DNA from: Thermoproteota archaeon
GTDB taxonomy: Archaea > Thermoproteota > Thermoprotei > Thermofilales > B9-G17
Length of the DNA stretch: 64,000 nt
Assembly: GCA_029258885.1 (NCBI GenBank)
Contig: JAPDJW010000002.1
Coordinates: forward strand, 128,001 to 192,000
Direction of reading: 5' to 3'
The notes under the pieces are model-generated. The model had not been told where the DNA came from. It saw only the letters and a program-made list of their open reading frames with translations, and made no database searches. Positions within the stretch are counted from its first letter, which is position 1. Each line of letters begins with the position of its first letter. This document shows positions 1 to 64,000 of the stretch, piece after piece. The translations under genes and the position numbers were made by a program.

Positions 1-1345
1 GAACCCATTTATCCCCTAATCCTCTGCCTAAAGCATAGCTGGACAGCACCCTTTCCCATTTCTCCCATAGCTCCGGGTGAAGCTTTCTAACAGCCTCGAA
101 CTCCGCCACCTCACAGGCCGGACAGAGGAAACAGCCAAGCCTATCGAAGCCCGCCTCATATAGGGGATTCACGGTAGCGCGATTCAAGAACAGGTAAAGC
201 CATACGTCTAGTGCTGTCCAGTCGTTAATGGGGGATGCTGAAAGCAGCGATGGAATCCACCTATTCCTCCACACCCTTGGGGATCTAAACCTAGCAAACG
301 ACTCGTATCGCCGCTGACCAACTATACTCAACACTTTACTTAAGCCATATTTTTCACGGAAAGCCCTTATAATTGGCGCGAGTTTAACTATTTTACAGCA
401 CCACCTATAATCCCTAGCCGGAGGACCAAAAACCTCTAGACCATCCCAGAATCTATCGCCTGCATCGGCAGATATCAGCTCGACGCCTGTCCTCTCAGCA
501 AACATACTAACGTACTCAACCGTTTCAGGCATCTCTATTCCAGTATCGTTGAAGAGTATGGGAACACTACCTAAAGTTTTCTCGGTAATCAGATATGAGG
601 CTAAGCTGTCTTTTCCTCCGGAGAAGGATACATAAATTCCTTCGAATCCCTTTCTCGATAGATCCTTTATAAAGTCGATTGCTTCTCTTTCAAGCCAGTT
701 TATGTAATCCCTATTACATCTAACCGCCTCATCCCATGTACTCGCACGACTTGAAAGATTATAGCTCCTCCGCCTCCACGACTTAATGACCTTTATTCTA
801 GAGCCAGGTAATCTCTCCCCCAATGCATAGAACTTACCGTTTATGGTCTTCAATGCAACGTAAATTCCTTTTCTCTCAGGCAAATGCGATTTGACGATGT
901 TGCTCTTATGTACTATAAAACCCCTAGCAAGCTTAGGTAGATCTACTAAAGCATAGTACCCTATCTCCTCCTCAACCATCCTATGGACTCCCGCATATAT
1001 CGGCTTAAATCTCCACCTAAACAGCTTCAGATCAAAGAATACGTGGGCGACTATATAGCCTGAAACAATAACTTCATCCCCAGCATCAGGATAAGGTATC
1101 TTATTCAATAAAACAACCTGATCTCTAGGAACGAGAAAATCATATTCCTCGTTAAATAGCTCACGTGCAGCATACCATATCCTCTCAAGATCGGCTCTAA
1201 AGGCAGGCCTTAAGTCAGAGGGAGGAGTAGACCTAACCACAAACCCCCTACTGCCACAGGATTCACAGAACCCGCTCAGAAGGGGGACGTTACAGCTAGG
1301 ACACCAGTATACCCTCTTACCTTCTCGCAATATCTTCTCAAGCAT
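1..1345 (-). CDS. PAPS reductase family protein with N-terminal Zn-ribbon/PUA-like region; runs off the left window edge
   Basis: Manually translated because it is absent from the ORF track. Starts MLEKILREGKRVYWCPSCNVPLLSGFCESCG. Contains the PP-loop YVSFSGGKDSL, RWCCKIVKLAP and GFDRLGCFLCPAC. Confidence 0.85.
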   Translation of the reverse strand, partial: MLEKILREGKRVYWCPSCNVPLLSGFCESCGSRGFVVRSTPPSDLRPAFRADLERIWYAARELFNEEYDFLVPRDQVVLLNKIPYPDAGDEVIVSGYIVAHVFFDLKLFRWRFKPIYAGVHRMVEEEIGYYALVDLPKLARGFIVHKSNIVKSHLPERKGIYVALKTINGKFYALGERLPGSRIKVIKSWRRRSYNLSSRASTWDEAVRCNRDYINWLEREAIDFIKDLSRKGFEGIYVSFSGGKDSLASYLITEKTLGSVPILFNDTGIEMPETVEYVSMFAERTGVELISADAGDRFWDGLEVFGPPARDYRWCCKIVKLAPIIRAFREKYGLSKVLSIVGQRRYESFARFRSPRVWRNRWIPSLLSASPINDWTALDVWLYLFLNRATVNPLYEAGFDRLGCFLCPACEVAEFEAVRKLHPELWEKWERVLSSYALGRGLGDKWV

Positions 1346-1355
1346 ATCGGAGCAC

Positions 1356-1880
1356 TTAGAGGCTCAAGCTATAGCTAGCAACTATCCTGTATTTATCGCC
1401 CTCAGCCCTATATAAACATACTTTATCAACAACAGCCTCGTCACGGATATCCTTAAATTGCTTAACAACCCTGCTAACATACCTATGTATGCTTAGGTCA
1501 GGTTTAATGGGAAGCCTAGCTAACGAGACATGGGGGCGAAAATCAGCATACTTATCCTTAGTTTTAATGCCATATTTACTCATATATTCAATTATAGCCT
1601 TCCTTAATTCAGATAATTTTTCTACACCTCTAACTACGGGGGCAACAAGATATCTGGGGGAGGAGGCCGAGGGGAAAGGTATCACGCCCTTAAAGTATAG
1701 TTTAAAAGCCTTGAGGGAGCCTATTGCTGGAGATAAGTCTATGAAGGCAACGTTTTTCCTTACGGCGCCCAGATATACTATGGTTAAATGTCTTTTCTCG
1801 ATAGGTATAGCATCGTAATATTCAAAGCTTAACTTCCCGTAAGCTTCAAGATGTATAGGCAAGGCATAGAAGTATGTCAA
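1356..1880 (-). CDS. thpR: RNA 2',3'-cyclic phosphodiesterase (2H phosphoesterase, LigT/ThpR family)
   Basis: Two HxT/S motifs (RHLTIVYLG, PHVSLAR). The ORF track starts at 1934, but TTG at 1880 follows an AGGTGGT SD and is more likely. Confidence 0.85.
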   Translation of the reverse strand: MTYFYALPIHLEAYGKLSFEYYDAIPIEKRHLTIVYLGAVRKNVAFIDLSPAIGSLKAFKLYFKGVIPFPSASSPRYLVAPVVRGVEKLSELRKAIIEYMSKYGIKTKDKYADFRPHVSLARLPIKPDLSIHRYVSRVVKQFKDIRDEAVVDKVCLYRAEGDKYRIVASYSLSL

Positions 1881-1894
1881 AACACCACCTGTCT

Positions 1895-1925
1895 GCCTAA
1901 CTTTTAAATATATATTTAATGAGAT
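1895..1925. promoter_or_regulatory. Shared AT-rich TATA region for divergent thpR and the NTP-transferase gene
   Basis: TTTTAAATATATATTTAAT lies in a ~50-bp gap between two divergent starts. Confidence 0.5.
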
Positions 1926-1932
1926 ATATAAC

Positions 1933-4440
1933 ATGAAAGCCGTTATAATGGCTGGCGGCGAGGGGACTAGGCTTAGGCCCTTAACTTCTTATAGGCCTAA
2001 GCCTATGGTCCCCCTAGTTAATACACCTATTCTAGAGCATGTAATAAGGCTATTGAAGAGTCACAACATTAGGGATATAGTGCTGACCCTCCACTATCTC
2101 CCACAAACTATAATGGAGTATTTCTCTGATGGGTCAAGATTCGGCGTTAAGTTGAATTACAAGATTGAGGAAAAGCCCCTGGGAACTGCAGGTGGAGTTA
2201 GGAACTGCTATGATCTTCTTGATGAGAGGTTCATAGTTATAAGTGGCGATGTGTTTACAAACGTAAATATAAGCGAGATAGTGAAGTTTCACGTTAAGAG
2301 GGGGGCGTTAATAACCATAGCGTTTACGCGTTCTGATAATCCAACAGAGTATGGTATCGCGTTGCTCGACGACGAGGGGAGGGTAACCAGATACCTTGAG
2401 AAGCCGAGCTGGGGCGAGGTGTTCAGCGACCTAATAAACATGGGCATCTACGTCATAGAGCCTGAGCTACTTGAATATATTCCACGCAACACAACTTTCG
2501 ACTTCAGTAGAGATCTCTTCCCCCTACTTATAAGGAGGAATGAGGCAGTATACGGCTGGGTTACTGAGGACGTATATTGGAGCGACATAGGGACGCATAC
2601 GGAGTACCTTAAGACGCATAGAGATATCCTATCGGGTGTGGTTAAGGCCTACATACCCTCAAGAAGGAAGGATGACATATGGATTGGAAACAACGTTAAG
2701 GTAGAGGAAGGAGTTGAAATAGAGCCACCCGTAGTAATCGGAGATAACGTGAGGATAAAGAGCGGGGCGAGGATAGGGAAGTATACGGTGATAGGGAATG
2801 GAACCATAATAGATAGCGGCGTGCATATAGAGAGGTCTGTTATATGGGGGAACACCTACGTTGGATCAAACACCAGGATAATGGGGGCCATTATAGCCTC
2901 TAAGAACGACATTTCATCAGACGTATACATAGGGGAGGGCGCAGTAATAGGCGATGAATGTAAGATCGGGAGAGGAGTGATAATTAAATCAGGCATCAAA
3001 ATATGGCCAGCCAAGATAATAGACCCCTACACTACTGTCTCAATAAATTTAAAGTGGGGAATAAGGTGGGCAAAAAGGGTATTCGGGCCATGGGGCATCT
3101 CAGGACTAGCAAATATAGAGATAACCCCGGAGCTTGCCGTTAGAATAGGAATGGCCATAGGGACGTGGATAGGCAAGGGCAAGTCAGTCGTAGTTTCAAG
3201 GGATCCTTATAAGACATCAAGAATGCTGAAGAGAGCACTTGTCTCAGGGCTGCTCTCCACGGGGGTCTACGTCTATAATCTAAAGGTTGCAACAACGCCC
3301 ATGCTAAGATACTACATTAGGCATGCGGGGGCTAGCGCTGGAGTAGCCGTAATAACGCCAGTAGCAAACCCCTATTCAATTAAGATAAAGGTCTTCGATG
3401 AATCCGGGCTGGACATCTCTACGAGGGATAGAGAGAAGATAGAGAGAATACTGGCCAAGGAGGAGTTCAACAAGGTTCTAGCGGATGAGGTACTTGGAAT
3501 GTGCTATCCATCCGGAGTTGTGGAGAGCTACCTCAATAACCTTCTATCCAAGATTTCGACGAAGAAGGTCAAGAGGAGAAGGCCTAAAATAGTCATCGAC
3601 TGCGGCAACGGAGCAGCGTCCCTAGTAGCCCCTGTATTTTTCTCGAAGATAGGTGCTGAAGCAATACCGGTGAACGCTCGTTCGGAGGAGAACCTTCCGC
3701 CCAGAGATATCTCACAGATACCTGACATGGTTAAAACCCTAGCTGGAATAGTTAAAGCTGTTGAGGCTGATCTAGGCGTAATGTTCGATGAGGATGGAGA
3801 TAGAATAATAGTTATAGATGACTCCGGAAACGTAATCTCTGGAGACACCCTGCTCGCGCTGCTAGCTAAGGAGGAGCTAACTCTGAGCGGTGGAGGAAAC
3901 GTCGTAGTACCGGTCACTGCTTCCAGGGTAATGGATAAGATCATTAAGGAGTATGATGGAAGGGCTATAAGGGTTAAATCCGACGCCAGAGCCATACTTG
4001 AGGGTATAATTAAGCATGACGCTATTTTCGGGGGCGACGAGAGAGGAGCCTTCGCGTATCCTAGGTACATCGTCGGGTTCGATGGAGTAGTTGCCACCTA
4101 CAGGCTTCTCGAGGCAATATCCGAGGGAAGAAAGCTATCGGATATGGTTAAGAAGCTGCCGTTGACGTACATGGCTAAGAGCAGCTTTAAGGTATCAACC
4201 GAGCTCAGAGGTAAGATTATTAGGAGGATGCTGGAGGAGCTCAAGGAGAACAACATAGACGTGCTGGACGGAATAAAGGTAGTAGAGGAGCATGGATGGG
4301 TACTGATTAGACCAAGGCCCCACGAGCCGTTCTTCGACCTATACGCGGAGTCCGACAATCTAGAGCACGCAGAGACGCTACTGAGAAGATATACAACGTT
4401 CGTCCACAATATTCTCTCAAGAATTGGGGGAACTGAATGA
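1933..4440 (+). CDS. Sugar-1-phosphate nucleotidyltransferase (mannose-1-P guanylyltransferase-like) with hexapeptide repeats, fused to a phosphohexomutase-like domain
   Basis: MKAVIMAGGEGTRLRPLT...PKPMVP, followed by I-G hexapeptide repeats, FGPWGISG, IDCGNGAAS and FDEDGDRI. Confidence 0.9.
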   Translation: MKAVIMAGGEGTRLRPLTSYRPKPMVPLVNTPILEHVIRLLKSHNIRDIVLTLHYLPQTIMEYFSDGSRFGVKLNYKIEEKPLGTAGGVRNCYDLLDERFIVISGDVFTNVNISEIVKFHVKRGALITIAFTRSDNPTEYGIALLDDEGRVTRYLEKPSWGEVFSDLINMGIYVIEPELLEYIPRNTTFDFSRDLFPLLIRRNEAVYGWVTEDVYWSDIGTHTEYLKTHRDILSGVVKAYIPSRRKDDIWIGNNVKVEEGVEIEPPVVIGDNVRIKSGARIGKYTVIGNGTIIDSGVHIERSVIWGNTYVGSNTRIMGAIIASKNDISSDVYIGEGAVIGDECKIGRGVIIKSGIKIWPAKIIDPYTTVSINLKWGIRWAKRVFGPWGISGLANIEITPELAVRIGMAIGTWIGKGKSVVVSRDPYKTSRMLKRALVSGLLSTGVYVYNLKVATTPMLRYYIRHAGASAGVAVITPVANPYSIKIKVFDESGLDISTRDREKIERILAKEEFNKVLADEVLGMCYPSGVVESYLNNLLSKISTKKVKRRRPKIVIDCGNGAASLVAPVFFSKIGAEAIPVNARSEENLPPRDISQIPDMVKTLAGIVKAVEADLGVMFDEDGDRIIVIDDSGNVISGDTLLALLAKEELTLSGGGNVVVPVTASRVMDKIIKEYDGRAIRVKSDARAILEGIIKHDAIFGGDERGAFAYPRYIVGFDGVVATYRLLEAISEGRKLSDMVKKLPLTYMAKSSFKVSTELRGKIIRRMLEELKENNIDVLDGIKVVEEHGWVLIRPRPHEPFFDLYAESDNLEHAETLLRRYTTFVHNILSRIGGTE

Positions 4441-5630
4441 ATAGTTTCAGGAGCGAGTTTCCGCAATTAAAGCGCTTAACCTACCTAAATACGGCTGCCG
4501 ATGGACTTCTACCTCTAAGGACTATTAAGGCATGTAGGAGGCTTATAGGAAGGTTTAGGGTAGGCGTACCCCGCGACACATATACACGTAACGTAATCGG
4601 GAAGCTAAAGAATGAGCTGGCCAAGCTATTTAATGTTCCACCGCATTGCTTTGCTCTAACCTTAAGTACAACCACTGGGCTTAAATTAGCATTAAGCCTA
4701 ATTGACGTTAAGAAGGGCGAGAACATAGTTAGCTTCGATCTAGAGTTTCCCGGTGTTGCATGGGTCGTAAAGTCAAAGTGTAGGCAGGCGGGATGCACCC
4801 TAAGAGTTGTAAAACACAGAAATGGAAGATACGACTACGGCGAAATAGAGAAAGCTGTGGACGACAAAACGAAGGCGATAGTTCTAAGTAGCGTGGAGTG
4901 GGTAAATGGTTTTAAATTCGATTTAAAGAAGATGAGTGAAATAGCTTCATCGGTAAACGCCTACCTTATAGTTGACGCCGTACAGCATGCCGGAGCCTTA
5001 AGGCTCGATTTAAGCAGAGTTAAAGTGGATATATTAGTTTCAAGTAGCAACAAATGGCTGATAACACCTAAGGTAGGATGCGGATTCACATACATCAATC
5101 CCGAGATACTGGATGAGCTCAAGGAACCGTTATACGGCCTACACAACATGGAGGAGCCTCGAGGCGGATGGGAGAAGTGGTGGGCAAAACCCGATAAGGA
5201 CGTATGGAGCTATTTTAAGCCTATAAGGAAGGCTTCAAGGTATGAGTGGGGCGGGACGCCGCCGCTACTTAACATCTATGCCACCTATACTTCAATAAGT
5301 ATGATAAATGAAGCGGGCATAGAGAGGATAGAGAGCATAAACATGAATTTAAAGCGTTATCTTATAGACGAGCTGCGTAATTTAGGCGTTGAGAGGATCT
5401 ACTTAATAGATGAACCTAGCTCTTGGTCAAGCATAACATTGTTTAATGTTTCCGGTAAGATTGAGAAGGATATGAGGATAGCGTATGAGCTCAGGAAACG
5501 TAACGTAAGGTTATCTTATAGGGGGACTGCTGGAATAGGAGGCATACGAGTATCTCCTCATTTCTACAATAGCAGGGACGATATCGATAGGCTAATCTTT
5601 CACCTAAGAGAGTTAATGAAGAATCTTTAA
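4437..5630 (+). CDS. Class V PLP-dependent aminotransferase
   Basis: YLNTAA, VDAVQHAG, SSSNKWL (PLP lysine) and IRVSPHFYN. No catalytic Cys loop is visible, so it is not called a cysteine desulfurase. Confidence 0.85.
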   Translation: MNSFRSEFPQLKRLTYLNTAADGLLPLRTIKACRRLIGRFRVGVPRDTYTRNVIGKLKNELAKLFNVPPHCFALTLSTTTGLKLALSLIDVKKGENIVSFDLEFPGVAWVVKSKCRQAGCTLRVVKHRNGRYDYGEIEKAVDDKTKAIVLSSVEWVNGFKFDLKKMSEIASSVNAYLIVDAVQHAGALRLDLSRVKVDILVSSSNKWLITPKVGCGFTYINPEILDELKEPLYGLHNMEEPRGGWEKWWAKPDKDVWSYFKPIRKASRYEWGGTPPLLNIYATYTSISMINEAGIERIESINMNLKRYLIDELRNLGVERIYLIDEPSSWSSITLFNVSGKIEKDMRIAYELRKRNVRLSYRGTAGIGGIRVSPHFYNSRDDIDRLIFHLRELMKNL

Positions 5631-5677
5631 CTCAAAATTGTGAGTTAATTTATTTAAAATCTTCTTCAAAGAGAAAT

Positions 5678-5956
5678 TGGTGGCATGGCGTAAAGACGAT
5701 ATTTGTTATCGTTTTTGCCGCTTTATCTGCGGGAGGCCTAATATATGTGTGAATATCGAACAAACTATTCTGGTCGATTTCTAGAATAGCGCTACTAGTC
5801 TCGCTGGAAGGACACGGAAGAACAACGCCTGTAAACAGAGCCATAATGGTAGATGTACATACAGTGTCTTCAATACTTACGGTAGCTCTAGCCATAATCC
5901 ACATATACTTAAACTGGAACTGCATAGCAAGCTACGTTAAAATGGCCTTAAATTAA
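5678..5956 (+). pseudogene. DUF4405-like two-His membrane protein remnant
   Basis: The + frame reads ...RAIMVDVHTVSSILTVALAIIHIYLNWNCIASYVKMALN*. It has an in-frame TGA at 5750-5752 and no clear start. Confidence 0.5.
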
Positions 5957-6231
5957 GATAAACCGAGCTTTACGAGAATATCCAAGGCTTTCTCAAGCTT
6001 ATCCAGCTCCTTTAAGCCCTTTTCAGTGATATAATACACCCTAGACTTACCCGTGTCCCTAGCTGATATAATCATGTTCTTCTCAAGGGACACTATAATA
6101 AGCTTAAGCCTATCATAGGGCATGTTAACGTACTCACAAAGTCTAGTAGCTGGCATCGGCCCTACCTGCTTCAACACCCTAAGTATCTCAACCAGTACCG
6201 AAAGCCTAGACCTATATCTCCTTCTCGGCAT
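5953..6231 (-). CDS. Winged helix-turn-helix transcriptional regulator (archaeal, RRxRSRL-type)
   Basis: MPRRRYRSRLSVLVEILRVL...TRLCEYVNMPYDRL...YYITEKG. The ATG at 6231 has a GGAGGA SD. Confidence 0.75.
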   Translation of the reverse strand: MPRRRYRSRLSVLVEILRVLKQVGPMPATRLCEYVNMPYDRLKLIIVSLEKNMIISARDTGKSRVYYITEKGLKELDKLEKALDILVKLGLS

Positions 6232-6819
6232 TTCCTCCAGCCTTAACAAACCATATACCACACATCAGAGTAATGAAGGCCACCGATCTAACGAAAGCCG
6301 AATAAAGGTATAGAATTGGACTTGGAACCACTAGCATTAGGTGGGAGAAAATAGGAGAAACGCCATATCAATGTATGTAAACGCCTTCCTCTTAACAGCC
6401 ATTACAAGCAGAAGTGCCAAGGCTGTAGCGGAGATTATTTCACATACTGTCCATAGGAGAGGCATATCCTTGCCAGCTAAAAACAGAGCTAACGAACCCA
6501 AAGAATACCTGCTATTTTCAGGCTTAAAATCAATGAAGTAGGCTACAGTTAGCAGTAGGTAGGACATCGGGTAAAGTACTATATGAGGCGAATAAAGGAG
6601 TGCGGAAATTATCCAGTGGAACCTAGCTGAATGATACGATCCTGTAAAATATCCATATGCTCCAAATCCTAAAACCATGGTCTCGATGCCCAATGCCAGA
6701 GAAAGTATGGCTAGTGAAAGCGAGAGAATATACACCTTTTTCTCTCTGGCATATCCGCCTATTCTAAGTAACCTATAGATCGTGAGGATAAGTAGCGCTA
6801 TAGATATAAAGTTAAGCAC
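6212..6819 (-). pseudogene. Multi-pass membrane protein interrupted by a 1-nt frameshift near 6344-6351 (or a sequencing error)
   Basis: The hydrophobic ORF 6337-6819 stops at LFSPT*. Another frame continues HLMLVVPSPILYLYSAFVRSVAFITLMCGIWFVKAGGNAEKEEI* to 6212, overlapping the next start. Confidence 0.55.
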
Positions 6820-6939
6820 TAGAGAGACTGCTATGACGTAGCCGTGTAGACCTCTATGCCACTCTGAAGCACCTATCCCACTTTTTCAACACTTCATAAT
6901 AGTACTTCTGGAGATAAAAGTTCGATTATTGAGAGCAGA

Positions 6940-6995
6940 GCATCAGGCGCGAGAAGATTCGTCACCGCTCAGCTTACCGTCGTTTCATCCTCCAC
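6940..6995 (-). ncRNA. Box C/D methylation-guide sRNA
   Basis: The minus strand reads AGGATGA (C box) - AACGACGGTAAG (12 nt) - CTGA (D') - GC - GGTGA (C') - CGAATCTTCTCGCGC - CTGA (D). It is intergenic, with TTTAAT about 25 nt upstream. Confidence 0.7.
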
Positions 6996-7275
6996 TATAT
7001 AACTTCAAGGACCCTATTAAATCTTTGCTTCAAAAAATAGAACTAGTACATAGACTTTTACTAAAGTAAAGGATCACAGCAAGAACTTTAAGTTCAAGCC
7101 ACAATAATAGCATCACCAGTGATTATATAGCTAAAAAATATTTTATGAAAAGGGTTTATCAGTATGCAAATATCTAATTCTAACATTTTATAATTAAAAA
7201 ATCTTAGAAAAAGTTGCTAAATCAATAAAAATTCATAGAAACGCTTATAATAAAAGTGATGTTTCGTATATTCTC

Positions 7276-8538
7276 ATGCAGGTCGCAGCATTAAAACAGT
7301 TGGTTATTGGAATATTGATTGGCATAGTAATTGGATCGGGAGTTCTCTACGGGTTAGCATCAGCAGAGATAATATCGATAACGCCGTCAGGCGTAGTAAA
7401 GAAGTTACCGAAGGAAATACCCATAGGTGTTCTACTCCCCCTGCAGGGCCCACTATCCACGTACGGTAATAAATGGAAGTATGCTGTCCAAATGGCATTC
7501 GAAGACGTCAATAACTACGTAAAACTCCTCGGATACGATATAACATTCAAGCCGCTCATAGAGGATACTCAAGTAAACCCAGAGCTGGCATTAACCGCCG
7601 TAAAGAACCTCTACTCTAAGGGCGTTAAGGTAATAATAGGTCCAGCCGCAAGCTCAGAGGTAAAGGCGATAGCCTCAACGGTTAACTCGTATAAGATAGT
7701 CGTAATATCGCCGTCCTCGACAGCACCAGATCTAGCTATACCAAACGACTTCATATTCAGGCTAGTAATCATAGATGCAATACAGGGACGTGCAATAGCG
7801 AAGCTAATTCTGAAGCATAACATAACGAAGGTCGTGGTCCTCTACAGGAAGGACGACTGGGGACAAGGATTATTCGATGCATTTAAAGAAAACTTTGAAT
7901 CCCTAGGGGGAACTGTTGTCGGCATACCGTTTGATCCAAAGGCTGAGGAGTTCTCTGCTGAAGTCAGGCAGGCCGCCGATGCACTACAGAATATGGGTAC
8001 AGAAGGATCAGGCGTGCTATTGATATCGTTTGAGGATGATGGGGTAAGCGTATTGAACACCGCAAAGGATATAGAGATACTAGGGCAGGTTATGTGGTTC
8101 GGATGCGATGGCACGGCTTTCTCAGGCAAGATACCGAGCCAGGTGGGGGACTTCGTAATAAGGGTTGGGGGACTACCGAGCACAATATTTTATCCGCAGA
8201 AATCAGTTAAAACCGATGAGTTTAGGCAGAGATATCTGAACGAGGTAGGGGAGGAGATAGATTCCTACGGCCTCAACATATACGACTGCGTATGGGTTGC
8301 TGCACTAAGCATACTTGAAGCAGGAGAATACGATGGAGAAGTCATAAAGAATGTATTGCCGGAGGTCGCATCGAGGTACTTTGGAGTAAGCGGATGGACG
8401 TTGCTCGATGAGGCAGGCGATAGAATTGGAGGCGGAGACTATATAATAGTGAAAATTGTACAGGAGGGCAGCGGTCTAAAGTGGATTGAAGCTGGAACGT
8501 ACATTATAGCTAAGGATATAATCGAATTTAGGGAGTAG
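7276..8538 (+). CDS. livK: Branched-chain amino acid-type ABC transporter substrate-binding protein with N-terminal TM anchor
   Basis: IPIGVLLPLQG, VKVIIGPAASSE and ISPSSTAP. Heads a LIV operon. Confidence 0.85.
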   Translation: MQVAALKQLVIGILIGIVIGSGVLYGLASAEIISITPSGVVKKLPKEIPIGVLLPLQGPLSTYGNKWKYAVQMAFEDVNNYVKLLGYDITFKPLIEDTQVNPELALTAVKNLYSKGVKVIIGPAASSEVKAIASTVNSYKIVVISPSSTAPDLAIPNDFIFRLVIIDAIQGRAIAKLILKHNITKVVVLYRKDDWGQGLFDAFKENFESLGGTVVGIPFDPKAEEFSAEVRQAADALQNMGTEGSGVLLISFEDDGVSVLNTAKDIEILGQVMWFGCDGTAFSGKIPSQVGDFVIRVGGLPSTIFYPQKSVKTDEFRQRYLNEVGEEIDSYGLNIYDCVWVAALSILEAGEYDGEVIKNVLPEVASRYFGVSGWTLLDEAGDRIGGGDYIIVKIVQEGSGLKWIEAGTYIIAKDIIEFRE

Positions 8539-8634
8539 AAATCTTAATATATAACCTCTCTTTTTTATCTAAAAAATCATTACCATCAATAATAATATAT
8601 TGAATAAAAAATTACTAATAGTAATAGTGATCGT

Positions 8635-9399
8635 ATGGAGCCTGAATACATAATATACGCAGAGAACGTGTACAAGAGCTTTGGTGGAGTAGTTGCATTA
8701 AGGAATGTTTCACTAGGATTGAGGCCGAGAACTATAACGATGATAATAGGTCCAAATGGAAGTGGAAAAACCACACTAATAAATGTGATATCCGGTGTAT
8801 ATAGGCCGGATCGAGGAAGGATATTCTTCGATGGAACGGATATTACGGGATGGCCTCCTCACAGAATCTTCAGCAGGGGATTAGCTAGAACATTCCAGGT
8901 ACCAGCACTCTTCACAAAGCTTACAGTTCTCGAAAATATGCTTGTAGTAGCTAGGGGTAATCCCGGCGAAAGCTTGTTCAAGGCAATTTTCAGAGGAAGT
9001 TGGATTAAGTATGAGGAGGAGCTAGTGGAGAAGGCGTTCAGAATCCTCGATATTCTTAATCTAAGTGATCTGTGGGATAAGAGGGCGCGTGAGCTAAGCG
9101 GAGGACAAATGAAGCTCTTGGAGATAGGTAGGACGTTAATGTGCGATCCAACGGCGATCTTAATGGATGAGCCGCTCGCCGGCGTTAATCCAAGCTTAGC
9201 ATACAATATACTCGAGTACCTGAGGAACATTAGGGATAGGGAGAACGTATCCTTCCTTGTAATAGAGCATAGGCTGGACATAATTTTGCCCTATATTGAC
9301 TATGTCTATTTCATGGTTGGGGGAAGGGTCTTTGCTCAAGGCAGACCTGAGGAGGTTATGGAGAATAAGGCTGTGCTAGAGGCCTACTTGGGTGAGTAG
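8635..9399 (+). CDS. livG: LIV-type ABC transporter ATP-binding protein
   Basis: GPNGSGKT, RTFQ, LSGGQ and LMDEPLAG. Confidence 0.9.
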   Translation: MEPEYIIYAENVYKSFGGVVALRNVSLGLRPRTITMIIGPNGSGKTTLINVISGVYRPDRGRIFFDGTDITGWPPHRIFSRGLARTFQVPALFTKLTVLENMLVVARGNPGESLFKAIFRGSWIKYEEELVEKAFRILDILNLSDLWDKRARELSGGQMKLLEIGRTLMCDPTAILMDEPLAGVNPSLAYNILEYLRNIRDRENVSFLVIEHRLDIILPYIDYVYFMVGGRVFAQGRPEEVMENKAVLEAYLGE

Positions 9400-10135
9400 T
9401 ATGGTGTTGCTTAAAGTTGAGAATTTAAACTCCGGATATAATGGTCTCCAAGTACTGTATAGCGTGAACATAGAAGTTGAAGAGAACGAGATAGTAGCGG
9501 TTATAGGTCCGAATGGAAGCGGAAAATCCACACTATTGAAATCGCTCTTCGGCCTAGTAACGATCTACAGCGGCAGGATACTCTTTGAAGATAGGGATAT
9601 AACTAGGCTAAAGCCCCATGAGAGAGCTAGGCTGGGCCTAGTATACCTGCCGCAGGTTGGAAGTACGTTTGAGAAGCTTACGGTTAGGGAAAATATAGCT
9701 ATGGCTAGCTTTCTTCTTAATCCCTCTATTAGAAGGAAGAGGATTGAAAACGCCCTAGAAATATTCCCCATCGTAAGGAAGTTCATGGATAGAAAGGTCT
9801 ATACTCTAAGCGGTGGAGAAAGGCAGATGGTTGCAATAACAATGGCGCTAATACGCAACCCCAAGCTGATAATGTTCGATGAACCGACGGCGAGCCTAGC
9901 TCCAAAGATAGCTAGAGAAATAATAGATAAGATAGTTCTACTCAGGAGGGAGCATGGGCTATCCATAATACTAGTGGAGCAGAACACTAGGCTTGCGCTG
10001 GAGGTCAGCGATAGAGCATACATACTTGTTACGGGCAGGTGCATATATCATGGCGAATCACGTGAGCTACTAAACGATAGGGATCTAGGAAAACTTTACT
10101 TGGGGTTGGCGCACCGTGAAGATGGATTCAGCTAG
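9392..10135 (+). CDS. livF: LIV-type ABC transporter ATP-binding protein
   Basis: GPNGSGKS, LSGGERQM, FDEPTASLAP and LVEQN. Confidence 0.9.
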   Translation: MSSMVLLKVENLNSGYNGLQVLYSVNIEVEENEIVAVIGPNGSGKSTLLKSLFGLVTIYSGRILFEDRDITRLKPHERARLGLVYLPQVGSTFEKLTVRENIAMASFLLNPSIRRKRIENALEIFPIVRKFMDRKVYTLSGGERQMVAITMALIRNPKLIMFDEPTASLAPKIAREIIDKIVLLRREHGLSIILVEQNTRLALEVSDRAYILVTGRCIYHGESRELLNDRDLGKLYLGLAHREDGFS

Positions 10136-11111
10136 CTTAACTCCGCTTATATTCCTTATGACATTGATAACAATACTTATCCTATTTACTCCTCCCGACC
10201 TCCTCCTGAATTCTCTCACGTTCAGCAATATAATTTCAATGCTGACTGTAGGGCTCGTGCTCACGTATCTAACGTTAAAAGTACCTAACTTCGCTCACGG
10301 AGATTTGGCAAGCATAGGTTTCTACGTATCGTATGCATTGTACAGGGCATATGGATTAAACCCCTATTTCTCGATACCAGTATCTTTCCTGGTCTCTGGG
10401 GCTGTTGCGCTGATGATATATAAGGCGGTGTATAGGGTACTGCAGAGGAGGAGGGCGGATATGGTCAACTTAATGGTGGCTTCAATAGCAGTTGACATAA
10501 TAATTCGAACAATCCTCTACATATATTCGGATGCAATGAGGGAATACACTAGGACGTTCTATAGGGGCTTTATATTTCACGACGTAACATTTAGGGTAGG
10601 ATGTTATAGCGTATCGTTCGTGGCTATAGCCTCGACGATAGCCTCCGTATCGATGGTGCTTGCCCTCTACTATCTACTCATGAAGACCAAAACAGGAATA
10701 GCGATGAGGGCCGCTATAGAGAATCCAGATCTAGCGGAAACCCTCGGGATAGATATAGATAAAATGTACTCGTTATCTTGGTTCATCGCAGGGGGAATAG
10801 CCGGAGCCGCTGGAGTATTCATACCCTTCAGAATGGCTTCATATCCCGACACTGGCTGGAATCTGCTGTTGAGGATGTTCTCAGCGGCTGTGCTTGGAGG
10901 CCTAGATAACATATTCGGCGCAATAGTGGGAGGATACATGGTCGGCCTCATCGAGGTCCTTGGGATATACTACCTTTCGAAGCCCCCAATTTACCTTTCA
11001 TCGGCCTATAGACCAGCTATTCCCTACGTAATTTTATTCTCAGTTCTTCTGTTTGCTCCGAAGGGTGTATTAAACCTAGTACTGGGCAGGAGGTGTGGGA
11101 AACATGATTGA
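10116..11111 (+). CDS. livH: LIV-type ABC transporter permease
   Basis: NFAHG, TKTGIAMRAAIENPDLAETLGI and VLGGL. Confidence 0.88.
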   Translation: MKMDSASLTPLIFLMTLITILILFTPPDLLLNSLTFSNIISMLTVGLVLTYLTLKVPNFAHGDLASIGFYVSYALYRAYGLNPYFSIPVSFLVSGAVALMIYKAVYRVLQRRRADMVNLMVASIAVDIIIRTILYIYSDAMREYTRTFYRGFIFHDVTFRVGCYSVSFVAIASTIASVSMVLALYYLLMKTKTGIAMRAAIENPDLAETLGIDIDKMYSLSWFIAGGIAGAAGVFIPFRMASYPDTGWNLLLRMFSAAVLGGLDNIFGAIVGGYMVGLIEVLGIYYLSKPPIYLSSAYRPAIPYVILFSVLLFAPKGVLNLVLGRRCGKHD

Positions 11112-12135
11112 TATCTTCGTACTAATCCTAGATTTCCTAGCCTTCTTTTCGATATACCTTATACTCTCGATAAGCTTAAACCTAGAGTACGGATACACGG
11201 GAATACCGAACTTCGGTAAGGTTCTCTTCTTCGCAGGAGGAGCGTTTACAGTAGGTGCATTAGCTTCCAGAATAATAGCTCCACTGGTAGGAGTGAACCT
11301 AGCTGAAATAGACTTCGTAAAGTACAATGCCTTTCTAGGCATAAAGGTAACGAACTTCTTCGCAGAAAACCCCCACATAGCACTGCTAATGTTTATAGCA
11401 TTACTCGCGTTAGCAATGATGGTGGGCGCCATTTTGGGATATCTAGCTTCCTATCCAGCAATTAGATTAAGAGAAGACTATCTTGGAATGGTCCTAGTAG
11501 TCTCAGGAGAATTAGCTAGAATAATAGGCAAAAACTATGATCCATTAATATGCGGCACCTTCGGCGTATTCGTCCCAGATCCATTCTCGTGGGCTGGAAG
11601 ACTCCAATCGATAGTAAGAGTTGCAGTAATGCTGGCAATAGCCTACCTAGCTTTCCTAACCGTAGAGAAGCTGTCCAGATCCCCCTACGGTAGAGTGCTA
11701 AGAGCCATTAGGGATAACGAAGTGGCTGCAGACGCCTACGGGAAGAATATCGTTAAGGTGAGAATGCAGGTACTTGTCATAGGGTCTGCGCTCGCGGGGC
11801 TGGCGGGAGCGCTATACGCCTTCTATATGGGGACAGTTCATCCAGATGACTACTCTCCTCTCAAAACTTTTGTTATATGGATAATGGTAATAATGGGAGG
11901 CAGGGGGAACAATACTGGGGCAGCGGTGGGAGCATTAATATATCTGCTCGTAAACAGGACTATATCCTTCATTAAGCACTGGCTATATGCTCCATTCGAC
12001 GTCAACTACTTAAGCTACCTAATCTTCGGCGCCATAATAATCCTGATACTGATATACAAGCCGCAGGGGCTAATCCCCGAGAAACCTAGCGAAACGCTAG
12101 ACTTTAGGAAATACTTGAAGAAAACTAAATCCTAA
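11095..12135 (+). CDS. livM: LIV-type ABC transporter permease
   Basis: SLNLEYGYTGIPNFG, RLREDYL, SPYGRVLRAIRDNEVAA and KPQGLIPE. Confidence 0.88.
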   Translation: MGNMIDIFVLILDFLAFFSIYLILSISLNLEYGYTGIPNFGKVLFFAGGAFTVGALASRIIAPLVGVNLAEIDFVKYNAFLGIKVTNFFAENPHIALLMFIALLALAMMVGAILGYLASYPAIRLREDYLGMVLVVSGELARIIGKNYDPLICGTFGVFVPDPFSWAGRLQSIVRVAVMLAIAYLAFLTVEKLSRSPYGRVLRAIRDNEVAADAYGKNIVKVRMQVLVIGSALAGLAGALYAFYMGTVHPDDYSPLKTFVIWIMVIMGGRGNNTGAAVGALIYLLVNRTISFIKHWLYAPFDVNYLSYLIFGAIIILILIYKPQGLIPEKPSETLDFRKYLKKTKS

Positions 12136-14749
12136 CTCCGTATTTGCGGATAAACTCTAAGCTCTCTATTAACGTATCCTCTGTTATCGACGGCTTAATT
12201 CTTGATACGATTGCAGCGATATCCTTCATGGTGACCTTAACATCCTCTCCCTTAATCTTCCTCCTAATTACGGCCATCTTTGCTTCCTTACATATGGCAA
12301 CTATATCGGCGCCAGAGTATCCTCGGGTAAGTTCAGCGAGTTTCTTAAAGTCTACGTCTTCAGCTAACGGTAGCCCCTCGAGGTGTTTCCTGAATAATTT
12401 CTCCCTAGCCTCAGTGCCCGGCGGCGGAACGTATATCAGCTTATCGAAACGCCCAGGCCTTAGGAGGGCCGGATCCAGAGCAAGCGGCCTATTGGTAGCC
12501 GCTAGAACAACTACGTTCCTCTTATCAACTATTCCATCCATTTCATAGAGTAGTTGGGCTACAACCCGCCTATAGACCTCGTCATCCGTTAGATCCCTCC
12601 TAGGGGCTATAGCATCTATTTCATCGAGGAATATCACAGACGGCGAGTTTTCATACGCTCTATTAAATGCATCCTTAAGCTCCTTCACGGCATCCCTCCC
12701 AGATATATCGCTGCATCTAACCTCGATGAAGGGAACTTTCAGCTTTTCAGCCGCAACCCTAGCTAACAGGGTCTTCCCGCATCCAGGTGGACCAAATAAA
12801 AGTATTCCCCTAACAACATTACTAATACCGTATTTTTCAAGTAACTCCGGATACTTCAGCGGTATCTTAATGGATTCAATAAGTATTTTCTTAGCTTCAT
12901 CGAGACCGATCACGTCGTGCCAGCTGAGTTTAGCCTGCTTTCTAGGCTTAAACCTCCTCCTCTCGTATTCAAGCTTAAACCTCTCGTACTCCCTCATCAT
13001 CTCCAACGTTATGCTGGGCTTATAGCGCCGAATAACCTTAATGAAGTCAGACATACACACCGGCCTTTCTTTCCCATATTCGAGGGCATACCTCACAGCC
13101 TCCCTAGCAGCCTCCTGGCAAACTATGGCTATGTCGGCACCAGAAAACCTCTCAGTGAGTTCGGCAAGTCTATCGAAGTCGACGTCTCCAGCAATAGGCA
13201 TGTTTCTAGTATGAATTCTAAATATCTCAGCCCTAGCCTCCTTATCAGGCGGTGGAACGTATATCAGCTTATCGAAACGCCCAGGCCTTATTAAAGCTTT
13301 ATCGAGAACCTGAGGCATATTAGTGGCACCAACAATGAGTATTCCATCGCTACTCTCAAGTCCATCGAGCTCAGCCAACATTATGCTTAAAAGCCTCGGG
13401 GAAACGTCGTCGGTCGAGTAGGAATCCCTACTCCTACCGAGTGCTTCAAGTTCATCGAAGAATAAAATACAGGGAGCTTCGTTTCTAGCCTTTCTAAATA
13501 TCTCAGCCATCTTATGCTCGCTCTCGCCGTACCATTTACTTAAAATATCGCTACACTTAACGTAGAAGAACTTAAAGTTTAGGTGTGTGGCTAGAGCTTT
13601 CATCAGCAGTGTCTTGCCGCATCCAGGAGGACCGAAGAGGAGTATGCCTTTAGGCGGCTTCAATCCATATTTTCTAGCTACCTTTCTATTCCTCAGAGGC
13701 CACACGATTGTTTCGATAATCTCCCTTTTAACGTCATCCAGCCCCCCGATATCGTTGAACGTAATCTTATTCTTTCTTGAAGGCTTATAGCTCCTAATGC
13801 CAAGCCTATCTAGGGACGCCACAACCTCAGCCTTAGACGTTAACTGTAAAGCCTCGCTAACAATCGATAGCCTACTGAAGGTGAGTGAGAGGGATGCTGA
13901 AGTAATAAGGAAGGGAACGTAGAAATCCGGATCCGGGAAGTAGCCGAACGCCATCCTACTTATAAGTAGATACGTTGAAATAATTATTCCCGAAGCAATC
14001 AATCCAGCGAAAAGTCCACTAAGCCATGAGTTAAGCCTACGTGCAATGTAGGACACCATATAGCATGTAAGCATTATAGTCATAATCTGAATTGAGACAA
14101 TGCATCCCCTACCAGCTAGAAAAACGAGCGTATCACCTATAATTCCAAACGAGGACAGCAGCTCAGCCATGCCTACATTGGGGATAGCCTTACTAAGGTC
14201 GTCAAGCGATGCAATCGGGGGCTTAAAACCCCCCACTATAGGAGTACCCGATGGGAGCACTATCATGGAAATAACCTGATAGCTTCCAAAGCTACTCCTA
14301 GTCCACAGGCCTATGAAAGTGGCTCCCAAGCCGTACATCATTCCTAGGAATAGCGCGGAGAGCGGCTGTACCATAGTTGAGCCTGCCACTATTAAAGCTA
14401 TTGAAAGCATATCCAGGTGAGGGTATAGGAGGGCCAGAGAGAGGGACACATAGAGTATTAGTACGCCGATCCAATTTCTTATGAACGCTAGGGAGGCAAG
14501 CGCAAATAACGCATAGCATATTCCCAACGTAACGTCCTGATACAGAGCAGCGGGGACGCCTATAAGCGCCACAAAAGCTGTAGCGGCCATGGGGCTCTTA
14601 ATCGATAGCAGTATCGATAAAATAATGAGTATTACGGATACGAAGCTCGGGTAGAAGGGTATTGCATTAAACAGTAGATGCTCCAGTATTACTAGGGCAA
14701 GTATCCTAAACATGTATGAAGCTATGGTCCTAACTAGATCGATCCTCAT
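12125..14749 (-). CDS. Cdc48-like double AAA+ ATPase with a large multi-pass N-terminal membrane domain
   Basis: Two Walker A motifs (GPPGCGKT), Walker B motifs FFDE and FLDE, and two RPGRFD regions. The first ~310 aa are strongly hydrophobic. The likely start is MRIDLVR at 14749 (the track gives 14809). Confidence 0.85.
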   Translation of the reverse strand: MRIDLVRTIASYMFRILALVILEHLLFNAIPFYPSFVSVILIILSILLSIKSPMAATAFVALIGVPAALYQDVTLGICYALFALASLAFIRNWIGVLILYVSLSLALLYPHLDMLSIALIVAGSTMVQPLSALFLGMMYGLGATFIGLWTRSSFGSYQVISMIVLPSGTPIVGGFKPPIASLDDLSKAIPNVGMAELLSSFGIIGDTLVFLAGRGCIVSIQIMTIMLTCYMVSYIARRLNSWLSGLFAGLIASGIIISTYLLISRMAFGYFPDPDFYVPFLITSASLSLTFSRLSIVSEALQLTSKAEVVASLDRLGIRSYKPSRKNKITFNDIGGLDDVKREIIETIVWPLRNRKVARKYGLKPPKGILLFGPPGCGKTLLMKALATHLNFKFFYVKCSDILSKWYGESEHKMAEIFRKARNEAPCILFFDELEALGRSRDSYSTDDVSPRLLSIMLAELDGLESSDGILIVGATNMPQVLDKALIRPGRFDKLIYVPPPDKEARAEIFRIHTRNMPIAGDVDFDRLAELTERFSGADIAIVCQEAAREAVRYALEYGKERPVCMSDFIKVIRRYKPSITLEMMREYERFKLEYERRRFKPRKQAKLSWHDVIGLDEAKKILIESIKIPLKYPELLEKYGISNVVRGILLFGPPGCGKTLLARVAAEKLKVPFIEVRCSDISGRDAVKELKDAFNRAYENSPSVIFLDEIDAIAPRRDLTDDEVYRRVVAQLLYEMDGIVDKRNVVVLAATNRPLALDPALLRPGRFDKLIYVPPPGTEAREKLFRKHLEGLPLAEDVDFKKLAELTRGYSGADIVAICKEAKMAVIRRKIKGEDVKVTMKDIAAIVSRIKPSITEDTLIESLEFIRKYGVRI

Positions 14750-15017
14750 GCTACCACTATGCAGAGAATAGAGTCCATTTATTAAGTAAAAGTAGCTAGT
14801 GTTCTTCAATTATAATATGTCAATATATTCCCAGGAATATCGGATAGCATTATTTATGCTAAAACATGTCATACTCTCACTCGATGTTACTTGAGATTGT
14901 GGAGGGAAGCATGGTCATATAATGGGAAGATGAGTCTAGCTATAGCTGAAAGCCGGGAGTATTAGATTTAATGTTTAAATAATCTACTGATATATCATAT
15001 CACTCGAGGTTGGTTAT

Positions 15018-16130
15018 ATGGCTTCAATATCATACGATAGAAGGATTGAAAGAGTAAAAGAAAAACTTTCGGGGGATAAATTAAATGCTGTAATATTATT
15101 CGATCCATTAAATATAGCCTATTTAACAGGTTTTGACTCGGCATCTGCATGTATAGTTCCCCTTGAGGGAAATGTAGAGGTAATAGTGCCTAGGCTTGAG
15201 TACTTTAGGGCACGGGACACGGCTAAGCATTGTGAGGTAGTAGGCTATTCAACCTACGAATCGGAAACTCTATCTGAGGAAAAAGTGATATTTAAGGACT
15301 TAACTGCCACTATAATTGAATTAGTGAAGGAAAACATTAGTAAGGGTAGAGTAGGCGTTGAGGCAAGTAGAATTAGAACTAAAACACTCGAAAAAATGAG
15401 GAGTGAATTGAAGGATTATGAGCTAGTTGATATTTCTAAGCTAATTACCGACATGAGGATGTGCAAGGATGAGGAGGAAATTAATGCATTAAAAGAGGCA
15501 ATAAAGGTAGCTGAAGAGGCCATGGGTATAGCAGTAGAGCTATCAAGGGAGGGTGTAACAGAGGCCGAAGTAGCATCGGAAGTACTTAGAACCATAAGCC
15601 GTAAGGGGCTGTTATGGTCGTTTAACCCAATAGTAGCGTCAGGTCCAAACTCAGCCTATCCACACGCCGTGCCGACTACGAGGAGGATGTCTAGAGGGGA
15701 TATTGTGGTAATAGATCTAGGCGCCAGGTACAAGGGATACTGTTCCGATATGACTAGGACGATAATTATAGGGGAGAAGGATAGCAAGTACGCTAAACTA
15801 TACAATGCTGTCTTAGAGGCTCAGGTAAAGGCTATTGAAGAGATTGGACCTGGCGTAAGCGCGGCACATCCGGATAGCATTGCAAGAAAAATATTGAAGG
15901 AGAAGGGGTTAATACAGTACTTTAATCACTCTCTCGGCCACGGCGTAGGGCTTGCAGTTCACGAAGCACCAGCGTTATCTCCTAAGTCAGAAAATGTCGT
16001 ACTTAGGCCTGGAGTAGTTGTCACCGTTGAACCTGGAGTATACATACCCGGATACGGTGGAATAAGGATAGAGGATATGGTTCTAGTAACCGAGGATGGG
16101 TGTAAGGTGTTAACCAGTTTCCCGAAGTAG
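15018..16130 (+). CDS. Xaa-Pro peptidase (M24B prolidase/aminopeptidase P)
   Basis: PIVASGPNSAYPH, DLGARYKGYCSDMTRT, HSLGHGVGL, EPG and RIED. Confidence 0.92.
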   Translation: MASISYDRRIERVKEKLSGDKLNAVILFDPLNIAYLTGFDSASACIVPLEGNVEVIVPRLEYFRARDTAKHCEVVGYSTYESETLSEEKVIFKDLTATIIELVKENISKGRVGVEASRIRTKTLEKMRSELKDYELVDISKLITDMRMCKDEEEINALKEAIKVAEEAMGIAVELSREGVTEAEVASEVLRTISRKGLLWSFNPIVASGPNSAYPHAVPTTRRMSRGDIVVIDLGARYKGYCSDMTRTIIIGEKDSKYAKLYNAVLEAQVKAIEEIGPGVSAAHPDSIARKILKEKGLIQYFNHSLGHGVGLAVHEAPALSPKSENVVLRPGVVVTVEPGVYIPGYGGIRIEDMVLVTEDGCKVLTSFPK

Positions 16131-16157
16131 TCGTAAATGGGATGAATGTAATTAGCC

Positions 16158-16742
16158 ATGGTAGGAATCTATAAGAAGGCTCTAAGAGTATTAGGAATAG
16201 CAGAGAGTTACGTTAGAGGTAAGAGCAGGGAGTCGTTGCTTGCTGGAGTTGTTATGCGAGGGGACTTCATTATAGATGGCTTTGCTTTCACAAAAATTAC
16301 CGTTGGAGGCATGGATGCAACGGAGGGAGTATTGAGGATATATAAGCTCTTAAATAGGGAGGATATCAGCATTATAATGTTGAATGGATGTATAATAGCG
16401 TGGTTCAATATCATTGATATAGATAGGGTATATGAGGAGACGGGAAGGCCTGTAATAGTTGTAACCTACGAGGAGAGTGAAGGTATAGAGGATTTCATAA
16501 AAAGATACTTTCCAGAGGATGCTGAAGAAAGGATAAGAATGTATAGGAAGCTGGGATCAAGGCAGTTTTTTAGGCTTAAGACGGGATACACCGTGTACAT
16601 TAGAACACAAGGGATAACGTACAGGGATGCATGTGTTATTCTGAATAGATTCACTGTTACTGGCTCTGTGCCAGAGCCTCTCAGGGTTGCAAGGCTTCTA
16701 GCTAGACAAATAAATAAAAATATCTTGGCGAGAAATTACTAG
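16158..16742 (+). CDS. DUF99/UPF0215 family protein (endonuclease V-like fold)
   Basis: VLGIAES, LAGVVMRGD, GMDATE, MLNGCIIAWFNIID and VPEPLRVARL. Confidence 0.85.
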   Translation: MVGIYKKALRVLGIAESYVRGKSRESLLAGVVMRGDFIIDGFAFTKITVGGMDATEGVLRIYKLLNREDISIIMLNGCIIAWFNIIDIDRVYEETGRPVIVVTYEESEGIEDFIKRYFPEDAEERIRMYRKLGSRQFFRLKTGYTVYIRTQGITYRDACVILNRFTVTGSVPEPLRVARLLARQINKNILARNY

Positions 16743-16833
16743 TATTATCCCAATGCTACCGGAATATATATTTATACCCTCTGGAGAGAAAATCATTATC
16801 TAAAAATACCTCATAACATCTTAGTCTTTAGGA

Positions 16834-17391
16834 GTGAATATTATGTCCGGAACAGCGAAGGTCGTATCCGATAAGTTTCAGGAGAAGATAGACAAGCTGA
16901 GGAGCATAGTTAAGAGTAATGATGAGGCGCTTAAGGTTATAAGCGACATCGAGCAGTTGCTAAACAAGGCAGACTACGTCATAATCCTCGGAGTAAAGAG
17001 GTTAATGAAGGAGAATAGGGAGAAATTCTCCCATACACTTGATAAAATGAGGAGGGATGAGGACTTCAGGCGTTTCATAGAGATAGCAAGATACCCGTGG
17101 GGAGGAAACGTAACCATAGCTAGGCTTTTCCAGATACTTTGGGTAATAACAGCGGCCTTAGCTTTCATGATGGGTATATACCTATTCTTCCCGCCCTACC
17201 TGTTTTTCGGTGAAGTTAGAGGAGGTAATGCTACAGCATTAATAGAGAGGACACTTGAAATAGTATCTAAGAACCCACATATCCTCATGGTTATCGATCC
17301 TCTGTTTAAAGTTTTAGGCTTCGTACTTATGATCATAGCTATATTAAGCCTCTATCAGGCCCACATGATAGGGGCTGCAATTAAAAGGTAG
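16834..17391 (+). CDS. Hypothetical membrane protein (soluble N-terminus, two C-terminal TM segments)
   Basis: 185-aa ORF with host-like codon usage, 1 nt upstream of the next gene. Confidence 0.55.
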   Translation: MNIMSGTAKVVSDKFQEKIDKLRSIVKSNDEALKVISDIEQLLNKADYVIILGVKRLMKENREKFSHTLDKMRRDEDFRRFIEIARYPWGGNVTIARLFQILWVITAALAFMMGIYLFFPPYLFFGEVRGGNATALIERTLEIVSKNPHILMVIDPLFKVLGFVLMIIAILSLYQAHMIGAAIKR

Positions 17392-17392
17392 A

Positions 17393-19414
17393 TTGGGGCC
17401 TAAAATGGGCCATGAAATACCTATGACTAGACTAAAATTGAACGTACTTGATTTCATATCCATAATTATAAAGTATCTAATGTTCATGGCTGGAGTGCTA
17501 GCTTTTCTTCTATTGGTATTTCTGTTCTCACTTATTCAAGTAAGGTTTATGCCGCAGGAAATAATAGATGGTTTCACAGCGTTGCTCTTCATACCCCTAA
17601 TAATGGATCTCATACTCATCTCGCCTAATCTGCCAACGCTCCTTCTCTTCTTCTATTTAATACCGCTCCTCCTAATAATCATCGTAATAGCTAGAATATC
17701 ATTAACCAAAATACTAGGCTCTGGCATAATACAAGCCGTAAGTATTAAACCAAAACTAGGCAGAAGGAGAAGAGAGAGAAAATACGGTTTGCTTACTCTT
17801 TTATCCGTGAGCATAGGAGCTACGATAGGTCCTTCAACATTTGTATTGTGTCCTAATAGCGTAAAACACTTTGGAGCTTACGCTCTGCCGGGGATGATTC
17901 TATCCTCAATATCATCAATACTTCTAGCATATGCCTATGGTAAAATGTACTTCTACAGCAAGAAGCTTGGAAACAAGATAGTTGGAGGACCATCATTCGT
18001 TGGAAACGCCTTCGGCGTAAAACATTACCTATACATGGTTTCAAGATTCACTATGTGGATTGGAAATGTGGCGTTAGCAGCTTTCAACCTACTAATAATC
18101 ATTAGCCTTGTAACAGAGTACATGTTGCCGCTGTTCCTTCCATGGCTCGACTTAAGCACTAATTCAATATTATATTATGGCCTTAAAGTAGCTCTCTTCA
18201 TATTGCTTTCAACGATAGTCATAGTAAGTTATGAGGGATGGGAGAAAATGGTAAGCCTACAGTCGATTCTAACGTCGATATTCTTCTTTCTCCTAATCTT
18301 ACATATATATTTCATGGCCACATACTATAATGTTTCAATAATCCCCCCATTACATGAGCTGAATTTCAATCCATCAACTAGTGGTGTGGAATCCTTAATA
18401 CTAGGAACTCTAACATCAGCGGCATACGTTTATCTAATGGTTTTCGGATTCCAGGAAGTTCAGAGCCTTGGGGAGAACGTTAAAACCAAAGCCGAGAAGC
18501 CAGCATTGATGTTAAAGGAGGCTGCATCTATATTGAGGAAAGCAATGCTGGGAGGTTCTCTAATATCATCTATAATATTCATACTATATATAAGTATGTA
18601 CATAAATATGTCTGAGAAAGGCTATGAGATACCATCCACACTTATCCCAGCTCTGGATATGGCTAAGCCATCCTATGCGGCTTTTCTAATAACATTATCC
18701 TGTATATCCCTAGGAATATTAACTACTTACATACCAGCCTTTGTGGCTGCATTAAAACACCTAAAGGAGCTGACATCAGACGTATTCTTCATACCTATAA
18801 GGGAGGTCAGGCTCGACCCATACATAATAATAGCATTCATGGGTCTACTTCTTTTGACGCATTCAGAGTACATAATAAAGCTCACAGACTTCTCCATACT
18901 GATATCACTATCAATAATCTCAATCTCGGAGCTAAGGCTGCGATCAAGATTTACCAGAACAAAATCCAAGCTATCACTGGACAGCATTAGGATAATATTT
19001 ACCTCTATACTGATCCTATCCGTTGCCTCAATATTCTCAACGGTTTATCAAGAGGTAGCAATAAATAGCATAATTTTCATGATAATGTCAACGCTAGTGT
19101 TAATGTTCCTAAGCTATGAAATACTAATGATTGAGGTATTTGCAGTAACGATGATGTTCTTTTCCCTGATAATAACTCCACCGTTAATTAGCGTAATAAG
19201 CGAGTTCGCAAGTTACGGGATGGCAACACCAGCGGATATAGCAATAGCACAAGCCCTTGTAACAACATCATGGATAATATACTTCATATTCATAGTGCTG
19301 TTAGTGCATATAGTCATCGAACATAGACAGGAGATATCGAAGATGGCTAGTGAATTAATGTTAATCTTAAGAACATTTGTTAACAGGATAGTTAAAAGAG
19401 CGAAAATAAGGTAA
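17393..19414 (+). CDS. APC-superfamily amino acid permease with extra TM segments
   Basis: SVSIGATIGPSTF, GGPSFVGNAFG and FGFQEVQSLGENVK; many TM segments. Confidence 0.7.
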   Translation: MGPKMGHEIPMTRLKLNVLDFISIIIKYLMFMAGVLAFLLLVFLFSLIQVRFMPQEIIDGFTALLFIPLIMDLILISPNLPTLLLFFYLIPLLLIIIVIARISLTKILGSGIIQAVSIKPKLGRRRRERKYGLLTLLSVSIGATIGPSTFVLCPNSVKHFGAYALPGMILSSISSILLAYAYGKMYFYSKKLGNKIVGGPSFVGNAFGVKHYLYMVSRFTMWIGNVALAAFNLLIIISLVTEYMLPLFLPWLDLSTNSILYYGLKVALFILLSTIVIVSYEGWEKMVSLQSILTSIFFFLLILHIYFMATYYNVSIIPPLHELNFNPSTSGVESLILGTLTSAAYVYLMVFGFQEVQSLGENVKTKAEKPALMLKEAASILRKAMLGGSLISSIIFILYISMYINMSEKGYEIPSTLIPALDMAKPSYAAFLITLSCISLGILTTYIPAFVAALKHLKELTSDVFFIPIREVRLDPYIIIAFMGLLLLTHSEYIIKLTDFSILISLSIISISELRLRSRFTRTKSKLSLDSIRIIFTSILILSVASIFSTVYQEVAINSIIFMIMSTLVLMFLSYEILMIEVFAVTMMFFSLIITPPLISVISEFASYGMATPADIAIAQALVTTSWIIYFIFIVLLVHIVIEHRQEISKMASELMLILRTFVNRIVKRAKIR

Positions 19415-19418
19415 ATGG

Positions 19419-20258
19419 GTGATATATATTATATATGATCTACATGTACATACTGGATACACCAAAGATGTTAAGGGAAATTATTCAATAGAGGATTATT
19501 ATAGGAGCGCCATTAAGGCCGGAATACGTGGAATATGTGTAACAAACCATTTCGAGTATCATCCAGAGCGTGGATTGGTGCCAGGAAACACTATTATGCC
19601 GGAGCAGATAGACACCCTAATAAAGGAGTTCGATAAAGCTAGGGAAAGTATAGGCTCGAACATATACTTAGGGCTTGAAGTAACTTTTTCGAGAAGATAT
19701 CTCAGGGACATAAGGAAAGTCCTCGAAGACTATGAGCATATGTTCGACTTCATAATAGGCTCGATACACTACGTTAAAAGCTACGAGATAACGGAAAGCT
19801 ATCCTCCACTAAGCTTCTTCAGAAAATACAGTGAGGAGGAGGTTTATAAAATGTATTTCAGGGAGGTCGAGGAGGCAATAGAATCCCAGCTCTTCGACGT
19901 AATAGGCCATCCAGACGTCATAAGAAAACATGTAGTAAAATACTATGGACATGAGCTTGAAACCAGTATGTACATAAAGATAGCCGAGAGGTCGATAGAG
20001 ATGCTTAAAGAATACAACACGGGGATAGAGATAAACACTTCAGGCTTCAGACACGGCATAAATAGCTTCTACCCAAGAGACATATATTTAGAAACCTGCT
20101 GGAAATATGGGATAAAATACATAACGTACGGATCCGATGCACACAACCCCCAACACGTAGGGTACATGTGGAGAGACGCCACTAAGAAGCTGAAGGACTT
20201 AGGATATAGAGTCGTATACTACTACGTCGGTAGAAAGCCTAGGGAGTTGCTCCTTTAA
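19419..20258 (+). CDS. PHP-family phosphatase (HisK/HisJ histidinol-phosphatase-like)
   Basis: DLHVHT, TNHFE, IIGSIH, GHPD, EINTSG and GSDAH. Confidence 0.85.
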   Translation: MIYIIYDLHVHTGYTKDVKGNYSIEDYYRSAIKAGIRGICVTNHFEYHPERGLVPGNTIMPEQIDTLIKEFDKARESIGSNIYLGLEVTFSRRYLRDIRKVLEDYEHMFDFIIGSIHYVKSYEITESYPPLSFFRKYSEEEVYKMYFREVEEAIESQLFDVIGHPDVIRKHVVKYYGHELETSMYIKIAERSIEMLKEYNTGIEINTSGFRHGINSFYPRDIYLETCWKYGIKYITYGSDAHNPQHVGYMWRDATKKLKDLGYRVVYYYVGRKPRELLL

Positions 20259-21205
20259 AATACCAAATCTGCTATATCTATAATCATTGAGCCTATTTCA
20301 ACTATCGATGTAAAAAGCCTTTCCAGTTCAGGATACTCCTCACGTAGCCTTTCACTATCACTTAAAATACTCCTAAAAAGCTTATAGGATTCGCTCGCTA
20401 GCTTCAGATTTCTCCTACTATATGCAACTAAAACATTATCCTGAAGCAAACATAATCTATCAGTAAGTCTAGTGAGGCTCTTACGAATCTTTCCATCAGC
20501 TCTAAATCCAGAAGCTAAAATATCCATAACAGTATTAGCAAGCTTCTCGCCAAGATCAGATAGCCTTTCAATATAGTGTACGATAAACCTGTAATCCATT
20601 AACTTCACTCCATCAGTTTCACCGCTTGCAAGAAGCTTACATAGATTGCTTATAGACGACCTAATAATCCTAACAGAATAGAAGTACAGTTTATCCACAA
20701 CATTATCTCTATCAACAACTAGCTTAGCTAGCCTTTTATCATTATTCAATAAAGCTCTAATAGAGTCCCTATACATAGACTTGGATATCTCATTCATACG
20801 CCTAATAACGTTACTTAAATCCCTATATCCTCCAACAAAACACTGGAGAATAACTTTATCCCCTTTATCCTCTACAACCTCAAGACCGAGAAGGCTTCCA
20901 GCAACATCGTAGATAACGGACTTAACGGTCTCGCTAAGAACGCCGCGACCATGTATCTCAATTATATCATAGCCACTAAGGTATGCTGAAATAATCCGCC
21001 TACGTAGAAACTCATCAACACTAATCCTAACACTCTTAGCTTCAGTCTCCCGTTCAACCATAATAGGCTTAATAATTATCGAGCTGTCAGAAGCTACCTC
21101 AACTCTCAACGGCGAGCCCTTCTCTAGACCCAACGACTTAACCCAACTCACTGGAAGCGATACATAGTAGGATCCACTTATACTTAACAGCTTCCTCGTA
21201 GACAT
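20255..21205 (-). CDS. phoU: Archaeal phosphate uptake regulator: AbrB N-terminus plus PhoU repeats
   Basis: RKLLSISGSYYVSLPVSWVK, SAYLSGYD, RDNVVDKLYF and IERLSD. Confidence 0.85.
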   Translation of the reverse strand: MSTRKLLSISGSYYVSLPVSWVKSLGLEKGSPLRVEVASDSSIIIKPIMVERETEAKSVRISVDEFLRRRIISAYLSGYDIIEIHGRGVLSETVKSVIYDVAGSLLGLEVVEDKGDKVILQCFVGGYRDLSNVIRRMNEISKSMYRDSIRALLNNDKRLAKLVVDRDNVVDKLYFYSVRIIRSSISNLCKLLASGETDGVKLMDYRFIVHYIERLSDLGEKLANTVMDILASGFRADGKIRKSLTRLTDRLCLLQDNVLVAYSRRNLKLASESYKLFRSILSDSERLREEYPELERLFTSIVEIGSMIIDIADLVF

Positions 21206-21298
21206 GTTCTCATACCCTAAACATACACTAAAGACTTTAAAAATTTAACGATAAAGTTAAAATCTCTATTAAAGAAAATCTTACATGGTGAAGGCTAC

Positions 21299-22117
21299 AT
21301 GAAGAGAAGTACATCATTAAACATCGCTGCAACCGCTATAGGAGCAGTCCTATACGCCTTAGGTGCATTTATAACCTCATATATAAAGAGCCCATGGGGA
21401 ACAGGCCAATTTAGGCCAGCCATAGTCATACCCAGCATATTCTCACTCCTCTTCGGACCCTATGTCGGAGGCGTGAGCGCAGCAATAGGAACATTCATAG
21501 CCGATTCTCTAAGCCATGGACAACTATACTTCAAGAGCCTAATAGCAGCCGTACCATCAAACTTCATCGCATTCTTCATCTTCGGCAAAATGATGAGCAA
21601 AAACGTATCCTGGCGCAAATTCGTAATAGCAAGCATAGTAACCCTATTAATAGGCAACCTAACCTGCGCAATCCTGGTAGCACTATACTACCTACTGTTC
21701 GTACCAGCTATAGCCTCGAAACCCGCCATATTCCTAGTAAGCCTAGTAATAGGATTAACTCTCTGGTGGTATTCGACAATGCTCCCATTCCAGCTCTTCA
21801 TTATTCCACCAGTACTAAAGGTTATAGTTAAGGCTCTGCCGAGCGTAGTACCGGAGCACATTAGAGCCTTAAGCTTATCAAAGGAGTTCCCCCAAAGGGA
21901 GTTCGCTCTTTCACTAATAATTCCGGGTCTAATGCTGTTAGCTATAGTTGGCTCCACATATGTCAGTGAGGGAGTAACATATATACTCGTAGGAGGGTTA
22001 AAGGAAGCACTTAGAGGCGTGGTATTATCTCTAATAAGGTTCATGTTTGGAGCCACTGGAGTAATACTAACAGCGTTAGGTATATACTCAAACTATATGT
22101 ACATGAGAAGCAAGTAA
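21299..22117 (+). CDS. ECF transporter S component
   Basis: QFRPAIVIPSIFSLLFGPYVGGVSAAIGTFIAD. No ECF ATPase lies nearby. Confidence 0.75.
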   Translation: MKRSTSLNIAATAIGAVLYALGAFITSYIKSPWGTGQFRPAIVIPSIFSLLFGPYVGGVSAAIGTFIADSLSHGQLYFKSLIAAVPSNFIAFFIFGKMMSKNVSWRKFVIASIVTLLIGNLTCAILVALYYLLFVPAIASKPAIFLVSLVIGLTLWWYSTMLPFQLFIIPPVLKVIVKALPSVVPEHIRALSLSKEFPQREFALSLIIPGLMLLAIVGSTYVSEGVTYILVGGLKEALRGVVLSLIRFMFGATGVILTALGIYSNYMYMRSK

Positions 22118-22146
22118 TAAATTTTGGATTATTCATATTTCTTGAC

Positions 22147-22929
22147 GTGAAGGATAAGCTGTGGATAATGGTTAAGAAAGTTATTAGGCAGGCAGATGTA
22201 GTACTAGAGGTAGTTGACTCGAGAAACCCTGAGGGAACTAGATCTAGGATCGTCGAGAGGTACGTGAAGTCTCTCGGGAAGCCACTTATCATAGTAATTA
22301 ATAAGGCTGACCTAGTGCCTAGGGAGGTCTTAGACGAGTGGAAGAACGTATTGAGTAGGGAGTTTCCAACAATATACATAAGCGCTCAGAAGAGGCTTGG
22401 AACCAGAAGGCTGTGGATAATACTCAAGAAATATAGAAGAAATAGTAAGCTTAAGGTAGCAGTCGTAGGCTATCCAAACGTTGGAAAATCGATGATAATC
22501 AACTTATTGAAGGGTCGGCACTCGGTAGGCACATCGCCTATACCAGGATTCACTAAGCATACACAAGCTGTTAGGGCAGCGAAATGGCTTAAGGTAATAG
22601 ATACCCCTGGAGTAGTACCGTTGAGGGAGAAGGATGAGGTAAGCTTAGTCCTAAAGTGTTCAATAAGCCCCGAGGAGCTTGAGGATCCAGTTACTCCAGC
22701 TCTCGGCTTAATTAAAATAGCATTAGAGAAGAATCCAACAGTATTTAAGGAAACCTATGGAATAGAATCCACCAACCCATTAAAGATCATTGAGGAGCTA
22801 GCCGAGAGGAGAAAGTTATACTTAAAGGGCGGACGGCTAAACATCGAGGAAGCCGCCAGAATAATCATTAGAGATTGGCAAAAAGGCAAGCTAGTTTTCT
22901 ATTTCCTCCCGAATGAGCCCATAGGCTAA
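22147..22929 (+). CDS. Circularly permuted GTPase (RbgA/YlqF family)
   Basis: G4 NKADL precedes G1 GYPNVGKS and G3 DTPG. Also VLEVVDSRNP. Confidence 0.9.
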   Translation: MKDKLWIMVKKVIRQADVVLEVVDSRNPEGTRSRIVERYVKSLGKPLIIVINKADLVPREVLDEWKNVLSREFPTIYISAQKRLGTRRLWIILKKYRRNSKLKVAVVGYPNVGKSMIINLLKGRHSVGTSPIPGFTKHTQAVRAAKWLKVIDTPGVVPLREKDEVSLVLKCSISPEELEDPVTPALGLIKIALEKNPTVFKETYGIESTNPLKIIEELAERRKLYLKGGRLNIEEAARIIIRDWQKGKLVFYFLPNEPIG

Positions 22930-23006
22930 GCTTCATATATATTTAAAGCTTACTGATATATACCGAAACAATTATTATCTCATGTCTGAATAATAGGCTG
23001 CTCGGC

Positions 23007-23390
23007 TTGAGCTATATGACGGCTAAAAGCTTATCTTTTAAGATTAATAGAGATAATGTAAGGAGGAGGTGGAGGTACTATGTAATATGGACGCCTATAT
23101 GGTTCACCCTAACATACGCTTTTCTCAATACTTCACCTATCCTATACATACTTCAGCTTCTATTCATACTTAAGGATATATCCGACATAGTGTTCAAATT
23201 CGACTATATGCCTGAATTCTTCGAGCACCTACCTTTCTCATTAGCTACATTTATTTTCGCCTCTATGCTACTAAACGACATAAGTCTGCTAGTCCTAGCG
23301 CTAATCGATTTAATCCTAGATACATACGAGGATCTATGCGTGAAGAAGGATCACTATAAATGGAGGATTAAAGAATGGCTATCAAGGTAG
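23007..23390 (+). CDS. Hypothetical membrane protein
   Basis: Hydrophobic 127-aa ORF overlapping the next start. Confidence 0.45.
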   Translation: MSYMTAKSLSFKINRDNVRRRWRYYVIWTPIWFTLTYAFLNTSPILYILQLLFILKDISDIVFKFDYMPEFFEHLPFSLATFIFASMLLNDISLLVLALIDLILDTYEDLCVKKDHYKWRIKEWLSR

Positions 23391-23995
23391 TATCCTTCGA
23401 CGTAAACGGAACACTACTAAACTGTAATGAATTCATAGATAAATTCTGGTACCAAGAAATACCAAGGCTATACTCTGAAAAATACGGGGTATCATTTAGT
23501 GAGGCTCTAAATAGAATAAAGCGCGACTACAATCTAGTAGGACCAAACGATTTAAGGTGGTATTTACCAAACTATTGGTTCATGCTATACGGTTTTGATC
23601 AGACGCCTGAGGAAATACTAATGAAACTAATACCTAGAGTAAATATCGGGATAATTGATGGCGCCGATAAAGTAGTCGAAAAACTTGCAGAAAAATACGT
23701 CCTAATAGCCATCTCCTCACAATCGATAGAATTCCTAAAGGCGGAGGCATATCACATAAAGTTCTTCCAAAACTTCCTAGAATTATTTTCAGCGCCCTCA
23801 CATTTTAAAGCAACATGTAAAACACCAAACCTATACAGGAAAGTCTGCGAGATACTATCAATAAAACCGGTAGAAATAATTCACATAGGAGATGATCCAA
23901 CTTATGATTATGAAATGGCAAATAAAGCTGGTATAAGAGCGGAAGCACTAGGGAAAACGATAAGAAATCTTCATGAATTGATAAGGATATTGTAA
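23375..23995 (+). CDS. HAD-superfamily hydrolase
   Basis: SFDVNGTL, K-P-x-x-Y and HIGDDPTYD. Confidence 0.82.
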   Translation: MAIKVVSFDVNGTLLNCNEFIDKFWYQEIPRLYSEKYGVSFSEALNRIKRDYNLVGPNDLRWYLPNYWFMLYGFDQTPEEILMKLIPRVNIGIIDGADKVVEKLAEKYVLIAISSQSIEFLKAEAYHIKFFQNFLELFSAPSHFKATCKTPNLYRKVCEILSIKPVEIIHIGDDPTYDYEMANKAGIRAEALGKTIRNLHELIRIL

Positions 23996-24353
23996 TAATA
24001 ATCTCAACTAAATTTTAATTTCATCATATCTCAGTAGCAGAAATCAAATCTAATATTTGCAACCAATAAGCTATTCAGGAATAATAATATTCTGAGGTAA
24101 TTTGAAGGAGAATTTTCGGATTAACTATAGTAATATCGATTGCTGTAGTTTTCACAGTACCAGTGATGTCAGGCAGTAGAGTAGGTATATTCGTATTAAG
24201 GCATTAACTGAGTGTAGTTGGTTTTCCATTAAGCTTTATTACCGTATAGGTTTCATATTTATTGATTTCGTTCTGAAATTGCGAGCTAATGCAATGCTAC
24301 AAAGCTTTATATAAGACAACCCGGATATATCCTGTAAACTAGGTGAATGGACT

Positions 24354-24602
24354 GTGGATGAAAACAATAAGGAAATACTTAGGAAACTTAATGAATTGGA
24401 GGAGAGAATTAGCAAGATCGAGAAATACCTAGTTGAGCTACATACCTTCCTTATGGAGCTCATATCATATGAACTCAATGTCGATATAGAGGAGGATGAA
24501 GCCCTAAACTACATAGATGTAAGGGAATATGATTCAGAGAGCATAAAAAAGGCACTACTACAGATAAAAACGTTCTTCATAGAGGGGACTGAAGGAAACT
24601 AA
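24354..24602 (+). CDS. Small acidic coiled-coil hypothetical protein
   Basis: 82 aa with heptads ILRKLNELEERISKIEKYL. SD GGTG. Confidence 0.5.
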   Translation: MDENNKEILRKLNELEERISKIEKYLVELHTFLMELISYELNVDIEEDEALNYIDVREYDSESIKKALLQIKTFFIEGTEGN

Positions 24603-24635
24603 ATTTCTTAGCTCCCTTATACCTTCCTTGATAAT

Positions 24636-25103
24636 TTACTCGAAGATTTTCTCTTTCATACCTTCAAGCTCGAAGAACAGTATCTGAGCCCGCTTAATCT
24701 TAATATACTTAACACCATCTTTTTCAGCGATATCGTAATCCAGAACAATCTTAGTCGGCGCCTCGCTAATACCCTCCTTATTTATAAACTCGATGAGTTC
24801 ACCAGCTACAGTCCTCCAGTTTGCACTACTTAACTCCCTATCAACACCCTGCTCCTTAACTAGTCTGCCTAGGGTAGCATAGTAGGCTTTACGTAGGGTA
24901 AACATTGCACTCCTAGCGCTTGGGGAGATGCCCGTCTGAATAGTCCTCTCCCCACCTACAATCTCAATAACCTTCAATGTATCCCTAATGCTCCTACAGA
25001 GCCTCTCCAGATAGCTCTTAGCAACATCGGGAACAGCACCTGCCTTTATACTCTCATCAATCTTAGCCACAACATCATTTAGGGACTTTATGATCTCCTC
25101 CAT
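24636..25103 (-). CDS. Hypothetical protein, possibly ThermoDBP-related (DUF2258-like)
   Basis: The C-terminal two-thirds (IQTG...LRKAYYATL...KIVLDYDI...) recalls the ThermoDBP-RP pattern. Recognised by eye only. Confidence 0.4.
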   Translation of the reverse strand: MEEIIKSLNDVVAKIDESIKAGAVPDVAKSYLERLCRSIRDTLKVIEIVGGERTIQTGISPSARSAMFTLRKAYYATLGRLVKEQGVDRELSSANWRTVAGELIEFINKEGISEAPTKIVLDYDIAEKDGVKYIKIKRAQILFFELEGMKEKIFE

Positions 25104-25202
25104 ATACGATCACCAATTAAAATAGATATAATCCAAAATTTAAATCTTTCAAATAAAATTAGGCCAACATCAAATAACAATTTAAATTATAACAATCTCG
25201 TT

Positions 25203-25628
25203 CTAACATTTAACTAAATCCCGAGGATCAATACGCTTTATACCCGGTATAGCGTCAAAAACCTTGTCAGTTGAAATAATAGTACGATCTTCAACCATAC
25301 TTAATAGGGTTGCCGCATAGTAGGCGTCAAAAACCGAGCTAAGATTATATTGCCGCATTAACGTAAACGCCAGCAAATCTACAGTATAATTAGTATCTAT
25401 AAACTCGAGGTTCTCTATAGCGGTAACTGAAGCTATTCTTTCAATAAATTCATCAAGCGATACTCCTTCAGCCATTGAGACATAATACATTTCATGTAAA
25501 GCTTCCCTAGAAGCATAAACTATACCCAACTCGCCCCTTTCAATCATGTTAATAACTTCCATGGCTACAGGCTTTAACCAGTCATGCGGCTTAACATAAG
25601 CATACAATATATCTGTTTCAATCATCAT
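25203..25628 (-). CDS. vapC: PIN-domain toxin VapC
   Basis: IETDILYA, E in ALHEM, FDAYYAA and ISTDKVFD. Confidence 0.88.
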   Translation of the reverse strand: MMIETDILYAYVKPHDWLKPVAMEVINMIERGELGIVYASREALHEMYYVSMAEGVSLDEFIERIASVTAIENLEFIDTNYTVDLLAFTLMRQYNLSSVFDAYYAATLLSMVEDRTIISTDKVFDAIPGIKRIDPRDLVKC

Positions 25629-25873
25629 AACTGTCCCCTATGTTTTGCCCTCTTAACAGCATCCTCCCGTGCAAGCTTCTCCGCAAGCTTCTTCAATTCC
25701 CTTCTGCTTTTAGTAGTCTTAAGCCAGCCCGAAGCTTTAACACTAGGCTTAGGTGGAAGGGGTATAACGACAATAAAGCTTCCTGCTGGAATAACTATAG
25801 CTCTGGTACTCCTAACCCCAGTCCATTTCGGTAAGGTTAAACGCCCCCTTTCATCTACTTTGACCACAGACAT
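25625..25873 (-). CDS. vapB: AbrB/MazE-type antitoxin
   Basis: MSVVKVDERGRLTLPK; 4-nt overlap with vapC. Confidence 0.85.
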   Translation of the reverse strand: MSVVKVDERGRLTLPKWTGVRSTRAIVIPAGSFIVVIPLPPKPSVKASGWLKTTKSRRELKKLAEKLAREDAVKRAKHRGQL

Positions 25874-25991
25874 ATTATAATCCCCTAAAATAAATATTTC
25901 ACCCACATTTTAATTTTTCTCCCACACACATGGACGTTTCCTCTCGACAGTAAAGTAATTTAAGGTTGGTGGTATTGAAACATTGGTGGAT

Positions 25992-27308
25992 ATGCCATCT
26001 ATAGTTGTTGTGGGCGCTCAATGGGGAGATGAGGGAAAGGGCAAGATCATAGATTATCTTGCCAAGTACGTTGATGTAATAGTTAGGTATAATGGTGGGG
26101 CAAATGCTGGGCACACGGTTAACATTAAGGGCAGGAAGTACGTGTTTCATCTTCTTCCATCGGGTGCACTATATAGTGGGAAAACGCTTGTAATTGGAAA
26201 TGGAGTAGTCGTGGATGTAGCGCAGCTATTAGATGAAATAAGGACTGTTGAAGAGGCTGGGTATAGGGTAAACTTGATTTTAAGCAATAGAGCTCACGTC
26301 GTAATGCCGTGGCATAAGCTAATAGATAAAGCAAGCGGAGGAAAAATAGGAACTACTGGCAGGGGTATAGGGCCAACGTACACCGATAAAATGTGGAGGA
26401 AGACGGCGGTACGGATATCGGATCTAATAAGCCGAAACTTCAGGGATAAGCTTAGAGAAATCCTAAAGCTAAAGGAGCATGAACTCAAACATTATGGCAT
26501 TATCGGCGATTCAGTCGAAGAGTATCTTGAGGAGGTATACTCCAGCCTATCCAAGCTGGTCGAGGCCATTAAACCGTATGTTGACGACGTATCGCTGAGA
26601 TTAAACGAGTTCCTGGATCAAGGCAAATGGGTGTTATTTGAGGGGGCACAGGGAACAATGCTAGATGTGGATCACGGAACCTATCCATACGTAACATCCT
26701 CAAACACGATATCGGGGGGTGCATGTACCGGAGCTGGAGTACCTCCTACGAGGATAGATGTTGTGTTAGGTGTAGCAAAGGCATACACTACTAGAGTGGG
26801 GAAGGGTCCTATGCCTACCGAAATACGTGGAGAGATCGCTGAGCATATTAGGGAGAAGGGGGGAGAATACGGTGCAACAACCGGTAGGCCTAGGAGGATA
26901 GGCTGGCTCGACCTAGTGGTATTAAAGTATGCTAGGAGGATAAACGGCTTCTCAAATCTTGCCCTAACAAAGCTGGACGTCCTCTCAGGCATAAAAACGA
27001 TAAAGATAGCCATAGGATACGAGCTCGACGGAAGGAAGATAGACTATATACCAGCAAGCTCAGAGGAGTATGCTAGGGTAAAGCCGATCTACGTAGAATT
27101 TCCCGGATGGAGGGATATAAGTAGGGATGAATGGAGGGAAATTGCTAGAAGCGGAGTATCAACTATGCCAAAGGAGGCCATAAAATACGTCAACTTTATC
27201 CGGGAGGAGCTAAACGTAGACATAGCCATAATATCAGTAGGGCCGAGCAGGGAGGAAACAATACTTCTAAAGGACGTATTTAATATAAAGGAGTGGGGAA
27301 GATATTGA
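25992..27308 (+). CDS. purA: Adenylosuccinate synthetase (long ~440-aa form)
   Basis: GAQWGDEGKGK, GGANAGHT, IGTTGRGIGP, FEGAQG and EYGATTGRPRR. Confidence 0.97.
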   Translation: MPSIVVVGAQWGDEGKGKIIDYLAKYVDVIVRYNGGANAGHTVNIKGRKYVFHLLPSGALYSGKTLVIGNGVVVDVAQLLDEIRTVEEAGYRVNLILSNRAHVVMPWHKLIDKASGGKIGTTGRGIGPTYTDKMWRKTAVRISDLISRNFRDKLREILKLKEHELKHYGIIGDSVEEYLEEVYSSLSKLVEAIKPYVDDVSLRLNEFLDQGKWVLFEGAQGTMLDVDHGTYPYVTSSNTISGGACTGAGVPPTRIDVVLGVAKAYTTRVGKGPMPTEIRGEIAEHIREKGGEYGATTGRPRRIGWLDLVVLKYARRINGFSNLALTKLDVLSGIKTIKIAIGYELDGRKIDYIPASSEEYARVKPIYVEFPGWRDISRDEWREIARSGVSTMPKEAIKYVNFIREELNVDIAIISVGPSREETILLKDVFNIKEWGRY

Positions 27309-28696
27309 GCGAGAATAGGCATTTTGGTCTAGCAATATCCCCTGTAGATGGGAGATATAGGAGGATAGTTGAGGAGCTGGCGGAGTTCTTTTCGGAATAC
27401 GCCCTAATGAGGCTTAGAGTATACATTGAGCTTGAATACTTAATCCATTTATCCGAGTTCACTAAAGGCAAGGTCGTAAGGAGGCTATCGGATAGCGAGA
27501 AGGATAGGATACGAAGTATAGCTAGAAACTTTAGCTTAAAGGATTTCGATAGGGTGAAGGCGTTGGAAGCCGAAACACGCCACGACGTTAAAGCTGTAGA
27601 GTATTTTCTCAGGGAAAAGCTCATCGAGAATATGTTATCCGACCTAATACCAATGATACACTTCGGTCTAACATCGGAGGACGTAAATAACCTAGCATAC
27701 TCAATAGCTATAAGAGACTTCACTAGAAAGCTCTTCATAACATCCATAAACAGGCTATTAAAACAGTTATCAAAGCTAGCTAGGGAACACAAGGCAACAC
27801 CCATGCTAGCTAGAACCCACGGCCAGCCGGCATCGCCAACAACCCTAGGGAAAGAGCTCGCCGTCTTCATCTATAGGATATTCCGCTACAAGGAGAAGCT
27901 GGAGACAGCGGAGCTGCCCGGGAAATTGAGTGGAAGCGTTGGAAACTTCAACTCATTCACCGCAGCATACCCTGAGGTAAATTGGCTGGAATTCAGTAAA
28001 AGCTTTATCGAAAAACTAGGCTTAAAATATTATCCAATAACAACCCAAATTCTACCGCACGACGAGATATCGGATATCCTCTGCTTATACCATGGGTTAT
28101 GTAATGTTCTAATAGATTTATGTAGGGACTTATGGCTATACTGTAGCTACGGGTATCTAGAGCTACAGACGGGAAGGAAAACCGTAGGCTCCTCTGTCAT
28201 GCCACACAAGGTGAATCCAATAGAATTTGAGAATGCTGAGGGAAACCTACAGATAGCATCGGAGCTTTTAAGTTTTGCATCCGCTAAACTGCAGATATCG
28301 AGGCTACAGAGGGATTTATCCGACTCAACGGTGAAGAGGAACTATGGAGTAATATTCGCACATATAATGATTGCAATATATAATATTATAAAGGGGCTAA
28401 GCAAGATACGGGTAAACGTAGAGAGAATGGAGCAGGATCTAATGGAAAACTCCCAGGTACTATCGGAGGCATACCAGACTATCCTCCGGAGCAGAGGATA
28501 TGGAGAAGCCTACGAAATTGTGGCGGAAAAGGTCAAGGGGAGGAAGCTAAGTCTGGAAGAAATGAGGGAGATAGCTAGAAGCCTTAATGTAGACGATGAA
28601 ACCAGGAAGATGCTGATAGATCTAGATCCGAGAAAGTACGTAGGGATAGCGGATAAGCTAGTGGAATATGTCCTGAGTATCGTGGATATCTTCTAG
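27293..28696 (+). CDS. purB: Adenylosuccinate lyase (E. coli-type architecture)
   Basis: AISPVDGRY, HFGLTSEDVNN, RTHGQPASP, GSSVMPHKVNP and SRLQRDLSDSTV. Confidence 0.95.
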   Translation: MGKILSENRHFGLAISPVDGRYRRIVEELAEFFSEYALMRLRVYIELEYLIHLSEFTKGKVVRRLSDSEKDRIRSIARNFSLKDFDRVKALEAETRHDVKAVEYFLREKLIENMLSDLIPMIHFGLTSEDVNNLAYSIAIRDFTRKLFITSINRLLKQLSKLAREHKATPMLARTHGQPASPTTLGKELAVFIYRIFRYKEKLETAELPGKLSGSVGNFNSFTAAYPEVNWLEFSKSFIEKLGLKYYPITTQILPHDEISDILCLYHGLCNVLIDLCRDLWLYCSYGYLELQTGRKTVGSSVMPHKVNPIEFENAEGNLQIASELLSFASAKLQISRLQRDLSDSTVKRNYGVIFAHIMIAIYNIIKGLSKIRVNVERMEQDLMENSQVLSEAYQTILRSRGYGEAYEIVAEKVKGRKLSLEEMREIARSLNVDDETRKMLIDLDPRKYVGIADKLVEYVLSIVDIF

Positions 28697-28698
28697 CC

Positions 28699-30966
28699 TT
28701 ACCTTCTTTTACCCAGCTTGAAGACCAGTATAAGTGCGATCACTAGGAGAAGCGAGAGTATTATTGTTTGAATGTCGATGCCTCCCTTTTCCTCTTCGAT
28801 TGCCTCAAACTTTATTTCAAGCTTTCCTCCAAGATATCTATCGGTCTCAGGTACTTCTACTATTACAGTCCAATTACCTTTCTTATTGACTTCGATGGAA
28901 TATCTAAAGTTGCCCTTTTCATCTATCTCCAAAATCTTTTCTACGGCCATGTTAGCGGGATCAATTATCTTCAAGATTACGTTTTGAAGCTCCTCAGATG
29001 GCTTAACGTATCCGGAAATATTCACCTTTATTCCAAGCTTAACTCTATCCTCTACTCCGCTGATGTTAATCTCTCTTAAGCCCTTAAGTACGGCAACATT
29101 TACAATGTTCGATATGCTCGGCTTATACCTTTCGGAGCCGAAGAAGCATGCTCTAAAACTGTAGTTTCCCGGGTCAAGCCTAATGCTGAACGTAAATCGA
29201 CCACTGGAGTCCGTGGAAACAACCTCCACTCCCTTCCACAGGTTGCCGACCTTCCTCTCTATCAGAATATCCACCTTAATTGGAGGATCTATACTGCCGC
29301 TTAAGGTCACGTTCTCAGGATACCTAAACTCGGGTTTAGCTGTAGAGAGAGTTAAGCTGGTTTCCCTTTTAACAGCTGGGCGTCTCGATATATCGGCGTA
29401 AAACTTGGCTATTCTAGCCTTCACGTAGGAGCTGACGTACTTATTCTCATTAAACAGCTGGACTGCCTCATTGTAAAGCTCATCAGCCTTATCGATTAGG
29501 GTAACTCTATTATCTTGACGCGCCCTACTTATAGCCTCAGCGGCCTTATTAATTGAGTCCTGGACGAAACTTATACATTCGCTTAAATTCAGTTCCTTAG
29601 CTAAAGCTATGCTTTCATTAGCATACTTAACAGCTAAATCGTACCTACCACACCCGAACATAAGCTTAGCTTTAAGAAGCCTATCCATGGCCGAGACAGG
29701 TATTATCTCCTCAGCAATAAGCTCCAAGACGGCCTCCGTAGCATTCTCAAATACGAACCTATAGGCTTCAAGCACTTCCTCGCTAACGTCATACTCTCCT
29801 ATTAGGCTCAGCGCATTGGTTACAATAGGATCCTTCATGAAGTACTTCCATATACTAGAGTTAAGGTAATTTGCTATAGTTAGCAGTATCATGCCTTGGT
29901 CTAAAGCCAAGTAATCCTCGTCAACAATGCCTGAAACCAGGTTAACCGAATCCTTAAATCCCAGATCCTCCCTGACGCCCATCTCCTCAAGCATTAGGAG
30001 ATTAAGGAAAACGCGTTCTGGAAAATACAGTAAAGCTAAGACCGAGGCGTGCGGAGTAGCCACAGCAAAATTCATGCCGTATCCGCCCTCAGGTATATCA
30101 CATGGAGAAAAGCCCCAGACAGGATAACCTTGATCATTAGCGAACGTCATTTGAGCAATAGTCACATTAATTGTAGATCTGCATATAAACGAGCCCCTCT
30201 CGTCAACGAATATTCCGGGCATATAGTATATGAAGAGGCCAGCCTTCCACCCCCAAAGGAAGGAAATATTCCTATAGAACTGCATATCTCTCTTTAAAGC
30301 AAACCAGTGTTCAGCCGGGATCTTACCTGAACCTATGCCGATTAAACTGGCCATGCGTGATTCTATAGCTAAATAGTCATAATGAGCCGAAGTATAGTGC
30401 TTACCTATACTATCATATCCTATATAGAGGAGCTTAGCGCTCGAGTCATACAATTTATCCCACTCCATCATGTCCAGAAGCTTAGTTATGTTCTCATAAA
30501 GCTCTGGGAAGGCGTTCCTAGCAACTATTAAGCCAGCTGCATACCATCCAGCATCAACAGAGGACACAAAGTTACCCCAAATAGGGGACAACGTCTCTGC
30601 ATTATACCAGTTAAAGGGTATACCGTGCCACTTCTCAAGCTTCAATAATGTCTCCACAGTCTTCTTAGCTCGACTTAAAGCTTCATCCCTATCTATAAAG
30701 CCGAGATCATACGCCGCAACGATAGAAGCCAAATATAGCCCCATGTTAGTTATCGAAGTCTGAGGATTTCCCGGCGTACTTCTATCGTAAGGCAACCCCG
30801 TCCAGTTACACGTATATCTTACGAAGCAATTCCAAGTATCCCTAGCAAGCTCCAATAGATAATTTTTAAGTTTATCCGGAATAGCTCTAGCCATATTACC
30901 TCTATTAGTAATGGTAAGCGAGGATATAATTAGAATTGTTATTAAAGCTAACGATAAGTGCTTCAT
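28699..30966 (-). CDS. Secreted, C-terminally anchored glycoamylase/DUF3131 glycoside hydrolase (GH144/GH189-like) with Ig-like stalk
   Basis: Signal peptide, then TSITNMGLYLAS, PFNWYN, VSSVDAGW, YDYLAIESR, WGFSP, TPHAS and YLALDQGM. Beta-sandwich repeats follow, then TM plus KRR. Confidence 0.75.
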   Translation of the reverse strand: MKHLSLALITILIISSLTITNRGNMARAIPDKLKNYLLELARDTWNCFVRYTCNWTGLPYDRSTPGNPQTSITNMGLYLASIVAAYDLGFIDRDEALSRAKKTVETLLKLEKWHGIPFNWYNAETLSPIWGNFVSSVDAGWYAAGLIVARNAFPELYENITKLLDMMEWDKLYDSSAKLLYIGYDSIGKHYTSAHYDYLAIESRMASLIGIGSGKIPAEHWFALKRDMQFYRNISFLWGWKAGLFIYYMPGIFVDERGSFICRSTINVTIAQMTFANDQGYPVWGFSPCDIPEGGYGMNFAVATPHASVLALLYFPERVFLNLLMLEEMGVREDLGFKDSVNLVSGIVDEDYLALDQGMILLTIANYLNSSIWKYFMKDPIVTNALSLIGEYDVSEEVLEAYRFVFENATEAVLELIAEEIIPVSAMDRLLKAKLMFGCGRYDLAVKYANESIALAKELNLSECISFVQDSINKAAEAISRARQDNRVTLIDKADELYNEAVQLFNENKYVSSYVKARIAKFYADISRRPAVKRETSLTLSTAKPEFRYPENVTLSGSIDPPIKVDILIERKVGNLWKGVEVVSTDSSGRFTFSIRLDPGNYSFRACFFGSERYKPSISNIVNVAVLKGLREINISGVEDRVKLGIKVNISGYVKPSEELQNVILKIIDPANMAVEKILEIDEKGNFRYSIEVNKKGNWTVIVEVPETDRYLGGKLEIKFEAIEEEKGGIDIQTIILSLLLVIALILVFKLGKRR

Positions 30967-31015
30967 GATATCACTCCTAAGCTATTCACTGGCTTCATAT
31001 ATTTAAACTTTAAAG

Positions 31016-31133
31016 CATCATATTTAAAATAGAGCTTATTAGAGTAAGAATCTAACATATAGATGCATTAAAATATAGTAATATCATAATATTTTTGCGA
31101 ATTAGGGTTTTATAATAAAACTTAAATATGATG
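31016..31133. promoter_or_regulatory. Inverted pair of a 12-bp motif in the divergent promoter
   Basis: CATCATATTTAA (31016-31027) is the exact reverse complement of TTAAATATGATG (31122-31133). Similarity extends to a shared TTTAAAG. Confidence 0.55.
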
Positions 31134-31179
31134 TTTTTTAAAGAATATATGTTGATAATATGCAGATAAGGTTTTAAAA

Positions 31180-33531
31180 ATGAAGAATATGCTTGGTTAT
31201 TTTTCACATAGGGGTAAAGAATTTATTATCACGTCATATAATTTACCGAGGCCCTGGATAAACATACTTTCAAATGGAAAATATGGGGTACTGCTTTCAC
31301 ATACAGGAGGAGGCTTCAGCTGGCTTATAGACTGTAATCTGAATAGGATAACGAAGTGGTATCAGGACGTCTACAGCGATATGGACGGCAGGTATCTATA
31401 CATAAGAGATAAGGATACGGGGGAGTATTGGTCGCCTACCTATAAGCCTGTCATGAGGGATCTGGATAGCTACGAGTGTAGGCATGGCTTAGGATATAGC
31501 GTAATCAGGAGTAGCTATAAGGGTGTGGAGACGGAGATAATATTCTTCGTCCCTAGGGAGGATACGCTTGAAGTATGGATAGTAAAGCTTAAAAATAATA
31601 CGGGAAGACTGAAAAAACTTGAAGTTTTTACGTATGTTGAATGGTGGCTTGGAACGGCCTACGATATAGACAGGCAATTTCATGGTTTGTTCTATGATTT
31701 ATGGGTTGAGGATAACGTAATGTTTGTAACAAAATATTTTTGGACAGGATACGATGGAAGCTGGAATAGATCATGGGACTATATAGCCTTTCTAGCGACC
31801 TCGATAGCTCCAAGCGGATTCGAGGGAAGTAGGGTTAACTTCGTAGGAAGTGGTGGATCAATTAGAGATCCAGTAGCAGTTAGGGAGGGTGTATGTACAA
31901 ACACTAGTGGGCGGGGCTTTGAGCCAGTAGGCGTGTTTAAGCTCAATATATCCTTAAAGCCAGAAGAGGAGAGAACATTCATAGTTTTAATAGGTGTTGG
32001 GAAAAGCGTGGAGGAGGTCAAAGATTGTGTACGAAAGTACATAGACCTAAGGTATTCACTGGATAGGCTGGAGGATGTTAAGCTCTTCTGGGATAAGCTC
32101 CTGAGTAAAACGCTGGTTGAGACCCCAGATAAATACCTAAACTATCTCGTTAACTACTGGTATAAATACCAGACTATAAGCGCTAGAATCCTATCTAGGA
32201 ACGCCTACTACCAGCAGGCAGCTGCCTACGGCTTTAGAGATCAGCTTCAAGATACGTTAACTCTTCTCTTGGTGGACTACGAGTGGGCTAAGAAACAGAT
32301 ATTGGAGCATGCTAGGCATCAGTTTTCGGATGGAAGCGTGCTACATTGGTGGCATGAACTAAATGATAGGGGCATGAAATCCGAGCATTCGGATACTCCA
32401 CTCTGGCTTCCCTTTATGGTTATAAACTACATAAAGGAGACGGGCGACTACAATTTCCTTAAGCTGAAGGTGCCCTTCTATGATGGTGGGGAGGCGTCAA
32501 TATTTACTCACTGTGAGTTAGCAATAAAGAGATGCCTAAGGAACTTCAGTAAACGAGGCCTACCGTTATTTTTAGCTGGAGACTGGAACGACGGTTTTAA
32601 CGCCATAGGAATTAAGAGGAGGGCTGAAAGCTGCTGGCTCGCAGAGTTCCTATATTTAGTTTTAATGGAGTTCTCGAGGCTATGTACGATTATAGGTGAT
32701 AGGAGAAAAGCCAAAAAATACAGGAGAAAGGCGCGTGAGCTAAAGAGGAAGTTTAATGAATTATGTTGGGATGGTGGCTGGTTTATAAGGGGTTTCGACG
32801 ACGAGGGTGAGGCTATAGGAAGTAGCGCTTGCAGAGAGGGCAAGATATTTCTCAACGCTCAAAGCTGGGCTGTAATTTCAAAAATTACATCGAAGAAAAG
32901 AGCTAAAAAGGCTATAGTATCAGCCGAGAAGATGCTAGATACAGAGTATGGTCCAGCTTTATTCACACCAGCATATAGTCGTCCATACGAAAAACTCGGT
33001 TACATCTCTAGGTATGCTCCGGGAACTAAGGAGAACGCTGGAATATTTATGCATGCTGTAACGTGGATGATCATAGCAGAGTGCATGCTGGGAAGAGCTA
33101 GGAAGGCCTATGAAATATATAGGAAGACTTGTCCAGCATACAGGGGATTGGATCCGTGGAAATGTAAAACAGAGCCCTATGTAACGTCGGAGTGGATAGC
33201 TGGACCTGAATCTAAATACTTTGGTGAGGGATGGAACTCCTGGTTAACAGGCTCAGCTGCGTGGAGCCTTAGAGCGGTTCTCGACTACATATTGGGTATA
33301 AGAGCGGACTACGATGGGCTTATAGTTGACCCATGTATACCAAGGGAGTGGAGGGAATATAGGGTTCGCAGGTTCTTTAGAGGAGCAACCTACGAAATAC
33401 ACGTTAAAAATGAGGCTGGAGTATCTAGGGGGGTAAAAAAGATACTTGTCGATGGAAGTGAGATAAAGGGCGTTAAGCTACCCTTATTCAAAGATGAGGA
33501 AACACACTATGTTGAGGTAATTCTGGGATAG
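31180..33531 (+). CDS. GH94 glycoside phosphorylase
   Basis: PRPWINILSN, YECRHGLGYS, YGFRDQLQD, AGDWNDG, LNAQSWAV, KENAGIFMHA and WLTGSAAW. No signal peptide. Confidence 0.92.
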   Translation: MKNMLGYFSHRGKEFIITSYNLPRPWINILSNGKYGVLLSHTGGGFSWLIDCNLNRITKWYQDVYSDMDGRYLYIRDKDTGEYWSPTYKPVMRDLDSYECRHGLGYSVIRSSYKGVETEIIFFVPREDTLEVWIVKLKNNTGRLKKLEVFTYVEWWLGTAYDIDRQFHGLFYDLWVEDNVMFVTKYFWTGYDGSWNRSWDYIAFLATSIAPSGFEGSRVNFVGSGGSIRDPVAVREGVCTNTSGRGFEPVGVFKLNISLKPEEERTFIVLIGVGKSVEEVKDCVRKYIDLRYSLDRLEDVKLFWDKLLSKTLVETPDKYLNYLVNYWYKYQTISARILSRNAYYQQAAAYGFRDQLQDTLTLLLVDYEWAKKQILEHARHQFSDGSVLHWWHELNDRGMKSEHSDTPLWLPFMVINYIKETGDYNFLKLKVPFYDGGEASIFTHCELAIKRCLRNFSKRGLPLFLAGDWNDGFNAIGIKRRAESCWLAEFLYLVLMEFSRLCTIIGDRRKAKKYRRKARELKRKFNELCWDGGWFIRGFDDEGEAIGSSACREGKIFLNAQSWAVISKITSKKRAKKAIVSAEKMLDTEYGPALFTPAYSRPYEKLGYISRYAPGTKENAGIFMHAVTWMIIAECMLGRARKAYEIYRKTCPAYRGLDPWKCKTEPYVTSEWIAGPESKYFGEGWNSWLTGSAAWSLRAVLDYILGIRADYDGLIVDPCIPREWREYRVRRFFRGATYEIHVKNEAGVSRGVKKILVDGSEIKGVKLPLFKDEETHYVEVILG

Positions 33532-34851
33532 TTATCTGCTATATTTATCAACCCACCTACTATAGACGTCAGTCCAATCTCCTCTTCCAACGAATACTGT
33601 TAGCTGAAACTCCCTTGACTCTCTAGGCCTTAATGTCACAGTATTAAATACTAGCTCTATTGAGTAATAGCTGGGGCTAAAGTAACGTTTTACTAGAGAT
33701 ACATCATCCAGACTCCATAGGATTCCAAGTATTTCTTTCGTTGTATTATTGTAGTAGGCAGCCCATCCATTTGTTACTCTCTCGTCGCTAAGCTGAGTGT
33801 GGCGCCGCTTATACACCTCCTTATATCTTTCCTCGGGAAGTTCCTTAAGATAATACGTCGGCCACGTTATTCCAGAATAGTTGGGTTCAAACCTTTCAAC
33901 GTAAGTTCCGTTTTCAACAGGAAGATACAGCCAGTCATCCGTACTCACATCGCCTCCAATATTTAGATAGTTGCATACCCACAGCGACACCTTCTGCGTA
34001 GTTCTATTTAAGTTTGTAACTATATACTTTACATCAAACTCTGAATTAATGGAATCCATTGAGATCACTTTCTCAAGCTTGATTCTGCCTACGTTTTCTC
34101 CTTCAAGCACCTTAGAGAACATTACCTTTACCCTTTTACCATAGCCCCTAAGTATCTCGTAATCATATCTCTCGTTAGCTAAATATACTCCCCACCCCTC
34201 CTCGAGAAATGTATCATACAGCATGCCCAGCGACTCGTAAACTTCATTGGTTCCAGTTTCCTTATATATCAGGCTATTTATCCTCCCACCGCTGTTTGGA
34301 GCAATTGATAGGAGAAGCTTATTATTCTCCATAACTACTTCATCCACGCCATCCTCGTTAAAATCAAATGTCTTAATCCTGGCCTCATTTATTAAAGGTA
34401 TGTAAGTATCCTCCTTTATCGCCCTAAGTACCAGCCTAGATTTAAGCCCCTTAATGTATGGAATTCTAGATAACCTTTCAATAAACCTAACTAATTCATC
34501 GGATGTTCTGCATCTAACTTTCGCAAATATGTTAGATTCATTCTCAATAACATAAAGTTCCGTAATTTCATGCATGGATGAAAGATTTTTAATTGCCTCA
34601 GAGAGCATAGAGGGCTCGACTTTAATCTCCAGCAGAGAAAGATAGTCATAGTTAACTTTCTTAACGTCAAGCTGAACGGTATACTTCTTAATAATGCCCT
34701 TCTTAACCATCGCATCCATCCTACGCTTAACGGTAGTCGCCGTAGCTTCAATGCCGAATTCCTTAAGGCGCTCAGCTATATCAATAAGCGAGGTCCTGCT
34801 ATTTTCCATTAAAATCATTAGAATTCTCTTATCTATCTCGTCCAGCATCAC
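33532..34851 (-). CDS. Lrp/AsnC regulator fused to a C-terminal carbohydrate-type beta-supersandwich (DUF1926/galactose-mutarotase-like)
   Basis: LDEIDKRILMILMENSRTS HTH plus RAM domain in aa 1-150. Then FDFNEDGVDEVVMENNKLLLSIAPNSGGRINSLIYK. Confidence 0.78.
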   Translation of the reverse strand: MMLDEIDKRILMILMENSRTSLIDIAERLKEFGIEATATTVKRRMDAMVKKGIIKKYTVQLDVKKVNYDYLSLLEIKVEPSMLSEAIKNLSSMHEITELYVIENESNIFAKVRCRTSDELVRFIERLSRIPYIKGLKSRLVLRAIKEDTYIPLINEARIKTFDFNEDGVDEVVMENNKLLLSIAPNSGGRINSLIYKETGTNEVYESLGMLYDTFLEEGWGVYLANERYDYEILRGYGKRVKVMFSKVLEGENVGRIKLEKVISMDSINSEFDVKYIVTNLNRTTQKVSLWVCNYLNIGGDVSTDDWLYLPVENGTYVERFEPNYSGITWPTYYLKELPEERYKEVYKRRHTQLSDERVTNGWAAYYNNTTKEILGILWSLDDVSLVKRYFSPSYYSIELVFNTVTLRPRESREFQLTVFVGRGDWTDVYSRWVDKYSR

Positions 34852-35082
34852 TATACACCCTCGTATCTTCTCCGACTTATGTATTAAAAACTCACATATT
34901 AAAGTTTATTTCGAACAATAACTCGTAAAATTCCAAAATTAACAAGATTATCCATGTACGAAATATGGCTGACTAAAGCTATAATTACTTTAAGGCGATA
35001 TTTAGAAAACAACGTAGTATAGAAAAAAATAAATATTCGATAGTTAAAATATAAAATTGCAGTGTTAAAAAAAGGTGTTAGT

Positions 35083-36276
35083 ATGAATAAAAATAAAGTG
35101 TCGGGCCTACTTATTGCGGTAATGCTTCTTCTAATGCTTCTGCCCATGCTTAGAATAGACAGCTATGTTAAGGCCACTCCCCAAAGAAGAGTTGTATTTG
35201 AATGGGTTAACCAAACAGCCAAGAAGTTCCGTGTAAAGACTTCATACATTGAATGCTACTTTGAGGGAGAGCAGGGTGGAAGCCTAATAGAGATAAAACA
35301 CTACGCCGTACCAAACGTGGATTTTGTAGATGACGTAAAAATGGCTGCGACAGGTCCCGACATCGGCTGGACCTCGTCGAGGTGGGGCATAGACATTTCG
35401 AATGTCACGGTATCCTACAGGGAAATTGAGGAGGATCTATTGGAGGTAAACGTTACTGCATTAAATAATAACATAAAGTTTGAGCATATATTCTACTTTA
35501 CGGACAGCGACGTAATACTGGTCTGGTACAGAGCCACACTCCTAGCGGATATCAATCTAACTTCAATAGGAGCAGAATTCGTACCAGCAACCATAGCTAC
35601 TTCAGGAGCCCAGGTTGTATGTACAGACTACTTCGGTAACCTAATAACCCACACATTGAACGGTAGCATGCTCTATATAGTATTTGGAAATTCAAGCGAA
35701 GGAACACTGCCTCTAAAGGAGAACTGGATGGCCGTATATAACCCAGATGTAAATGCTTTCGCTGGAATAATATGGCTTGACCCGGAGATGTTTATAACCG
35801 ATAAGTCGACCGTAGGCGTATGGGACGGCGCGGTATGGTCTGTAGCTTCGCTCGTCTCTAGATGGTTTGATGATCCCAAGGGCAAGGTATTCCCGAAGGG
35901 AACAATGTTCGAAAACTACCTATTAATAGTCGTCGGCTCTGGAAGCTATGATAGAATTAGGGCATTAGGTGAATTAGTAAGAAACATAAATTCATACTAT
36001 CAGAGAGTAAAGATATCTACACTACTAGAGCAGATAAGCTCGCTCCAGAGCGCATACTCATCTCTACAGTCAGACTACAACTCCCTCCAGACCCAGTATA
36101 ATACACTTCAAACGGAGTATAACTCATTAAAGGCAGAGTTCGATGAATATAAAGCTCAATATACGGTTACTCAGGCTCAACTGCAGCAAACACAGATGAC
36201 TTCAATAATTATAGGCATTGTAATAGGTCTAATAATAGGATTCGCTTTAGGATGGTTTATAAAGAAGAAAAAGTAA
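35083..36276 (+). CDS. Surface protein: signal peptide, beta-supersandwich, coiled-coil stalk, C-terminal TM
   Basis: ATG at 35083 after AAGGTG. Contains the EQGGSLIEIKH motif, heptad repeats and the IIIGIVIGLIIGFALGWFIKKKK anchor. Confidence 0.7.
   Translation: MNKNKVSGLLIAVMLLLMLLPMLRIDSYVKATPQRRVVFEWVNQTAKKFRVKTSYIECYFEGEQGGSLIEIKHYAVPNVDFVDDVKMAATGPDIGWTSSRWGIDISNVTVSYREIEEDLLEVNVTALNNNIKFEHIFYFTDSDVILVWYRATLLADINLTSIGAEFVPATIATSGAQVVCTDYFGNLITHTLNGSMLYIVFGNSSEGTLPLKENWMAVYNPDVNAFAGIIWLDPEMFITDKSTVGVWDGAVWSVASLVSRWFDDPKGKVFPKGTMFENYLLIVVGSGSYDRIRALGELVRNINSYYQRVKISTLLEQISSLQSAYSSLQSDYNSLQTQYNTLQTEYNSLKAEFDEYKAQYTVTQAQLQQTQMTSIIIGIVIGLIIGFALGWFIKKKK
36046..36150 (+). repeat. Imperfect 21-bp (7-aa) tandem repeats forming a coiled coil
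   Basis: LQSAYSS-LQSDYNS-LQTQYNT-LQTEYNS-LKAEFDE. Confidence 0.7.
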
Positions 36277-36297
36277 GAAGATAATAAAGGTGTCAAA

Positions 36298-38244
36298 ATG
36301 AAAAAACTTTTTTTATTTATAATAATTTTAGTGGTAAGCCTAGTAGCTAAGCCCCTTATCGGCGTATTTTCCTATAGTAATGATGAAGTCTACGAAAACT
36401 ACAAGTATAAGGCAACAGTACATATAACCGAGACAGCTGGCGTGGATAGATTCTTTGAGCTCGTAATAGTAAGAACTCCACCAATTGATGTAAGCGTTTT
36501 CAAAATAGACTACTTAAGCGGGCCGTCCTCGGCTAAACATGGAGGCGTAGCCTACGTAAAGGATGTACTCGTAGTAAAGGCTGAAGGAGATAAGCTTATT
36601 GAAATACCATCCCAAACCGGCGATGTCATATTTTATCCTAACAATACGGTATCCTTCAACATCTATTTCCTAATTAATATTTCTGGGAACAGCAGAGATA
36701 CATACTACATCTACTTCGGAGCTAAGGATCCAAGCAAGATTGAAGATCCGCTGAAAAAGTATAAGACTGATCTAAGATTCTCAGAAACTAAAACCGGGGG
36801 AGTAAGCGTAGAAAACACCTATTACAACGTTACCGTTGATTCCTCACTTGGAGGCTGGCTGACTAGCCTAATACATAAAGCTGGAAGCGGCACAAAGTAT
36901 GTACATGGCGATAGTGGAGGAGGAGCCTTCATATACTATAAAAACAGGTGGTTATCCCAAGTTTTTAATACAAAGAAGGTGGAGTATAGGATTTGTGCAT
37001 TAGGTCCAATAGCAGTGCACGTGGAATTCTGGGGACCTATAGTAGATACATCGAAGAAGGATCTCGGAGTAGGAGAGTATCATACAACATGGATATTTAC
37101 AGCCTATTCTCCGAGGATAATCCTGATACAAAACGTTACTTTGAAGACCGTAATTAAAGCCAACGATTTTAGACCAATACAGTTTTTCATACCAAAGTTC
37201 AACTGGTATGATTTCTACGTCTTACAGTCAGATAGAACGCTCTATCAGGGGTCCGTAACGAAGTCCGTTGATAAGGGTGGAGCAGGAGTGGACTTTAATG
37301 AGGCCTTCTGGGAGGTAGATATAACCAAAAATAATCCACAAGATGCTGTTGCCGTAATACCTGAACACCCAATCTTTGACCTAGTTAAGGAGCACTGGTA
37401 CAATATAGGCTGCCTAGACTACGTTAAAAATACTAGAAATCCGGACACGAGGACGCAGGTATTTGGTCCGGGAACCTACGAGAACCCCGTCAAGTTCTTC
37501 CTGATAATAGATAGAGCAGATAGAATGCTGGAGAACGACTTAAGCATAATATATACGTACGAGAAGCTGCTAAAGCAGCCATTAATAATTGAATCAGAGT
37601 TTCCGGAGATAGAGGTTAAGAGGATTACATATGCAATATACGCCTTCAAGATAGTCGATATAGCTAATAACCCGGTTAAGGACGTTTTAATAGTAAGTGA
37701 TGAAGCGAGACAGAATATTACGGATGAGAATGGAATAGCTTACCTAAACCTGACCTTAGGGAAGAGGACTATAAACATATTCTGGCATAATCTCAGCGTA
37801 GGCACGCTACACATAGTAGCTTCACCAGGTGGCGAAAACCTAACCATACAGATAAATGTCGCTGTAGTAAATGGGCTATCATTCGGCTCTAATGGAACGA
37901 TAGAGTCCCTCCCCACGGTAAGTAATGAAAAGATTTCATTAAATATCTCGTCTACGCCCAACACACTAGTATTATGCATAGTCACAGGATTGGAGAAGGG
38001 TCCATTAGCGGTTAAGGTAAATGGGGTCGTAGGCTCAAGCGGATACGACTACACGTACAGGGACGGAGTTTTAACAATATATGCCATAACCGACGCCAAG
38101 GGTAAAGCCGCAATCGAGATAATGTTCGTTTCAGAGGAAATCCTACCCTTCTACATGTTTCTTCTGGCGATAATATTCGGCTTTATCATACTAGCTATAC
38201 TGCCTTTTGCGTATCATTTAAGGGGTGAGAAATATGTCAGGTGA
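36298..38244 (+). CDS. Surface protein: signal peptide, beta-supersandwich, Ig-like domains, C-terminal TM
   Basis: VENTYYNVTVDSSLGGWLTSLIHK motif, VDIANNPVKDV carboxypeptidase-regulatory-like segment and a hydrophobic tail. Confidence 0.65.
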   Translation: MKKLFLFIIILVVSLVAKPLIGVFSYSNDEVYENYKYKATVHITETAGVDRFFELVIVRTPPIDVSVFKIDYLSGPSSAKHGGVAYVKDVLVVKAEGDKLIEIPSQTGDVIFYPNNTVSFNIYFLINISGNSRDTYYIYFGAKDPSKIEDPLKKYKTDLRFSETKTGGVSVENTYYNVTVDSSLGGWLTSLIHKAGSGTKYVHGDSGGGAFIYYKNRWLSQVFNTKKVEYRICALGPIAVHVEFWGPIVDTSKKDLGVGEYHTTWIFTAYSPRIILIQNVTLKTVIKANDFRPIQFFIPKFNWYDFYVLQSDRTLYQGSVTKSVDKGGAGVDFNEAFWEVDITKNNPQDAVAVIPEHPIFDLVKEHWYNIGCLDYVKNTRNPDTRTQVFGPGTYENPVKFFLIIDRADRMLENDLSIIYTYEKLLKQPLIIESEFPEIEVKRITYAIYAFKIVDIANNPVKDVLIVSDEARQNITDENGIAYLNLTLGKRTINIFWHNLSVGTLHIVASPGGENLTIQINVAVVNGLSFGSNGTIESLPTVSNEKISLNISSTPNTLVLCIVTGLEKGPLAVKVNGVVGSSGYDYTYRDGVLTIYAITDAKGKAAIEIMFVSEEILPFYMFLLAIIFGFIILAILPFAYHLRGEKYVR

Positions 38245-40216
38245 AGCAAGCACAGGGGCTAAACTAGTAAAGGCATACGTGCTAGGAATACTATTAACAA
38301 TTATAGTGACGATGGTTAACAGCTTTGCCTGGATCTTAGCTCCAGGAGCAGATTTCCCCATTAGCATTCTAGCGCCTATACTCATTCTATTCATCCTAAG
38401 GATAGTCTCAGATATTGGAGCCAAATTATCTAAGGAAAGTATGGCCATAATATACTCGATGATCCTTGTCTCCATAGGATGGAGCTTCATATCTGCTTTC
38501 TGGATATCACAGGCATCCGGCTCGGTCTACGTACCCAGACTGAGGGCTATAGTCTCCCAATGGATTCCCGATTTATGGACTCCTAGGAGCATACTCATAT
38601 TAAAAGGGATGTTTCTCGGTGGCAGTATACCATGGGATGCATGGATGACTCCGGTGCTGTTCTGGATCGCTCTTGCATTAGCATGGGCTTTCCTACTATT
38701 ATCACTAATGCCTCTCTTCAGCACAATATTCGTAGATATAGAGAGACTTTCATTCCCACTATCAACAATACCCCTAGCAATTATAGGTAAAAGTAGCGGC
38801 AGTAAGTTCAGCGAGTACTTTAGGGATATACTATTCATAGGTGGTTTACTCATAGCAATTGCCTTCACTTTGCCCGATGTAATAAACACTGCCGTGAAAA
38901 ATCCCAATTTCCTGCCTTCTCCAGCTGTCCTCATGACGGTAGACTGGCACGAAGTATTCCCAGAGATAAAATATGTCTTAAGGGGTGCAGTATTGTACAC
39001 CAGCATTACTCCGTTAATGTTTGCCTTCGCTTATCTACTCCCCCTAGATGTTCTGTTAACTCAATGGATAACTTACATTTTCTTCATGATAGTACTCCCA
39101 GTAGTAGATATATACATGCTTCATCCGGAGAGGTTTAGAGAGTACGTCAATAGCCCGGGTTATGCGTGGGACATGACTATATCCCCGGCGTATAGCGTTT
39201 GGAGGACGGAAGCATTAACATTAATAGGAGGAATATACGGCCTAGCACTTTTCTATATAGCCTACAACTGGAGCAACATATCCTCATGGATTAAAAAGCT
39301 ATTCAGGGAGCGGCCTAAGGTGGAGATGTTATCGGGAGTATACTTTGTATTCTCGGCAGTAATACTAATAGCCCTACTAACGATTTCGGGAATGCCTCTA
39401 GTACTATCAATACTACTGCTAATAATGCTTATAGTCTCATCCATAGGAATGACAGCATTAAGAGCATCAGCTGGAGGAAACATATTAAATGGCCTAGTAA
39501 TTGGAGGAGAATCCAACAGACTCTTCACGCTGGCTTTCCTCTACGATACAGGTGGAGCACTAGGAATATTCAATAGCAGACCCAGCCCGACGCCTACTCA
39601 GCAGTGTTTTCTCAGTATGCAAGCTGCAATAATTATAAATGGAGATGCAATGGCATGGAACCCGCTGGCTCTAGGACTAGAGTCATATAAAATATGCAGT
39701 GAATACGGTATAGGTAAAGATAAGGTATTTACCGCACAGGCATTAGCGTTGCTTGTAGCGATACTAGTATCCTTCCCACTTGTGCTCTCAGTATTCTACA
39801 GCTATGGTATTGAAAACATAATATATACCTATCACAGCTCGATAAGAGATATCTTCGCCGAGGCATTTACGAGAGACTTAACCCTGTACTACACTAACGT
39901 TGGGCCTCTTAACGTCCAGTTAAGTAGCCCCTACCTTCCACACACTATAGCTGGAATAATAATAGTAATCGCCTTGATGTACATGAGAATAATGAAGCCT
40001 GGTTTCCCGCTAAATCCAGCGGGATACGTGCTGGGAGCAAGCTTCTTCACCTATCCATGGTGGACAGCATTCCTAGTAGCATGGATTGTTAAGTACATCA
40101 TAATAAGGATAGGTGGAGCCGAGCTCTACGAGAGGACAATAAAGTTCTCAACGGGAATAGCTATCGGAACGGGCATAGGTCTCCTAATGCTATGGTTAGC
40201 TTCACTAACGACCTAA
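38225..40216 (+). CDS. Polytopic membrane protein, OPT-like (DUF6785/DUF6784-type)
   Basis: DIERLSFPL, LPLDVLLT and GFPLNPAGY...WWTAFLVAWIVKYIIIRIGG..LY....GIAIG. Start overlaps the upstream gene. Confidence 0.65.
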   Translation: MRNMSGEASTGAKLVKAYVLGILLTIIVTMVNSFAWILAPGADFPISILAPILILFILRIVSDIGAKLSKESMAIIYSMILVSIGWSFISAFWISQASGSVYVPRLRAIVSQWIPDLWTPRSILILKGMFLGGSIPWDAWMTPVLFWIALALAWAFLLLSLMPLFSTIFVDIERLSFPLSTIPLAIIGKSSGSKFSEYFRDILFIGGLLIAIAFTLPDVINTAVKNPNFLPSPAVLMTVDWHEVFPEIKYVLRGAVLYTSITPLMFAFAYLLPLDVLLTQWITYIFFMIVLPVVDIYMLHPERFREYVNSPGYAWDMTISPAYSVWRTEALTLIGGIYGLALFYIAYNWSNISSWIKKLFRERPKVEMLSGVYFVFSAVILIALLTISGMPLVLSILLLIMLIVSSIGMTALRASAGGNILNGLVIGGESNRLFTLAFLYDTGGALGIFNSRPSPTPTQQCFLSMQAAIIINGDAMAWNPLALGLESYKICSEYGIGKDKVFTAQALALLVAILVSFPLVLSVFYSYGIENIIYTYHSSIRDIFAEAFTRDLTLYYTNVGPLNVQLSSPYLPHTIAGIIIVIALMYMRIMKPGFPLNPAGYVLGASFFTYPWWTAFLVAWIVKYIIIRIGGAELYERTIKFSTGIAIGTGIGLLMLWLASLTT

Positions 40217-40234
40217 AATTAAGGTGAATACGTA

Positions 40235-43200
40235 TTGAGGAGATCCCATACCAAGCTAAAATATTCATTAATAATTTTTTTAATAATTACTATCCTTTTT
40301 CTTCCGACAGTTTCTGCTTCCCCCGGAAGCTCCACGCCAGTCTCCGACGTAGAAGTAATTAAAAAATTTATAGGCAATAGCACAGCCGCCGTATTAAGCC
40401 ATGTGAGGACTCTTTCTTCCTACGGCTCTAGAGTTGTGGGGACTCAAGGCTTCTATGAAGCTAGAGATTATATAGCGTCGATTATGAGCAATCTGGCTGA
40501 TGAAATATATTACCAGAACTTCACAGTAGCTGTGCCACGCTACGATATAGACTTCTCCTATAGCGTAGACGGTAATAACTATAGAGCCAAAATATATGCA
40601 ATCCTTCCTAATGGCTTCTCTCTAGGTCAGATTGGGGATATAGAGGGAGAACTAGTTTATGTAGGATCCGGCGAGCTTGATTCATATAGAAACATGAATG
40701 TTAACGATAAGATAGTTCTCATAGACTTCGAATCAGAGATAAACTGGCTTAGATACGGGAGCATACTAGGACCCCCCAAGGCATACATCTTCATCGAGCC
40801 GTACGTTCGAGGAGCGACATTTAACGATTCACTGGGTACCGAATTTACGAGAAAAGACGTATATGGACAATACGTCTCCATCCCAATAAATACGCCTAGA
40901 TTCTACGCAAGGATTAGTGATATTAAACATATTCTATCGTTGCTTGAAAATGGGAAAACGATCAAGGGTAAAATACGTGTGAGGGCTGAATGGCGCCTGG
41001 TCAAGGCATGTAATATAATAGGCTACATTAAAGGCACAGTTTTTCCCGACGAGGTATTAATTGTAGCTGCACACTATGACTCCTACTCTATAGTCCCCGA
41101 AATTTCTCCCGGAGCGGATGAAGCTCTTGGAATAAGCTTTATGCTAGAACTAATGAAGTTCTTCAGTATAAATAGGCCGAAAAGATCGATACTTTTCGTA
41201 GCATTATCCGGACACTGGGAAGGCTTGGCTGGAGCAAGGATTTTCACAAAAAACATAATCTTAGGGAAAACTTACAACGTGAAATTATTCATATATCTGG
41301 CTTTTTCGGCATCTGGAAGCGAGCTTGCAATTCTCCATGCAGGACGATTCTACTTTAATCCAACGGCGGGAATAGAGTATCACAGAGCTGGAGTGTTAGA
41401 TAAACTCAACCTCTACATAGGACAATTAAAGATAAAACTGTATGGAGGAGAAAGGAGCGTAGAGAGTTTCATATATCCCGGCTACGCTTGGCTCAACATA
41501 ATATATGGGGATCCTCTCTCAATCTTCGATAGCGAGGCCTTTACACTCGCTGGAGGATACGGTCTAGCCTTCTACGTTCCAGGTCCAAGGCTGTACTGGG
41601 GTACGCCCTACGATGAATATTCCAAGTTTAAAGAGAATTTCGAGAATAACGTAGTTTCAAGGAAGTCAAACTTCCTAGAAGCCTCAGCCTCATTAATATA
41701 TATTCTGGCAAACGACCTAGAGCTTAACATTAAGGAGCCAAGCTTCCGTCTTTTTGATACAAACTATGGTGGCTTCTCCACAATCAGGGGACGCGTATTA
41801 ATATACAACTTAAGCACGGGATGGTATACCCCAGTACCTAATGCTATTGTCAGATTAAGGGTAATAGCCAGCATGCCTAATTCATTTGGCCTCGGAATAT
41901 ACGGTGGATACCCCAAAATAAAGGCCGAATACGTGGAGGGATACTATACTACATCTGGAAGCATAATTAACATAACTGATAGCAAGGGCGAATTCACAAT
42001 ATATGGGATATCGCCGTCAGCCCTCCTGGGAACGGAGTACCTTCCGAGCATAAGGTACAGCTATATAATAGAGGCGTGTATCCTCAATGAAAGAGGCGAG
42101 ATAGAATACTACAGCGACCTAGGAGTACACAGCAGAGATGTAGTGTTTGAAATCAATAGGGAAGAAGAGATGGTAAACCATGTTATTTTCAGATGCGGTT
42201 CAATAATTGCTTATTCGATAATAGAACCTGAAACTCTATCAATACCGAAAATATTTAGGCTTGAGGTAAGGGACGCATTAAGCCACATGACCCCGCAATT
42301 TTACGGAAGCACTTTCTACTCATTCAGCGAGGGATATAGCGCTTTCATAGTATTTTCGAGACCAGATACCCCCATTGAAATATTTATAGTATCGAGAAGC
42401 CCCCTAACAGGCGAACCCAAGCCGCTGGTTTTCCTAAACAATGTAAGCAGAGGACTTAGAGCTGAATATGGTCGTAGCACCTACCTGAAGTTCTCATTCA
42501 TCCAGATAGCAGAAGATCTTTACAATATATGTTCGGAACGCTATAGCATGTTTTATAGTCAGGGGATAAGGAACCTTGAAGTAGAGGATAACCTTAACAG
42601 CATAAGACTGTATCTGGATAAGGCTAGGGAGAAGGTTGCCTTAAACGAATACACTCAGTCCATGATTCTAGCGCTGGAGGCTTGGAAGCTAGCTAGAGAA
42701 GTATACGTGAAACTGTATTACGAAGGTTTAAACATAAGGTTTTCAATAATATTTGTATTTATTCTCCTAATACCCTTTATCTACTTCTTTGAGAGGCTCC
42801 TCTTCATGTACCCCGATATTAAAAGACAGACGCTAGCGATGGTTTCAATTTCTATAGTAATAGTTGTATTCCTATACCTCATGCATCCGGCCTTTAAGCT
42901 GGTAGAGGATCTTTTCCTCCTTTTCCTAGGAGTATTAATTTCTGTATTAACTCTACCTACAATGGCTATACTCTTATTCGACTTCGCTTCGCTACTCTAT
43001 GTATTTAAGAAGAAGGTTAGAGGACCTCACTTTACTGGTATAAGCCGTAGCGGAGCTATAGTTGCAGCTTTCAATATTGGTGCGTCGATGATGAGGCGAA
43101 GAAAACTTAGAAGTAGCCTAACCTTCGCAACCCTAGTCATAATAATTCTAGCACTTATAATATTCTCATTCCCCGCCGTAACCATCGGTGTAGTTAAGCG

Positions 43201-44797
43201 GAACACCTATCTGGCACCAACATACACTGGAATACTCATACGAGATAGCCTGTGGAGAAACATACCTACGAAAGTTATTAATTTAGTAAACTTAACTTTA
43301 AAGGAGTCCGGATACCCCTACAGCATATCAACTAGGGTATGGCTTTACCCATCGGATTCAATATACATAGCTGGCAGGAATGAGGAATTCAAGGGGCTAA
43401 TTAGCGCTTTCTTAGGCTTCGATTGGAGGGAGGATAAGGTATCGGGTATAAGCGGCCTCATTGTGAGGGGTAGATGGTTTAAGGAGAACGATTATCAAGT
43501 ATGTATTGTTGATGAAAAGGCTGTGGAATATCTAGGCATAAATCTAACTAACGTAGCTTTAGGCAGGGAATACCTTACTTTCTCTAATGGATTAAAGCTG
43601 AAGGTGGTAGGCGTAATAAATGGTAAATTATTCAGTAACAAGCTGGAGCTGGATGGAGGAAACTTTACTCTCCTAGATATTAAGGGTATAGCTGTGGGCT
43701 TAAAAGAGGAGCGTATGAAGCTATTCAGATATTTGCCTACCAGTATAGTGCGGGGGGAGGATCTAGGCTACTTCATAGTAATAGTGCCTTCAAAACTAGC
43801 CTTAGACTTGGGAGGAAAAGTCTATAGTATAGCCGTAAAGGTTCATGAAGCTAACATCTATAGGACGCTGGAGGCCATCGACGATATAGCTAAAAATCTA
43901 GCATTAAGGCTAAACAAGACGTACTTTATATACGCCGTACAATTAACTCCGAAAAAGACTTTAAGTGTCTATAGATATATGGTCTCCCCAGTGTATGTAT
44001 CAGGAAGCGTAGAGCAGCTCGTAATACCGATTGCTATAGGCATATTAATACTATTCAACTCTATGCTATCAAACGTGTACGAGAGAGCTAAGGAAATAGG
44101 CGTCTACAGCGCATTAGGATTATCGCCTTATCATGTATCGGGAATGTTTCTAGCTGAAGCAGTAATTCTAGCCGTAGTAAGTAGCATGATAGGTTATTTA
44201 ATGGGCGTATTCCTGGCTAAAATGATAAACGTATTCAAGCTATTCCCCAAAATATATCTAAACTTCACCATCAGCATACCGATATATTCAACTATGCTTT
44301 CGATAGCTGCATCCCTGCTTGCTATATGGTATCCAGTACTCAGAGCATCTAAGATGGTAACACCATCCTTTGAAAGGGAATGGAAGCCAAAAAGCAAGCC
44401 TAGAGGAGATGCCTGGATAGTAAACCTGCCGTTCGTAGCTACAAGTATGAGCGAAGCTAAGGCTATTCTTAAATTCATCTTGGAGTACCTCGAACATTAT
44501 AGAGTACACGGCAAAATATTCACTACGCTGGAGGCAGGTATACGCTACGAGGAGGAAACGCCGGTACTCAAGGCAAAACTTCAGATGGCACCATATGAGC
44601 TTGGAATACAGCAGGACGTATCTATAGTTATATCCAGGATAGCGGAAGAACGATACTCGTTCACGCTTGAAATGAGGAGAATTAGAGGTCCAAGACAGTC
44701 TTGGATAAGATCCTCGACTATTCTTGCGAGAGAGCTTAGAAAGCAATTCCTAATATGGAGGGGGTTAAGTCTTGAGGAGAAGAGAAAATACGAATAA
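40235..44797 (+). CDS. 1520-aa fusion of an M28-peptidase-like/PA ectodomain with FtsX-type permease domains
   Basis: SRVVGTQG, AAHYDS, PGADEALG and LSGHWEGLAG. Then RRRKLRSSLT and SNVYERAKEIGVYSALGLSP....FLAE. Confidence 0.78.
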   Translation: MRRSHTKLKYSLIIFLIITILFLPTVSASPGSSTPVSDVEVIKKFIGNSTAAVLSHVRTLSSYGSRVVGTQGFYEARDYIASIMSNLADEIYYQNFTVAVPRYDIDFSYSVDGNNYRAKIYAILPNGFSLGQIGDIEGELVYVGSGELDSYRNMNVNDKIVLIDFESEINWLRYGSILGPPKAYIFIEPYVRGATFNDSLGTEFTRKDVYGQYVSIPINTPRFYARISDIKHILSLLENGKTIKGKIRVRAEWRLVKACNIIGYIKGTVFPDEVLIVAAHYDSYSIVPEISPGADEALGISFMLELMKFFSINRPKRSILFVALSGHWEGLAGARIFTKNIILGKTYNVKLFIYLAFSASGSELAILHAGRFYFNPTAGIEYHRAGVLDKLNLYIGQLKIKLYGGERSVESFIYPGYAWLNIIYGDPLSIFDSEAFTLAGGYGLAFYVPGPRLYWGTPYDEYSKFKENFENNVVSRKSNFLEASASLIYILANDLELNIKEPSFRLFDTNYGGFSTIRGRVLIYNLSTGWYTPVPNAIVRLRVIASMPNSFGLGIYGGYPKIKAEYVEGYYTTSGSIINITDSKGEFTIYGISPSALLGTEYLPSIRYSYIIEACILNERGEIEYYSDLGVHSRDVVFEINREEEMVNHVIFRCGSIIAYSIIEPETLSIPKIFRLEVRDALSHMTPQFYGSTFYSFSEGYSAFIVFSRPDTPIEIFIVSRSPLTGEPKPLVFLNNVSRGLRAEYGRSTYLKFSFIQIAEDLYNICSERYSMFYSQGIRNLEVEDNLNSIRLYLDKAREKVALNEYTQSMILALEAWKLAREVYVKLYYEGLNIRFSIIFVFILLIPFIYFFERLLFMYPDIKRQTLAMVSISIVIVVFLYLMHPAFKLVEDLFLLFLGVLISVLTLPTMAILLFDFASLLYVFKKKVRGPHFTGISRSGAIVAAFNIGASMMRRRKLRSSLTFATLVIIILALIIFSFPAVTIGVVKRNTYLAPTYTGILIRDSLWRNIPTKVINLVNLTLKESGYPYSISTRVWLYPSDSIYIAGRNEEFKGLISAFLGFDWREDKVSGISGLIVRGRWFKENDYQVCIVDEKAVEYLGINLTNVALGREYLTFSNGLKLKVVGVINGKLFSNKLELDGGNFTLLDIKGIAVGLKEERMKLFRYLPTSIVRGEDLGYFIVIVPSKLALDLGGKVYSIAVKVHEANIYRTLEAIDDIAKNLALRLNKTYFIYAVQLTPKKTLSVYRYMVSPVYVSGSVEQLVIPIAIGILILFNSMLSNVYERAKEIGVYSALGLSPYHVSGMFLAEAVILAVVSSMIGYLMGVFLAKMINVFKLFPKIYLNFTISIPIYSTMLSIAASLLAIWYPVLRASKMVTPSFEREWKPKSKPRGDAWIVNLPFVATSMSEAKAILKFILEYLEHYRVHGKIFTTLEAGIRYEEETPVLKAKLQMAPYELGIQQDVSIVISRIAEERYSFTLEMRRIRGPRQSWIRSSTILARELRKQFLIWRGLSLEEKRKYE

Positions 44798-46661
44798 ATT
44801 AAAAGAAGGCTTCACTATAAGGTCAATCTTAGGAATACTCTATGTAATACTAATACTATTGCCCACAAACATGTACTATACTTTAGCCATAGGCGGAAGC
44901 CTAGCGTTTGCAGCGCCGATAATATCCCTAATATTCTTCCTTGAAGTATTCCGCTTCTCGGAACGTCCGCTGACGAAACAGGAGGCTTTTATCATATACT
45001 CGATAGCCTCTGAAGCAGCTATGGGGAGCGTTGCGATGGCCCTGATAGGAAACGTATATTTTAGGGCAAGTCCGATGGCAGAGTACTTTGGAATAAGCGG
45101 AATAATACCCGACTGGTGGGCGCCAGCTCCCACATCCGAGGCAATACAGCTCCGCACGTTCTTCCACAGCGACTGGATTCTACCAATAACAATTCTATTC
45201 TCTGCGTGGACTCTAGGAAAAATCATAGATTTCTCGCTAGCAACATACCTCTACTACCAGCTGATAGAGATAGAGAACCTACCCTTCCCGCTAGCTAAGG
45301 TCTCAGCTGAAACAGTACTAAGCTTAGCAGACCCCAGATACGCGCATAAGAGGAGGATGTTCGCTATTGCAAGTATCGTTGGGCTGGCATATGGAATAAT
45401 AACATACTTAGTACCGATACTAACCGACTATAGGTTAGTCATAATTCCATCCCCATTCTACGATCTAACCAGATATATTGAGCATATTGCGCCGGGAGCC
45501 AGCTTGGGAGTATCAACGGACTTGGTGGCATATACTGTAGCCTTCTATATGCCTCACAGTTTCATCATAGTACTATTTATGACGTCCCTGGCAGTATACC
45601 TCTTCGGAAACCACCTGCTGGTTAAAAACGGCTATTTCAAACTCTACATGCCCGGAATGAGCCTTGGGGAAATATTCACGTGGTCCTACATCTCCTACTG
45701 GATAAACCCAACAGTAGGATTCGGAGTAGCAATAGCACTCTTCCAAATAATATACAATAGAAAGTATATTCTAGATGCTATAGGGAAGTTCGGACAGGTA
45801 GGTGAGGTTGCTACACTCAAGACAAAATTGCCAGCATACATGTTCTTTGCATCCACCGCCATAGCTTCCCTCATGGCATGGGCTCTCTCAGGCTTCAACC
45901 CATACTACCTATTAATCATAGTCTCGGTTTCAATAGTCTGGTCGTTCCTGTTCTCACATCTACAGGGAAGAGCTCTAGCAGAATTCGGAATTACGTTTGA
46001 TATACCATACTTCGTGCCTGCAATAATATATATAAGTGGAGCCAGGGACCCCAAGCTATGGTTTGTACAGACTGCTGGCTTCACAGTCTATACAGGAGGA
46101 GTTAGTTTACTCCAGCAGTTGAAGGTAGCAACTCTCTGTGAGACTAAGCCAATGAGCTATATTAAAGCCTGGTTCTTCACGTGGTTCGTAGGGGCAATAG
46201 CGAGCATAATATTTCTACAAATGTTCTGGAGCATAGCTCCGATACCCTCCTCGATGTATCCGGCATCGCTAATAAACTTCCCAGTACAGGCAGCTGAACA
46301 ATATTTACTTCTATCTACAGTCACCGAAATAGGGAGTAAGGCCATTACGCTGGATATCCACAGCATTACATACGGCTTCATTATTGGAGTAGTTTTATCA
46401 GCGCTAGCATACCTCCTAGGAAAATCGCCTTCACTAATAGGCCTAGGAATACTTGCAGGCATGAGGACATGGATATCAACGGCCATATCGTTTACAATAG
46501 GAATAGTAATTGCTAGGATAATTCAGAAAATATTGGGAAGGGAGAAGTGGGAGGATAGCAGATTCGTTATTGCAGCTGGGACATACGCTGGACTGGGGCT
46601 GGCAATAGGATTAAGCGTAATTATATTGTTCCTAAAGAAGGCATTAATTCTGCCGTACTAG
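44772..46661 (+). CDS. OPT-like polytopic membrane protein
   Basis: FTIRSILG, PLTKQEAFII, IENLPFPLA, PGASLG and W......AAG...G.GL. Overlaps the upstream gene. Confidence 0.7.
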   Translation: MRRRENTNKLKEGFTIRSILGILYVILILLPTNMYYTLAIGGSLAFAAPIISLIFFLEVFRFSERPLTKQEAFIIYSIASEAAMGSVAMALIGNVYFRASPMAEYFGISGIIPDWWAPAPTSEAIQLRTFFHSDWILPITILFSAWTLGKIIDFSLATYLYYQLIEIENLPFPLAKVSAETVLSLADPRYAHKRRMFAIASIVGLAYGIITYLVPILTDYRLVIIPSPFYDLTRYIEHIAPGASLGVSTDLVAYTVAFYMPHSFIIVLFMTSLAVYLFGNHLLVKNGYFKLYMPGMSLGEIFTWSYISYWINPTVGFGVAIALFQIIYNRKYILDAIGKFGQVGEVATLKTKLPAYMFFASTAIASLMAWALSGFNPYYLLIIVSVSIVWSFLFSHLQGRALAEFGITFDIPYFVPAIIYISGARDPKLWFVQTAGFTVYTGGVSLLQQLKVATLCETKPMSYIKAWFFTWFVGAIASIIFLQMFWSIAPIPSSMYPASLINFPVQAAEQYLLLSTVTEIGSKAITLDIHSITYGFIIGVVLSALAYLLGKSPSLIGLGILAGMRTWISTAISFTIGIVIARIIQKILGREKWEDSRFVIAAGTYAGLGLAIGLSVIILFLKKALILPY

Positions 46662-46779
46662 GGATAGCTCATATGCGGCGGCCAGCGTCATCCCCCTAAG
46701 GGGGTACGTATTTATATAATTAATCATCGCCGTAAATAGTAATCCCAAACTTATACTTAAGTATTGAGGATATAGCAAC

Positions 46780-48030
46780 TTATTCAATACTTTCATCCCT
46801 AGCAGATGGCTTTAACAACCATTTCCATAGAGGCACCACCTCAATACATTTATCCTTTATATCAATGACGTCTTCCTCCGCCCATGTGATAATTGTCCCC
46901 CTCTTTATCTTCAGCTCATTCAAAGCTTTAAACATCTTCTTTACATGGCTCTGCTGTACTTCGTATGTAACCTCAATTAGATCTTTTACATATCCCCTTT
47001 CCCTTACTAGGAAATCTACCTCTTCTCTACCCTTGGTTCTATAGTATGATATGTCCGTAAATGGACTACTTCTTCTAAGCAGTTCTATAAAAACTAGGTT
47101 TTCAATTTTTCTCCCGATATCAAGAGTCTCCGGAAAGAGGTTTGAAAAGGATACATCAATAACATACAGTTTCCTAGGGTTAACTATACGACTCCGCTGA
47201 GAATAGGAAAATATCTCCAGAGTATAGACGAGGAAGGCCTGCTTCATGTAGCCTATATAGTTTATCAGGGTTTTTACATCTATATCCACGCCCATAGACT
47301 TCAATATGCGATTTATAGATCTATAGGATATCAGATTAGAATAGTTTGATAAAGTAAAATAGAAAACAGACTTAAAGATCTCAATATTTTCGATATTGAA
47401 CCTCTCAATTATGTCCTTAAAGAATATAGTCTCAAGCAAGCTTATGATCTTCTCCCTAGACCTCTGTAACCAAACCTCAGGAAAACCTCCCCACTTAAGA
47501 TACTCTTCAAGCAAGCGTAGTATTCTTCCTCTCTCCCTAAACGTTCTTACCTCAAAGTCTACTAGCTCCCTAAACGATAGGGGGTATAGGATTTTAGAGA
47601 TATATCGTCCCCTTAATCTCTTGGGAATCTCTGAGGACATTAAAGTAGATGAAGAGCCTGAAACATATATTCTGAAATCTTTGACGTCGTGAAGCCACCG
47701 CAGATTAAAGTCCCAGTTCTCCCACTCCTGAATCTCGTCTAAGAAAAGATAAACACGACCATGAGGATAATCCTTCCTCACGAGCTCCGCAAATTTTCTA
47801 ACATCCATCTTTCTCAGAAAAGGCTCATCTAGAGAAGCGTATATTACCTGCTTACCGGAATCCAGTAGTTCCCTAGCTTTTTTCAATAACATAAATGTTT
47901 TCCCTACCCTTCTAGCTCCTATCAATGCAAGAATATCCGTGTACTCTCCAAGCTCCATTCTCCTTCTAATCTCCCTTACATACCTCAAAGATTCCAGATA
48001 CTCGTAGGTTATCTCAAGCAGGCTTACCAT
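46780..48030 (-). CDS. AAA_14 ATPase with DUF4143 (archaeal ATP-binding protein)
   Basis: GARRVGKT, FLDEIQ, VSGSS, WGGFPE, KLYVID, ENLVF and EVDF. Confidence 0.88.
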   Translation of the reverse strand: MVSLLEITYEYLESLRYVREIRRRMELGEYTDILALIGARRVGKTFMLLKKARELLDSGKQVIYASLDEPFLRKMDVRKFAELVRKDYPHGRVYLFLDEIQEWENWDFNLRWLHDVKDFRIYVSGSSSTLMSSEIPKRLRGRYISKILYPLSFRELVDFEVRTFRERGRILRLLEEYLKWGGFPEVWLQRSREKIISLLETIFFKDIIERFNIENIEIFKSVFYFTLSNYSNLISYRSINRILKSMGVDIDVKTLINYIGYMKQAFLVYTLEIFSYSQRSRIVNPRKLYVIDVSFSNLFPETLDIGRKIENLVFIELLRRSSPFTDISYYRTKGREEVDFLVRERGYVKDLIEVTYEVQQSHVKKMFKALNELKIKRGTIITWAEEDVIDIKDKCIEVVPLWKWLLKPSARDESIE

Positions 48031-48128
48031 ACCTATCTGTAGAATATTGTTCCACAAAAAATATAAATTTTATGGAATAATACTCCACAATACAATAACC
48101 AATCTACTAGAAGTTTAAGCAATCGAAA

Positions 48129-48941
48129 TTAATCTATACTAATAGCCTTCCTTGAGACGTATTCATCTTCGAGACTATATACAACTACCATATTTTTCCC
48201 GAGGGGAGCGAACTCAAGTATGCCTTCATCATACCTAGTTAAAGTACTTGAAGCAATGATGTAGCATCCGCTACCATGTTTAGCTTCATAAAGCTCGCAG
48301 TACTCCCTCCTAGCTTCACCATAGATAATCCTTGCAACAAGCAATTCAACCTTATCCCTGGGGGAAAACTTTAAAATTAAGATATTAGAGCACGAACCAT
48401 AAAGCCCTTTATCGTGAAGCAATTCGTGCAGTTTAATAAAGCCATCAATTAACTTTCCATCGTTCTTCTCAACAAATTCCCTTAGGAGCATCGCGTGAAT
48501 AAAAGTATCAGAAACACTATCCAAATCCACCTTAACCCTATTAGACAACAGCTCGTACGCCTTCACCTTATCGATACCGCCGTTCTGAGCGAAAAATACC
48601 AGGCTTCCATCGTTCGATGTAAAGGAGAATGGATGAGCTGAAAACGTATCAACAGGGGTATTCTTCGACGCCTTCCTAGTATGTACTAAGCCTAATGCAA
48701 TGCTATAACGTCTAAGCAGCCTTTCCAGAGCACTAATACTTGAATCCTCCCATATAGGAACTCTAGTCTTATAGCTTAACAACCTCCACTCATCCTCCTT
48801 TAAAGCAACGGCGTATCCCCAGCCATCATCATGCTGCTTAAATGAAGCCAAAATCTCTCTTCTAGATGCATTAACCAGCAACTTGAGAAGATAGCCAACA
48901 TCGAATTCCTCAGTTAATGCAAAAGCGAGAAGCCTACACAC
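48129..48941 (-). CDS. Class II glutamine amidotransferase (Ntn; YafJ/EgtC-like)
   Basis: N-terminal MCRLL, HDDGWG, HTRKAS, HPF, QNGGI and SDT. Confidence 0.85.
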   Translation of the reverse strand: MCRLLAFALTEEFDVGYLLKLLVNASRREILASFKQHDDGWGYAVALKEDEWRLLSYKTRVPIWEDSSISALERLLRRYSIALGLVHTRKASKNTPVDTFSAHPFSFTSNDGSLVFFAQNGGIDKVKAYELLSNRVKVDLDSVSDTFIHAMLLREFVEKNDGKLIDGFIKLHELLHDKGLYGSCSNILILKFSPRDKVELLVARIIYGEARREYCELYEAKHGSGCYIIASSTLTRYDEGILEFAPLGKNMVVVYSLEDEYVSRKAISID

Positions 48942-49145
48942 CTCCTTTCACCTCTCTAATTTTAAACGAAGGGTAATATATCCCTTAGCAGTACACGTTA
49001 ATCTTATAAAATTACCGCCCAGCCGATACCACAGGCTAAAACTATTAAATTTATAGGAATCAGCTTTTAAGTTAAGCATTAAATACAATAATATTTAGGA
49101 TTCAGCTTATAATTATCATAACAACATCTTGATAAGGAGTGGAAC

Positions 49146-50396
49146 GTGGTTAAGAGGCTGGATCCAGCATTATGTGCCAAGTGTAAGGGAACTAGGAGAC
49201 TATGCGGTAGACCTGTCTGTCCCATTTTAAAGAGAATAGAGAACCTAGTTAAAGTAAAGAACGTGGTAAGTAAGAGGGAGCTCTTCGCTGCAACCCCGCC
49301 CTCAGTGTTAGTCGGCGAGCAGGGATATCCCTATATCTGGCTAGGGCCAAATGTAGCGCCATTGACCGGAGATAGTGCAGTTGAATACGATAATCCCGAG
49401 CTGTGGTGGGGAGTAAAGAACATCAATGATATTATAGCGCTACGCTCCTCAATGGTTTTCTCAAGGTTTAGACTCAAAGTATCCAAGGCTAGATCGGCTT
49501 CCGATAAACTGCTGGATTTAACGAGAGAGGCAGCGTTATCCGTAAAGCCTGTTGATGCAGAGTATCTCTTCGCCAAGCCCCCCAGGCCACAGTTAAAGTT
49601 TGATGGAATACTTTCCCCCATAGGTCCTAGAGCACGCCTAGTTAAGATGAACATAGTAGATAACCCGGTAGTTCCAAGGAAGGTCGATAACATAGTAGAG
49701 GACTACGATGTATTAGCTCGAGACGCCATTAGAGAGCTGTATCAGCACGGCGTAAGCTTCTATCATATAGTGAGAATATTCAGCCTAGGAATGCTTGGCG
49801 TGAAAATCCAGAGGAGGCTGGTGCCGACTAGATGGGCGATAACGGCCGTAGACAGCACTCTAGGCGATCTACTTTTAAAGAAGGTTAAGGAGTATAAGGC
49901 TATAAACCAGATAGAACTCTACTTCACAGAGTATATAGGGAATAGATACGTATTGATCCTCGCACCGGGAGCCTGGTCCTTTGAAATGATAGAGATATGG
50001 CTACCTAGAAGCGTATGGGTCAAGGATGTTAAGCCATACTTTACCGTAAACTACGAGCTATACGACGGCAGGTGGAGGAGGCCTGGGGTCGATGGAGGAT
50101 ATCATGCTATAAGATTTCCCGTACTCGAATCACTATTCCAGAGGAGGAGGCAGGCTACAGTCATAGCCATAAGGGAGGTTACGAGGGAATACTATGCTCC
50201 AGTTGGATCCTGGCAGATAAGGGAGAGCGTACGTCATGCATTAAAATCAAAGCCTAAAATCTTCCCGACACTAGTAGATGCGTTAAAATCGGCAAGCAAA
50301 TACATTGATACATCCATTAACCTAATTATAAGGGAGTCGTACCTACTTAAACTGCTATTAACTCAACGTAAGATAACGGAATTTCAGGAGAAATAA
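49146..50396 (+). CDS. nreA: DNA repair protein NreA
   Basis: LCAKCKGTRRLCGRPVCP, TRWAITAVD, GGYHAIR, YYAPVGSWQIRE and the C-terminal PIP box QRKITEF. Confidence 0.92.
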   Translation: MVKRLDPALCAKCKGTRRLCGRPVCPILKRIENLVKVKNVVSKRELFAATPPSVLVGEQGYPYIWLGPNVAPLTGDSAVEYDNPELWWGVKNINDIIALRSSMVFSRFRLKVSKARSASDKLLDLTREAALSVKPVDAEYLFAKPPRPQLKFDGILSPIGPRARLVKMNIVDNPVVPRKVDNIVEDYDVLARDAIRELYQHGVSFYHIVRIFSLGMLGVKIQRRLVPTRWAITAVDSTLGDLLLKKVKEYKAINQIELYFTEYIGNRYVLILAPGAWSFEMIEIWLPRSVWVKDVKPYFTVNYELYDGRWRRPGVDGGYHAIRFPVLESLFQRRRQATVIAIREVTREYYAPVGSWQIRESVRHALKSKPKIFPTLVDALKSASKYIDTSINLIIRESYLLKLLLTQRKITEFQEK

Positions 50397-51403
50397 TGGA
50401 GCCCGGCGACCTAATAATATATACTCTTCCAGGCCTCGAGGAATATCTAAAGTATGAGTGTATAAAGAGCGAGCTAAACGTTAAATCCGTTAATCCGCTG
50501 GGAATAGGCGGGAGAGTACTTATAAGTAGGGGCTACGACCCAGCCAAGATATTAAGCTTAAGAACAGCTGAAAACAGCCTAGAAGTAATAGGTTTAGAAT
50601 ATCTAGCGTCAATTGATGCAAGAAACATCAGGCTCGCCATTAGACGAATACTGAGAGGCATGAAGAAAGGCGAGCGCCAATATTCAATAAAAACAGGTAT
50701 GTATGGGAGATGCTTTAGCCACATCCACCTAACTAGGATATTTGCAAGGGAATTTGAGAGAGTATTTAAGAAGAAGCCATTGGAATCCGCAGCTAATGTT
50801 CTAAAGCTGGAACTCTACTGCCGGGATAAAATAGTGGTCGTGGGAAGGCTTCTTTCAAATAAACCATTACATAGGAGGCCATACTTTAAAATGCTCCACC
50901 CAGCTTCGCTGAATCCATTAATAGCTTCAGCAATAGCCATAGAGGCTAAACGGAGAGGGTTAAAGCTACTTTATGATCCCATGTGCGGATGTGGAACAAT
51001 ACCCATAGAATACCTATTAACGTGTCGAGGCGAAGCCTATGCTTCAGATATAGTTATGAAGCATGTTAAAGCCACGGGAATAAACGCTTTATCGGCTGGT
51101 GTGGACGACAGATGTCATCCCTTTTGCTCAGACATAAGTCTCCCTGCTCTAGCCAGTCAAGTAGATATCCTGGCAACTAATCCGCCTAGAGGACGCAGAA
51201 TGAGAGCTGATGTCAAGGCAGTGTATAGGAAGCTACATAAACTAGCATTGAAAATGATCTCCAAGGACGGCCTTTTCTGCATAGTAACGCCATACAAGTT
51301 TACTGTAGCAAGAGTATTCAGTAGGTTTAGCCTCGAGAAGGAGGTAAGGGTATTGAAGGGCAATTTAAAGCTCTATCTAATGATACTAACTTCCTCTAGG
51401 TAG
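50396..51403 (+). CDS. THUMP-type SAM-dependent RNA methyltransferase (Trm14-like)
   Basis: TLPGLE, LHRRPY..HPASLNPLIA, YDPMCGCGTIPIE and ATNPPRG. Confidence 0.8.
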   Translation: MEPGDLIIYTLPGLEEYLKYECIKSELNVKSVNPLGIGGRVLISRGYDPAKILSLRTAENSLEVIGLEYLASIDARNIRLAIRRILRGMKKGERQYSIKTGMYGRCFSHIHLTRIFAREFERVFKKKPLESAANVLKLELYCRDKIVVVGRLLSNKPLHRRPYFKMLHPASLNPLIASAIAIEAKRRGLKLLYDPMCGCGTIPIEYLLTCRGEAYASDIVMKHVKATGINALSAGVDDRCHPFCSDISLPALASQVDILATNPPRGRRMRADVKAVYRKLHKLALKMISKDGLFCIVTPYKFTVARVFSRFSLEKEVRVLKGNLKLYLMILTSSR

Positions 51404-51527
51404 GCTAAAATCCTATACGCTTTAGAATAGGGGAGTTATAGGGTCATTTCCCTTATTAGGCTAAATTTCCTGATAGCTGGATAGTATTTATATGATCGAA
51501 AATAATATTATTACTCGGTGAATTCGA

Positions 51528-51764
51528 TTGATAGCTATTGGCCGAGTAGGCTCGAAAGGAGAGCTCTTCCCTCCTAAGAAGATTAGGGAGAAGTTAGGTA
51601 TTAAGCCGCACATGAAAGTAGTCTATAGAGTTGAGAAGGGGAGACTCATCGTAGAGCCTATTCCAAGTTTAGAAGATGTTCTAAGAGAACCTCCTGAAAT
51701 TGAAATAACTTTGGAGGAATTCCATGAGTTTAGGAAGAAGCTTTCGCGAGAGGCTGAGACATGA
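51528..51764 (+). CDS. vapB: AbrB/MazE-type antitoxin
   Basis: GRVGSKGELFPPKKIREKLGIKP; 4-nt overlap with a PIN gene. Confidence 0.85.
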   Translation: MIAIGRVGSKGELFPPKKIREKLGIKPHMKVVYRVEKGRLIVEPIPSLEDVLREPPEIEITLEEFHEFRKKLSREAET

Positions 51765-52255
51765 AACTCCTTTTAGATACAACTTATTTCCTGCCTACAA
51801 TAGGAGTTGCCGTAAAATATTTTCCGAGAAATATAGTCATAGAGTTAATTAATAAAGGATACAGCGTCTTAGTAAGTGAAATCACACTCTTTGAACTTTC
51901 AGCTAAGGGAGCTAAATATGTTGCATCCGGTCTTCTTAAGGCTGAAAGAGTAATTAGAGGCATAAAAGCTCTTTTCTACGACGATAGAGTACGTAAGGTT
52001 CCCGTCTACGAGACCTCTGCGCTTTTAACGGCATTAGAACTAAGGAAACTATTAAGCGACTTCATCGACTGTCTTATCCTTTCGGCAGCTCTAAATTATG
52101 CTGATGCACTGATAACGGAGGACGAGGATATCCATATGCTGTTAGAGAACGAAAAATTCCTGAAAATAATCCAAGAGAAGAATCCAGAATTTGAAATAAT
52201 GAACTACAGTACGTTGAAAAACAGGCGTCTCTCAGATTCTAATGGTTATCTTTGA
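51761..52255 (+). CDS. vapC: PIN-domain toxin VapC
   Basis: LLLDTTYF, SEITLFE, DFIDCLI and LITED. Confidence 0.85.
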   Translation: MKLLLDTTYFLPTIGVAVKYFPRNIVIELINKGYSVLVSEITLFELSAKGAKYVASGLLKAERVIRGIKALFYDDRVRKVPVYETSALLTALELRKLLSDFIDCLILSAALNYADALITEDEDIHMLLENEKFLKIIQEKNPEFEIMNYSTLKNRRLSDSNGYL

Positions 52256-52763
52256 TTGATTCTTTACATGAGCCTTTGGCTTTTATCTCACGGTATATCA
52301 GGATAAGAAACTTTCCAGATATTCCTACGAAGATGAAGATGGATGATAAAAGCAGTATCCTTTCATCAAAACCCTTGCCGATTACCTTAACCATAACATT
52401 TGCAAATTCACCTTCTCTCAACCTAAATATGAAGACGTAAATATTCGGCTCATCCGGTAGGAAGGAGACCTTATCCCCACAAGTATTGTTTAATACAAGG
52501 ATAAATTCAGCTCCCCCCAATAGCTTATCCAGCTCCAAGTATTTCAGAAGAACCACATCCACACTCGAGGTAGAGGGCCGCACACTTATGATTATTGAAT
52601 ACCTTTTTAATCCGTAAAATGTTGTAAGATAAACGTTTTCATTAGGCGAATTCAACTTTATAAAAATGGTATGTTCACTGGAGCCAACTGCAAAATTGGG
52701 AATTAACATACCTATACCAGCCAGCATCAATATGAGGAAGAGCTTATCTATCTTCTCCTGCAT
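52239..52763 (-). CDS. Hypothetical membrane protein (N- and C-terminal hydrophobic segments around a beta-rich domain)
   Basis: 174-aa ORF with an upstream GGAGG SD. Confidence 0.55.
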   Translation of the reverse strand: MQEKIDKLFLILMLAGIGMLIPNFAVGSSEHTIFIKLNSPNENVYLTTFYGLKRYSIIISVRPSTSSVDVVLLKYLELDKLLGGAEFILVLNNTCGDKVSFLPDEPNIYVFIFRLREGEFANVMVKVIGKGFDERILLLSSIFIFVGISGKFLILIYREIKAKGSCKESIKDNH

Positions 52764-52977
52764 ACATCAAACCTCCTAGTAAAGTATACGTATGCCGCCA
52801 ACAGTAGTTCTAAATGCGAATATCAGATACGTGGGTGAAGCGCTGGAACTTAAATTTTATATAAGTACTACTTTTTCTCTAATGCAACCTATAGAATAGT
52901 TTTTTCGCACAATATTTAATCGGACAATTAGATATCGTTAAATGCTTGGCCAGTAATAATTGCATTGAGGTATCTGA

Positions 52978-54285
52978 ATGTTTAAAATACTGGTAAGGGC
53001 TAAGAAGGATGCTGATGCAGTAAGGGCTGCACTAAACGTCTTCTATAGAGACTGGAATATAAGCGTTGAAACATTGGGAGGAGTAAGATCTAAGGAGGAC
53101 TTCTACTCCGCCATAATGGAGAAGATAGATCAAAAAGCCTATAATTTAGTAATAGTTGGAAGGGAGGACTATGATAAGCTTATGCTTGAGCCTAATCTTC
53201 CATGGAATACTTATATTCAGCCTATCCCACGTCAGAAGGTTAGAAACGCTAGATTACCGATGATTAAAAATGCTATTGAGAGAGGTAAAGCAAAAATTAG
53301 GACTACAATATACTGGAAGGAATCCTACATCCTAGGCAAAGGCAACGGCCTAAAACTCGATGTTGAAAACCATCCGGCATACGACCCCTTCCTCCTATGG
53401 GGTGTGCATTCGCTAGCTATGCTTTCAAACTACATAGGTGAAGTAGGCGGCGTAGCTCTACTTGTGAGGAAGATGGGCGGCGAACACGATGTCTACATCG
53501 GGCCTAAATTAGTGGCCAAACTTAAAATTCCAGACCACGGATTACCACGCGGCGAGAGATTAAGTCCTCAATATGAGGAGACAAGCCCAGACGCCCTAGC
53601 TGTCGCAAACCAGGAGCTATTGTCTAGGATGGAGGAGCTATCCATTAGCCTAATTAAAGACGTTGGCAAGGACTACGACACGGTTATCGTACCTTGGTCG
53701 GGCGGCCGTGATAGTACTGCAACGCTATTGCTCACGTTAAAAGCCTTGGGAAGAAGTGTTAAGGCCATATACGTCGACATGGGCCTCGAATTCAACATCA
53801 CTAGGAGATACGTTGAGGAGGTAGCCAAAAACCTTAGGGTGGATTTAGAGATTGCTAAAGTAGACCTCCTACATCACGTAAGGGAGAAAGGCCTCCCAAG
53901 CCATAGGGATAGATGGTGCACCAAGTTGAAAATAAATGCTCTCTACAGCAAGATAAGGGAGATATCAAGCGGCAAAACATTGATAATAGTCGGCGACCGC
54001 GACGCCGAGTCTGAGCTCAGAAGCAAGAGGCCATTCATAAGGAGGCATGAGGAGTTCATCCAAGTAGCTCCAATAAAGCTCTGGTCAGCGGCGCATGCCC
54101 AAGTCTACCTGCTCATCAACAAGGTTCCTCTAAACCCATTGTATATGCTGGGGTTCTACAGGATAGGATGCTGGATATGCCCATCGCTCAGAGGGTGGGA
54201 GAAGGAGATAATGAGAAAACATCTAATGGAAGAGCTTAAGGATGCGGGCGAGGATATACTTAAAAAAGTTTTAGAGACAGTATAG
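52978..54285 (+). CDS. PAPS reductase family protein (second paralog, different N-terminal domain)
   Basis: VPWSGGRDS, YVDMGLEF, DRWCTKLK, GDRDAES and GFYRIGCWICP. Confidence 0.85.
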   Translation: MFKILVRAKKDADAVRAALNVFYRDWNISVETLGGVRSKEDFYSAIMEKIDQKAYNLVIVGREDYDKLMLEPNLPWNTYIQPIPRQKVRNARLPMIKNAIERGKAKIRTTIYWKESYILGKGNGLKLDVENHPAYDPFLLWGVHSLAMLSNYIGEVGGVALLVRKMGGEHDVYIGPKLVAKLKIPDHGLPRGERLSPQYEETSPDALAVANQELLSRMEELSISLIKDVGKDYDTVIVPWSGGRDSTATLLLTLKALGRSVKAIYVDMGLEFNITRRYVEEVAKNLRVDLEIAKVDLLHHVREKGLPSHRDRWCTKLKINALYSKIREISSGKTLIIVGDRDAESELRSKRPFIRRHEEFIQVAPIKLWSAAHAQVYLLINKVPLNPLYMLGFYRIGCWICPSLRGWEKEIMRKHLMEELKDAGEDILKKVLETV

Positions 54286-54286
54286 A

Positions 54287-55855
54287 TTGGGAGCCCGCTT
54301 GCCGTCAATAGTCTTCATGTTTGAGGTGCATCAACCATATAGGCTAAACAGGAACTTTATAGATAGTTTATTGAAGCTGCCACCAAACCCGAGTTTTGAG
54401 GATCTATTCAAAGCATACTTCGACGAGAAATTAAATAGGGATGTTATCAGGAGAGTTGCCGGGAAATGCTACCTGCCAGCAAGCAGGATAATCCTGGAAA
54501 ACATAGATAGGTACAGGAACAGTGGCAGGAGCTTCAAGGTATCGTTCAGCATATCTGGGGTCTTTATAGAGCAGGCGTTAAAGTATGCACCCGAGATAAT
54601 AGATTTGTTTAGGGAGCTCGTAGATACAGGATGCGTTGAACTGGTGGAGCAGACGTATTATCACTCCCTAGCCTCACTCTTTCCGAATAAGCTCGAGTTC
54701 ATGGAGCAGTTGGAGGAGCACAGGGGGATAATTAAGGATACATTCGGTGTAGAGCCAAGAGTAGCCGAAAACACGGAGTTCATATACAATAACAGCGTAG
54801 CCTTCATACTCGATTTAATGGGATACAAGGCCGTATTCACTGAGGGCGTCGAGCGAATACTTGGATGGCGTAGTCCAAACTACGTATACAAGGCTAAGGG
54901 CCTATCAATAAAGCTGTTGTTTAGAAACTATAGGCTTTCGGATGACATAGGCTTCAGGTTCTCGTCGAAGGACTGGGAGGAGTATCCGCTAACCGCCGAG
55001 AAGTACTCCGCATGGCTCTCGGCAGTGGAGGGAGACGTAGTATGCATATGCATGGACTATGAAACGTTCGGCGAACACCACTGGCCCGAATCGGGCATAC
55101 ACGAGTTCCTACGCTGGCTACCAGGAGAGATACTGAAGTGGAGAAACCTAGAGTTCCTGACGCCATCTGAAGCCATCGAAAAATATCCTGCAAAAGATGA
55201 GATAGAAGTTCCCGATGATAAGACGATTAGCTGGGCGGATCTCGAGAGGGATACGTCAGCCTGGCTTCAAAACCCACTACAGAAGTCCTCCTTCGAAGCA
55301 GTAAAGCGCATAGAACCCTACGTTAAGGCAGTATGCGACGATAAATATATTAAGCTATGGAGATACCTTCAGATAAGCGACCACTACTACTACATGTCGA
55401 CGAAAGGCGGAGGACCCGGGGAAGTACACGGGTACTTCAGCCCTTACGGTTCACCCATAGAAGCATACACAACATTCCACCACATATTATCCGACCTCAC
55501 AATAAGGATATTAAACGAGTATAAACGTCTAACAGATAGGAAGGAAATATTCAAAGTAGTGGAGGACGCCAAAGCATTCCACTTCTACCTAAGGGACGAT
55601 AAGCCGCTTCCAATCAAAGCTAGATGCATACCTGAATTTATCAAGGCCCTACTGTTACTACCTAACCCAAGCATAGAACATCATTTAAAAAACAACGACT
55701 TCAGGAAATGGCTAAAACAAGTATTCAGGGCAGATAGACTAGCTGAAGATATCTATTTACTCTGCGCAAACGCAGACATCCTTAAAAGAAATATCACCAA
55801 AATTATGAGCGATCTCTGCAATTTACGTCAAACAGAGAAGCAGAATGAGAGATAA
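54287..55855 (+). CDS. GH57 alpha-amylase-type hydrolase with C-terminal DUF5752-like domain
   Basis: EVHQP, QTYYHSLA, ENTEFIY, MDYETFGEH, LQISDHYYYM and FHFY....HL.NNDF..W. Confidence 0.9.
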   Translation: MGARLPSIVFMFEVHQPYRLNRNFIDSLLKLPPNPSFEDLFKAYFDEKLNRDVIRRVAGKCYLPASRIILENIDRYRNSGRSFKVSFSISGVFIEQALKYAPEIIDLFRELVDTGCVELVEQTYYHSLASLFPNKLEFMEQLEEHRGIIKDTFGVEPRVAENTEFIYNNSVAFILDLMGYKAVFTEGVERILGWRSPNYVYKAKGLSIKLLFRNYRLSDDIGFRFSSKDWEEYPLTAEKYSAWLSAVEGDVVCICMDYETFGEHHWPESGIHEFLRWLPGEILKWRNLEFLTPSEAIEKYPAKDEIEVPDDKTISWADLERDTSAWLQNPLQKSSFEAVKRIEPYVKAVCDDKYIKLWRYLQISDHYYYMSTKGGGPGEVHGYFSPYGSPIEAYTTFHHILSDLTIRILNEYKRLTDRKEIFKVVEDAKAFHFYLRDDKPLPIKARCIPEFIKALLLLPNPSIEHHLKNNDFRKWLKQVFRADRLAEDIYLLCANADILKRNITKIMSDLCNLRQTEKQNER

Positions 55856-56146
55856 AATACTACTTGTTAAGTCCGAGAAACAAAATATATTTACAAATCA
55901 CTCACTAATGTGAATTACATATAAAATCATTGAAATCTACCATGCATTCTAATTTTTAGAACTAATATAATACATATAATTTTTTTCATTAACCAAAAGA
56001 TACAATCCATAGTCATGTGTTATATAAGATGTTTAGTAGAGAAAACTAACTTACAAATACTAAGCAATTTGATATCCTCATGAAATATCTTTCAGCGATA
56101 AAACATATATACTCTATAAAATAATAAAAAGGCTATAGGTGATGAA

Positions 56147-57610
56147 ATGAAAGCCAAAGCACTACTAATATTATTAGTATTATTTTCACCATTAATTGTG
56201 TTAATAGACGTTGAAGCTCAACCAACATTAATACTTTTCGATAACAGGCACTACTGGAATGCAGATAAGTGTGACCAATTTATTGACGACCTAAAGGCAA
56301 CATACGGCGCCAATAAGGTAATTCTAATAAACGATAGCTCCCAGCTCAACGACTACATAGATGAGGCCAAGTTGCTAATACTGCCCAACCCTGACGGAAC
56401 GTTCGAAACCTCAGATATAGATACAATAAGAAGCTTCGTGGAAGGAGGTGGTGCATTACTAGTCATGGGAAACTGGCATAAGTACATTAAGGCAGACCTA
56501 TTGAATCAAATAGTAGATGGAACTGGAATATTGTTTACCGAGACAAGCGTATACGATGAAGACCACTACGACAATAAGCCCTGGTACCCGCTAATAGGCA
56601 CCTGGACTCCATACTCACTTTCCAATGATATTAAGAACGGCGTAACAGAGGATATAAAGTATGATGGAGCAATGCTTGTCGTAGAGCCGCCAGCAGTAAT
56701 TCTGCTATTAACCTATGATACTGCATACGCTAAGGATGGTAGTGGAACCGTTGTAGCCACTGGAGCAATACCGGTTGCGGCAATGTCGTATTTGAGTAAT
56801 GGAATAGTTTGCGCTATAGGCTCATCAATGGTTATGAGGACAGAGTACTTCTATAATAAGGATGAGTTTGGAAATAAGGAGTTCCTACTAGCAGTAGTAG
56901 ACTGGCTCTATCAGGGTAACGGCTATATAGGCGTCCAAGTACTTGACGCGGATGGAAGTCATCCAGTATCCGGCGCGACGGTTAAACTTGATGCAACGAC
57001 ATCTACTACCGATGAAAAGGGAATAACAGCATTTAAGGTTACGCCTTCAACTGACTACACGCTAACAGTAGAGAATACATATGGTAAGATACATGAGGAA
57101 ACAGTCTCAGCTAACAAGGGCGCATTTATAACAGTAAACGATAAGCACTATGATTACAACATACAGGGACAAGCATACGATGTCGAGACAAACGGAACGA
57201 TAGAATCCTCCTCATGGGACCCGGATGCAGGTGAGCTAACTCTTTCAATAAACTGCGAGGATGGAACAAAATCTCTCACAATAATCCATGAAGTATCCAG
57301 GCTACCAGAATACGTTAAGGTTGATGGAAACATAATAGCAAGGAAGCTAAGTTATGATGAGTTCGTTGCAGCAGCACCGAATGTATGGTATTACGATGAA
57401 GCCAATAATAAGGTATACATTAAGATTCAGCACAGCTCGGCAAAGAACATACTAATAAGGTTTGCACCGCCGCCCATTATAGGAGGAGAAGTCATCTTAA
57501 TGGATAAGATGGCTATATTGTTAGAGGCAATAATACAGTACATAACCATAATATTATCTGTAACAGCTATCGCAGGAATAGCAGTATATATTTGGAGAAA
57601 ATCTAAATAA
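56147..57610 (+). CDS. Surface protein: GATase-like (DUF4350/IFT52-type) domain, Ig-like domains, PxGG-type anchor
   Basis: Signal peptide, ILFDNRH, LILPNP....E...IRSFVEGGGALLVMG, N.EFLLAVVDWL and PPPIIGGEVILMDK-TM-WRKSK. Confidence 0.7.
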   Translation: MKAKALLILLVLFSPLIVLIDVEAQPTLILFDNRHYWNADKCDQFIDDLKATYGANKVILINDSSQLNDYIDEAKLLILPNPDGTFETSDIDTIRSFVEGGGALLVMGNWHKYIKADLLNQIVDGTGILFTETSVYDEDHYDNKPWYPLIGTWTPYSLSNDIKNGVTEDIKYDGAMLVVEPPAVILLLTYDTAYAKDGSGTVVATGAIPVAAMSYLSNGIVCAIGSSMVMRTEYFYNKDEFGNKEFLLAVVDWLYQGNGYIGVQVLDADGSHPVSGATVKLDATTSTTDEKGITAFKVTPSTDYTLTVENTYGKIHEETVSANKGAFITVNDKHYDYNIQGQAYDVETNGTIESSSWDPDAGELTLSINCEDGTKSLTIIHEVSRLPEYVKVDGNIIARKLSYDEFVAAAPNVWYYDEANNKVYIKIQHSSAKNILIRFAPPPIIGGEVILMDKMAILLEAIIQYITIILSVTAIAGIAVYIWRKSK

Positions 57611-58048
57611 ATAGAAATTTTTACCATTAATTTCTTTCTTTAAGTAAATACCTTACAACATTGTCTTTATATCGTTCGATTTTAAAGCCCTATATATGAG
57701 TGAAACATAAAAGCTGGAGTATACTCACTTATCACAGCCATGAATCGATATTATGGCAACCTTAGGCTTATAAGTTAAGTTATTATAGGCTATTAAAACT
57801 GAGTTGCTCAGTGCCGTAGCTATTGGAGCTACGATAAGTATCCTTTTGCTACTTCACACCGATTTCATATGACTGCTGCTTATTCAAAATAGCATAAGCA
57901 AACTATTAACTTTTTACATAGCTCCAGTTTTTCTCTACGGCTCTTAAATAGTCATTTACTACGCCCACATAGGTAATATCTAGCGTTAAGATTGCTGAAA
58001 TATAGAAATAGTAATAAGGATAGTAATTAATAGTAATGGCATAGGCTG

Positions 58049-59023
58049 GTGTCTATATTGTTATATCTATCTCACGTCGGTAGTTTTCCGCTGGAGTATA
58101 GTGAGGCGAATTTAAAACGCGCTTTTCTCAATATGATTAAGGCGGGCTTAGAGTATCCGCCATACCCTCAACTCAGAGACTTCATTGATATATACTTAGA
58201 TCCTCTGGTTAGGGATGGAGCGTTAGTCCGCGAGGAAAACAAGTATATCTTAATCGATGAGGGAAAAATAGGAGTAAAAACCCCAATTATCCCTGAAGCT
58301 CTCATGATATCCCAGCTGGCTAAGTACCAGGGCGGGCGAATAATGGGGCTTAGAGCTCCAGTTACGGGGCCATTTACCTTAGCTTCGAAAATATATCTTT
58401 CCAGGGAAACTTATACTTTAGAAAATACGTTGCTCGCTAAATCAGCTATTATTGTGGAAAGACTGGCTACATATGTAAATAAGGTTGTCAGGTGGCTGTC
58501 GGGGCTGGGATATAGGCTGATAGTAATCGATGAACCTATATTATCTACGATAGTTGGAGCTAAACATATACTGTATGGTATTTCCGAAGACGACATTATA
58601 TCAGCATACGGGAGAATTTTCGATGGAGTAAGTAGCATTGCTGGTACACACGTATGTGGGAGGATTTCAAGAAGATTAGCTGAAATACTGCTAGAAACGA
58701 ACGTTAAAATTTTAGACCATGAACACGTTGACACTCCCTCAAATATTGAGGTTTATACGTTAAATGACTTGGAGACATACGACAAATATATAGCATTAGG
58801 TGTTGTATCTTCTAAAAAGCCAGGAGTTGAGCCAGTACCACAGATAGTTAATTTTATCCTTAACGCTTTAGGTAGATATGGGGATAGAGTATTTTTAGTT
58901 AAGGGAGATTGTGGCTTTAGGGGATTAGCGGCGTACGAGCACGGCTATGAGATAGGAATAGCTAAGCTAAAAGCTGTTAGAAAAGCCATAAATATTGTCA
59001 AGAAGGAGATATTTGGATATTAA
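58049..59023 (+). CDS. Core-type (archaeal, single-barrel) methionine synthase II-like methyltransferase
   Basis: HVGSFP, PVTGPFTLA, IDEP, the Zn motif HVC, GVVSS and DCGF. GTG start. Confidence 0.75.
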   Translation: MSILLYLSHVGSFPLEYSEANLKRAFLNMIKAGLEYPPYPQLRDFIDIYLDPLVRDGALVREENKYILIDEGKIGVKTPIIPEALMISQLAKYQGGRIMGLRAPVTGPFTLASKIYLSRETYTLENTLLAKSAIIVERLATYVNKVVRWLSGLGYRLIVIDEPILSTIVGAKHILYGISEDDIISAYGRIFDGVSSIAGTHVCGRISRRLAEILLETNVKILDHEHVDTPSNIEVYTLNDLETYDKYIALGVVSSKKPGVEPVPQIVNFILNALGRYGDRVFLVKGDCGFRGLAAYEHGYEIGIAKLKAVRKAINIVKKEIFGY

Positions 59024-59035
59024 TTTGCGTATTAG

Positions 59036-59488
59036 GTGGTATTAATGATTTCGAATAAACTACTAAACATGTACCTATTTTCAATTTTTTACGTAATATA
59101 TGAAAAGCTGGGAGACGAGTTATGGTCGGTCGTAAGGGAAGCTGGCAAAATCCTTTACAGGGAGATAAGGAAGGAACTAGGGATCCCTCAGAGGAAGGAG
59201 GTGTTCAACGTACTAGAGAAGCTAATAGATTTTCTAGTTAAGGAGGGATACTTTGAGGATGCAGACATAAAGGCTCTGCCGGGAAATATCATAGAGTATA
59301 GGATGAAGAATCCAGTAATTCTGCCGTCGGCTAAGCGTCTCATAGAGCTTAAAATGGTTCCTCCTCACATATCCACATTCCTCCTCTTTGCGGCCCTTGA
59401 GGAAATGGGATATACTGCAGAGCTCCTGGAAGTGTCTGAATCAGCTAACGGCTGGGTTATAGAGAAGTGGAGGCTAATGAGAGCATAG
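59036..59488 (+). CDS. Hypothetical protein, possibly V4R-like ligand-binding fold
   Basis: 150 aa with the pattern REAGKILYREI...LIDFL..EGY. Apparently cotranscribed with the upstream gene. Confidence 0.4.
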   Translation: MVLMISNKLLNMYLFSIFYVIYEKLGDELWSVVREAGKILYREIRKELGIPQRKEVFNVLEKLIDFLVKEGYFEDADIKALPGNIIEYRMKNPVILPSAKRLIELKMVPPHISTFLLFAALEEMGYTAELLEVSESANGWVIEKWRLMRA

Positions 59489-59606
59489 GATGACGCGAAA
59501 TTTATATGGGCTCTAACCTATTCCCCAGTTTTTCGTTAAAGTAGAAATAGGAAACGCTTATATTTTCTAAGAAAATTAATTATAAGCAATATTACTGGGT
59601 GATTGT

Positions 59607-61193
59607 ATGAGAAAGTACCTGCCACTGCTGGTAAGCCTGCTTTTCTTAATACTAACGTTAAATGCTGGGCTAAACGCATCTCCTCATCAATGGTGGCCCA
59701 TGTTTCAAAGGGATGCTGTAAACAGTGGATGGATGGACGTAGATGCTCCTGAGACTCCTCAAATATTCTGGGTAGTTTCCCTGCCTGAAAAACCTGGCGT
59801 AAGAGTTCAGCCTGTAACCTTCGAGAATAAGACCATAATAACCACTAGAGATACTGGCAAAGTGATATGTTTTGACACGATAACAGGAGAGAAGCTATGG
59901 ATGAACAGCCTAGGGGTATATATCCATTACTCGTCACCAATAATATATAACGGTAAAGTTATAGTCTGCGGCTACGGTAAAGTTGCAGCCTTTGATCTAG
60001 AAACGGGAGATAAACTCTGGGAATACACGCCTCCCGACGGCAAGAGAATAAGGGCCGAGCCTACATTACACCAGGGCATCCTGTTCCTACCAGTGGGCCA
60101 CTACAAAGATAGTCCACCCTTCTACATAGTCGCTCTTGATCCAGATACTGGAACCGAAATAAACGTATTTACTGATCCAAATCTTCCGCCACCCTCCGAT
60201 AGCGGAATAGTTGGATACGGAGATCTAATAATATTTGGAACACGCTATAAATCTGGGTTTGTACAGAAGCTATATGCTCTAAGAGTAAGTGACCTAAGCA
60301 TAGAATGGGTTTTAGAGGTAGGATCCAGCATCAGTCCTCCAACGGTGGCTGATGGAATAGTATATGTAGGTCTATATAACAGCACGATACTTGCTGTTGA
60401 TGCATCCACCGGATCAGTTTTATGGAAGCTTGTAGTTGGCTCAGGAAACAGGTTCTACAGGATAGCTCCGGTATATAAGGATGGTGTACTATACGTCGCT
60501 GCCTACAATACCGGTCTCGTAGCTGCAATAGATACGTCAACTCAAACCGTCATATGGACATACGATGCACCAAGCTACATATATAGTCAATTAATATATG
60601 CAGACGGCAAGATATACTTTGGATGTGATGATGACTACCTCCGGTGCCTAGATGCATCCAATGGAAACATTATATGGGAGTATAAGGCTGGAGACGATTG
60701 GCAGTCAGTATCCATAGTCGACATCGGCGGCTATGGAATAATTATAGCTGCATCAAACGACTATAACCTATACGCATTCGGCTCAATACCCATGTTTGTA
60801 ACGCTAGAAATAGAGGTTCTAGATGAGAACGGTAATCCACTGCCAAATGCCCACGTACAACTATTCACAAGAGACTGGTCTCTAGCAAGGGAGGGAGATA
60901 CGGGAGGCGATGGTAAGATAACGTTCTTCAACGTACAAGCTCAAGACTACATCATAAAGGTCACGTACGATGATAGGGTAACGTATTCAGGCGTGAGAAA
61001 GACAGATCTAATGGGATACCTTGGAGGAACATTCCACATAACCGTAAGGTTCCCATTGCCTGTTGGAGGAGAGGCTATTCCAGTAGATAAAATAGGACTT
61101 ATTCTATATACCGTTACAGTGAATCTCCACTATATCATATTAGCGCTGCTAGCTATAGCGGCAACCCTCATGTATAGGAGGAGTAAAACCTAA
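59607..61193 (+). CDS. Surface PQQ-like beta-propeller protein with Ig-like domain and PVGG-type anchor
   Basis: WPMFQRDAVNSG, repeated A.D..TG..LW motifs and LPVGGEAIPVDK-TM-RRSKT. Confidence 0.85.
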   Translation: MRKYLPLLVSLLFLILTLNAGLNASPHQWWPMFQRDAVNSGWMDVDAPETPQIFWVVSLPEKPGVRVQPVTFENKTIITTRDTGKVICFDTITGEKLWMNSLGVYIHYSSPIIYNGKVIVCGYGKVAAFDLETGDKLWEYTPPDGKRIRAEPTLHQGILFLPVGHYKDSPPFYIVALDPDTGTEINVFTDPNLPPPSDSGIVGYGDLIIFGTRYKSGFVQKLYALRVSDLSIEWVLEVGSSISPPTVADGIVYVGLYNSTILAVDASTGSVLWKLVVGSGNRFYRIAPVYKDGVLYVAAYNTGLVAAIDTSTQTVIWTYDAPSYIYSQLIYADGKIYFGCDDDYLRCLDASNGNIIWEYKAGDDWQSVSIVDIGGYGIIIAASNDYNLYAFGSIPMFVTLEIEVLDENGNPLPNAHVQLFTRDWSLAREGDTGGDGKITFFNVQAQDYIIKVTYDDRVTYSGVRKTDLMGYLGGTFHITVRFPLPVGGEAIPVDKIGLILYTVTVNLHYIILALLAIAATLMYRRSKT

Positions 61194-61201
61194 CTTCCTT
61201 T

Positions 61202-62257
61202 TTATTCGTTATTTTCAGGTCTAATAATTATATCCCATATCAAGGGATCCTCTTGCCCCACTCTCCATACAGCTATTTTATCTAATCCGAAGGCTTTAAT
61301 TAACCTAGCCCTAACCTCAAAGCTCTTAGCCACCTGAAACCACACTTCATGCTCTAAACCTCCGCTACTATACCTAAAGTATGCTTCCCCACTAGCATTA
61401 TCGAAGCGTACTTTAGCGCCGTAGGCGCCCGCTAGGCTTATCGCATCATAGTATGTGACCGCGCTACCCCTCCCGCCCTTAGGCCAGTCGTAGCCGTAGA
61501 GAGGCACGCCAATTATAAGCTTTTCTCTAGGAACGTATTTCAGCATATTTCTAATAACGTCTTCAAGCCAATATAGGGGGGCTATTGGTCCTGGGCCGCT
61601 GCCGGAGTAGTGGTAGCTGTAGGCCATTACTATAAGATAGTCGTTATATTCTGCTAAAGCCTTATGGTCATATACGTAGGATAGTCCGACAGCTTGTGTA
61701 ACTATTTTGCCATGGCTATGCAATTTCTCATATAGAAGCCTCATAAACTCCGTTAAATACCCCCTATCACTGTATGGTATGTTCTCAAAATCTATATTAA
61801 TACCGTCGTACCCCCGCTTCAAAACCTCCTTAACTATGCTATCTACAGCCTTCTTCCTAACTTCAGGGTTAGTAAGTATCCGGTGTATAGTATCCCTATC
61901 AAATTCCCAATTAGCCACTAGAGGGATTAGCTTCACTCCCCAGCTCCTACACTTCTCTATAAAATCCCGGCTAACGCCTCTATCGATCAAATAACCGCCG
62001 CCAGTTATATAGTACCATGTTGGAGATACCCAGGTAAACTTATCGTGGTGTGCATAGAATGCTTCGATGCTCGAGCTTGACAGCGTAACCCAGCCGAACA
62101 GCTTTACCTCCACTTTAGTTAAATTTTTATTCAATGCCTCTATCTCGCTTAGATAGGCCTTACCGTACCTTTCTCTTCTCCACCGCATAACAGAGTATGC
62201 CATTAATAATGCTACAGATATTGAAATGGCTACAAATACAATCGTTTTCTTTTCCAT
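61202..62257 (-). CDS. GH18 glycoside hydrolase, SleL/YaaH/YdhD-like, with N-terminal membrane anchor
   Basis: VSPTWY, GYDGINIDFE, VMAYSYH...PGPIAP, KLIIGVPLYGYDW, HEVWF and IAVWRVGQED. Confidence 0.88.
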   Translation of the reverse strand: MEKKTIVFVAISISVALLMAYSVMRWRRERYGKAYLSEIEALNKNLTKVEVKLFGWVTLSSSSIEAFYAHHDKFTWVSPTWYYITGGGYLIDRGVSRDFIEKCRSWGVKLIPLVANWEFDRDTIHRILTNPEVRKKAVDSIVKEVLKRGYDGINIDFENIPYSDRGYLTEFMRLLYEKLHSHGKIVTQAVGLSYVYDHKALAEYNDYLIVMAYSYHYSGSGPGPIAPLYWLEDVIRNMLKYVPREKLIIGVPLYGYDWPKGGRGSAVTYYDAISLAGAYGAKVRFDNASGEAYFRYSSGGLEHEVWFQVAKSFEVRARLIKAFGLDKIAVWRVGQEDPLIWDIIIRPENNE

Positions 62258-62372
62258 AAGCTAACACCCGAAATTAGCACCTTCCACCTCCTATGGATTC
62301 GGCTGCTACTCTAGGTCTCTATATTTAGCATTGGTGCAAAAATTAATTTTTCTTTCATACATTTTAGTGAAC

Positions 62373-63773
62373 ATGACATCCCTAAGGCTTATAATATTAA
62401 TGGCGCTAATTATCCAGCTTCTAGCGGGTATAGCTTCCCCCTCTCTATCTTCCCCTCAAATCAATAGGCCGAGGATTATATCTAGAGAGGAATGGGGGGC
62501 TAGGCCTCCTAAATGCAACTATAGGGCTAACCCATACTATAATGCAATAACGATACATCACACAGCAACATCCAACGACTATACCGATGGAGCTGCTGTA
62601 GTGAGGAGTATTCAAAAATACCATATGGACGTTAGAGGATGGTGCGATATAGGATATCACTTTCTAATAGATAAATACGGGAATATCTATGAGGGTAGAC
62701 CCATCTGGGCGGTTGGAGCTCATGTTAAGGGACATAATACGGGCAATATTGGAGTAGCTGTTATAGGCAATTTTGAGGAAGCGGTTCCGAATAGTGAGAT
62801 ATTAGACGCTCTAGCAGAGCTGGTAACCTGGCTAGTATATGAATACGGCATACCTATAGAGAATATTAAGGGACATAGGGATTATGCAGCTACAAGCTGT
62901 CCTGGACGTTATCTATATGAAAAATTGTCTTGGCTTAGAAATGAGGTTAAACGTAGGCTTGAAAGTGCTTCCGAGGAATACTATGATGTTAGGGTTAAAA
63001 TATTAAATGATTTAGGCGAGCCTCTTCACGGAGCTATAGTTGAGCTGGACGGATTAACCGATGAAACTGATATTTGGGGAGAGGTATACTTTAGGGATAT
63101 TAAGGGAGGTAGCTACACGATCAACGTGTATTGGGATGATATAAAAGTTTACGGTAAGTCTTGCAAGATATCGAGCAATTGTATGCTTACATTTAAGGTG
63201 CCAGTTATACATTTAAATTTCACAGCCATTACTGAATCTGGCGTTCTTTTAAATAACTATATTTTGGAAATTAGTGGCATAAAAAACTTGACGATTAACG
63301 TAACCAAAGGATATTATGTTCTAAAAAATGTTCCAGCTGGAAAATTCCATGTGAAGATATACTTCCTAAATAGGCTAGTCTATAATAAAAGCATGAGTAT
63401 GTATACGTCTTCCAAAGTAGCGCTGAGGTGTAGGGTTCATATGCTTAAGGTATACTTGAAGGGAGAGGACGGCAAGAACATTAATCAGGCTAAAGTTATA
63501 GTTCTAGAGGAGAATAAAGAGCTATCTACCTATAATGTGTCTGGAGGCTATGCTCTAATCCTTTTACCCGAGGGTAGTTATACGTTAAGAATAGAGAGTG
63601 ATGAGTATACGCCGCTAACAGCTAAAGTTAACGTATCAAGCGATACAGTAGTTCAGCTAGCATTAGAGCCAGGCGAACCTGATGATCCATTCTCCTCGCT
63701 AACCACATTGCTGACCCTAATTATTTTAGCTATACTTCTAGGATTAGCTGGAAAAAAGGTTTTCTCCCACTAA
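62373..63773 (+). CDS. N-acetylmuramoyl-L-alanine amidase (Amidase_2/PGRP type) with Ig-like stalk and C-terminal TM
   Basis: ISREEWGA, ITIHHTA, GWCDIGYHFLI, IYEGR, GAHVKGHNT, GNFE and GHRDYAATSCPG. Confidence 0.92.
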   Translation: MTSLRLIILMALIIQLLAGIASPSLSSPQINRPRIISREEWGARPPKCNYRANPYYNAITIHHTATSNDYTDGAAVVRSIQKYHMDVRGWCDIGYHFLIDKYGNIYEGRPIWAVGAHVKGHNTGNIGVAVIGNFEEAVPNSEILDALAELVTWLVYEYGIPIENIKGHRDYAATSCPGRYLYEKLSWLRNEVKRRLESASEEYYDVRVKILNDLGEPLHGAIVELDGLTDETDIWGEVYFRDIKGGSYTINVYWDDIKVYGKSCKISSNCMLTFKVPVIHLNFTAITESGVLLNNYILEISGIKNLTINVTKGYYVLKNVPAGKFHVKIYFLNRLVYNKSMSMYTSSKVALRCRVHMLKVYLKGEDGKNINQAKVIVLEENKELSTYNVSGGYALILLPEGSYTLRIESDEYTPLTAKVNVSSDTVVQLALEPGEPDDPFSSLTTLLTLIILAILLGLAGKKVFSH

Positions 63774-64000
63774 TTTACATAACCTAATCTTATTCACTAT
63801 TCCCTGTATATTATTGGTTCCCCGAACTTCCATCACTAATGGCTTGTTATAGTTAACTTTTTCGAAGCTCTCTATAACCTCTCTCCATTCGATTCTACCC
63901 ATTAAAGGTGGATTGTGTAAATCTCTTATACCATAATTATCATGTATATGAGTTGCTATAAGATATTTCTTTGTAGTCTCTATAAATGTTGAAATATCAA
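63744..64000 (-). CDS. C-terminal part of a sugar phosphate isomerase/epimerase (xylose-isomerase-like TIM barrel); runs off the right edge
   Basis: Manual translation gives ...ATHIHDNYGIRDLHNPPLMGRIEWREVIESFEKVNYNKPLVMEV...*. Confidence 0.75.
   Translation of the reverse strand, partial: DISTFIETTKKYLIATHIHDNYGIRDLHNPPLMGRIEWREVIESFEKVNYNKPLVMEVRGTNNIQGIVNKIRLCKLVGENLFSS

Follow-up and report, generated by a model that had tools for sequence, protein, structure and literature searches.

A conserved eight-gene archaeal cluster with a predicted role in beta-1,2-glucan use and a membrane trio of OPT-fold and FtsX-type proteins

We read a conserved eight-gene cluster from an uncultured, thermophilic archaeon as the counterpart, in archaea, of the SGL gene clusters of bacteria, serving the use of beta-1,2-glucan; we put the probability of this reading at roughly 55%. 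We infer the substrate and the transport function from family membership and gene context. Bacteria make beta-1,2-glucans as periplasmic or cyclic glucans. The cluster lies in a 64,000-nucleotide stretch of DNA (the window), in which we recovered all eight contiguous open reading frames that a sequence-only reading had placed between positions 28699 and 46661 (Table 1). That reading had also reported no ABC ATPase, solute-binding protein or MFS transporter, and we found no such domain in 28.7–46.7 kb; the closest ABC system, a Liv-type operon, lies at 7.3–12.1 kb of the window. Genes g4 to g8 are co-directional, with intergenic gaps of 18–21 bp or overlaps of 20–26 bp. In two other loci, L027 and L028, the g1/g2 spacer keeps its TATA-like elements and the 5′ leader of g2, and the g3/g4 spacer its TATA-like blocks. 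A search for a common operator gave nothing significant.

Table 1 Genes and divergent spacers of the cluster, numbered along the window
Feature	Position	Strand	Length	Description
g1	28699..30966	-	755 aa	Surface-anchored SGL-clan glycoside hydrolase, predicted inverting endo-beta-1,2-glucanase
g1/g2 spacer	30967..31179	.	213 bp	AT-rich, divergent, putative promoters
g2	31180..33531	+	783 aa	Cytoplasmic GH94 phosphorylase, predicted beta-1,2-oligoglucan phosphorylase
g3	33532..34851	-	439 aa	Lrp/AsnC regulator fused to C-terminal domain
g3/g4 spacer	34852..35061	.	210 bp	Divergent, putative promoters
g4	35062..36276	+		Membrane-anchored surface protein: locus-specific head, coiled-coil stalk, C-terminal TM
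g5	36298..38244	+		Second anchored surface protein
g6	38225..40216	+		DUF6785/DUF6784 polytopic membrane protein, OPT superfamily (type A)
g7	40235..44797	+	1520 aa	Giant M28 + FtsX fusion
g8	44772..46661	+		OPT-fold polytopic membrane protein (type B)

The membrane trio g6–g8 combines two OPT-fold proteins with an FtsX-type giant. Pfam matched g6 to DUF6785 and DUF6784 only (125 and 60 bits), and the g6 family is homologous to that of g8 (hhalign probability 99.9, E 3e-32, 536 columns). The AF2 model of g8 (pLDDT 92.9, pTM 0.92) matched barley Yellow Stripe 1 (HvYS1, 7wsr/7wst) in Foldseek with E ~1e-9 (1.4e-9 for 7wsr) and TM-scores of 0.67–0.70, and nothing else in the PDB below E 1e-3. The Pfam OPT profile (PF03169) was matched by five of nine g8 paralogues and orthologues (best E 2e-14), g8 itself giving no match at E ≤ 0.1. 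These Pfam, profile and fold matches bear out the earlier label 'OPT-like', and we conclude from alignment and modelling that g6 and g8 are homologous, divergent OPT-fold permeases. They differ from the OPT family (TC 2.A.67) in that identity is only ~15%, that they always occur as two divergent paralogues with the FtsX giant, and that their gene context is one of glycans rather than of peptides or metal chelates. The substrates of characterised OPT transporters are peptides or metal chelates and not sugars, and to our knowledge all these transporters are importers. For bacterial OPT subcluster 4C, xylo-oligosaccharide uptake was proposed from gene context by Saier's group (PMC3061005).

The third member, g7, consists of a pseudo-M28/PA ectodomain (~aa 30–800), a TM bundle, a MacB-type Porter/Sabre ectodomain, an FtsX TM domain with a strongly conserved coupling-helix motif (aa 1283), and a C-terminal domain in the cytosol (aa 1375–1520). 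Pfam detected M28 and FtsX (FtsX 62 bits), and NCBIfam MacB and ADOP. The M28 match spans only profile positions 1–93 of 193, the Glu-Glu catalytic/zinc pair is missing (H-W or H-Y in 10 of 10 homologues aligned, and H-W in every paralogue) and the residue at the bridging Asp position varies among homologues (D, S, T or N); judged by its residues, the M28-like ectodomain is catalytically dead. An AF2 model of aa 790–1520 (pLDDT 85) matched MacB, LolCDE, YbbP, HrtB and BceB with a Foldseek probability of 1.0 (TMt 0.59 against the MacB periplasmic domain), and the tail gave weak Foldseek matches to Bet v1/PYL-like folds. The protein thus resembles the Type VII ABC proteins (MacB, LolCDE, FtsEX, YbbAP, HrtBA, BceAB) in its TM fold, Porter/Sabre ectodomain and coupling-helix motif, but differs from them in its giant pseudo-M28/PA ectodomain, its extra cytosolic C-terminal domain, its obligate pairing with OPT-fold genes and its lack of a fused or adjacent ATPase. 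We found no cognate ABC ATPase in the locus or adjoining any of the genome's eight trios; the MacB-type ATPases of the genome adjoin small FtsX genes only, apart from one orphan (C2:342683-343423). We know of no MacB-type protein that carries substrates over the cytoplasmic membrane, and all those known to us require an ABC ATPase.

Upstream of the trio, g4 and g5 each begin with a signal-like segment and have one TM, at the C-terminus. Both had been described as anchored surface sandwich proteins: the anchoring held, while a sandwich fold found no support for either, and no carbohydrate-binding module was recognisable in Pfam, NCBIfam or the PDB. The g4 protein gave coiled-coil matches and a weak match to the SlaB stalk, its stalk is homologous to those of proteins adjoining two other trios (cp4 and cp7), and an orthologue is present in L111 (E 1e-76). 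For g5, orthologues were found in L027, L028 and L111 (E 1e-184), and no relatives in Pfam, NCBIfam or the PDB.

Co-occurrence of the trio with carbohydrate-active enzymes elsewhere had been set as a test of the proposal. The 2.1 Mb host genome contains eight paralogous trios, seven of which adjoin distinct sets of CAZyme or sugar-catabolic genes, and the trio components co-diversify (r 0.51–0.79). Anchored proteins flank every trio and are enriched there, with 14 of 46 encoded within 7.6% of the genome. Elsewhere, a metagenomic trio adjoins a Melibiase gene, and a bacterial DUF6785 gene adjoins NamZ. The same enzyme pair, SGL-clan hydrolase plus GH94 phosphorylase, is found in one archaeon of the Hadarchaeales and one bacterium of the Ignavibacteriales, where a CUT1 ABC importer including solute-binding proteins replaces g4–g8. 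It is also conceivable, although we consider it unlikely, that the enzymes use beta-glucan while the trio is no importer but a platform on which anchored surface proteins are assembled or mechanically driven, so that surface hydrolases are activated or positioned as FtsEX controls EnvC/PcsB, with uptake through a canonical ABC system. Such a platform would suit the MacB/LolC/FtsX fold of the C-terminal half of g7, a class that acts outside the membrane and not in import, as well as the anchored proteins around each trio, the coiled-coil stalks of g4-type proteins, which FtsX partners also have, and the three canonical CUT1 sugar ABC systems available in the genome. However, two OPT-fold permeases of an importer family are invariant in the module, an ABC importer takes the place of the module beside the same enzymes in the Hadarchaeales and Ignavibacteriales genomes, and, with eight trios against three ABC systems, cytoplasmic sugar enzymes are more often partnered by the trio.

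We then considered the substrate, beginning with g1, which had been described as an anchored glycoamylase/DUF3131 hydrolase; Pfam matches to Glycoamylase (PF10091, 72 bits) and DUF3131 (PF11329, 40 bits) agree with this. A hydrophobic signal-like segment at the N-terminus is followed by an (alpha/alpha)6 catalytic domain (~aa 37–408; nt 29743–30858), a helical linker, Ig-like repeats and one C-terminal TM. The top PDB match was TiCGS-Tg of family GH189 (8wy1, 149 bits), with which g1 shares the (alpha/alpha)6 domain and the general acid of the SGL clan (GH144/162/192/193/194): E202, within LAIESR, falls opposite LASEAR in TiCGS (reference residues CpSGL E211 and TiCGS E1356). F245 and Y351, candidates for the clan-defining Phe and Tyr (XcSGL F286 and Y367), are invariant among the aligned homologues. 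In contrast to TiCGS, g1 is a stand-alone extracellular protein and lacks the GH189 nucleophile (E1442 in WGISES; WGFSPC with P288 in g1), a Glu likewise missing in all stand-alone homologues aligned, and the supporting residues (E1400 is I246; H1536/H1537 are L355/D356). GH189 enzymes have a long alpha5, with additional helices lying between it and alpha4 (PMC12102758). The corresponding insert of ~165 aa is missing from g1 in both HMMER and MAFFT alignments, the HMMER alignment skipping the 8wy1 chain from 144 to 309 with no gap in g1. Because nucleophile and insert are missing, g1 is probably an inverting glucanase, nearest to GH189 in a comparison that included no GH193 sequence; it is neither GH144 nor a true member of GH189, the two families cited in the sequence-only reading. 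All SGL-clan hydrolases characterised so far are specific for beta-1,2-glucan (PMC12102758).

The product of g2 had been called a divergent cytoplasmic GH94 enzyme. It is a GH94 protein with no TM, but not a divergent one, with intact catalytic (403 bits) and supersandwich (255 bits) domains in Pfam and with the catalytic Asp of DWND (D471) and the phosphate-binding R353 and H625 aligned with the residues of cellobiose phosphorylase (CBP). PDB matches ranked CBP (548 bits) above Cgs (481 bits). In CBP a long catalytic loop closes the pocket (+1) (PMC5667895). The loop of g2 is short and Cgs-like, being 15 residues shorter (10 residues separate DWND from AES, compared with 25 in CtCBP), and Q165/R166 of the opposing CBP loop are replaced by H/G. 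We rejected assignment as a cellobiose phosphorylase (EC 2.4.1.20) for want of the extended loop and of Q165/R166. A close relationship to SOGPs of the Lin1839/LpSOGP type found no support, no SOGP chain being among the PDB matches at E ≤ 1e-5, and we assign g2 by its sequence to the Cgs-C-terminal type, likening it to SOGP by function and not by membership. Its clade, Cgs-C-terminal-like proteins of ~790 aa, has no characterised member, and was named putative SOGP in the Ignavibacterium album and Chloroflexus aurantiacus clusters by Nakajima's group (PMC8861115, PMC13731917). SGL-clan genes adjoin the g2-clade gene in 14 of 15 loci examined: a PF10091 gene stands beside it in seven of seven Omnitrophota loci, in L107, L109, L220 and L222 and in three orthologous loci, the sole exception being L221.

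That the locus handles another beta-linked substrate (cellodextrins, laminarin or chito-oligomers), with g2 a cellobiose-type disaccharide phosphorylase, appears doubtful. The top PDB sequence match and the 'cellobiose phosphorylase' annotation that JGI gives to clade members speak for it. Against it stand the CBP features missing from g2, the SGL-clan neighbours of its clade and the absence, by Pfam, of any cellulase, laminarinase or chitinase within the eight genes; in addition, L107 and L221 carry a GH35/GH42-family gene whose Pfam families are those of IaSGT, a characterised beta-1,2-glucosyltransferase (PMC8861115). The candidate substrates of the sequence-only reading, which included laminarin and cello- and chito-oligomers, can be narrowed to beta-1,2-glucan. 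Biosynthesis, in which the membrane genes would serve export of the product, is very unlikely: of the proteins in the host genome, g1 and g2 come closest to the cyclase and phosphorylase domains of Cgs, but the proteome of this 99.9%-complete genome contains no homologue of GT84 or of the N-terminal 1000 residues of Cgs, g1 is extracellular and lacks the transglycosylation nucleophile, g2 is cytoplasmic, and the same pair is linked elsewhere to importers with solute-binding proteins.

The beta-1,2-glucan reading also draws on synteny. Three other archaeal assemblies have the eight families together: L027 (genome G008), L028 up to the contig end, and GCA_975964445.1, where the order is rearranged and identity is 38–54%. 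We conclude that the eight-gene arrangement is not due to chance, because orthologues of all eight families are clustered in these three assemblies. A chance adjacency of unrelated enzyme and membrane modules, to which the occurrence of the trio in other contexts, with eight trios in this genome, and the rarity of g2 orthologues (at 70% identity in two of 40 relatives searched, making the locus patchy) might point, is largely refuted by families that stay together at 38–70% identity despite rearrangement, and we regard it as most improbable.

The regulator g3 had been described as a fusion of Lrp with a carbohydrate sandwich. The Lrp/AsnC part stood, with winged-helix (PF13412, PF13404) and RAM/AsnC ligand-binding (PF01037) domains in Pfam, and with NCBIfam Lrp matches that all fall under their equivalog cut-offs. 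The sandwich part, ~290 extra C-terminal residues, gave weak matches only, to carbohydrate-enzyme sandwiches in Pfam (E 4e-4 and 8e-4) and to the C-domain of a GH57 glucanotransferase (PDB 1k1w, E 0.0026), and is possibly a sugar-sensing beta-sandwich. The fusion is kept in L027, L028 and L107, adjoining SGL and GH94 genes.

We propose the following pathway. Anchored outside the cell, g1 would cut the glucan into sophoro-oligosaccharides, as its family membership suggests, and g4 and g5, also outside, may hold the substrate or pass it on, the weakest step of the scheme. The permeases g6 and g8, probably as a pair, would carry the oligosaccharides over the membrane, probably using an ion gradient, as known OPT carriers do. 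With its dead M28/PA ectodomain, g7 may be a MacB-type mechanotransducer whose role would be that of a receptor, a gate or a feeder; an ATPase from another locus may power it. In the cytoplasm g2 would phosphorolyse the oligosaccharides to glucose-1-phosphate, and g3 may sense the sugar and control both divergent promoters. This overall logic of outside cleavage, surface proteins, membrane module, inside phosphorolysis and local regulator had been anticipated, and it gains support from the conserved synteny, from the ABC importer in the trio's place in other lineages and from the CAZyme contexts of the eight paralogous trios.

The bacterial SGL clusters (Ignavibacterium album IALB_1177-1187, Chloroflexus aurantiacus Chy400_4165-4178 and Listeria innocua lin1839-1843) have the same main parts: an SGL-clan glucanase that is secreted, a putative SOGP (cytoplasmic GH94, Cgs-C-terminal type), a system for importing oligosaccharides and a regulator within the cluster; the GH35/GH42-family gene of the relatives L107 and L221 adds to the likeness. 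Here, however, the host is an archaeon without an outer membrane, the importer would be an OPT pair with an FtsX giant instead of an ABC/solute-binding or TonB system, TM segments anchor the surface proteins, an Lrp fusion stands in for LacI as regulator, and the glucanase is nearest to GH189 rather than GH144. The claim that no archaeal equivalent was known therefore holds for the archaeal host, the fused regulator and the importer; the enzyme set is known from I. album and C. aurantiacus. A likeness to Bacteroidota PULs had also been drawn. The logic appears alike, with a surface enzyme, surface proteins, cytoplasmic enzymes, a local regulator and one transporter paralogue per glycan, in a module multiplied across the genome in both. 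SusC/SusD homology and an outer membrane are absent, and Pfam detected no TonB-dependent receptor or SusD domain in the locus.

We found no paper describing an OPT pair with an FtsX giant. We suggest, tentatively and at somewhat less than even odds, that the trio is an undescribed class of oligosaccharide uptake system in uncultured Thermoproteota, with a paralogue for each glycan, and that the locus is the first archaeal pathway for scavenging beta-1,2-glucan. If so, secondary carriers of the OPT fold would work coupled to a mechanotransducer of the MacB type, and the trio would have diversified glycan by glycan, like SusC/D in Bacteroidota.

The sequence-only reading had proposed a candidate archaeal beta-glucan utilisation locus with a non-canonical importer, and ORF listing and translation bear out its eight contiguous genes (g1 to g8), which lie in an archaeal assembly of 2.1 Mb that is 99.9% complete. 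Its one wrong detail was to call the GH94 gene g2 divergent; Pfam recognises both GH94 domains, at 403 and 255 bits. Pfam and domain searches also agree that ABC ATPases, solute-binding proteins and MFS transporters are all absent from the locus. NCBIfam gave nothing further for g1, g5, g6 and g8. By hydropathy scan, g1, g4 and g5 have a signal-like N-terminus and one C-terminal transmembrane segment, g2 and g3 have no such segments, g6 and g8 have 9–12 each, and those of g7 fall into two clusters. Genes g4 to g8 share one orientation, with gaps of 18–21 bp or overlaps of 20–26 bp, and the two divergent pairs (g1/g2 and g3/g4) are each separated by a spacer of about 210 bp. Our preferred reading is that of an archaeal counterpart to the SGL gene cluster with which bacteria use beta-1,2-glucan. 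Its regulator fusion is new, and where the importer would be it has a membrane module of the OPT/FtsX type that is so far undescribed.

Features of the locus, of the other full trio copies (cp) and of related regions. Positions without a prefix are those of the window, which spans G000:C1:128001-192000; G, C and L denote genomes, contigs and fetched loci, and G000 is the genome under study.
Feature	Position	Content
Locus	28699-46661	g1 to g8
g1		Glycoamylase, DUF3131 (Pfam)
g2		Both GH94 domains (Pfam)
g3		Lrp/AsnC HTH and ligand domains (Pfam)
g5		No Pfam assignment
g6		DUF6785, DUF6784 (Pfam)
g7		M28, FtsX (Pfam)
g7 tail	44357-44797	aa 1375-1520
g8		No Pfam assignment
purA, purB	25983-28696	Directly upstream of the locus
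PAPS-reductase-like protein	52978-54285	
GH57 enzyme	54287-55855	Cytoplasmic, 303 bits
Peptidoglycan-catabolic region	56147-63773, on to G000:C1:192-225 kb (L016, L017)	Anchored: Amidase_2 (62331-63773), GH18 (61202-62257), PQQ-propeller proteins, GHL10, C39-like peptidase. Cytoplasmic: AnmK, GH3 NagZ-like, BadF-type kinase, MurQ-like SIS protein, NamZ, DAP-decarboxylase-like and beta-lactamase-like proteins
cp2, cp3		Peptidoglycan/MurNAc. Anchored: Amidase_2, GH18, GHL10. Cytoplasmic: AnmK, NagZ, MurQ-like, NamZ, LysA-like genes
cp4		GH130 with TrmB
cp5		DUF6259
cp6		GalK/GalT/GalE with Melibiase
cp7		Two GH57 genes with TrmB
cp8		C25-like protease only
Smaller FtsX-type giant beside cp5	G000:C4:94913-97876	987 aa
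Smaller FtsX-type giant beside cp6	G000:C2:99812-102685	957 aa
Orphan MacB-type ABC ATPase	G000:C2:342683-343423	No membrane-protein neighbour
Its 73% identical ATPase	G000:C2:376287-377009	
URO-D-like methyltransferase genes beside trios	L115:9212-12175; L016:1829-2923	
Other GH94 gene of the order	G026:C1:349086-351521	

Two of the neighbouring features call for comment. PurA is the long bacterial form (441 aa) and its closest relatives in the genome_contigs search are bacterial, with identities of 53% at most, a hint that it came from bacteria; the GH57 enzyme, adjoined by the PAPS-reductase-like protein, probably serves storage-glucan metabolism and has no relation to the locus.

The arrangement is conserved beyond the genome under study. 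An uncultured Thermoproteales MAG of the same order and a different family (G008, locus L027) keeps g1 to g7 in order at 53–70% identity, the fetched locus stopping inside the g7 orthologue, and a Guaymas Thermoprotei MAG keeps g1 to g5 in order at 59–73% identity up to the contig end. More distantly, GCA_975964445.1 carries all eight families on a single 34-kb contig in a rearranged order (g5 orthologue, DUF6785, M28-FtsX, OPT-like, g4 orthologue, two SGL genes, Lrp fusion and GH94), together with GH2 and GH35/42 genes. Linkage that outlasts rearrangement at 38–54% identity is good evidence that the eight families form a functional unit. The distribution of the locus is patchy, with g2 orthologues at 70% identity in 2 of the 40 relatives searched. 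Other GH94 genes, at 38–43% identity and with ORFs of about 825 and 950 aa, occur in another family of the order (G024, G026, G028, G030 and G032), so that GH94 phosphorylases are diverse in this order.

The solved structure closest to g1 is the GH189 transglycosylation domain of the Thermoanaerobacter italicus cyclic glucan synthase (Cgs; 8wy1, 149 bits), followed by the Agrobacterium Cgs GH189 domain at 129 bits, with GH144 structures at 64 bits or less. We placed the functional residues of GH189 defined by Tanaka et al. (PMC10834661) on g1 through a HMMER alignment. The acid/base glutamate is retained as E202, and the nucleophile E1442 is replaced by P288, E1400 by I246 and H1536/H1537 by L355/D356; g1 also lacks a segment of about 165 residues that is unique to GH189 according to the family paper (PMC12102758). 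An alignment of g1, the stand-alone proteins encoded beside related GH94 genes and two Cgs domains split cleanly, every stand-alone protein being without the GH189 residues and retaining the acid glutamate, a Ser/Thr-Val/Ile-Asp motif and an aspartate in place of the second histidine. These residue states and the clean split identify g1 as an SGL-clan enzyme adjoining GH189 and GH193. It is probably an inverting hydrolase, and by its predicted topology its catalytic domain is extracellular. All characterised hydrolases of the SGL clan are specific for beta-1,2-glucan (PMC12102758).

Aligned over its full length, g2 scores 548 bits against Clostridium thermocellum cellobiose phosphorylase (CBP) and 481 bits against the C-terminal GH94 domain of Cgs, and it retains both the DWND motif of catalysis and the Arg and His that bind phosphate. 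The disaccharide specificity of CBP rests on its catalytic loop and on residues of the opposing loop (PMC5667895). In the catalytic loop of g2, 10 residues separate DWND from AES, where CBP has 25 and Cgs 12, and Gln165/Arg166 of the CBP opposing loop are His/Gly in g2. The g2 family is large (proteins of about 790 aa, 43–49% identity) and extends to Omnitrophota, KSB1, Ignavibacteria, Chlamydiota and Hadarchaeales. Of 15 loci examined, 14 have a PF10091 gene no more than a few kilobases from the g2-family gene (7/7 in Omnitrophota, L107, L109, L220, L222 and three orthologous archaeal loci; the exception is L221). Two g2-type proteins have been described as putative beta-1,2-oligoglucan phosphorylases: IALB_1177 in an SGL cluster of Ignavibacterium album (PMC8861115) and Chy400_4165 in Chloroflexus (PMC13731917). 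We rejected the reading of g1 and g2 as a biosynthetic, split Cgs: full-length Cgs as query matches only these two proteins in the proteome, and the absence of any match to its GT84/N-terminal part argues against a biosynthetic role. We put the probability that g1 and g2 act on beta-1,2-glucan at roughly 0.7.

In the regulator g3, a complete Lrp/AsnC protein is extended by about 290 residues, and the first 40 of these show a weak similarity to the beginning of the GH57 4-alpha-glucanotransferase C-terminal sandwich (Pfam E 8e-4; PDB E 0.0026). This fusion accompanies the SGL–GH94 pair in four genomes; other trios of this genome have TrmB. A common sandwich fold in g3, g4 and g5 is unsupported: BLASTP found no significant similarity between the g3 C-terminal domain and either surface protein, or between g4 and g5 (E 0.06–3.5), and a weak GGxIxSL-type motif in the comparison is a lead only. 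A PDB sequence search returned no relatives of g5. For an operator common to both divergent spacers, the only shared sequences were AT-rich TATA-like 10-mers, which were not significant.

The membrane module is a trio of g6, g7 and g8. Although g8 alone has no Pfam match, five of nine g8 paralogues and orthologues match OPT (best E 2e-14), and profile–profile comparison makes the family homologous to the DUF6785/6784 family of g6 over 536 columns (probability 99.9, E 3e-32). Given an alignment of 80 sequences, AlphaFold2 modelled g8 confidently (pLDDT 92.9, pTM 0.92), and the model's sole significant PDB match is the OPT-family barley YS1 (E 1e-9, TM 0.67–0.70). The model of g7 residues 790–1520 (pLDDT 85) matches MacB, LolCDE, YbbP, HrtB and BceB, the Porter/Sabre ectodomain included, and in 30 homologues few segments are as well conserved as the FtsX coupling-helix motif. 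The M28-like part of g7 is similar to PA-domain peptidases and the transferrin receptor; none of the ten homologues aligned keeps its Glu-Glu pair, and it is thus not a canonical peptidase. The cytosolic tail of g7, conserved in all M28-FtsX giants, is modelled as beta-alpha-beta6-alpha with weak Foldseek matches to Bet v1/PYL (SRPBCC-like) ligand-binding proteins, and on this model may be a ligand sensor. Among 201 genomes sampled from the phylum, 52 carry DUF6785, frequently in many copies; it is absent from all 14 model genomes. Because a word-indexed search with g6 returned eight proteins, an exhaustive search was run with the g8 family, which has 479 representatives among 1.8 billion clusters. 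We found no paper describing the trio, and literature searches on DUF6785, archaeal PUL/FtsX and Thermofilales glycoside hydrolases gave no relevant match.

Gene context bears on import. A CUT1 ABC importer adjoins the SGL–GH94 pair in Hadarchaeales and Ignavibacteriales loci, a TonB-dependent receptor does so in KSB1, and at this locus the importer's place is occupied by the trio and two anchored proteins. The genome holds eight full trios whose neighbours, by Pfam, differ in glycan theme, cp2 and cp3 being flanked by the large peptidoglycan-catabolic region. Pairwise identities of the trio components correlate across copies (r 0.51–0.79), so that the three duplicate as one unit. Proteins that combine a signal-like N-terminus with a C-terminal anchor are over-represented near trios (14 of 46 fall within 7.6% of the genome, with a binomial p of ~5e-6, the proteins being clustered and hence not independent). 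Two anchored proteins of cp7 have heads that share homology with the N-terminal domain of the anchored GH57 enzyme there, as would be expected for substrate-binding surface proteins. Outside this genome, a Melibiase gene adjoins a metagenomic trio and NamZ adjoins a bacterial DUF6785 gene. Taking these observations together, we lean slightly towards the trio importing the products. The URO-D-like methyltransferase genes beside trios, accompanied in L115 by a corrinoid-binding protein gene, may strip methyl groups from methylated sugars or methoxy compounds once these have been taken up.

No ATPase adjoins any of the eight trios. OPT carriers are ion-coupled, and for this reason the permease pair may need none. 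The orphan ATPase could be a motor that the FtsX giants share; the other MacB-type ATPases of the genome adjoin small FtsX genes, of which there are three to four. A predicted complex of the orphan with g7 residues 790–1520 scored 0.24, the mark being 0.32, a result that counts neither for nor against the pairing. Three further large FtsX proteins (1045–1351 aa) are encoded elsewhere in the genome and, like the smaller giants beside cp5 and cp6, have no adjacent ATPase.

To our knowledge, beta-1,2-glucan catabolism has been reported from bacteria and fungi alone, and archaea go unmentioned in the two family papers; the locus would carry it into archaea. Taken with the peptidoglycan-catabolic loci nearby, it points to an archaeon living on bacterial envelope debris. 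It also offers a natural experiment, in which one enzyme pair is linked to an ABC importer in some lineages and to the FtsX–OPT trio in this one, and this swap makes the function of the trio directly testable with a defined, obtainable substrate, sophoro-oligosaccharides. If the trio is the importer, DUF6785 and DUF6784 would gain a function, a class of substrates new to the OPT superfamily would be added, and type VII ABC-like proteins would take on a further role.

What the first reader, a model, noticed from the sequence alone, without database searches (positions are those of the whole stretch)
38225..46661. ATPase-less membrane triad: OPT-like + M28/FtsX giant + OPT-like
Seen: three genes with an 18-nt gap and a 26-nt overlap, fused transcriptionally to the surface-protein genes. 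The two flanking proteins share a (D/E)IExLxFPL motif and similar C-termini, which suggests distant paralogs. Known: FtsX/MacB permeases normally need an ABC ATPase, and OPT transporters are proton-driven. I recall similar unannotated gene sets in some bacteria and archaea but no functional study. Inference: a heteromeric secondary transporter in which the giant protein supplies the extracellular receptor.
Basis: partly seen in the sequence, partly recalled or inferred. Interest (0 to 1): 0.78.

Follow-up and report, generated by a model that had tools for sequence, protein, structure and literature searches.

The report
FtsX-OPT membrane machine, ATPase elsewhere
The three genes are a real and conserved membrane module of a vent archaeon (two transporter-like proteins flanking a giant "mechanical" ABC-type protein), present eight times beside sugar-degrading genes, but it is not motor-less: its ATP-driven engine is encoded elsewhere in the genome and sits in the same operon in related bacteria.

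Summary
Observation confirmed. The ORFs lie at 38225-40216, 40235-44797 and 44772-46661 with an 18-nt gap and a 26-nt overlap. The flanking proteins are homologous over their whole length (hhalign 99.9%). A confident model of the third protein matches only barley Yellow Stripe 1, an OPT-family transporter (TM 0.70-0.73). The giant combines a degenerate M28 domain with a MacB/LolC-type FtsX module.

The genome holds eight such triads with shuffled gene order, each next to carbohydrate genes.

The "ATPase-less secondary transporter" reading is not supported. The giant keeps the ATPase-docking coupling helix. The genome encodes an orphan MacB/LolD-type ATPase (A1), plus a second (A2) next to a 220-aa "mini-FtsX" that lacks an ectodomain.

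- In 300 other Thermoproteota genomes sampled, these genes occur in almost exactly the genomes that carry the triad proteins.
- In 151 Armatimonadota genomes, giant (126) and mini-FtsX (125) co-occur almost perfectly.
- In 72 of those they lie within about 11 kb, typically as giant - OPT-like - small genes - mini-FtsX - ATPase.

Best reading: substrate-specific modules of a modular type VII ABC machine with a shared engine, probably for oligosaccharide uptake. The direction, the substrate and the physical complex are inferred. I found no literature on it. The scan reached a similar reading on other pieces of this genome and in other genomes.

The parts
35062..36276 (+). 404-aa surface-anchored protein: signal peptide, globular N-terminal part, coiled coil (about residues 310-380) and a C-terminal TM anchor with a basic tail. 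First gene of the probable five-gene operon and a candidate substrate-capture protein.
   Evidence: only coiled-coil or SlaB-like weak hits; TM segments 12-30 and 374-392. Proteins of the same architecture sit in triad loci D and G.
36298..38244 (+). 648-aa surface-anchored protein with no family match. It overlaps the next gene by 20 nt.
   Evidence: signal peptide 5-23, C-terminal TM 620-638.
38225..40216 (+). P1-type OPT-fold polytopic membrane protein (663 aa; Pfam DUF6785 + DUF6784) with the motif VDIERLSFPL.
   Evidence: DUF6785 4e-36, DUF6784 3.5e-16. (homologous to the P3 type, probability 99.9%). (at least 12 hydrophobic segments). Seven paralogs in the genome plus a divergent eighth.
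40235..44797 (+). Giant 1520-aa protein, in order: signal anchor; ectodomain of about 800 aa with a degenerate PA/M28-like domain; three extra TM helices; MacB-type FtsX module (TM1, an extracytoplasmic domain of about 280 aa, TM2-4); conserved cytoplasmic C-terminal domain.
   Evidence: topology. (AF2 model of residues 815-1520, pLDDT 85.7). (Foldseek probability 1.0 to MacB, LolCDE, YbbP, YtrF, HrtB, BceB). Eight paralogs.
41012..41302 (+). M28-like segment of the giant (residues 260-356). The canonical di-zinc site is not kept, so it is probably a pseudo-peptidase or receptor scaffold.
   Evidence: matches only the first half of the Pfam model. (aligned to Aeromonas aminopeptidase: E151/E152 are replaced by H/W; weaker hits to transferrin receptor, GCPII and nicalin). 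(none of the 8 paralogs has EE; the H97 and D117 equivalents are not conserved).
43124..44356 (+). FtsX/MacB-type transmembrane module (residues 964-1374), including the coupling-helix motif ERAKEIGVYSALG at residues 1283-1295.
   Evidence: FtsX 6e-17.. (E469, R470, E473, I474 of the alignment are invariant or nearly so in 39 homologues). (the motif is kept in all 8 paralogs, with ER replaced by MR in one).
44357..44794 (+). Conserved cytoplasmic C-terminal domain (residues 1375-1520, beta-sheet plus long helices) of unknown function. Canonical MacB/LolC/FtsX proteins have no such domain.
   Evidence: among the most conserved stretches, TPSxERxW...RKQFLIWR. (confidently folded). (only weak helix-grip-like matches). 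(no Atlas lead).
44772..46661 (+). P3-type OPT-fold polytopic membrane protein (629 aa) with the motif IEIENLPFPL. It overlaps the giant gene by 26 nt.
   Evidence: AF2 pLDDT 92.6, pTM 0.93. (HvYS1 7wst/7wsr, E = 5e-10, TM 0.70-0.73). (479 clusters at 50% identity with E <= 1e-3). (4 of 8 paralogs hit Pfam OPT).
46690..46705 (+). GC-rich hairpin followed by a T-rich tail, 29 nt after the last stop. Possible end of the operon.
   Evidence: This is only a consensus match; the scan found as many such sites as in shuffled sequence.
28699..34851 (.). Context. A surface-anchored GH144-like glucanase (28699-30966, -), a GH94 phosphorylase with no room for a signal peptide (31180-33531, +) and an Lrp/AsnC-type regulator fused to a sugar-enzyme-like domain (33532-34851, -). 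No other transporter gene lies in this locus.

Best explanation
The triad is the substrate-specific part of a larger, modular, ATP-driven membrane machine of the type VII (MacB-like, 'mechanotransmission') ABC class.

Shown:
- The giant carries a complete MacB-type FtsX module with its ATPase-docking coupling helix.
- The two flanking proteins are divergent OPT-fold permeases and paralogs of each other.
- The genome has eight such triads beside different carbohydrate genes, but only one 'engine'. The engine is a 220-aa mini-FtsX without an ectodomain plus ATPase A2 (G000 C2:376287-377675) and an orphan paralogous ATPase A1 (C2:342683-343423).
- Engine and triad co-occur across two phyla and share an operon in Armatimonadota.

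Inferred:
- The giant's FtsX module pairs with the mini-FtsX, as LolC pairs with LolE, under an A1/A2 ATPase dimer.
- ATP hydrolysis moves the giant's ectodomain. The ectodomain takes oligosaccharides released by the locus's surface-anchored enzymes and binding proteins and feeds them to the P1/P3 OPT-fold pair, which forms the path through the membrane.
- The engine is shared among the eight specificity modules, much as the EcfAA'T module serves many S components.

For this window the likely substrate is a beta-glucan oligosaccharide for the cytoplasmic GH94 phosphorylase.
For: Fold and family:
- The giant's C-terminal half matches MacB, LolCDE, YbbAP, YtrEF, HrtBA and BceAB at probability 1.0.
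- The coupling-helix motif is conserved in 39 homologues and kept in all 8 paralogs, with one E-to-M change in one.
- The P3 model matches HvYS1 only. P1 and P3 are homologous. Paralogs hit Pfam OPT.

Eight triads sit beside GH94/GH144-like, GHL10/GH3/AnmK, TrmB, DUF6259, galK-galT-galE, and GH57 plus maltose-forming-amylase-like genes. Locus A has no other transporter, although GH94 is cytoplasmic.

The engine in this genome:
- No ABC ATPase lies within about 8 kb of 7 of the 8 loci, and the one beside locus E pairs with an ABC-2 permease.
- The orphan ATPase scores 239 bits to LolD and sits between aIF-1A and Cgi121 genes.
- The mini-FtsX + A2 pair is described.

Co-occurrence in 300 other Thermoproteota genomes:
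- The P3 family is in 62.
- An ATPase at 63% identity or more is in those 62 plus 6 others.
- The mini-FtsX is in 60 of the 62 plus 6 others.
- All three vary together within four taxonomic families (f2, f10, f23, f33).

Adjacency in archaea:
- Giant-P1-P3-GH57 lies next to ATPase-ATPase-mini-FtsX in two complete genomes (L028/L029).
- A1 lies 2 kb from a giant in G085.

Armatimonadota:
- The giant is in 126 and the mini-FtsX in 125 of 151 genomes, with nearly identical negatives.
- Both lie within about 11 kb on one contig in 72 genomes.
- The operon giant-OPT-small genes-mini-FtsX-ATPase is seen in 5 of 6 loci fetched, and mini-FtsX-ATPase-giant-OPT in L077.
- G301 has two giants but one mini-FtsX.
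Against: - No physical interaction was tested: no multimer prediction was available and there are no experimental data.
- In this genome the engine is unlinked to all eight triads, so the link rests on comparative genomics. Related genomes are not independent samples.
- The mini-FtsX + A2 pair lies in housekeeping surroundings in archaea, so it could run a separate process whose distribution merely parallels the triads.
- In one archaeal genus (f33 g67) the giant is unlinked to the OPT-like pair. The three proteins therefore need not form an obligate operon.
- All studied type VII ABC systems act on the outside or expel material. None imports, so the import direction is an inference from gene context only.
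- Earlier scan notes on bacterial copies mention non-sugar neighbours, so the substrate class may vary.
- No expression data exist for this organism.
Confidence: 0.58

Rival explanations
1. The three proteins form an ATPase-independent, proton-driven heteromeric secondary transporter. The FtsX module of the giant has lost its ABC partner and serves only as a membrane anchor or receptor.
For: No ABC ATPase lies within about 30 kb of this triad or within about 8 kb of 7 of the 8 triads. OPT-family transporters are proton-coupled (established knowledge). The giant has an extra cytoplasmic C-terminal domain that canonical MacB-type proteins lack, and this could replace the ATPase. Eight Armatimonadota loci also lack a nearby ATPase.
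Against: The coupling-helix motif that docks the ATPase is kept in every paralog and is nearly invariant across the family. MacB-type ATPases and the mini-FtsX co-occur with the triad almost one-to-one in two phyla. They share an operon with the giant and the OPT-like gene in most Armatimonadota examined and are adjacent to the triad in two complete archaeal genomes.
Confidence: 0.12
2. Two functions in one locus. The giant plus engine is an envelope machine like FtsEX or LolCDE, which uses ATP to install, activate or release the locus's surface-anchored enzymes and binding proteins. The OPT-fold proteins are independent proton symporters that import the products.
For: All characterised type VII ABC systems work on extracytoplasmic targets and do not import (one search lists them; established knowledge). 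Every triad locus encodes one to three proteins with a signal peptide and a C-terminal anchor. In genus g67 the giant is unlinked to the OPT-like pair. The genome also has six M28-less FtsX proteins of 957-1351 aa, some not linked to any OPT-like gene.
Against: Giant and OPT-like genes are adjacent in all eight loci here despite shuffled order. They are also adjacent in Armatimonadota, often with overlapping reading frames as in this window. Earlier scan notes report occasional giant-OPT fusions; I did not check this. Such tight linkage across two domains of life suggests a physical or stoichiometric partnership.
Confidence: 0.2
3. The module handles peptides or exports a product (efflux, secretion or a cell-envelope precursor) rather than importing oligosaccharides. 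The sugar-gene neighbourhood would then reflect co-regulation only.
For: The OPT family is known for oligopeptides and metal chelates. The giant has a peptidase-like domain. MacB-type systems are exporters or extractors. The Fervidibacter sacchari paper interprets detected 'M28 peptidase' and 'OPT superfamily oligopeptide transporter' proteins as peptide catabolism (PMC11535203). The identity of those proteins with this family was not checked.
Against: The M28 catalytic site is not conserved. All eight loci carry carbohydrate genes, including cytoplasmic enzymes that need an imported substrate (GH94; galK/galT/galE), and locus A has no alternative importer. The family is abundant in polysaccharide-degrading lineages.
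Confidence: 0.1

Closest known systems
Type VII ABC transporters (MacB, LolCDE, FtsEX, HrtBA, BceAB, YbbAP, YtrEF; the 'mechanotransmission' class)
   Same: The giant has the four-helix FtsX membrane domain, an extracytoplasmic domain between TM1 and TM2, an N-terminal elbow helix and the ERxxEIG coupling helix. LolD/MacB-type ATPases co-occur with it and are operon-linked in bacteria. A hetero-pair of unlike FtsX subunits is known from LolC/LolE.
   Different: - The giant carries an N-terminal ectodomain of about 800 aa with a degenerate PA/M28 domain, three extra TM helices and a conserved cytoplasmic C-terminal domain.
- The presumed partner is a 190-250-aa FtsX with almost no ectodomain.
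- The ATPase genes are unlinked in this genome and apparently serve eight or more permeases.
- The system is tied to OPT-fold permeases, which no described type VII system has.
- The inferred direction is import.
OPT/YSL transporters (TC 2.A.67, Pfam PF03169; structure: barley Yellow Stripe 1, PDB 7wst/7wsr)
   Same: Whole-chain fold match for P3 (TM 0.70-0.73, the only significant PDB hit). Four of the eight P3-type paralogs reach Pfam OPT. Size and polytopic topology are similar.
   Different: P0003 itself and the P1 type do not match PF03169; P1 matches DUF6785/DUF6784. Identity to HvYS1 is 14%. The proteins come as two divergent paralogs per locus and are genomically tied to an ABC-type machine. 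Known OPT members are stand-alone proton symporters for peptides or metal chelates, whereas here the context points to oligosaccharides.
ECF transporters (shared EcfA-EcfA'-EcfT module with many S components). Functional analogy only.
   Same: One energising module (two paralogous ATPases plus a small membrane subunit) is encoded in housekeeping surroundings. Many substrate-specific membrane modules are scattered in substrate-specific loci: 8 triads and 6 further large FtsX proteins against 1 engine.
   Different: There is no sequence or fold relationship to EcfT or S components. The sharing is inferred from gene counts and co-occurrence, not shown.
Polysaccharide utilisation loci of Bacteroidota (SusC/SusD plus enzymes plus regulator). 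Organisational analogy only.
   Same: Repeated loci combine surface-anchored enzymes and binding proteins, a regulator and a dedicated uptake module, one per glycan type.
   Different: There are no SusC/SusD or TonB components. The organism is an archaeon without an outer membrane, and the transport proteins are unrelated.

Membership tests
Type VII ABC transporter permease (MacB/LolC/FtsX type) | FtsX-type four-helix membrane domain detectable by sequence and fold | tested here: met
   Pfam FtsX 6e-17. Foldseek probability 1.0 to MacB, LolCDE, YbbP, YtrF, HrtB and BceB.
Type VII ABC transporter permease (MacB/LolC/FtsX type) | Extracytoplasmic domain inserted between TM1 and TM2 | tested here: met
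   About 280 aa lie between TM 964-982 and TM 1263-1281. Homologues carry Pfam MacB_PCD PF12704. The model matches the MacB periplasmic domains 3ftj and 5f9q at TMt 0.59-0.63.
Type VII ABC transporter permease (MacB/LolC/FtsX type) | Cytoplasmic coupling helix between TM2 and TM3 that docks the ATPase | tested here: met
   A helix at model residues 471-479 carries ERAKEIG. The motif is invariant or nearly so in 39 homologues and kept in all 8 paralogs, with one E-to-M change in one.
Type VII ABC transporter permease (MacB/LolC/FtsX type) | A cognate MacB/LolD-type ABC ATPase | tested here: inconclusive
   None is adjacent in the window. The genome encodes the orphan A1 and the mini-FtsX-linked A2. 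They co-occur with the family in two phyla and are operon-linked in Armatimonadota. Physical pairing was not testable here.
OPT oligopeptide transporter family (PF03169 / TC 2.A.67) | Sequence match to the family profile | tested here: inconclusive
   P0003 and P0001 themselves do not match PF03169. Four of the eight P3-type paralogs do, best E = 2.3e-14. P1 matches DUF6785/DUF6784 instead.
OPT oligopeptide transporter family (PF03169 / TC 2.A.67) | OPT fold | tested here: met
   The AF2 model (pLDDT 92.6) matches HvYS1 7wst/7wsr at TM 0.70-0.73 and E = 5e-10 over about 650 columns. The next hits have TM below 0.16.
OPT oligopeptide transporter family (PF03169 / TC 2.A.67) | Proton-coupled uptake of peptides or metal chelates | not testable with these tools
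   This needs transport assays. The gene context suggests oligosaccharides instead.
M28 metallopeptidase | Profile match over the catalytic domain | tested here: inconclusive
   Pfam M28 2.9e-12, but only profile positions 1-93 of 193 are matched.
M28 metallopeptidase | Di-zinc ligands and catalytic Glu (H97, D117, E151, E152, D179, H256 of Aeromonas aminopeptidase) | tested here: not met
   E151/E152 align to H/W. No paralog has EE, the D117 equivalent is kept in 3 of 8 and the H97 equivalent in 6 of 8. The D179 and H256 equivalents could not be aligned.

The most novel reading that the evidence does not exclude
A previously undescribed class of modular ABC importer found in both bacteria and archaea. 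A shared engine (mini-FtsX plus one or two MacB-type ATPases) docks onto interchangeable giant FtsX receptor subunits and uses mechanotransmission to drive oligosaccharides through OPT-fold channels. This would be the first importer in the type VII ABC class, the first ATP-coupled use of the OPT fold, and an ECF-like sharing of one engine among many specificity modules. It would form the core of PUL-like glycan loci in archaea and of sugar uptake in Armatimonadota.
Probability: 0.35. Interest if true: 0.88.

Novelty: new variant of a known kind. Interest (0 to 1): 0.72.

Why it matters
The machine appears to be undescribed. Full-text searches found no paper for DUF6785 or DUF6784 and no relevant paper for the combination of FtsX with OPT or M28 in archaea.

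It is widespread. The P3 family alone has 479 clusters at 50% identity. The giant is in 126 of 151 Armatimonadota genomes sampled, and the P3 family in 62 of the 300 other Thermoproteota genomes sampled.

If the uptake model holds, it would have several consequences:
- It would fill the 'missing transporter' in many archaeal and bacterial glycan-degradation loci.
- It would extend type VII ABC systems from extrusion and extraction to import.
- It would show an OPT-fold permease working with an ABC engine.

The practical lesson for annotation is that an 'orphan' FtsX permease need not be ATPase-less. A tiny FtsX gene plus an ATPase elsewhere in the genome can be its engine.

Tried and rejected
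A single bacterial giant (P0180) was used instead.
- Profile searches of the PDB sequences with the P1 and P3 alignments gave nothing. Only the fold search worked.
- No RNA holder was listed for the stretch, so expression and co-transcription remain untested, and read laying was not used.
- The ESM Atlas gave no lead for the giant's C-terminal domain.
- The sigma-70 promoter scan does not apply to an archaeon and was ignored.
- The ABC ATPase 1 kb from triad E was rejected as the partner. It sits with an ABC-2 permease and an ArsR-type regulator on the opposite strand and ranks low against the FtsX-linked ATPases.
- The AAA_14/DUF4143 gene just downstream of the triad (46780-48057, minus strand) is not an ABC ATPase.
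- The protein of about 950 aa that often neighbours the mini-FtsX + A2 pair was considered as a further subunit and rejected. It matches three paralogs of about 900 aa that sit in other places in this genome and looks like a housekeeping gene. I suspect an aminoacyl-tRNA synthetase from size and paralog number, but did not test this.
- The 841-aa neighbour of the triad in L029 is a GH57 protein related to, but not identical with, the solved S. marinus amylopullulanase 7E1Y (E = 1e-78). It cannot be used to name that organism.
- From memory, the contig lengths of G198 and G046 (1,570,485 and 1,580,347 bp) equal the published genome sizes of Staphylothermus marinus F1 and S. hellenicus. This was not verified.

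Full report
**1. Observation**

The gap is 18 nt and the overlap 26 nt.

Two upstream genes, 35062-36276 (404 aa) and 36298-38244 (648 aa), are packed just as tightly (21-nt gap, 20-nt overlap). Both encode proteins with a signal peptide and a C-terminal membrane anchor. Five genes therefore form one probable operon. It starts after a 210-nt AT-rich spacer shared with a divergent regulator gene and ends before a hairpin at 46690-46705. No RNA data exist to confirm co-transcription.

The window is archaeal: Nre, GH57 and Lrp-type genes are present. It is G000:C1:128001-192000 of a 2.1-Mb, 26-contig genome. Near-identical DNA is held by at least ten hydrothermal-vent or sediment metagenome runs.

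**2. What the proteins are**

P0001 is DUF6785 + DUF6784. P0003 has no Pfam hit of its own. The shared motif is real: VDIERLSFPL against IEIENLPFPL.

Pairwise BLAST between the two is marginal (E = 5e-4). Profiles built from the in-genome paralogs align over 533 columns at 99.9% probability, E = 4.8e-32. The two are therefore full-length distant paralogs.

An exhaustive search found 479 clusters at 50% identity related to P0003. With 90 of these as the alignment, AlphaFold2 gave a model with pLDDT 92.6 and pTM 0.93. Its only significant PDB match is barley Yellow Stripe 1, an OPT-family transporter (7wst/7wsr, E = 5e-10, TM 0.70-0.73). All other hits have TM below 0.16. Four of the eight P3-type paralogs also reach Pfam OPT (best 2.3e-14). 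'OPT-like' is thus confirmed at fold level and at superfamily level.

P0002 has the following parts:
- a signal anchor;
- an ectodomain of about 800 aa with an M28-like segment (residues 260-356);
- three extra TM helices (834-913);
- an FtsX module (TM 964-982, an outside domain of about 280 aa, three TMs at 1263-1364);
- a cytoplasmic tail of about 150 aa.

The model of residues 815-1520 (pLDDT 85.7) matches MacB, LolCDE, YbbAP, YtrEF, HrtBA and BceAB at probability 1.0.

The M28 part is not a canonical peptidase. Aligned to Aeromonas aminopeptidase, the catalytic and zinc-binding E151/E152 are H/W. No paralog has EE, and the other ligands are not conserved. Weaker matches are to the transferrin receptor, GCPII and nicalin.

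The cytoplasmic tail is one of the most conserved parts of the family. It has no convincing structural relative.

**3. Eight copies, each beside sugar genes**

The genome has eight giants (25-29% identical to P0002), eight P3-type genes and eight P1-type genes, one of the P1-type genes being very divergent. They are always clustered, but in different orders and orientations.

Neighbouring genes, by locus:

| Locus | Neighbours |
|---|---|
| A (this window) | GH94 phosphorylase, surface GH144-like enzyme, Lrp-type regulator |
| B/C | AnmK-like kinase, GHL10, GH3, beta-propeller surface protein |
| D | TrmB regulator, anchored proteins |
| E | DUF6259 |
| F | galK, galT, epimerase |
| G | anchored GH57, maltose-forming-amylase-like protein |

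Locus A contains no other transporter, although its GH94 is cytoplasmic. The arrangement therefore resembles a polysaccharide-utilisation locus, and an uptake role is the simplest reading. This is inference.

**4. The missing ATPase**

No ABC ATPase lies within about 30 kb of this triad, or within about 8 kb of seven of the eight triads. The ATPase beside locus E belongs to an ABC-2 system.

However, the giant keeps the coupling helix ER-x-x-EIG that docks the ATPase in MacB-type systems. The motif is invariant or nearly so in 39 homologues and is kept in all eight paralogs, with ER replaced by MR in one.

Ranking the genome's ATPases against those next to ordinary FtsX genes revealed an orphan, A1, at C2:342683-343423. 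It scores 239 bits to LolD and 229 bits to MacB. It has no permease neighbour and sits between aIF-1A and Cgi121 genes.

A1's closest paralog is A2 (72% identical, C2:376287-377009). A2 follows a 220-aa 'mini-FtsX' (C2:377013-377675). The mini-FtsX has the elbow helix, the TM helices of an FtsX domain and the coupling helix, but practically no ectodomain.

**5. Comparative test in Thermoproteota**

The same 300 other genomes (301 with G000) were scanned three times.
- The P3 family is in 62.
- An ATPase at least 63% identical to A1 (best E <= 1e-98) is in those 62 plus 6 more. The remaining genomes reach only 59% or less.
- A full-length short mini-FtsX is in 60 of the 62 plus 6 others. Elsewhere only ordinary FtsX proteins of about 400 aa match.

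The three features switch together within four taxonomic families: f2 (g3 against g2), f10 (g45 against the other genera), f23 (G045 against G101 and G197) and f33 (g67 against g81).

The mini-FtsX and A2 are adjacent in 15 of 20 loci fetched. A1 joins them in family f23.

In two complete genomes of family f10, the cluster giant-P1-P3-GH57 abuts ATPase-ATPase-mini-FtsX (L028/L029). In G085, A1 lies 2 kb from the giant. In genus g67 an A-type ATPase and the mini-FtsX flank the OPT-like pair, while the giant lies elsewhere in the genome.

**6. Independent replicate in bacteria**

A giant from Armatimonadota (P0180) led to 21 loci. In the eight annotated, the giant follows one or two OPT-like genes and no ATPase lies within 10 kb.

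Yet all five genomes searched have a mini-FtsX (34-36% identical to the archaeal one), and in the four whose contig extends past the gene an ATPase 67-68% identical to A2 lies beside it. In G301 one operon reads mini-FtsX - ATPase - giant (1676 aa) - P3-type OPT-like.

Across 151 Armatimonadota genomes the giant is in 126 and the mini-FtsX in 125, and the negatives are almost the same genomes. From the listed coordinates, 72 genomes have both within about 11 kb on one contig.

Five of six further loci read giant - OPT-like - one to three small genes - mini-FtsX - ATPase on one strand.

G301 has two giants and one mini-FtsX. So one engine appears to serve several giants in bacteria as well.

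**7. Interpretation**

I read the triad as the specificity part of a modular type VII ABC machine. In this model the giant's FtsX module pairs with the mini-FtsX under an A1/A2 dimer. The ectodomain is moved by ATP hydrolysis. The OPT-fold pair provides the membrane path.

| Claim | My estimate |
|---|---|
| The triad is a functional unit | about 0.9 |
| It depends on the unlinked engine | about 0.75 |
| Its function is oligosaccharide import | about 0.55 |

Weak points:
- No interaction evidence exists.
- The sampled genomes are related to one another, so they are not independent.
- In archaea the engine sits in housekeeping surroundings.
- No characterised type VII system imports anything.

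The main rival (0.2) is that giant plus engine handles the surface-anchored proteins of the locus, while the OPT-like proteins import on their own.

**8. Literature and earlier notes**

Full-text searches found no paper for DUF6785/DUF6784 and no relevant paper for FtsX with OPT or M28 in archaea.

A paper on Fervidibacter sacchari, an Armatimonadota polysaccharide degrader, reports proteomic detection of 'M28 peptidase' and 'OPT superfamily oligopeptide transporter' proteins and reads them as peptide catabolism (PMC11535203). Whether these are members of this family was not checked.

The scan's earlier notes reached similar readings on other pieces of this genome and in other genomes. My orphan-ATPase result was obtained before I read those follow-up verdicts, though after the first-reader notes. 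Whether the mini-FtsX, the two-phylum co-occurrence counts and the bacterial operon structure are new to the scan I could not tell, because only summaries were shown.

Noticed in passing
G000 C2:377013-377675 (outside the window; L035:5013-5675, minus strand): A conserved 'mini-FtsX' of 190-250 aa: elbow helix, the TM helices of an FtsX domain and the coupling helix, but almost no ectodomain. It is found in both Thermoproteota and Armatimonadota, nearly always directly followed by a MacB-type ATPase. I know of no described FtsX protein of this kind.
   Followed up: yes
L077, L079-L081, L083-L087 compared with G000 C2:376287-377009: The ATPase next to the mini-FtsX is 67-68% identical between Armatimonadota bacteria and this archaeon, whereas the mini-FtsX itself is only 34-36% identical. 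This suggests very strong constraint on the ATPase or transfer between domains of life.
   Followed up: partly
G000 C2:159914-163969, C3:29551-32688, C1:266426-269827, C4:94913-97876, C2:99812-102685, C14 about 11239: Six further large FtsX proteins (957-1351 aa) lack the M28 domain but share the giant's C-terminal half. None has an adjacent ATPase. Two lie directly beside triads E and F. They may be further clients of the same engine.
   Followed up: partly
window 44357-44794: The giant's cytoplasmic C-terminal domain (about 145 aa, beta-sheet plus long helices, motif TPSxERxW...RKQFLIWR) is among the most conserved parts of the family. It has no convincing structural or sequence relative.
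   Followed up: partly
window 33532-34851 (minus strand): An Lrp/AsnC-type regulator (residues 1-150) is fused to about 290 aa with weak similarity to sugar-enzyme beta-sandwich domains (DUF5107, AmyA C-terminal domain). It is transcribed divergently from the operon and may be a one-component sugar sensor.
   Followed up: no
window 28699-33531: A surface-anchored GH144-like (Glycoamylase/DUF3131) enzyme and a cytoplasmic GH94 phosphorylase are transcribed divergently. This pairing in bacteria marks beta-1,2-glucan or cellodextrin catabolism.
   Followed up: no
L083-L087 (Armatimonadota operons): One to three small genes (about 140-370 aa) always lie between the OPT-like gene and the mini-FtsX. 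They may be further subunits. BLAST found no archaeal counterpart.
   Followed up: no
G000 C1:604586-605476: An FtsX gene is followed by an ABC ATPase reading frame interrupted by TAA stops. This is a probable pseudogene of an ordinary FtsX/ATPase pair.
   Followed up: no
L030-L032 (genus g67): Here the P1 and P3 genes are divergently arranged and are followed by four genes (about 264, 326, 554 and 445 aa, the last with 8 TM segments) and then an A-type ATPase. The giant lies about 700 kb away. This is a different wiring of the same parts.
   Followed up: partly

What the first reader, a model, noticed from the sequence alone, without database searches (positions are those of the whole stretch)
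61202..63773. Divergent pair of membrane-tethered peptidoglycan-hydrolase-like enzymes in an archaeon
Seen: an Amidase_2/PGRP domain with the Zn/catalytic set intact (HHT His, GYHF Tyr, GHRD His, SCPG Cys) on an Ig-like stalk with a C-terminal TM. Head-to-head with it is an N-anchored GH18 with DGINIDFE and motifs of spore cortex-lytic SleL/YaaH enzymes. Known: archaea lack peptidoglycan, the amidase cuts the MurNAc-L-Ala bond, and SleL-type GH18s release GlcNAc from peptidoglycan fragments. Archaeal peptidoglycan hydrolases have been reported in general. Inference: a surface-retained two-enzyme kit for digesting bacterial walls, spores or necromass. Tethering points to contact-dependent feeding or attack rather than a diffusible toxin.
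Basis: partly seen in the sequence, partly recalled or inferred. Interest (0 to 1): 0.75.

Follow-up and report, generated by a model that had tools for sequence, protein, structure and literature searches.

The report
Archaeal surface enzymes for bacterial cell wall
A heat-loving archaeon that builds no bacterial-type wall carries two membrane-anchored enzymes for cutting bacterial cell wall at the head of a full set of genes for importing and breaking down the pieces, so it most likely salvages wall debris from neighbouring bacteria rather than using the enzymes as a weapon.

Summary
Window 61202-62257(-) encodes a 351-aa N-anchored GH18 of the SleL/YaaH/YdhD type. Window 62373-63773(+) encodes a 466-aa PGRP/T7-lysozyme-type Amidase_2 with intact Zn and catalytic residues, a beta-sandwich stalk and a C-terminal TM. 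The host is a Thermoproteota archaeon (probably Thermofilales-like), and I found no sign of contamination.

The pair opens a ~35-kb island. My own scans found AnmK, a GHL10 (Cwp19-type lytic transglycosylase family), a C39-like peptidase, OPT transporters, LysA, NagZ, a sugar kinase, MurQ, NamZ and a PBP4B-like protein. The genome has no Mur ligase, no PBP and no DapB/DapF.

A second, unrelated amidase sits near a second GH18 on contig C5.

Across 301 Thermoproteota genomes, this GH18 clade and Amidase_2 co-occur strongly with NamZ. Physical adjacency of the two genes, however, is limited to this genus.

In relatives the same amidase domain is fused to GHL10.

C-terminal tethering is this genome's default way of displaying surface proteins, so it says little about contact-dependent attack. 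I read the system as scavenging of wall fragments.

The scan had already flagged this island from overlapping and adjacent DNA of the same genome, not from other genomes.

The parts
61202..62257 (-). GH18 glycosidase, 351 aa, SleL/YaaH/YdhD-like; probable endo-beta-N-acetylglucosaminidase acting on peptidoglycan glycan fragments
   Evidence: PF00704 at 4.8e-23. PDB sequence hits to YdhD, YaaH and SleL. AF2 pLDDT 93.9, top fold match SleL 4S3J. Belongs to a Thermoproteota clade of about 22 clusters.
62186..62242 (-). N-terminal transmembrane anchor of the GH18 (residues 6-24)
   Evidence: Hydropathy 2.43. All 22 clade members have one N-terminal TM, and most have the more basic flank on the N side, which favours N-in/C-out. 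The window's own copy is ambiguous at +2/+3. The AF2 model has a helix at 3-30.
61784..61807 (-). GH18 catalytic motif DGINIDFE (residues 151-158; D156 and E158)
   Evidence: Read directly from the sequence. G152, D156 and E158 are invariant in alignment A2.
62258..62372 (.). 115-bp divergent intergenic region holding AT-rich boxes (TATATTTA at 62321-62328; AAAAATTAATTTTT at 62339-62352, about 27 nt upstream of ATG 62373)
   Evidence: Sequence read. Assigning these boxes as archaeal TATA elements, and the amidase mRNA as leaderless, is inference only.
62373..63773 (+). Amidase_2 (PGRP/T7-lysozyme type) N-acetylmuramoyl-L-alanine amidase, 466 aa (480 aa if read from TTG 62331)
   Evidence: PF01510 at 2.7e-21. 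PDB hits to PGRPs at 7e-29 and T7 lysozyme at 1e-15. 466 aa in the cluster representative and in the relative's gene call.
62373..62441 (+). Signal peptide (residues 1-23 or so)
   Evidence: Hydrophobic segment at 3-21 followed by AGIASP. AF2 helix at 2-18, then a low-confidence linker. No signal-peptide predictor was available.
62463..62972 (+). Catalytic amidase domain (residues 31-200): Zn ligands H62, H168, C176; Y95; T174; G89-W90
   Evidence: Invariant or nearly invariant columns in A1. Residue-by-residue alignment to PGRPs. pLDDT 84-97 except for one loop.
62979..63665 (+). Beta-sandwich (CarboxypepD_reg/Ig-like) stalk, residues 203-431
   Evidence: PF13620 at 5e-11 on residues 377-444 of the 480-aa form. 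AF2 shows all-beta modules at 203-275 and 355-431 with pLDDT 81-92. The 279-354 segment is low confidence.
63687..63761 (+). C-terminal transmembrane anchor (residues 439-463) followed by the basic tail KKVFSH
   Evidence: Hydropathy 2.34. AF2 helix at 439-463.
59607..61193 (+). Neighbouring surface protein: signal peptide, PQQ-type beta-propeller, CarboxypepD_reg domain, C-terminal TM. Tail-to-tail with the GH18. Its role is unknown.
   Evidence: PF13360 at 1.5e-30. Kept next to the GH18 in the 96%-identical relative. A 606-aa paralog lies inside the island.
63744..64000 (-). 3' part of an AP_endonuc_2 (xylose-isomerase-like TIM barrel) gene. It is the first of the downstream island genes that run beyond the window's end. 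The next gene is AnmK at G000:C1:192585-193790.
   Evidence: PF01261 at 4.2e-30 on the full ORF. AnmK: PF03702 at 1.7e-97, NF007148 486 bits against a cut-off of 387.

Best explanation
The two genes encode the outward-facing first steps of a peptidoglycan salvage pathway in a wall-less, S-layer-type Thermoproteota archaeon.

Proposed mechanism:
1. The amidase, held on a stalk of two or three beta-sandwich domains, removes stem peptides from MurNAc.
2. The GH18, held close to the membrane by an N-terminal anchor, cuts GlcNAc-beta-1,4-MurNAc bonds in the stripped glycan, as SleL does. This releases MurNAc-GlcNAc.
3. A separately encoded GHL10 enzyme of the Cwp19 lytic-transglycosylase family would give GlcNAc-anhydroMurNAc.
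4. Fragments and peptides are imported. OPT-type and other membrane proteins are encoded alongside, but the importer is not identified.
5. In the cytoplasm, NamZ and NagZ split the disaccharides. AnmK and a BadF-type kinase make MurNAc-6-P and GlcNAc-6-P. MurQ converts MurNAc-6-P to GlcNAc-6-P plus D-lactate. LysA turns scavenged meso-DAP into lysine.

What is shown: domain identities, catalytic residues, predicted topology, gene content, absence of murein synthesis, and co-occurrence.

What is inferred: every enzyme activity, bond specificity and substrate source, the import route, and the fate of GlcNAc-6-P.

Context, tested here:
- AnmK passes two NCBIfam equivalog cut-offs.
- MurQ: TIGR00274 scores 336 against 302. 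NagZ: NF003740 scores 209 against 207. LysA: TIGR01048 scores 456 against 298. The beta-lactamase-fold protein best matches PBP4B.
- NamZ_N and NamZ_C, GHL10, Peptidase_C39_2 and OPT were found by Pfam.

No wall of its own, and no other source of DAP:
- No Mur_ligase_M and no PBP transpeptidase in a 99.9%-complete genome.
- No DapB and no DapF, so LysA has no endogenous substrate.

Predicted location:
- The amidases, GH18_C5, GHL10 and C39 have a signal peptide plus a C-terminal TM.
- NagZ, NamZ, AnmK, MurQ, the kinase, LysA and PBP4B have no convincing signal peptide or TM; two weak hydrophobic segments sit just above the scan threshold.

Repeated coupling of an amidase with a glycan-cutting enzyme:
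- By divergent promoter here.
- By a co-directional cluster on C5, using an unrelated AmpD-like amidase (21% identity) and a 37%-identical GH18.
- By gene fusion (Amidase_2-GHL10) in relatives.

Co-occurrence:
- Order, 41 genomes: all 8 GH18-positive and all 6 Amidase_2-positive genomes lie inside the 17 that carry MurQ or NamZ.
- Phylum sample, 301 genomes: 15 of 19 GH18-positive genomes carry NamZ, against 33 of 301 overall. 8 of 14 Amidase_2-positive genomes carry the GH18.

Literature:
- MurNAc-GlcNAc, the minimal substrate of NamZ, is produced by an amidase plus an endo-N-acetylglucosaminidase (PMC8054146).
- GHL10/Cwp19 yields 1,6-anhydroMurNAc (PMC6016235).
- SleL is an N-acetylglucosaminidase that cleaves small fragments (PMC10653849).
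Against: - No biochemical data exist for any of these proteins.
- The GH18 has no peptidoglycan-binding domain.
- Orthologs of the GH18 in other Thermoproteota stand alone among housekeeping genes.
- Amidase-GH18 adjacency is not conserved beyond the genus.
- The co-occurrence counts ignore shared ancestry. Only about four families carry all three genes.
- The window's own GH18 has an ambiguous charge balance around its TM (+2/+3), so an inward-facing domain is not excluded.
- Canonical NagA and NagB are absent, so the downstream fate of GlcNAc-6-P is unclear.
- No AmpG- or MurP-type importer was identified; I did not search for one specifically.
- GH18 enzymes also include chitinases and N-glycan endoglycosidases.
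Confidence: 0.68

Rival explanations
1. Antibacterial weapon or predation. The tethered hydrolases lyse living bacteria on contact, either for competition or to open prey cells. Catabolism of the wall is secondary.
For: - Archaeal peptidoglycan hydrolases can kill bacteria (PMC12352652).
- Both enzymes are probably outward-facing.
- The distribution is patchy, as for bacteriocin-like weapons.
Against: - Tethering is the default surface architecture here, found on about 48 proteins.
- The GH18 domain sits about 25 residues from the membrane, and the amidase stalk has only 2-3 small domains. Reaching an intact sacculus through the organism's own S-layer therefore looks unlikely; this point is inference.
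- There is no cell-wall-binding domain.
- The genes are chromosomal, compositionally ordinary, and embedded in a catabolic island. They are not on a plasmid and have no immunity or delivery system nearby.
- SleL-type enzymes act on fragments.
Confidence: 0.12
2. The GH18 is not a peptidoglycan enzyme. It is a chitinase or chitodextrinase, or an endo-beta-N-acetylglucosaminidase acting on the chitobiose core of N-glycans (the cell's own S-layer glycoproteins or foreign glycoproteins). Its position next to the amidase is coincidental or reflects shared GlcNAc use.
For: - GH18 is mostly a chitinase and ENGase family. The C5 paralog gives weak Pfam/NCBIfam hits to GH85, EndoS and EndoH.
- Orthologs in other lineages are unlinked to any peptidoglycan gene.
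- GH18 copies sit next to general peptidases (M28, M14) and transporters, which would also suit glycopeptide breakdown.
- 4 of 19 GH18-positive genomes in the phylum sample lack NamZ.
Against: - The nearest solved relatives by both sequence and fold are SleL, YaaH and YdhD, ahead of true chitinases.
- There is no chitin-binding module.
- An Amidase_2 lies beside or near a GH18 twice in this genome, with unrelated amidases.
- Presence of the GH18 is nested within genomes that carry the MurNAc-specific NamZ and MurQ genes.
Confidence: 0.17
3. Assembly artefact. The segment is bacterial contamination or a chimeric join in a metagenome bin.
For: - Every archaeal informational marker I located (16S, TFB, Cdc6, SRP54, EF2, L21e, eIF5A, Rpb4, Pus10) lies on C2, C3 or C8, not on C1.
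- C1 has one tRNA in 647 kb.
- Its tetranucleotide signature differs slightly from C2 and C3 (r about 0.96, against 0.99 between C2 and C3).
Against: - Completeness of 99.9% with 0.6% contamination is incompatible with 1.1 Mb of foreign DNA.
- The same gene order occurs in an independent assembly.
- C1 shares microsynteny with archaeal contigs that carry EF2, eIF5A and L21e, and 55 ORFs from relatives find their best match on C1.
- A 64%-identical GH18 ortholog is physically linked to archaeal ribosomal and translation genes.
- The closest relatives of both proteins are in Thermoprotei MAGs.
- The island is not a compositional outlier within C1.
Confidence: 0.02
4. The amidase is a non-catalytic PGRP-like sensor of bacterial neighbours, comparable to transmembrane PGRP-LC.
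For: The best solved relatives are animal PGRPs, and the protein is membrane-anchored.
Against: - The catalytic Cys, which non-catalytic PGRPs replace, is present and invariant, as are both His residues and the Tyr.
- The cytoplasmic tail is only about 6 residues long with no signalling domain.
Confidence: 0.02

Closest known systems
Catalytic PGRPs and phage T7 lysozyme (Amidase_2, PF01510), e.g. Drosophila PGRP-LB, amphioxus PGRP3 (4ZXM)
   Same: The fold family, the His-His-Cys zinc site with the same His-to-Cys spacing, the catalytic Tyr, and a Thr two residues before the Cys. The Gly-Trp pair is also shared; a secondary source associates it with DAP-type preference.
   Different: The host is an archaeon. 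The domain sits on a CarboxypepD_reg-type stalk with a C-terminal membrane anchor. In a tree, the catalytic domain groups with archaeal Amidase_2-GHL10 fusions and actinobacterial LGFP-repeat amidases, not with the bacterial amidases that carry similar stalk domains.
Bacillus SleL/YaaH and YdhD (GH18 spore-cortex fragment-lytic N-acetylglucosaminidases; 4S3J, 4S3K, 3CZ8)
   Same: They are the closest solved sequences and structures. The IDFE catalytic motif, the Tyr and the overall TIM barrel are shared.
   Different: Identity is only 24-32%. There are no LysM domains; an N-terminal membrane anchor takes their place. There is no sporulation context. The protein belongs to a separate Thermoproteota clade that also reaches Brockarchaeota-named MAGs.
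Bacillus subtilis peptidoglycan recycling / MurNAc catabolic operon (murQ-murR-murP-amiE-nagZ-namZ) and E. coli AnmK/MurQ recycling
   Same: NagZ, NamZ, MurQ and AnmK are present together with an amidase. The logic is the same: an amidase plus glycosidases yield mono- and disaccharides that become MurNAc-6-P and then GlcNAc-6-P.
   Different: The organism has no peptidoglycan of its own to recycle. NagZ and NamZ look cytoplasmic here, whereas the B. subtilis proteins carry natural signal sequences. The amidase is an Amidase_2, not AmiE. No PTS MurP or AmpG was identified. Canonical NagA and NagB are absent.
Modular archaeal peptidoglycan hydrolases of Strock et al. 2025 (PMC12352652)
   Same: Archaeal enzymes of bacterial origin that target peptidoglycan, with a patchy distribution.
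   Different: That survey required a recognised cell-wall-binding domain, which these proteins lack. Those enzymes are secreted and bactericidal. These are membrane-tethered and sit with a catabolic pathway. The paper's main text does not mention Amidase_2, GH18, Thermoproteota or AnmK.
Staphylococcus aureus Atl (bifunctional amidase plus endo-beta-N-acetylglucosaminidase) and C. difficile Cwp19 (GHL10 lytic transglycosylase)
   Same: Atl is described as a bifunctional amidase/endo-beta-N-acetylglucosaminidase (abstract); its glucosaminidase domain, used together with the separate amidase CwlC, yields MurNAc-GlcNAc. The fusion partner of the amidase in relatives belongs to the Cwp19 family.
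   Different: Here the two activities are separate, divergently transcribed genes. The glucosaminidase is a GH18, not a GH73. Whether the archaeal GHL10 has Cwp19's activity is untested.

Membership tests
Amidase_2 / PGRP-T7 lysozyme zinc amidases (PF01510) | Domain match above Pfam's gathering score | tested here: met
   76.7 bits against a cut-off of 26.
Amidase_2 / PGRP-T7 lysozyme zinc amidases (PF01510) | Zinc ligands His, His, Cys, with Cys eight residues after the second His | tested here: met
   H62, H168 and C176 are invariant in 31 sequences and align with PGRP residues.
Amidase_2 / PGRP-T7 lysozyme zinc amidases (PF01510) | Catalytic Tyr (T7 Tyr46 equivalent), and Thr or Lys two residues before the Cys | tested here: met
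   Y95 is invariant and T174 is conserved in at least 90% of sequences.
Amidase_2 / PGRP-T7 lysozyme zinc amidases (PF01510) | Hydrolysis of the MurNAc-L-Ala amide bond | not testable with these tools
   Needs an enzyme assay.
GH18, SleL/YaaH/YdhD subgroup | GH18 domain with the D-x-E catalytic pair and the conserved Tyr | tested here: met
   PF00704 scores 82.8 bits. D156, E158 and Y213 are invariant.
GH18, SleL/YaaH/YdhD subgroup | Closer to SleL, YaaH and YdhD than to chitinases | tested here: met
   Sequence: YdhD 9e-41 and SleL 1e-28, against at best 2e-9 for an entry characterised as a chitinase (8HW6); two unverified 'probable chitinase'/class V depositions (5JH8, 4Q6T) score higher. 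Fold: SleL ranks first at 5.7e-29.
GH18, SleL/YaaH/YdhD subgroup | N-terminal LysM peptidoglycan-binding domains | tested here: not met
   Pfam finds only GH18. The N-terminus is a single TM helix.
GH18, SleL/YaaH/YdhD subgroup | N-acetylglucosaminidase activity on peptidoglycan or cortex fragments | not testable with these tools
   Known for B. anthracis SleL (cited in PMC10653849). Untested for this protein.
Modular peptidoglycan hydrolases as defined by Strock et al. 2025 | [quoted passage not shown] | tested here: not met
   Catalytic domains are present, but neither protein has a binding domain. The definition is read.
Bacterial-type MurNAc catabolic / peptidoglycan recycling pathway | MurQ etherase, AnmK, NagZ and NamZ present | tested here: met
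   MurQ, AnmK and NagZ pass curated equivalog cut-offs. NamZ matches both Pfam domains at 2e-75 and 7e-57.
Bacterial-type MurNAc catabolic / peptidoglycan recycling pathway | The organism has its own murein to recycle | tested here: not met
   No Mur_ligase_M and no PBP transpeptidase in a 99.9%-complete genome.
Bacterial-type MurNAc catabolic / peptidoglycan recycling pathway | NagA and NagB to take GlcNAc-6-P to fructose-6-P | tested here: not met
   NagA TIGR00221 gives only 20 bits. PF01182 gives no match. A SIS-only protein matching the isomerase half of GlmS is present instead.
Bacterial-type MurNAc catabolic / peptidoglycan recycling pathway | Dedicated importer (AmpG permease or MurP PTS) | not tested
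   I did not search for these families. OPT and DUF6785/6784 membrane proteins and M28-FtsX fusions lie in the island.

The most novel reading that the evidence does not exclude
A whole group of Thermoproteota lineages (Thermofilales-like, plus families whose members are named Brockarchaeota or 'Nitrososphaerota' in public records) depends nutritionally on bacterial cell wall. They carry a complete surface-to-cytoplasm peptidoglycan dismantling pathway. In the order examined, they have also lost full-length GlmS, keeping only the isomerase-half protein, and they have LysA without any DAP pathway. Bacterial murein would then be a required source of amino sugars, and a source of lysine, not merely an optional one. 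That would be a cross-domain trophic dependency comparable to the MurNAc auxotrophy of Tannerella forsythia.
Probability: 0.15. Interest if true: 0.85.

Novelty: new variant of a known kind. Interest (0 to 1): 0.7.

Why it matters
Archaeal peptidoglycan hydrolases were recently shown to exist and to kill bacteria. The authors of that work left open whether such enzymes serve killing or scavenging (PMC12352652).

This locus bears directly on that question. The hydrolases are physically and phylogenetically tied to MurNAc-specific catabolic genes, in an organism that makes no murein and no DAP. The published survey would have missed them because they lack a wall-binding domain.

If the reading is right, a set of hot-spring and hydrothermal Thermoproteota feed on or salvage bacterial wall debris. 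That would:
- add an archaeal sink to the turnover of peptidoglycan, a major pool of recalcitrant organic nitrogen;
- give a concrete, testable molecular basis for archaeal dependence on bacterial neighbours;
- offer thermostable amidase and glucosaminidase candidates.

My full-text searches found no paper describing AnmK, MurQ or NamZ function in archaea. That library is incomplete.

Tried and rejected
- Rfam and tRNA scans of the window found nothing.
- The search for related loci with the single amidase protein returned only two loci. Family and alignment searches were needed instead.
- Positive-inside analysis of the GH18 anchor is ambiguous for the window's own copy. It is informative only across the clade.
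- Looking for archaeal marker genes on contig C1 failed: TFB, Cdc6 and six markers taken from L059 all map to C2, C3 or C8.
- A tRNA-synthetase-like gene beside the island has no match in five complete relatives, so it is not a usable housekeeping marker.
- C1's archaeal identity therefore rests on microsynteny, the best-hit distribution, the completeness and contamination figures, and an independent assembly.
- Canonical NagA and NagB were sought and not found.
- I considered amino-sugar auxotrophy from the loss of GlmS. I downgraded it because the SIS-only gene lies next to a GlmU-like gene and may work in the synthetic direction.
- I considered that the amidase's stalk came in together with its catalytic domain from bacterial CarboxypepD_reg-bearing amidases. 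The tree puts those in a different, well-supported clade.
- The stalk has no close paralog in the genome (at most 22% identity).
- Literature searches for archaeal AnmK, MurQ or NamZ, and for Thermofilum with an amidase, returned nothing relevant.
- I ran no complex prediction, because I do not claim the two proteins bind each other.


Full report
WHAT IS THERE

The window is G000:C1:128001-192000, part of a 647-kb contig. The genome is 2.10 Mb in 26 contigs, 99.9% complete and 0.6% contaminated, with an archaeal 16S on contig C3.

At 61202-62257(-) lies a 351-aa ORF. At 62331/62373-63773(+) lies a 480/466-aa ORF, head to head with it.

The first is a GH18:
- PF00704 scores 82.8 bits.
- It carries DGINIDFE at residues 151-158.
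- It has one N-terminal TM at residues 6-24.

The second is an Amidase_2:
- PF01510 scores 76.7 bits, with a CarboxypepD_reg match near the C-terminus.
- A hydrophobic C-terminal helix is followed by KKVFSH.

The probable start of the amidase is ATG 62373. It gives a regular signal peptide. It is the length used by the public gene calls, 466 aa. It also lies about 27 nt downstream of an AT-rich box. Reading that box as a promoter element is inference.

CATALYTIC INTEGRITY

The amidase's best solved relatives are animal PGRPs (4ZXM, 7e-29) and T7 lysozyme (1e-15).

In a 31-sequence alignment, H62, Y95, H168 and C176 are invariant and T174 nearly so. This is the catalytic PGRP pattern, including the Cys that non-catalytic PGRPs lose.

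G89-W90 occupies the two positions where human PGRP-I-alpha has Asn-Phe. A secondary source links Gly/Arg-Trp with DAP-type preference and warns that the selectivity is not absolute (PMC4655397).

The AF2 model (mean pLDDT 78) gives:
- a confident catalytic domain at residues 31-200;
- confident beta-sandwiches at 203-275 and 355-431;
- a poorly modelled beta-rich stretch at 279-354;
- a TM helix at 439-463.

The 'Ig-like stalk' is therefore supported for two modules and plausible for a third.

For the GH18, D156, E158, M211, Y213 and W331 are invariant in 27 sequences. The closest solved sequences are YdhD, 5JH8, 4WIW and YaaH/SleL. A pLDDT-93.9 model is closest in fold to B. cereus SleL. The barrel begins about 25 residues after the anchor helix.

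IS IT ARCHAEAL?

I could not place an archaeal informational marker on C1. The 16S, two TFB genes, two Cdc6 genes, SRP54, EF2, L21e, eIF5A, Rpb4 and Pus10 are all on C2, C3 or C8. C1 has a single tRNA. C1 and C4-C7 form a tetranucleotide group slightly apart from C2 and C3.

Against a binning error:
- The completeness and contamination figures leave no room for 1.1 Mb of foreign DNA.
- An independent assembly (GCA_053995735.1) has the same gene order around the pair.
- C1 shares adjacent gene pairs and triplets with archaeal contigs that carry EF2, eIF5A and L21e.
- ORFs from same-order genomes find 55 best matches on C1.
- A 64%-identical GH18 ortholog lies on one contig with archaeal translation genes.

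The GC content of the pair (0.43 and 0.40) is within the genome's range (0.403 +/- 0.039), and the island is not an outlier within C1. I put contamination at about 2%.

THE PAIR IS THE EDGE OF A LARGER ISLAND

Earlier notes of this scan claimed a pathway beyond the window's end. I tested that independently. Downstream on C1 I found:
- AnmK at 192585-193790; two equivalog cut-offs passed.
- An OPT-like membrane protein.
- Two M28-FtsX giant proteins.
- Two DUF6785/6784 membrane proteins.
- A GHL10 with a signal peptide and a C-terminal TM, at 203689-204882.
- An OPT transporter.
- A secreted Peptidase_C39_2.
- LysA (TIGR01048, 456 bits against 298).
- NagZ (NF003740, 209 against 207).
- A BadF/NagK-like kinase.
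- MurQ (TIGR00274, 336 against 302).
- NamZ, both domains.
- A PBP4B-like beta-lactamase-fold protein.

By hydropathy, the hydrolases that should meet polymer carry a signal peptide and an anchor. NagZ, NamZ, AnmK, MurQ, the kinase, LysA and PBP4B have no convincing signal peptide or TM.

The genome has no Mur ligase and no PBP transpeptidase. It therefore makes neither murein nor pseudomurein. It has no DapB or DapF, so the only conceivable substrate for LysA is imported meso-DAP, a compound specific to peptidoglycan.

HOW THE PAIR FITS MECHANISTICALLY

- NamZ's minimal natural substrate, MurNAc-GlcNAc, is prepared in vitro by digesting peptidoglycan with a MurNAc-L-Ala amidase plus an endo-N-acetylglucosaminidase (PMC8054146).
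- SleL is an N-acetylglucosaminidase that cleaves small fragments (PMC10653849).
- The one characterised GHL10, C. difficile Cwp19, is a lytic transglycosylase that produces 1,6-anhydroMurNAc ends (PMC6016235). That is the substrate class of AnmK.

This gives a coherent scheme. Amidase plus GH18 yield MurNAc-GlcNAc for NamZ. GHL10 yields GlcNAc-anhMurNAc for NagZ and AnmK. Both routes converge on MurQ. All activities are inferred from homology.

IS THE LINKAGE CONSERVED?

Physically, only within the genus. The 96%-identical relative keeps this order: M28-FtsX, 648-aa protein, URO-D, AnmK, AP_endonuc_2, amidase, then divergently GH18 and the PQQ protein.

In other same-order genomes, the GH18 orthologs are not near any island gene. 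In more distant Thermoproteota, they sit among housekeeping genes. None of 80 GH18-clade loci from GTDB species (5 archaeal, 75 bacterial) has an Amidase_2 within 10 kb.

Functional coupling nevertheless recurs in three forms:
1. This divergent pair.
2. A co-directional GH18 / amino-acid permease / amidase cluster on C5. Its amidase is AmpD-like and only 21% identical to this one. Its GH18 is 37% identical and clearly extracellular.
3. A fusion. The nearest relatives of this amidase domain (55-68% identity) are 550-585-aa Thermoprotei proteins with Amidase_2 at the N-terminus and GHL10 at the C-terminus.

In a tree, the G000 domain groups with those fusions and with an actinobacterial LGFP-repeat group (SH-aLRT 95). 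It does not group with bacterial amidases that carry CarboxypepD_reg domains. G000 has a stand-alone GHL10 that is 42-45% identical to the fusion's C-terminal half. So the G000 architecture is a lineage-specific rearrangement.

GENOME-LEVEL CO-OCCURRENCE

In the order (41 genomes):
- MurQ or NamZ is present in 17.
- All 8 genomes with this GH18, all 6 with Amidase_2 and all 5 with a good AnmK match fall inside that set.
- Fisher p values are 2.5e-4, 2.8e-3 and 8.3e-3.

In an even sample of 301 Thermoproteota genomes:
- NamZ is in 33, the GH18 in 19 and Amidase_2 in 14.
- 15 of the 19 GH18 genomes have NamZ.
- 8 of the 14 Amidase_2 genomes have the GH18.

These p values ignore shared ancestry. 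All three genes co-occur in only about four families, so the true number of independent events is small.

Public records name the archaeal GH18 carriers as Thermoproteales, Thermoprotei, Brockarchaeota and 'Nitrososphaerota' MAGs. The nearest bacterial sequences (34-39% identity) are from Armatimonadota, Chloroflexota/Thermomicrobiales and Bacillota. This points to an old transfer from bacteria whose donor I cannot resolve.

TETHERING AND 'ATTACK'

A rough genome-wide scan finds 48 of 1492 ORFs of 150 aa or more with an N-terminal hydrophobic segment, one C-terminal TM and usually a basic tail. This is how the organism displays surface proteins in general. The tether therefore carries little information about contact-dependent attack.

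The GH18 barrel is almost flush with the membrane, and the amidase stalk is short. From general knowledge of S-layer-bounded Thermoproteota (not tested here), both would work in the space under the S-layer. There they would act on fragments small enough to enter, next to the transporters.

That fits SleL's preference for fragments, and it fits a scavenging role. Killing is not excluded.

PRIOR KNOWLEDGE

Strock et al. 2025 showed that about 5% of archaeal genomes encode modular peptidoglycan hydrolases and that two haloarchaeal enzymes kill a bacterium. They required a wall-binding domain, which the proteins here lack. They explicitly ask whether scavenging rather than killing is the main use.

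My searches found no paper on archaeal AnmK, MurQ or NamZ. The library is partial, so this is weak evidence of novelty.

The scan itself had already flagged this island from overlapping and adjacent windows of the same genome, and the C5 cluster as well. It had not flagged it from other genomes.

OPEN POINTS

- Canonical NagA and NagB are missing.
- G000 and 14 of the 15 MurQ-positive genomes in the order lack full-length GlmS. They have only a 345-399-aa protein matching its isomerase half. 19 of the 24 genomes lacking MurQ and NamZ have GlmS (p = 3e-6, not corrected for phylogeny).
- This could mean dependence on salvaged amino sugars. However, the G000 gene lies beside a GlmU-like gene and may simply replace GlmS.
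- The importer is unidentified.

VERDICT

It is wrong in emphasis: scavenging is better supported than attack, and the gene adjacency is lineage-specific. I rate it a new variant of a known kind.

Noticed in passing
G000:C2:87162-88223 (L061 8162-9223); order-wide: Full-length GlmS and the MurQ/NamZ pathway are almost mutually exclusive in the order. Only 1 of 17 pathway-positive genomes has GlmS, against 19 of 24 pathway-negative genomes. Pathway-positive genomes keep only a 345-399-aa protein that matches GlmS's isomerase half. In G000 this gene lies next to a GlmU-like gene.
   Followed up: partly
L043 3148-4722 (G006), L049 6283-7845 (G017), L047 9430-10929 (G023), L038 10001-11728: In relatives the same amidase domain is fused to a GHL10 (Cwp19-family, lytic-transglycosylase-like) domain in one 550-585-aa protein. 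G000 has the two as separate genes about 12 kb apart.
   Followed up: yes
G000:C1:216330-217562 (L037 6330-7562, minus strand): An equivalog-level LysA (DAP decarboxylase) in a genome with no DapB and no DapF. This is an orphan last step whose substrate would have to be scavenged meso-DAP.
   Followed up: partly
whole genome G000: Contigs fall into two tetranucleotide groups: C1 with C4-C7, and C2 with C3. All informational markers I located, and 23 of the 26 tRNAs found on the ten largest contigs, are on C2 and C3. The 647-kb C1 has one tRNA. Aragorn was run without intron search, so tRNA counts are lower bounds.
   Followed up: partly
G000:C1:417460-421183 (L008 7460-11183): A third GH18 paralog (366 aa, 53% identical) is co-directional with an EamA transporter and an M28 peptidase. 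This echoes the GH18 / permease / amidase layout on C5. In L059 the GH18 ortholog abuts an M14 carboxypeptidase.
   Followed up: partly
L051 (G013:C36) 3552-12469; L043 (G006:C13) 8720-13183; G000:C1:197037-215422: Giant M28-FtsX/MacB_PCD fusion proteins with OPT and DUF6785/6784 membrane proteins recur next to the amidase gene in several genomes. They are candidates for the missing fragment importer.
   Followed up: partly
window 59607-61193; L007 5122-6552: The PQQ-propeller surface protein and an unrelated 476-aa C5 surface protein both carry a short P-V/I-GGE motif with a Lys four to five residues after it (GGEAIPVDK; GGEAYLVNK), just before the C-terminal TM. The amidase and the GH18 lack it.
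   Followed up: no
G000 C1:287962-289908, C4:146380-148380, C5:120688-125397, C7:51090-53069, C12:18-2015: Several surface-anchored proteins end, after the TM and basic residues, in a run of 8-12 prolines on the predicted cytoplasmic side.
   Followed up: no
G000:C1:225528-228905 (L037 15528-18000): An anaerobic ribonucleotide reductase interrupted by an intein with a LAGLIDADG domain, just past the island.
   Followed up: no
L008 4591-5355: An AbiEii-type nucleotidyltransferase toxin gene lies about 2 kb from the third GH18 paralog.
   Followed up: no
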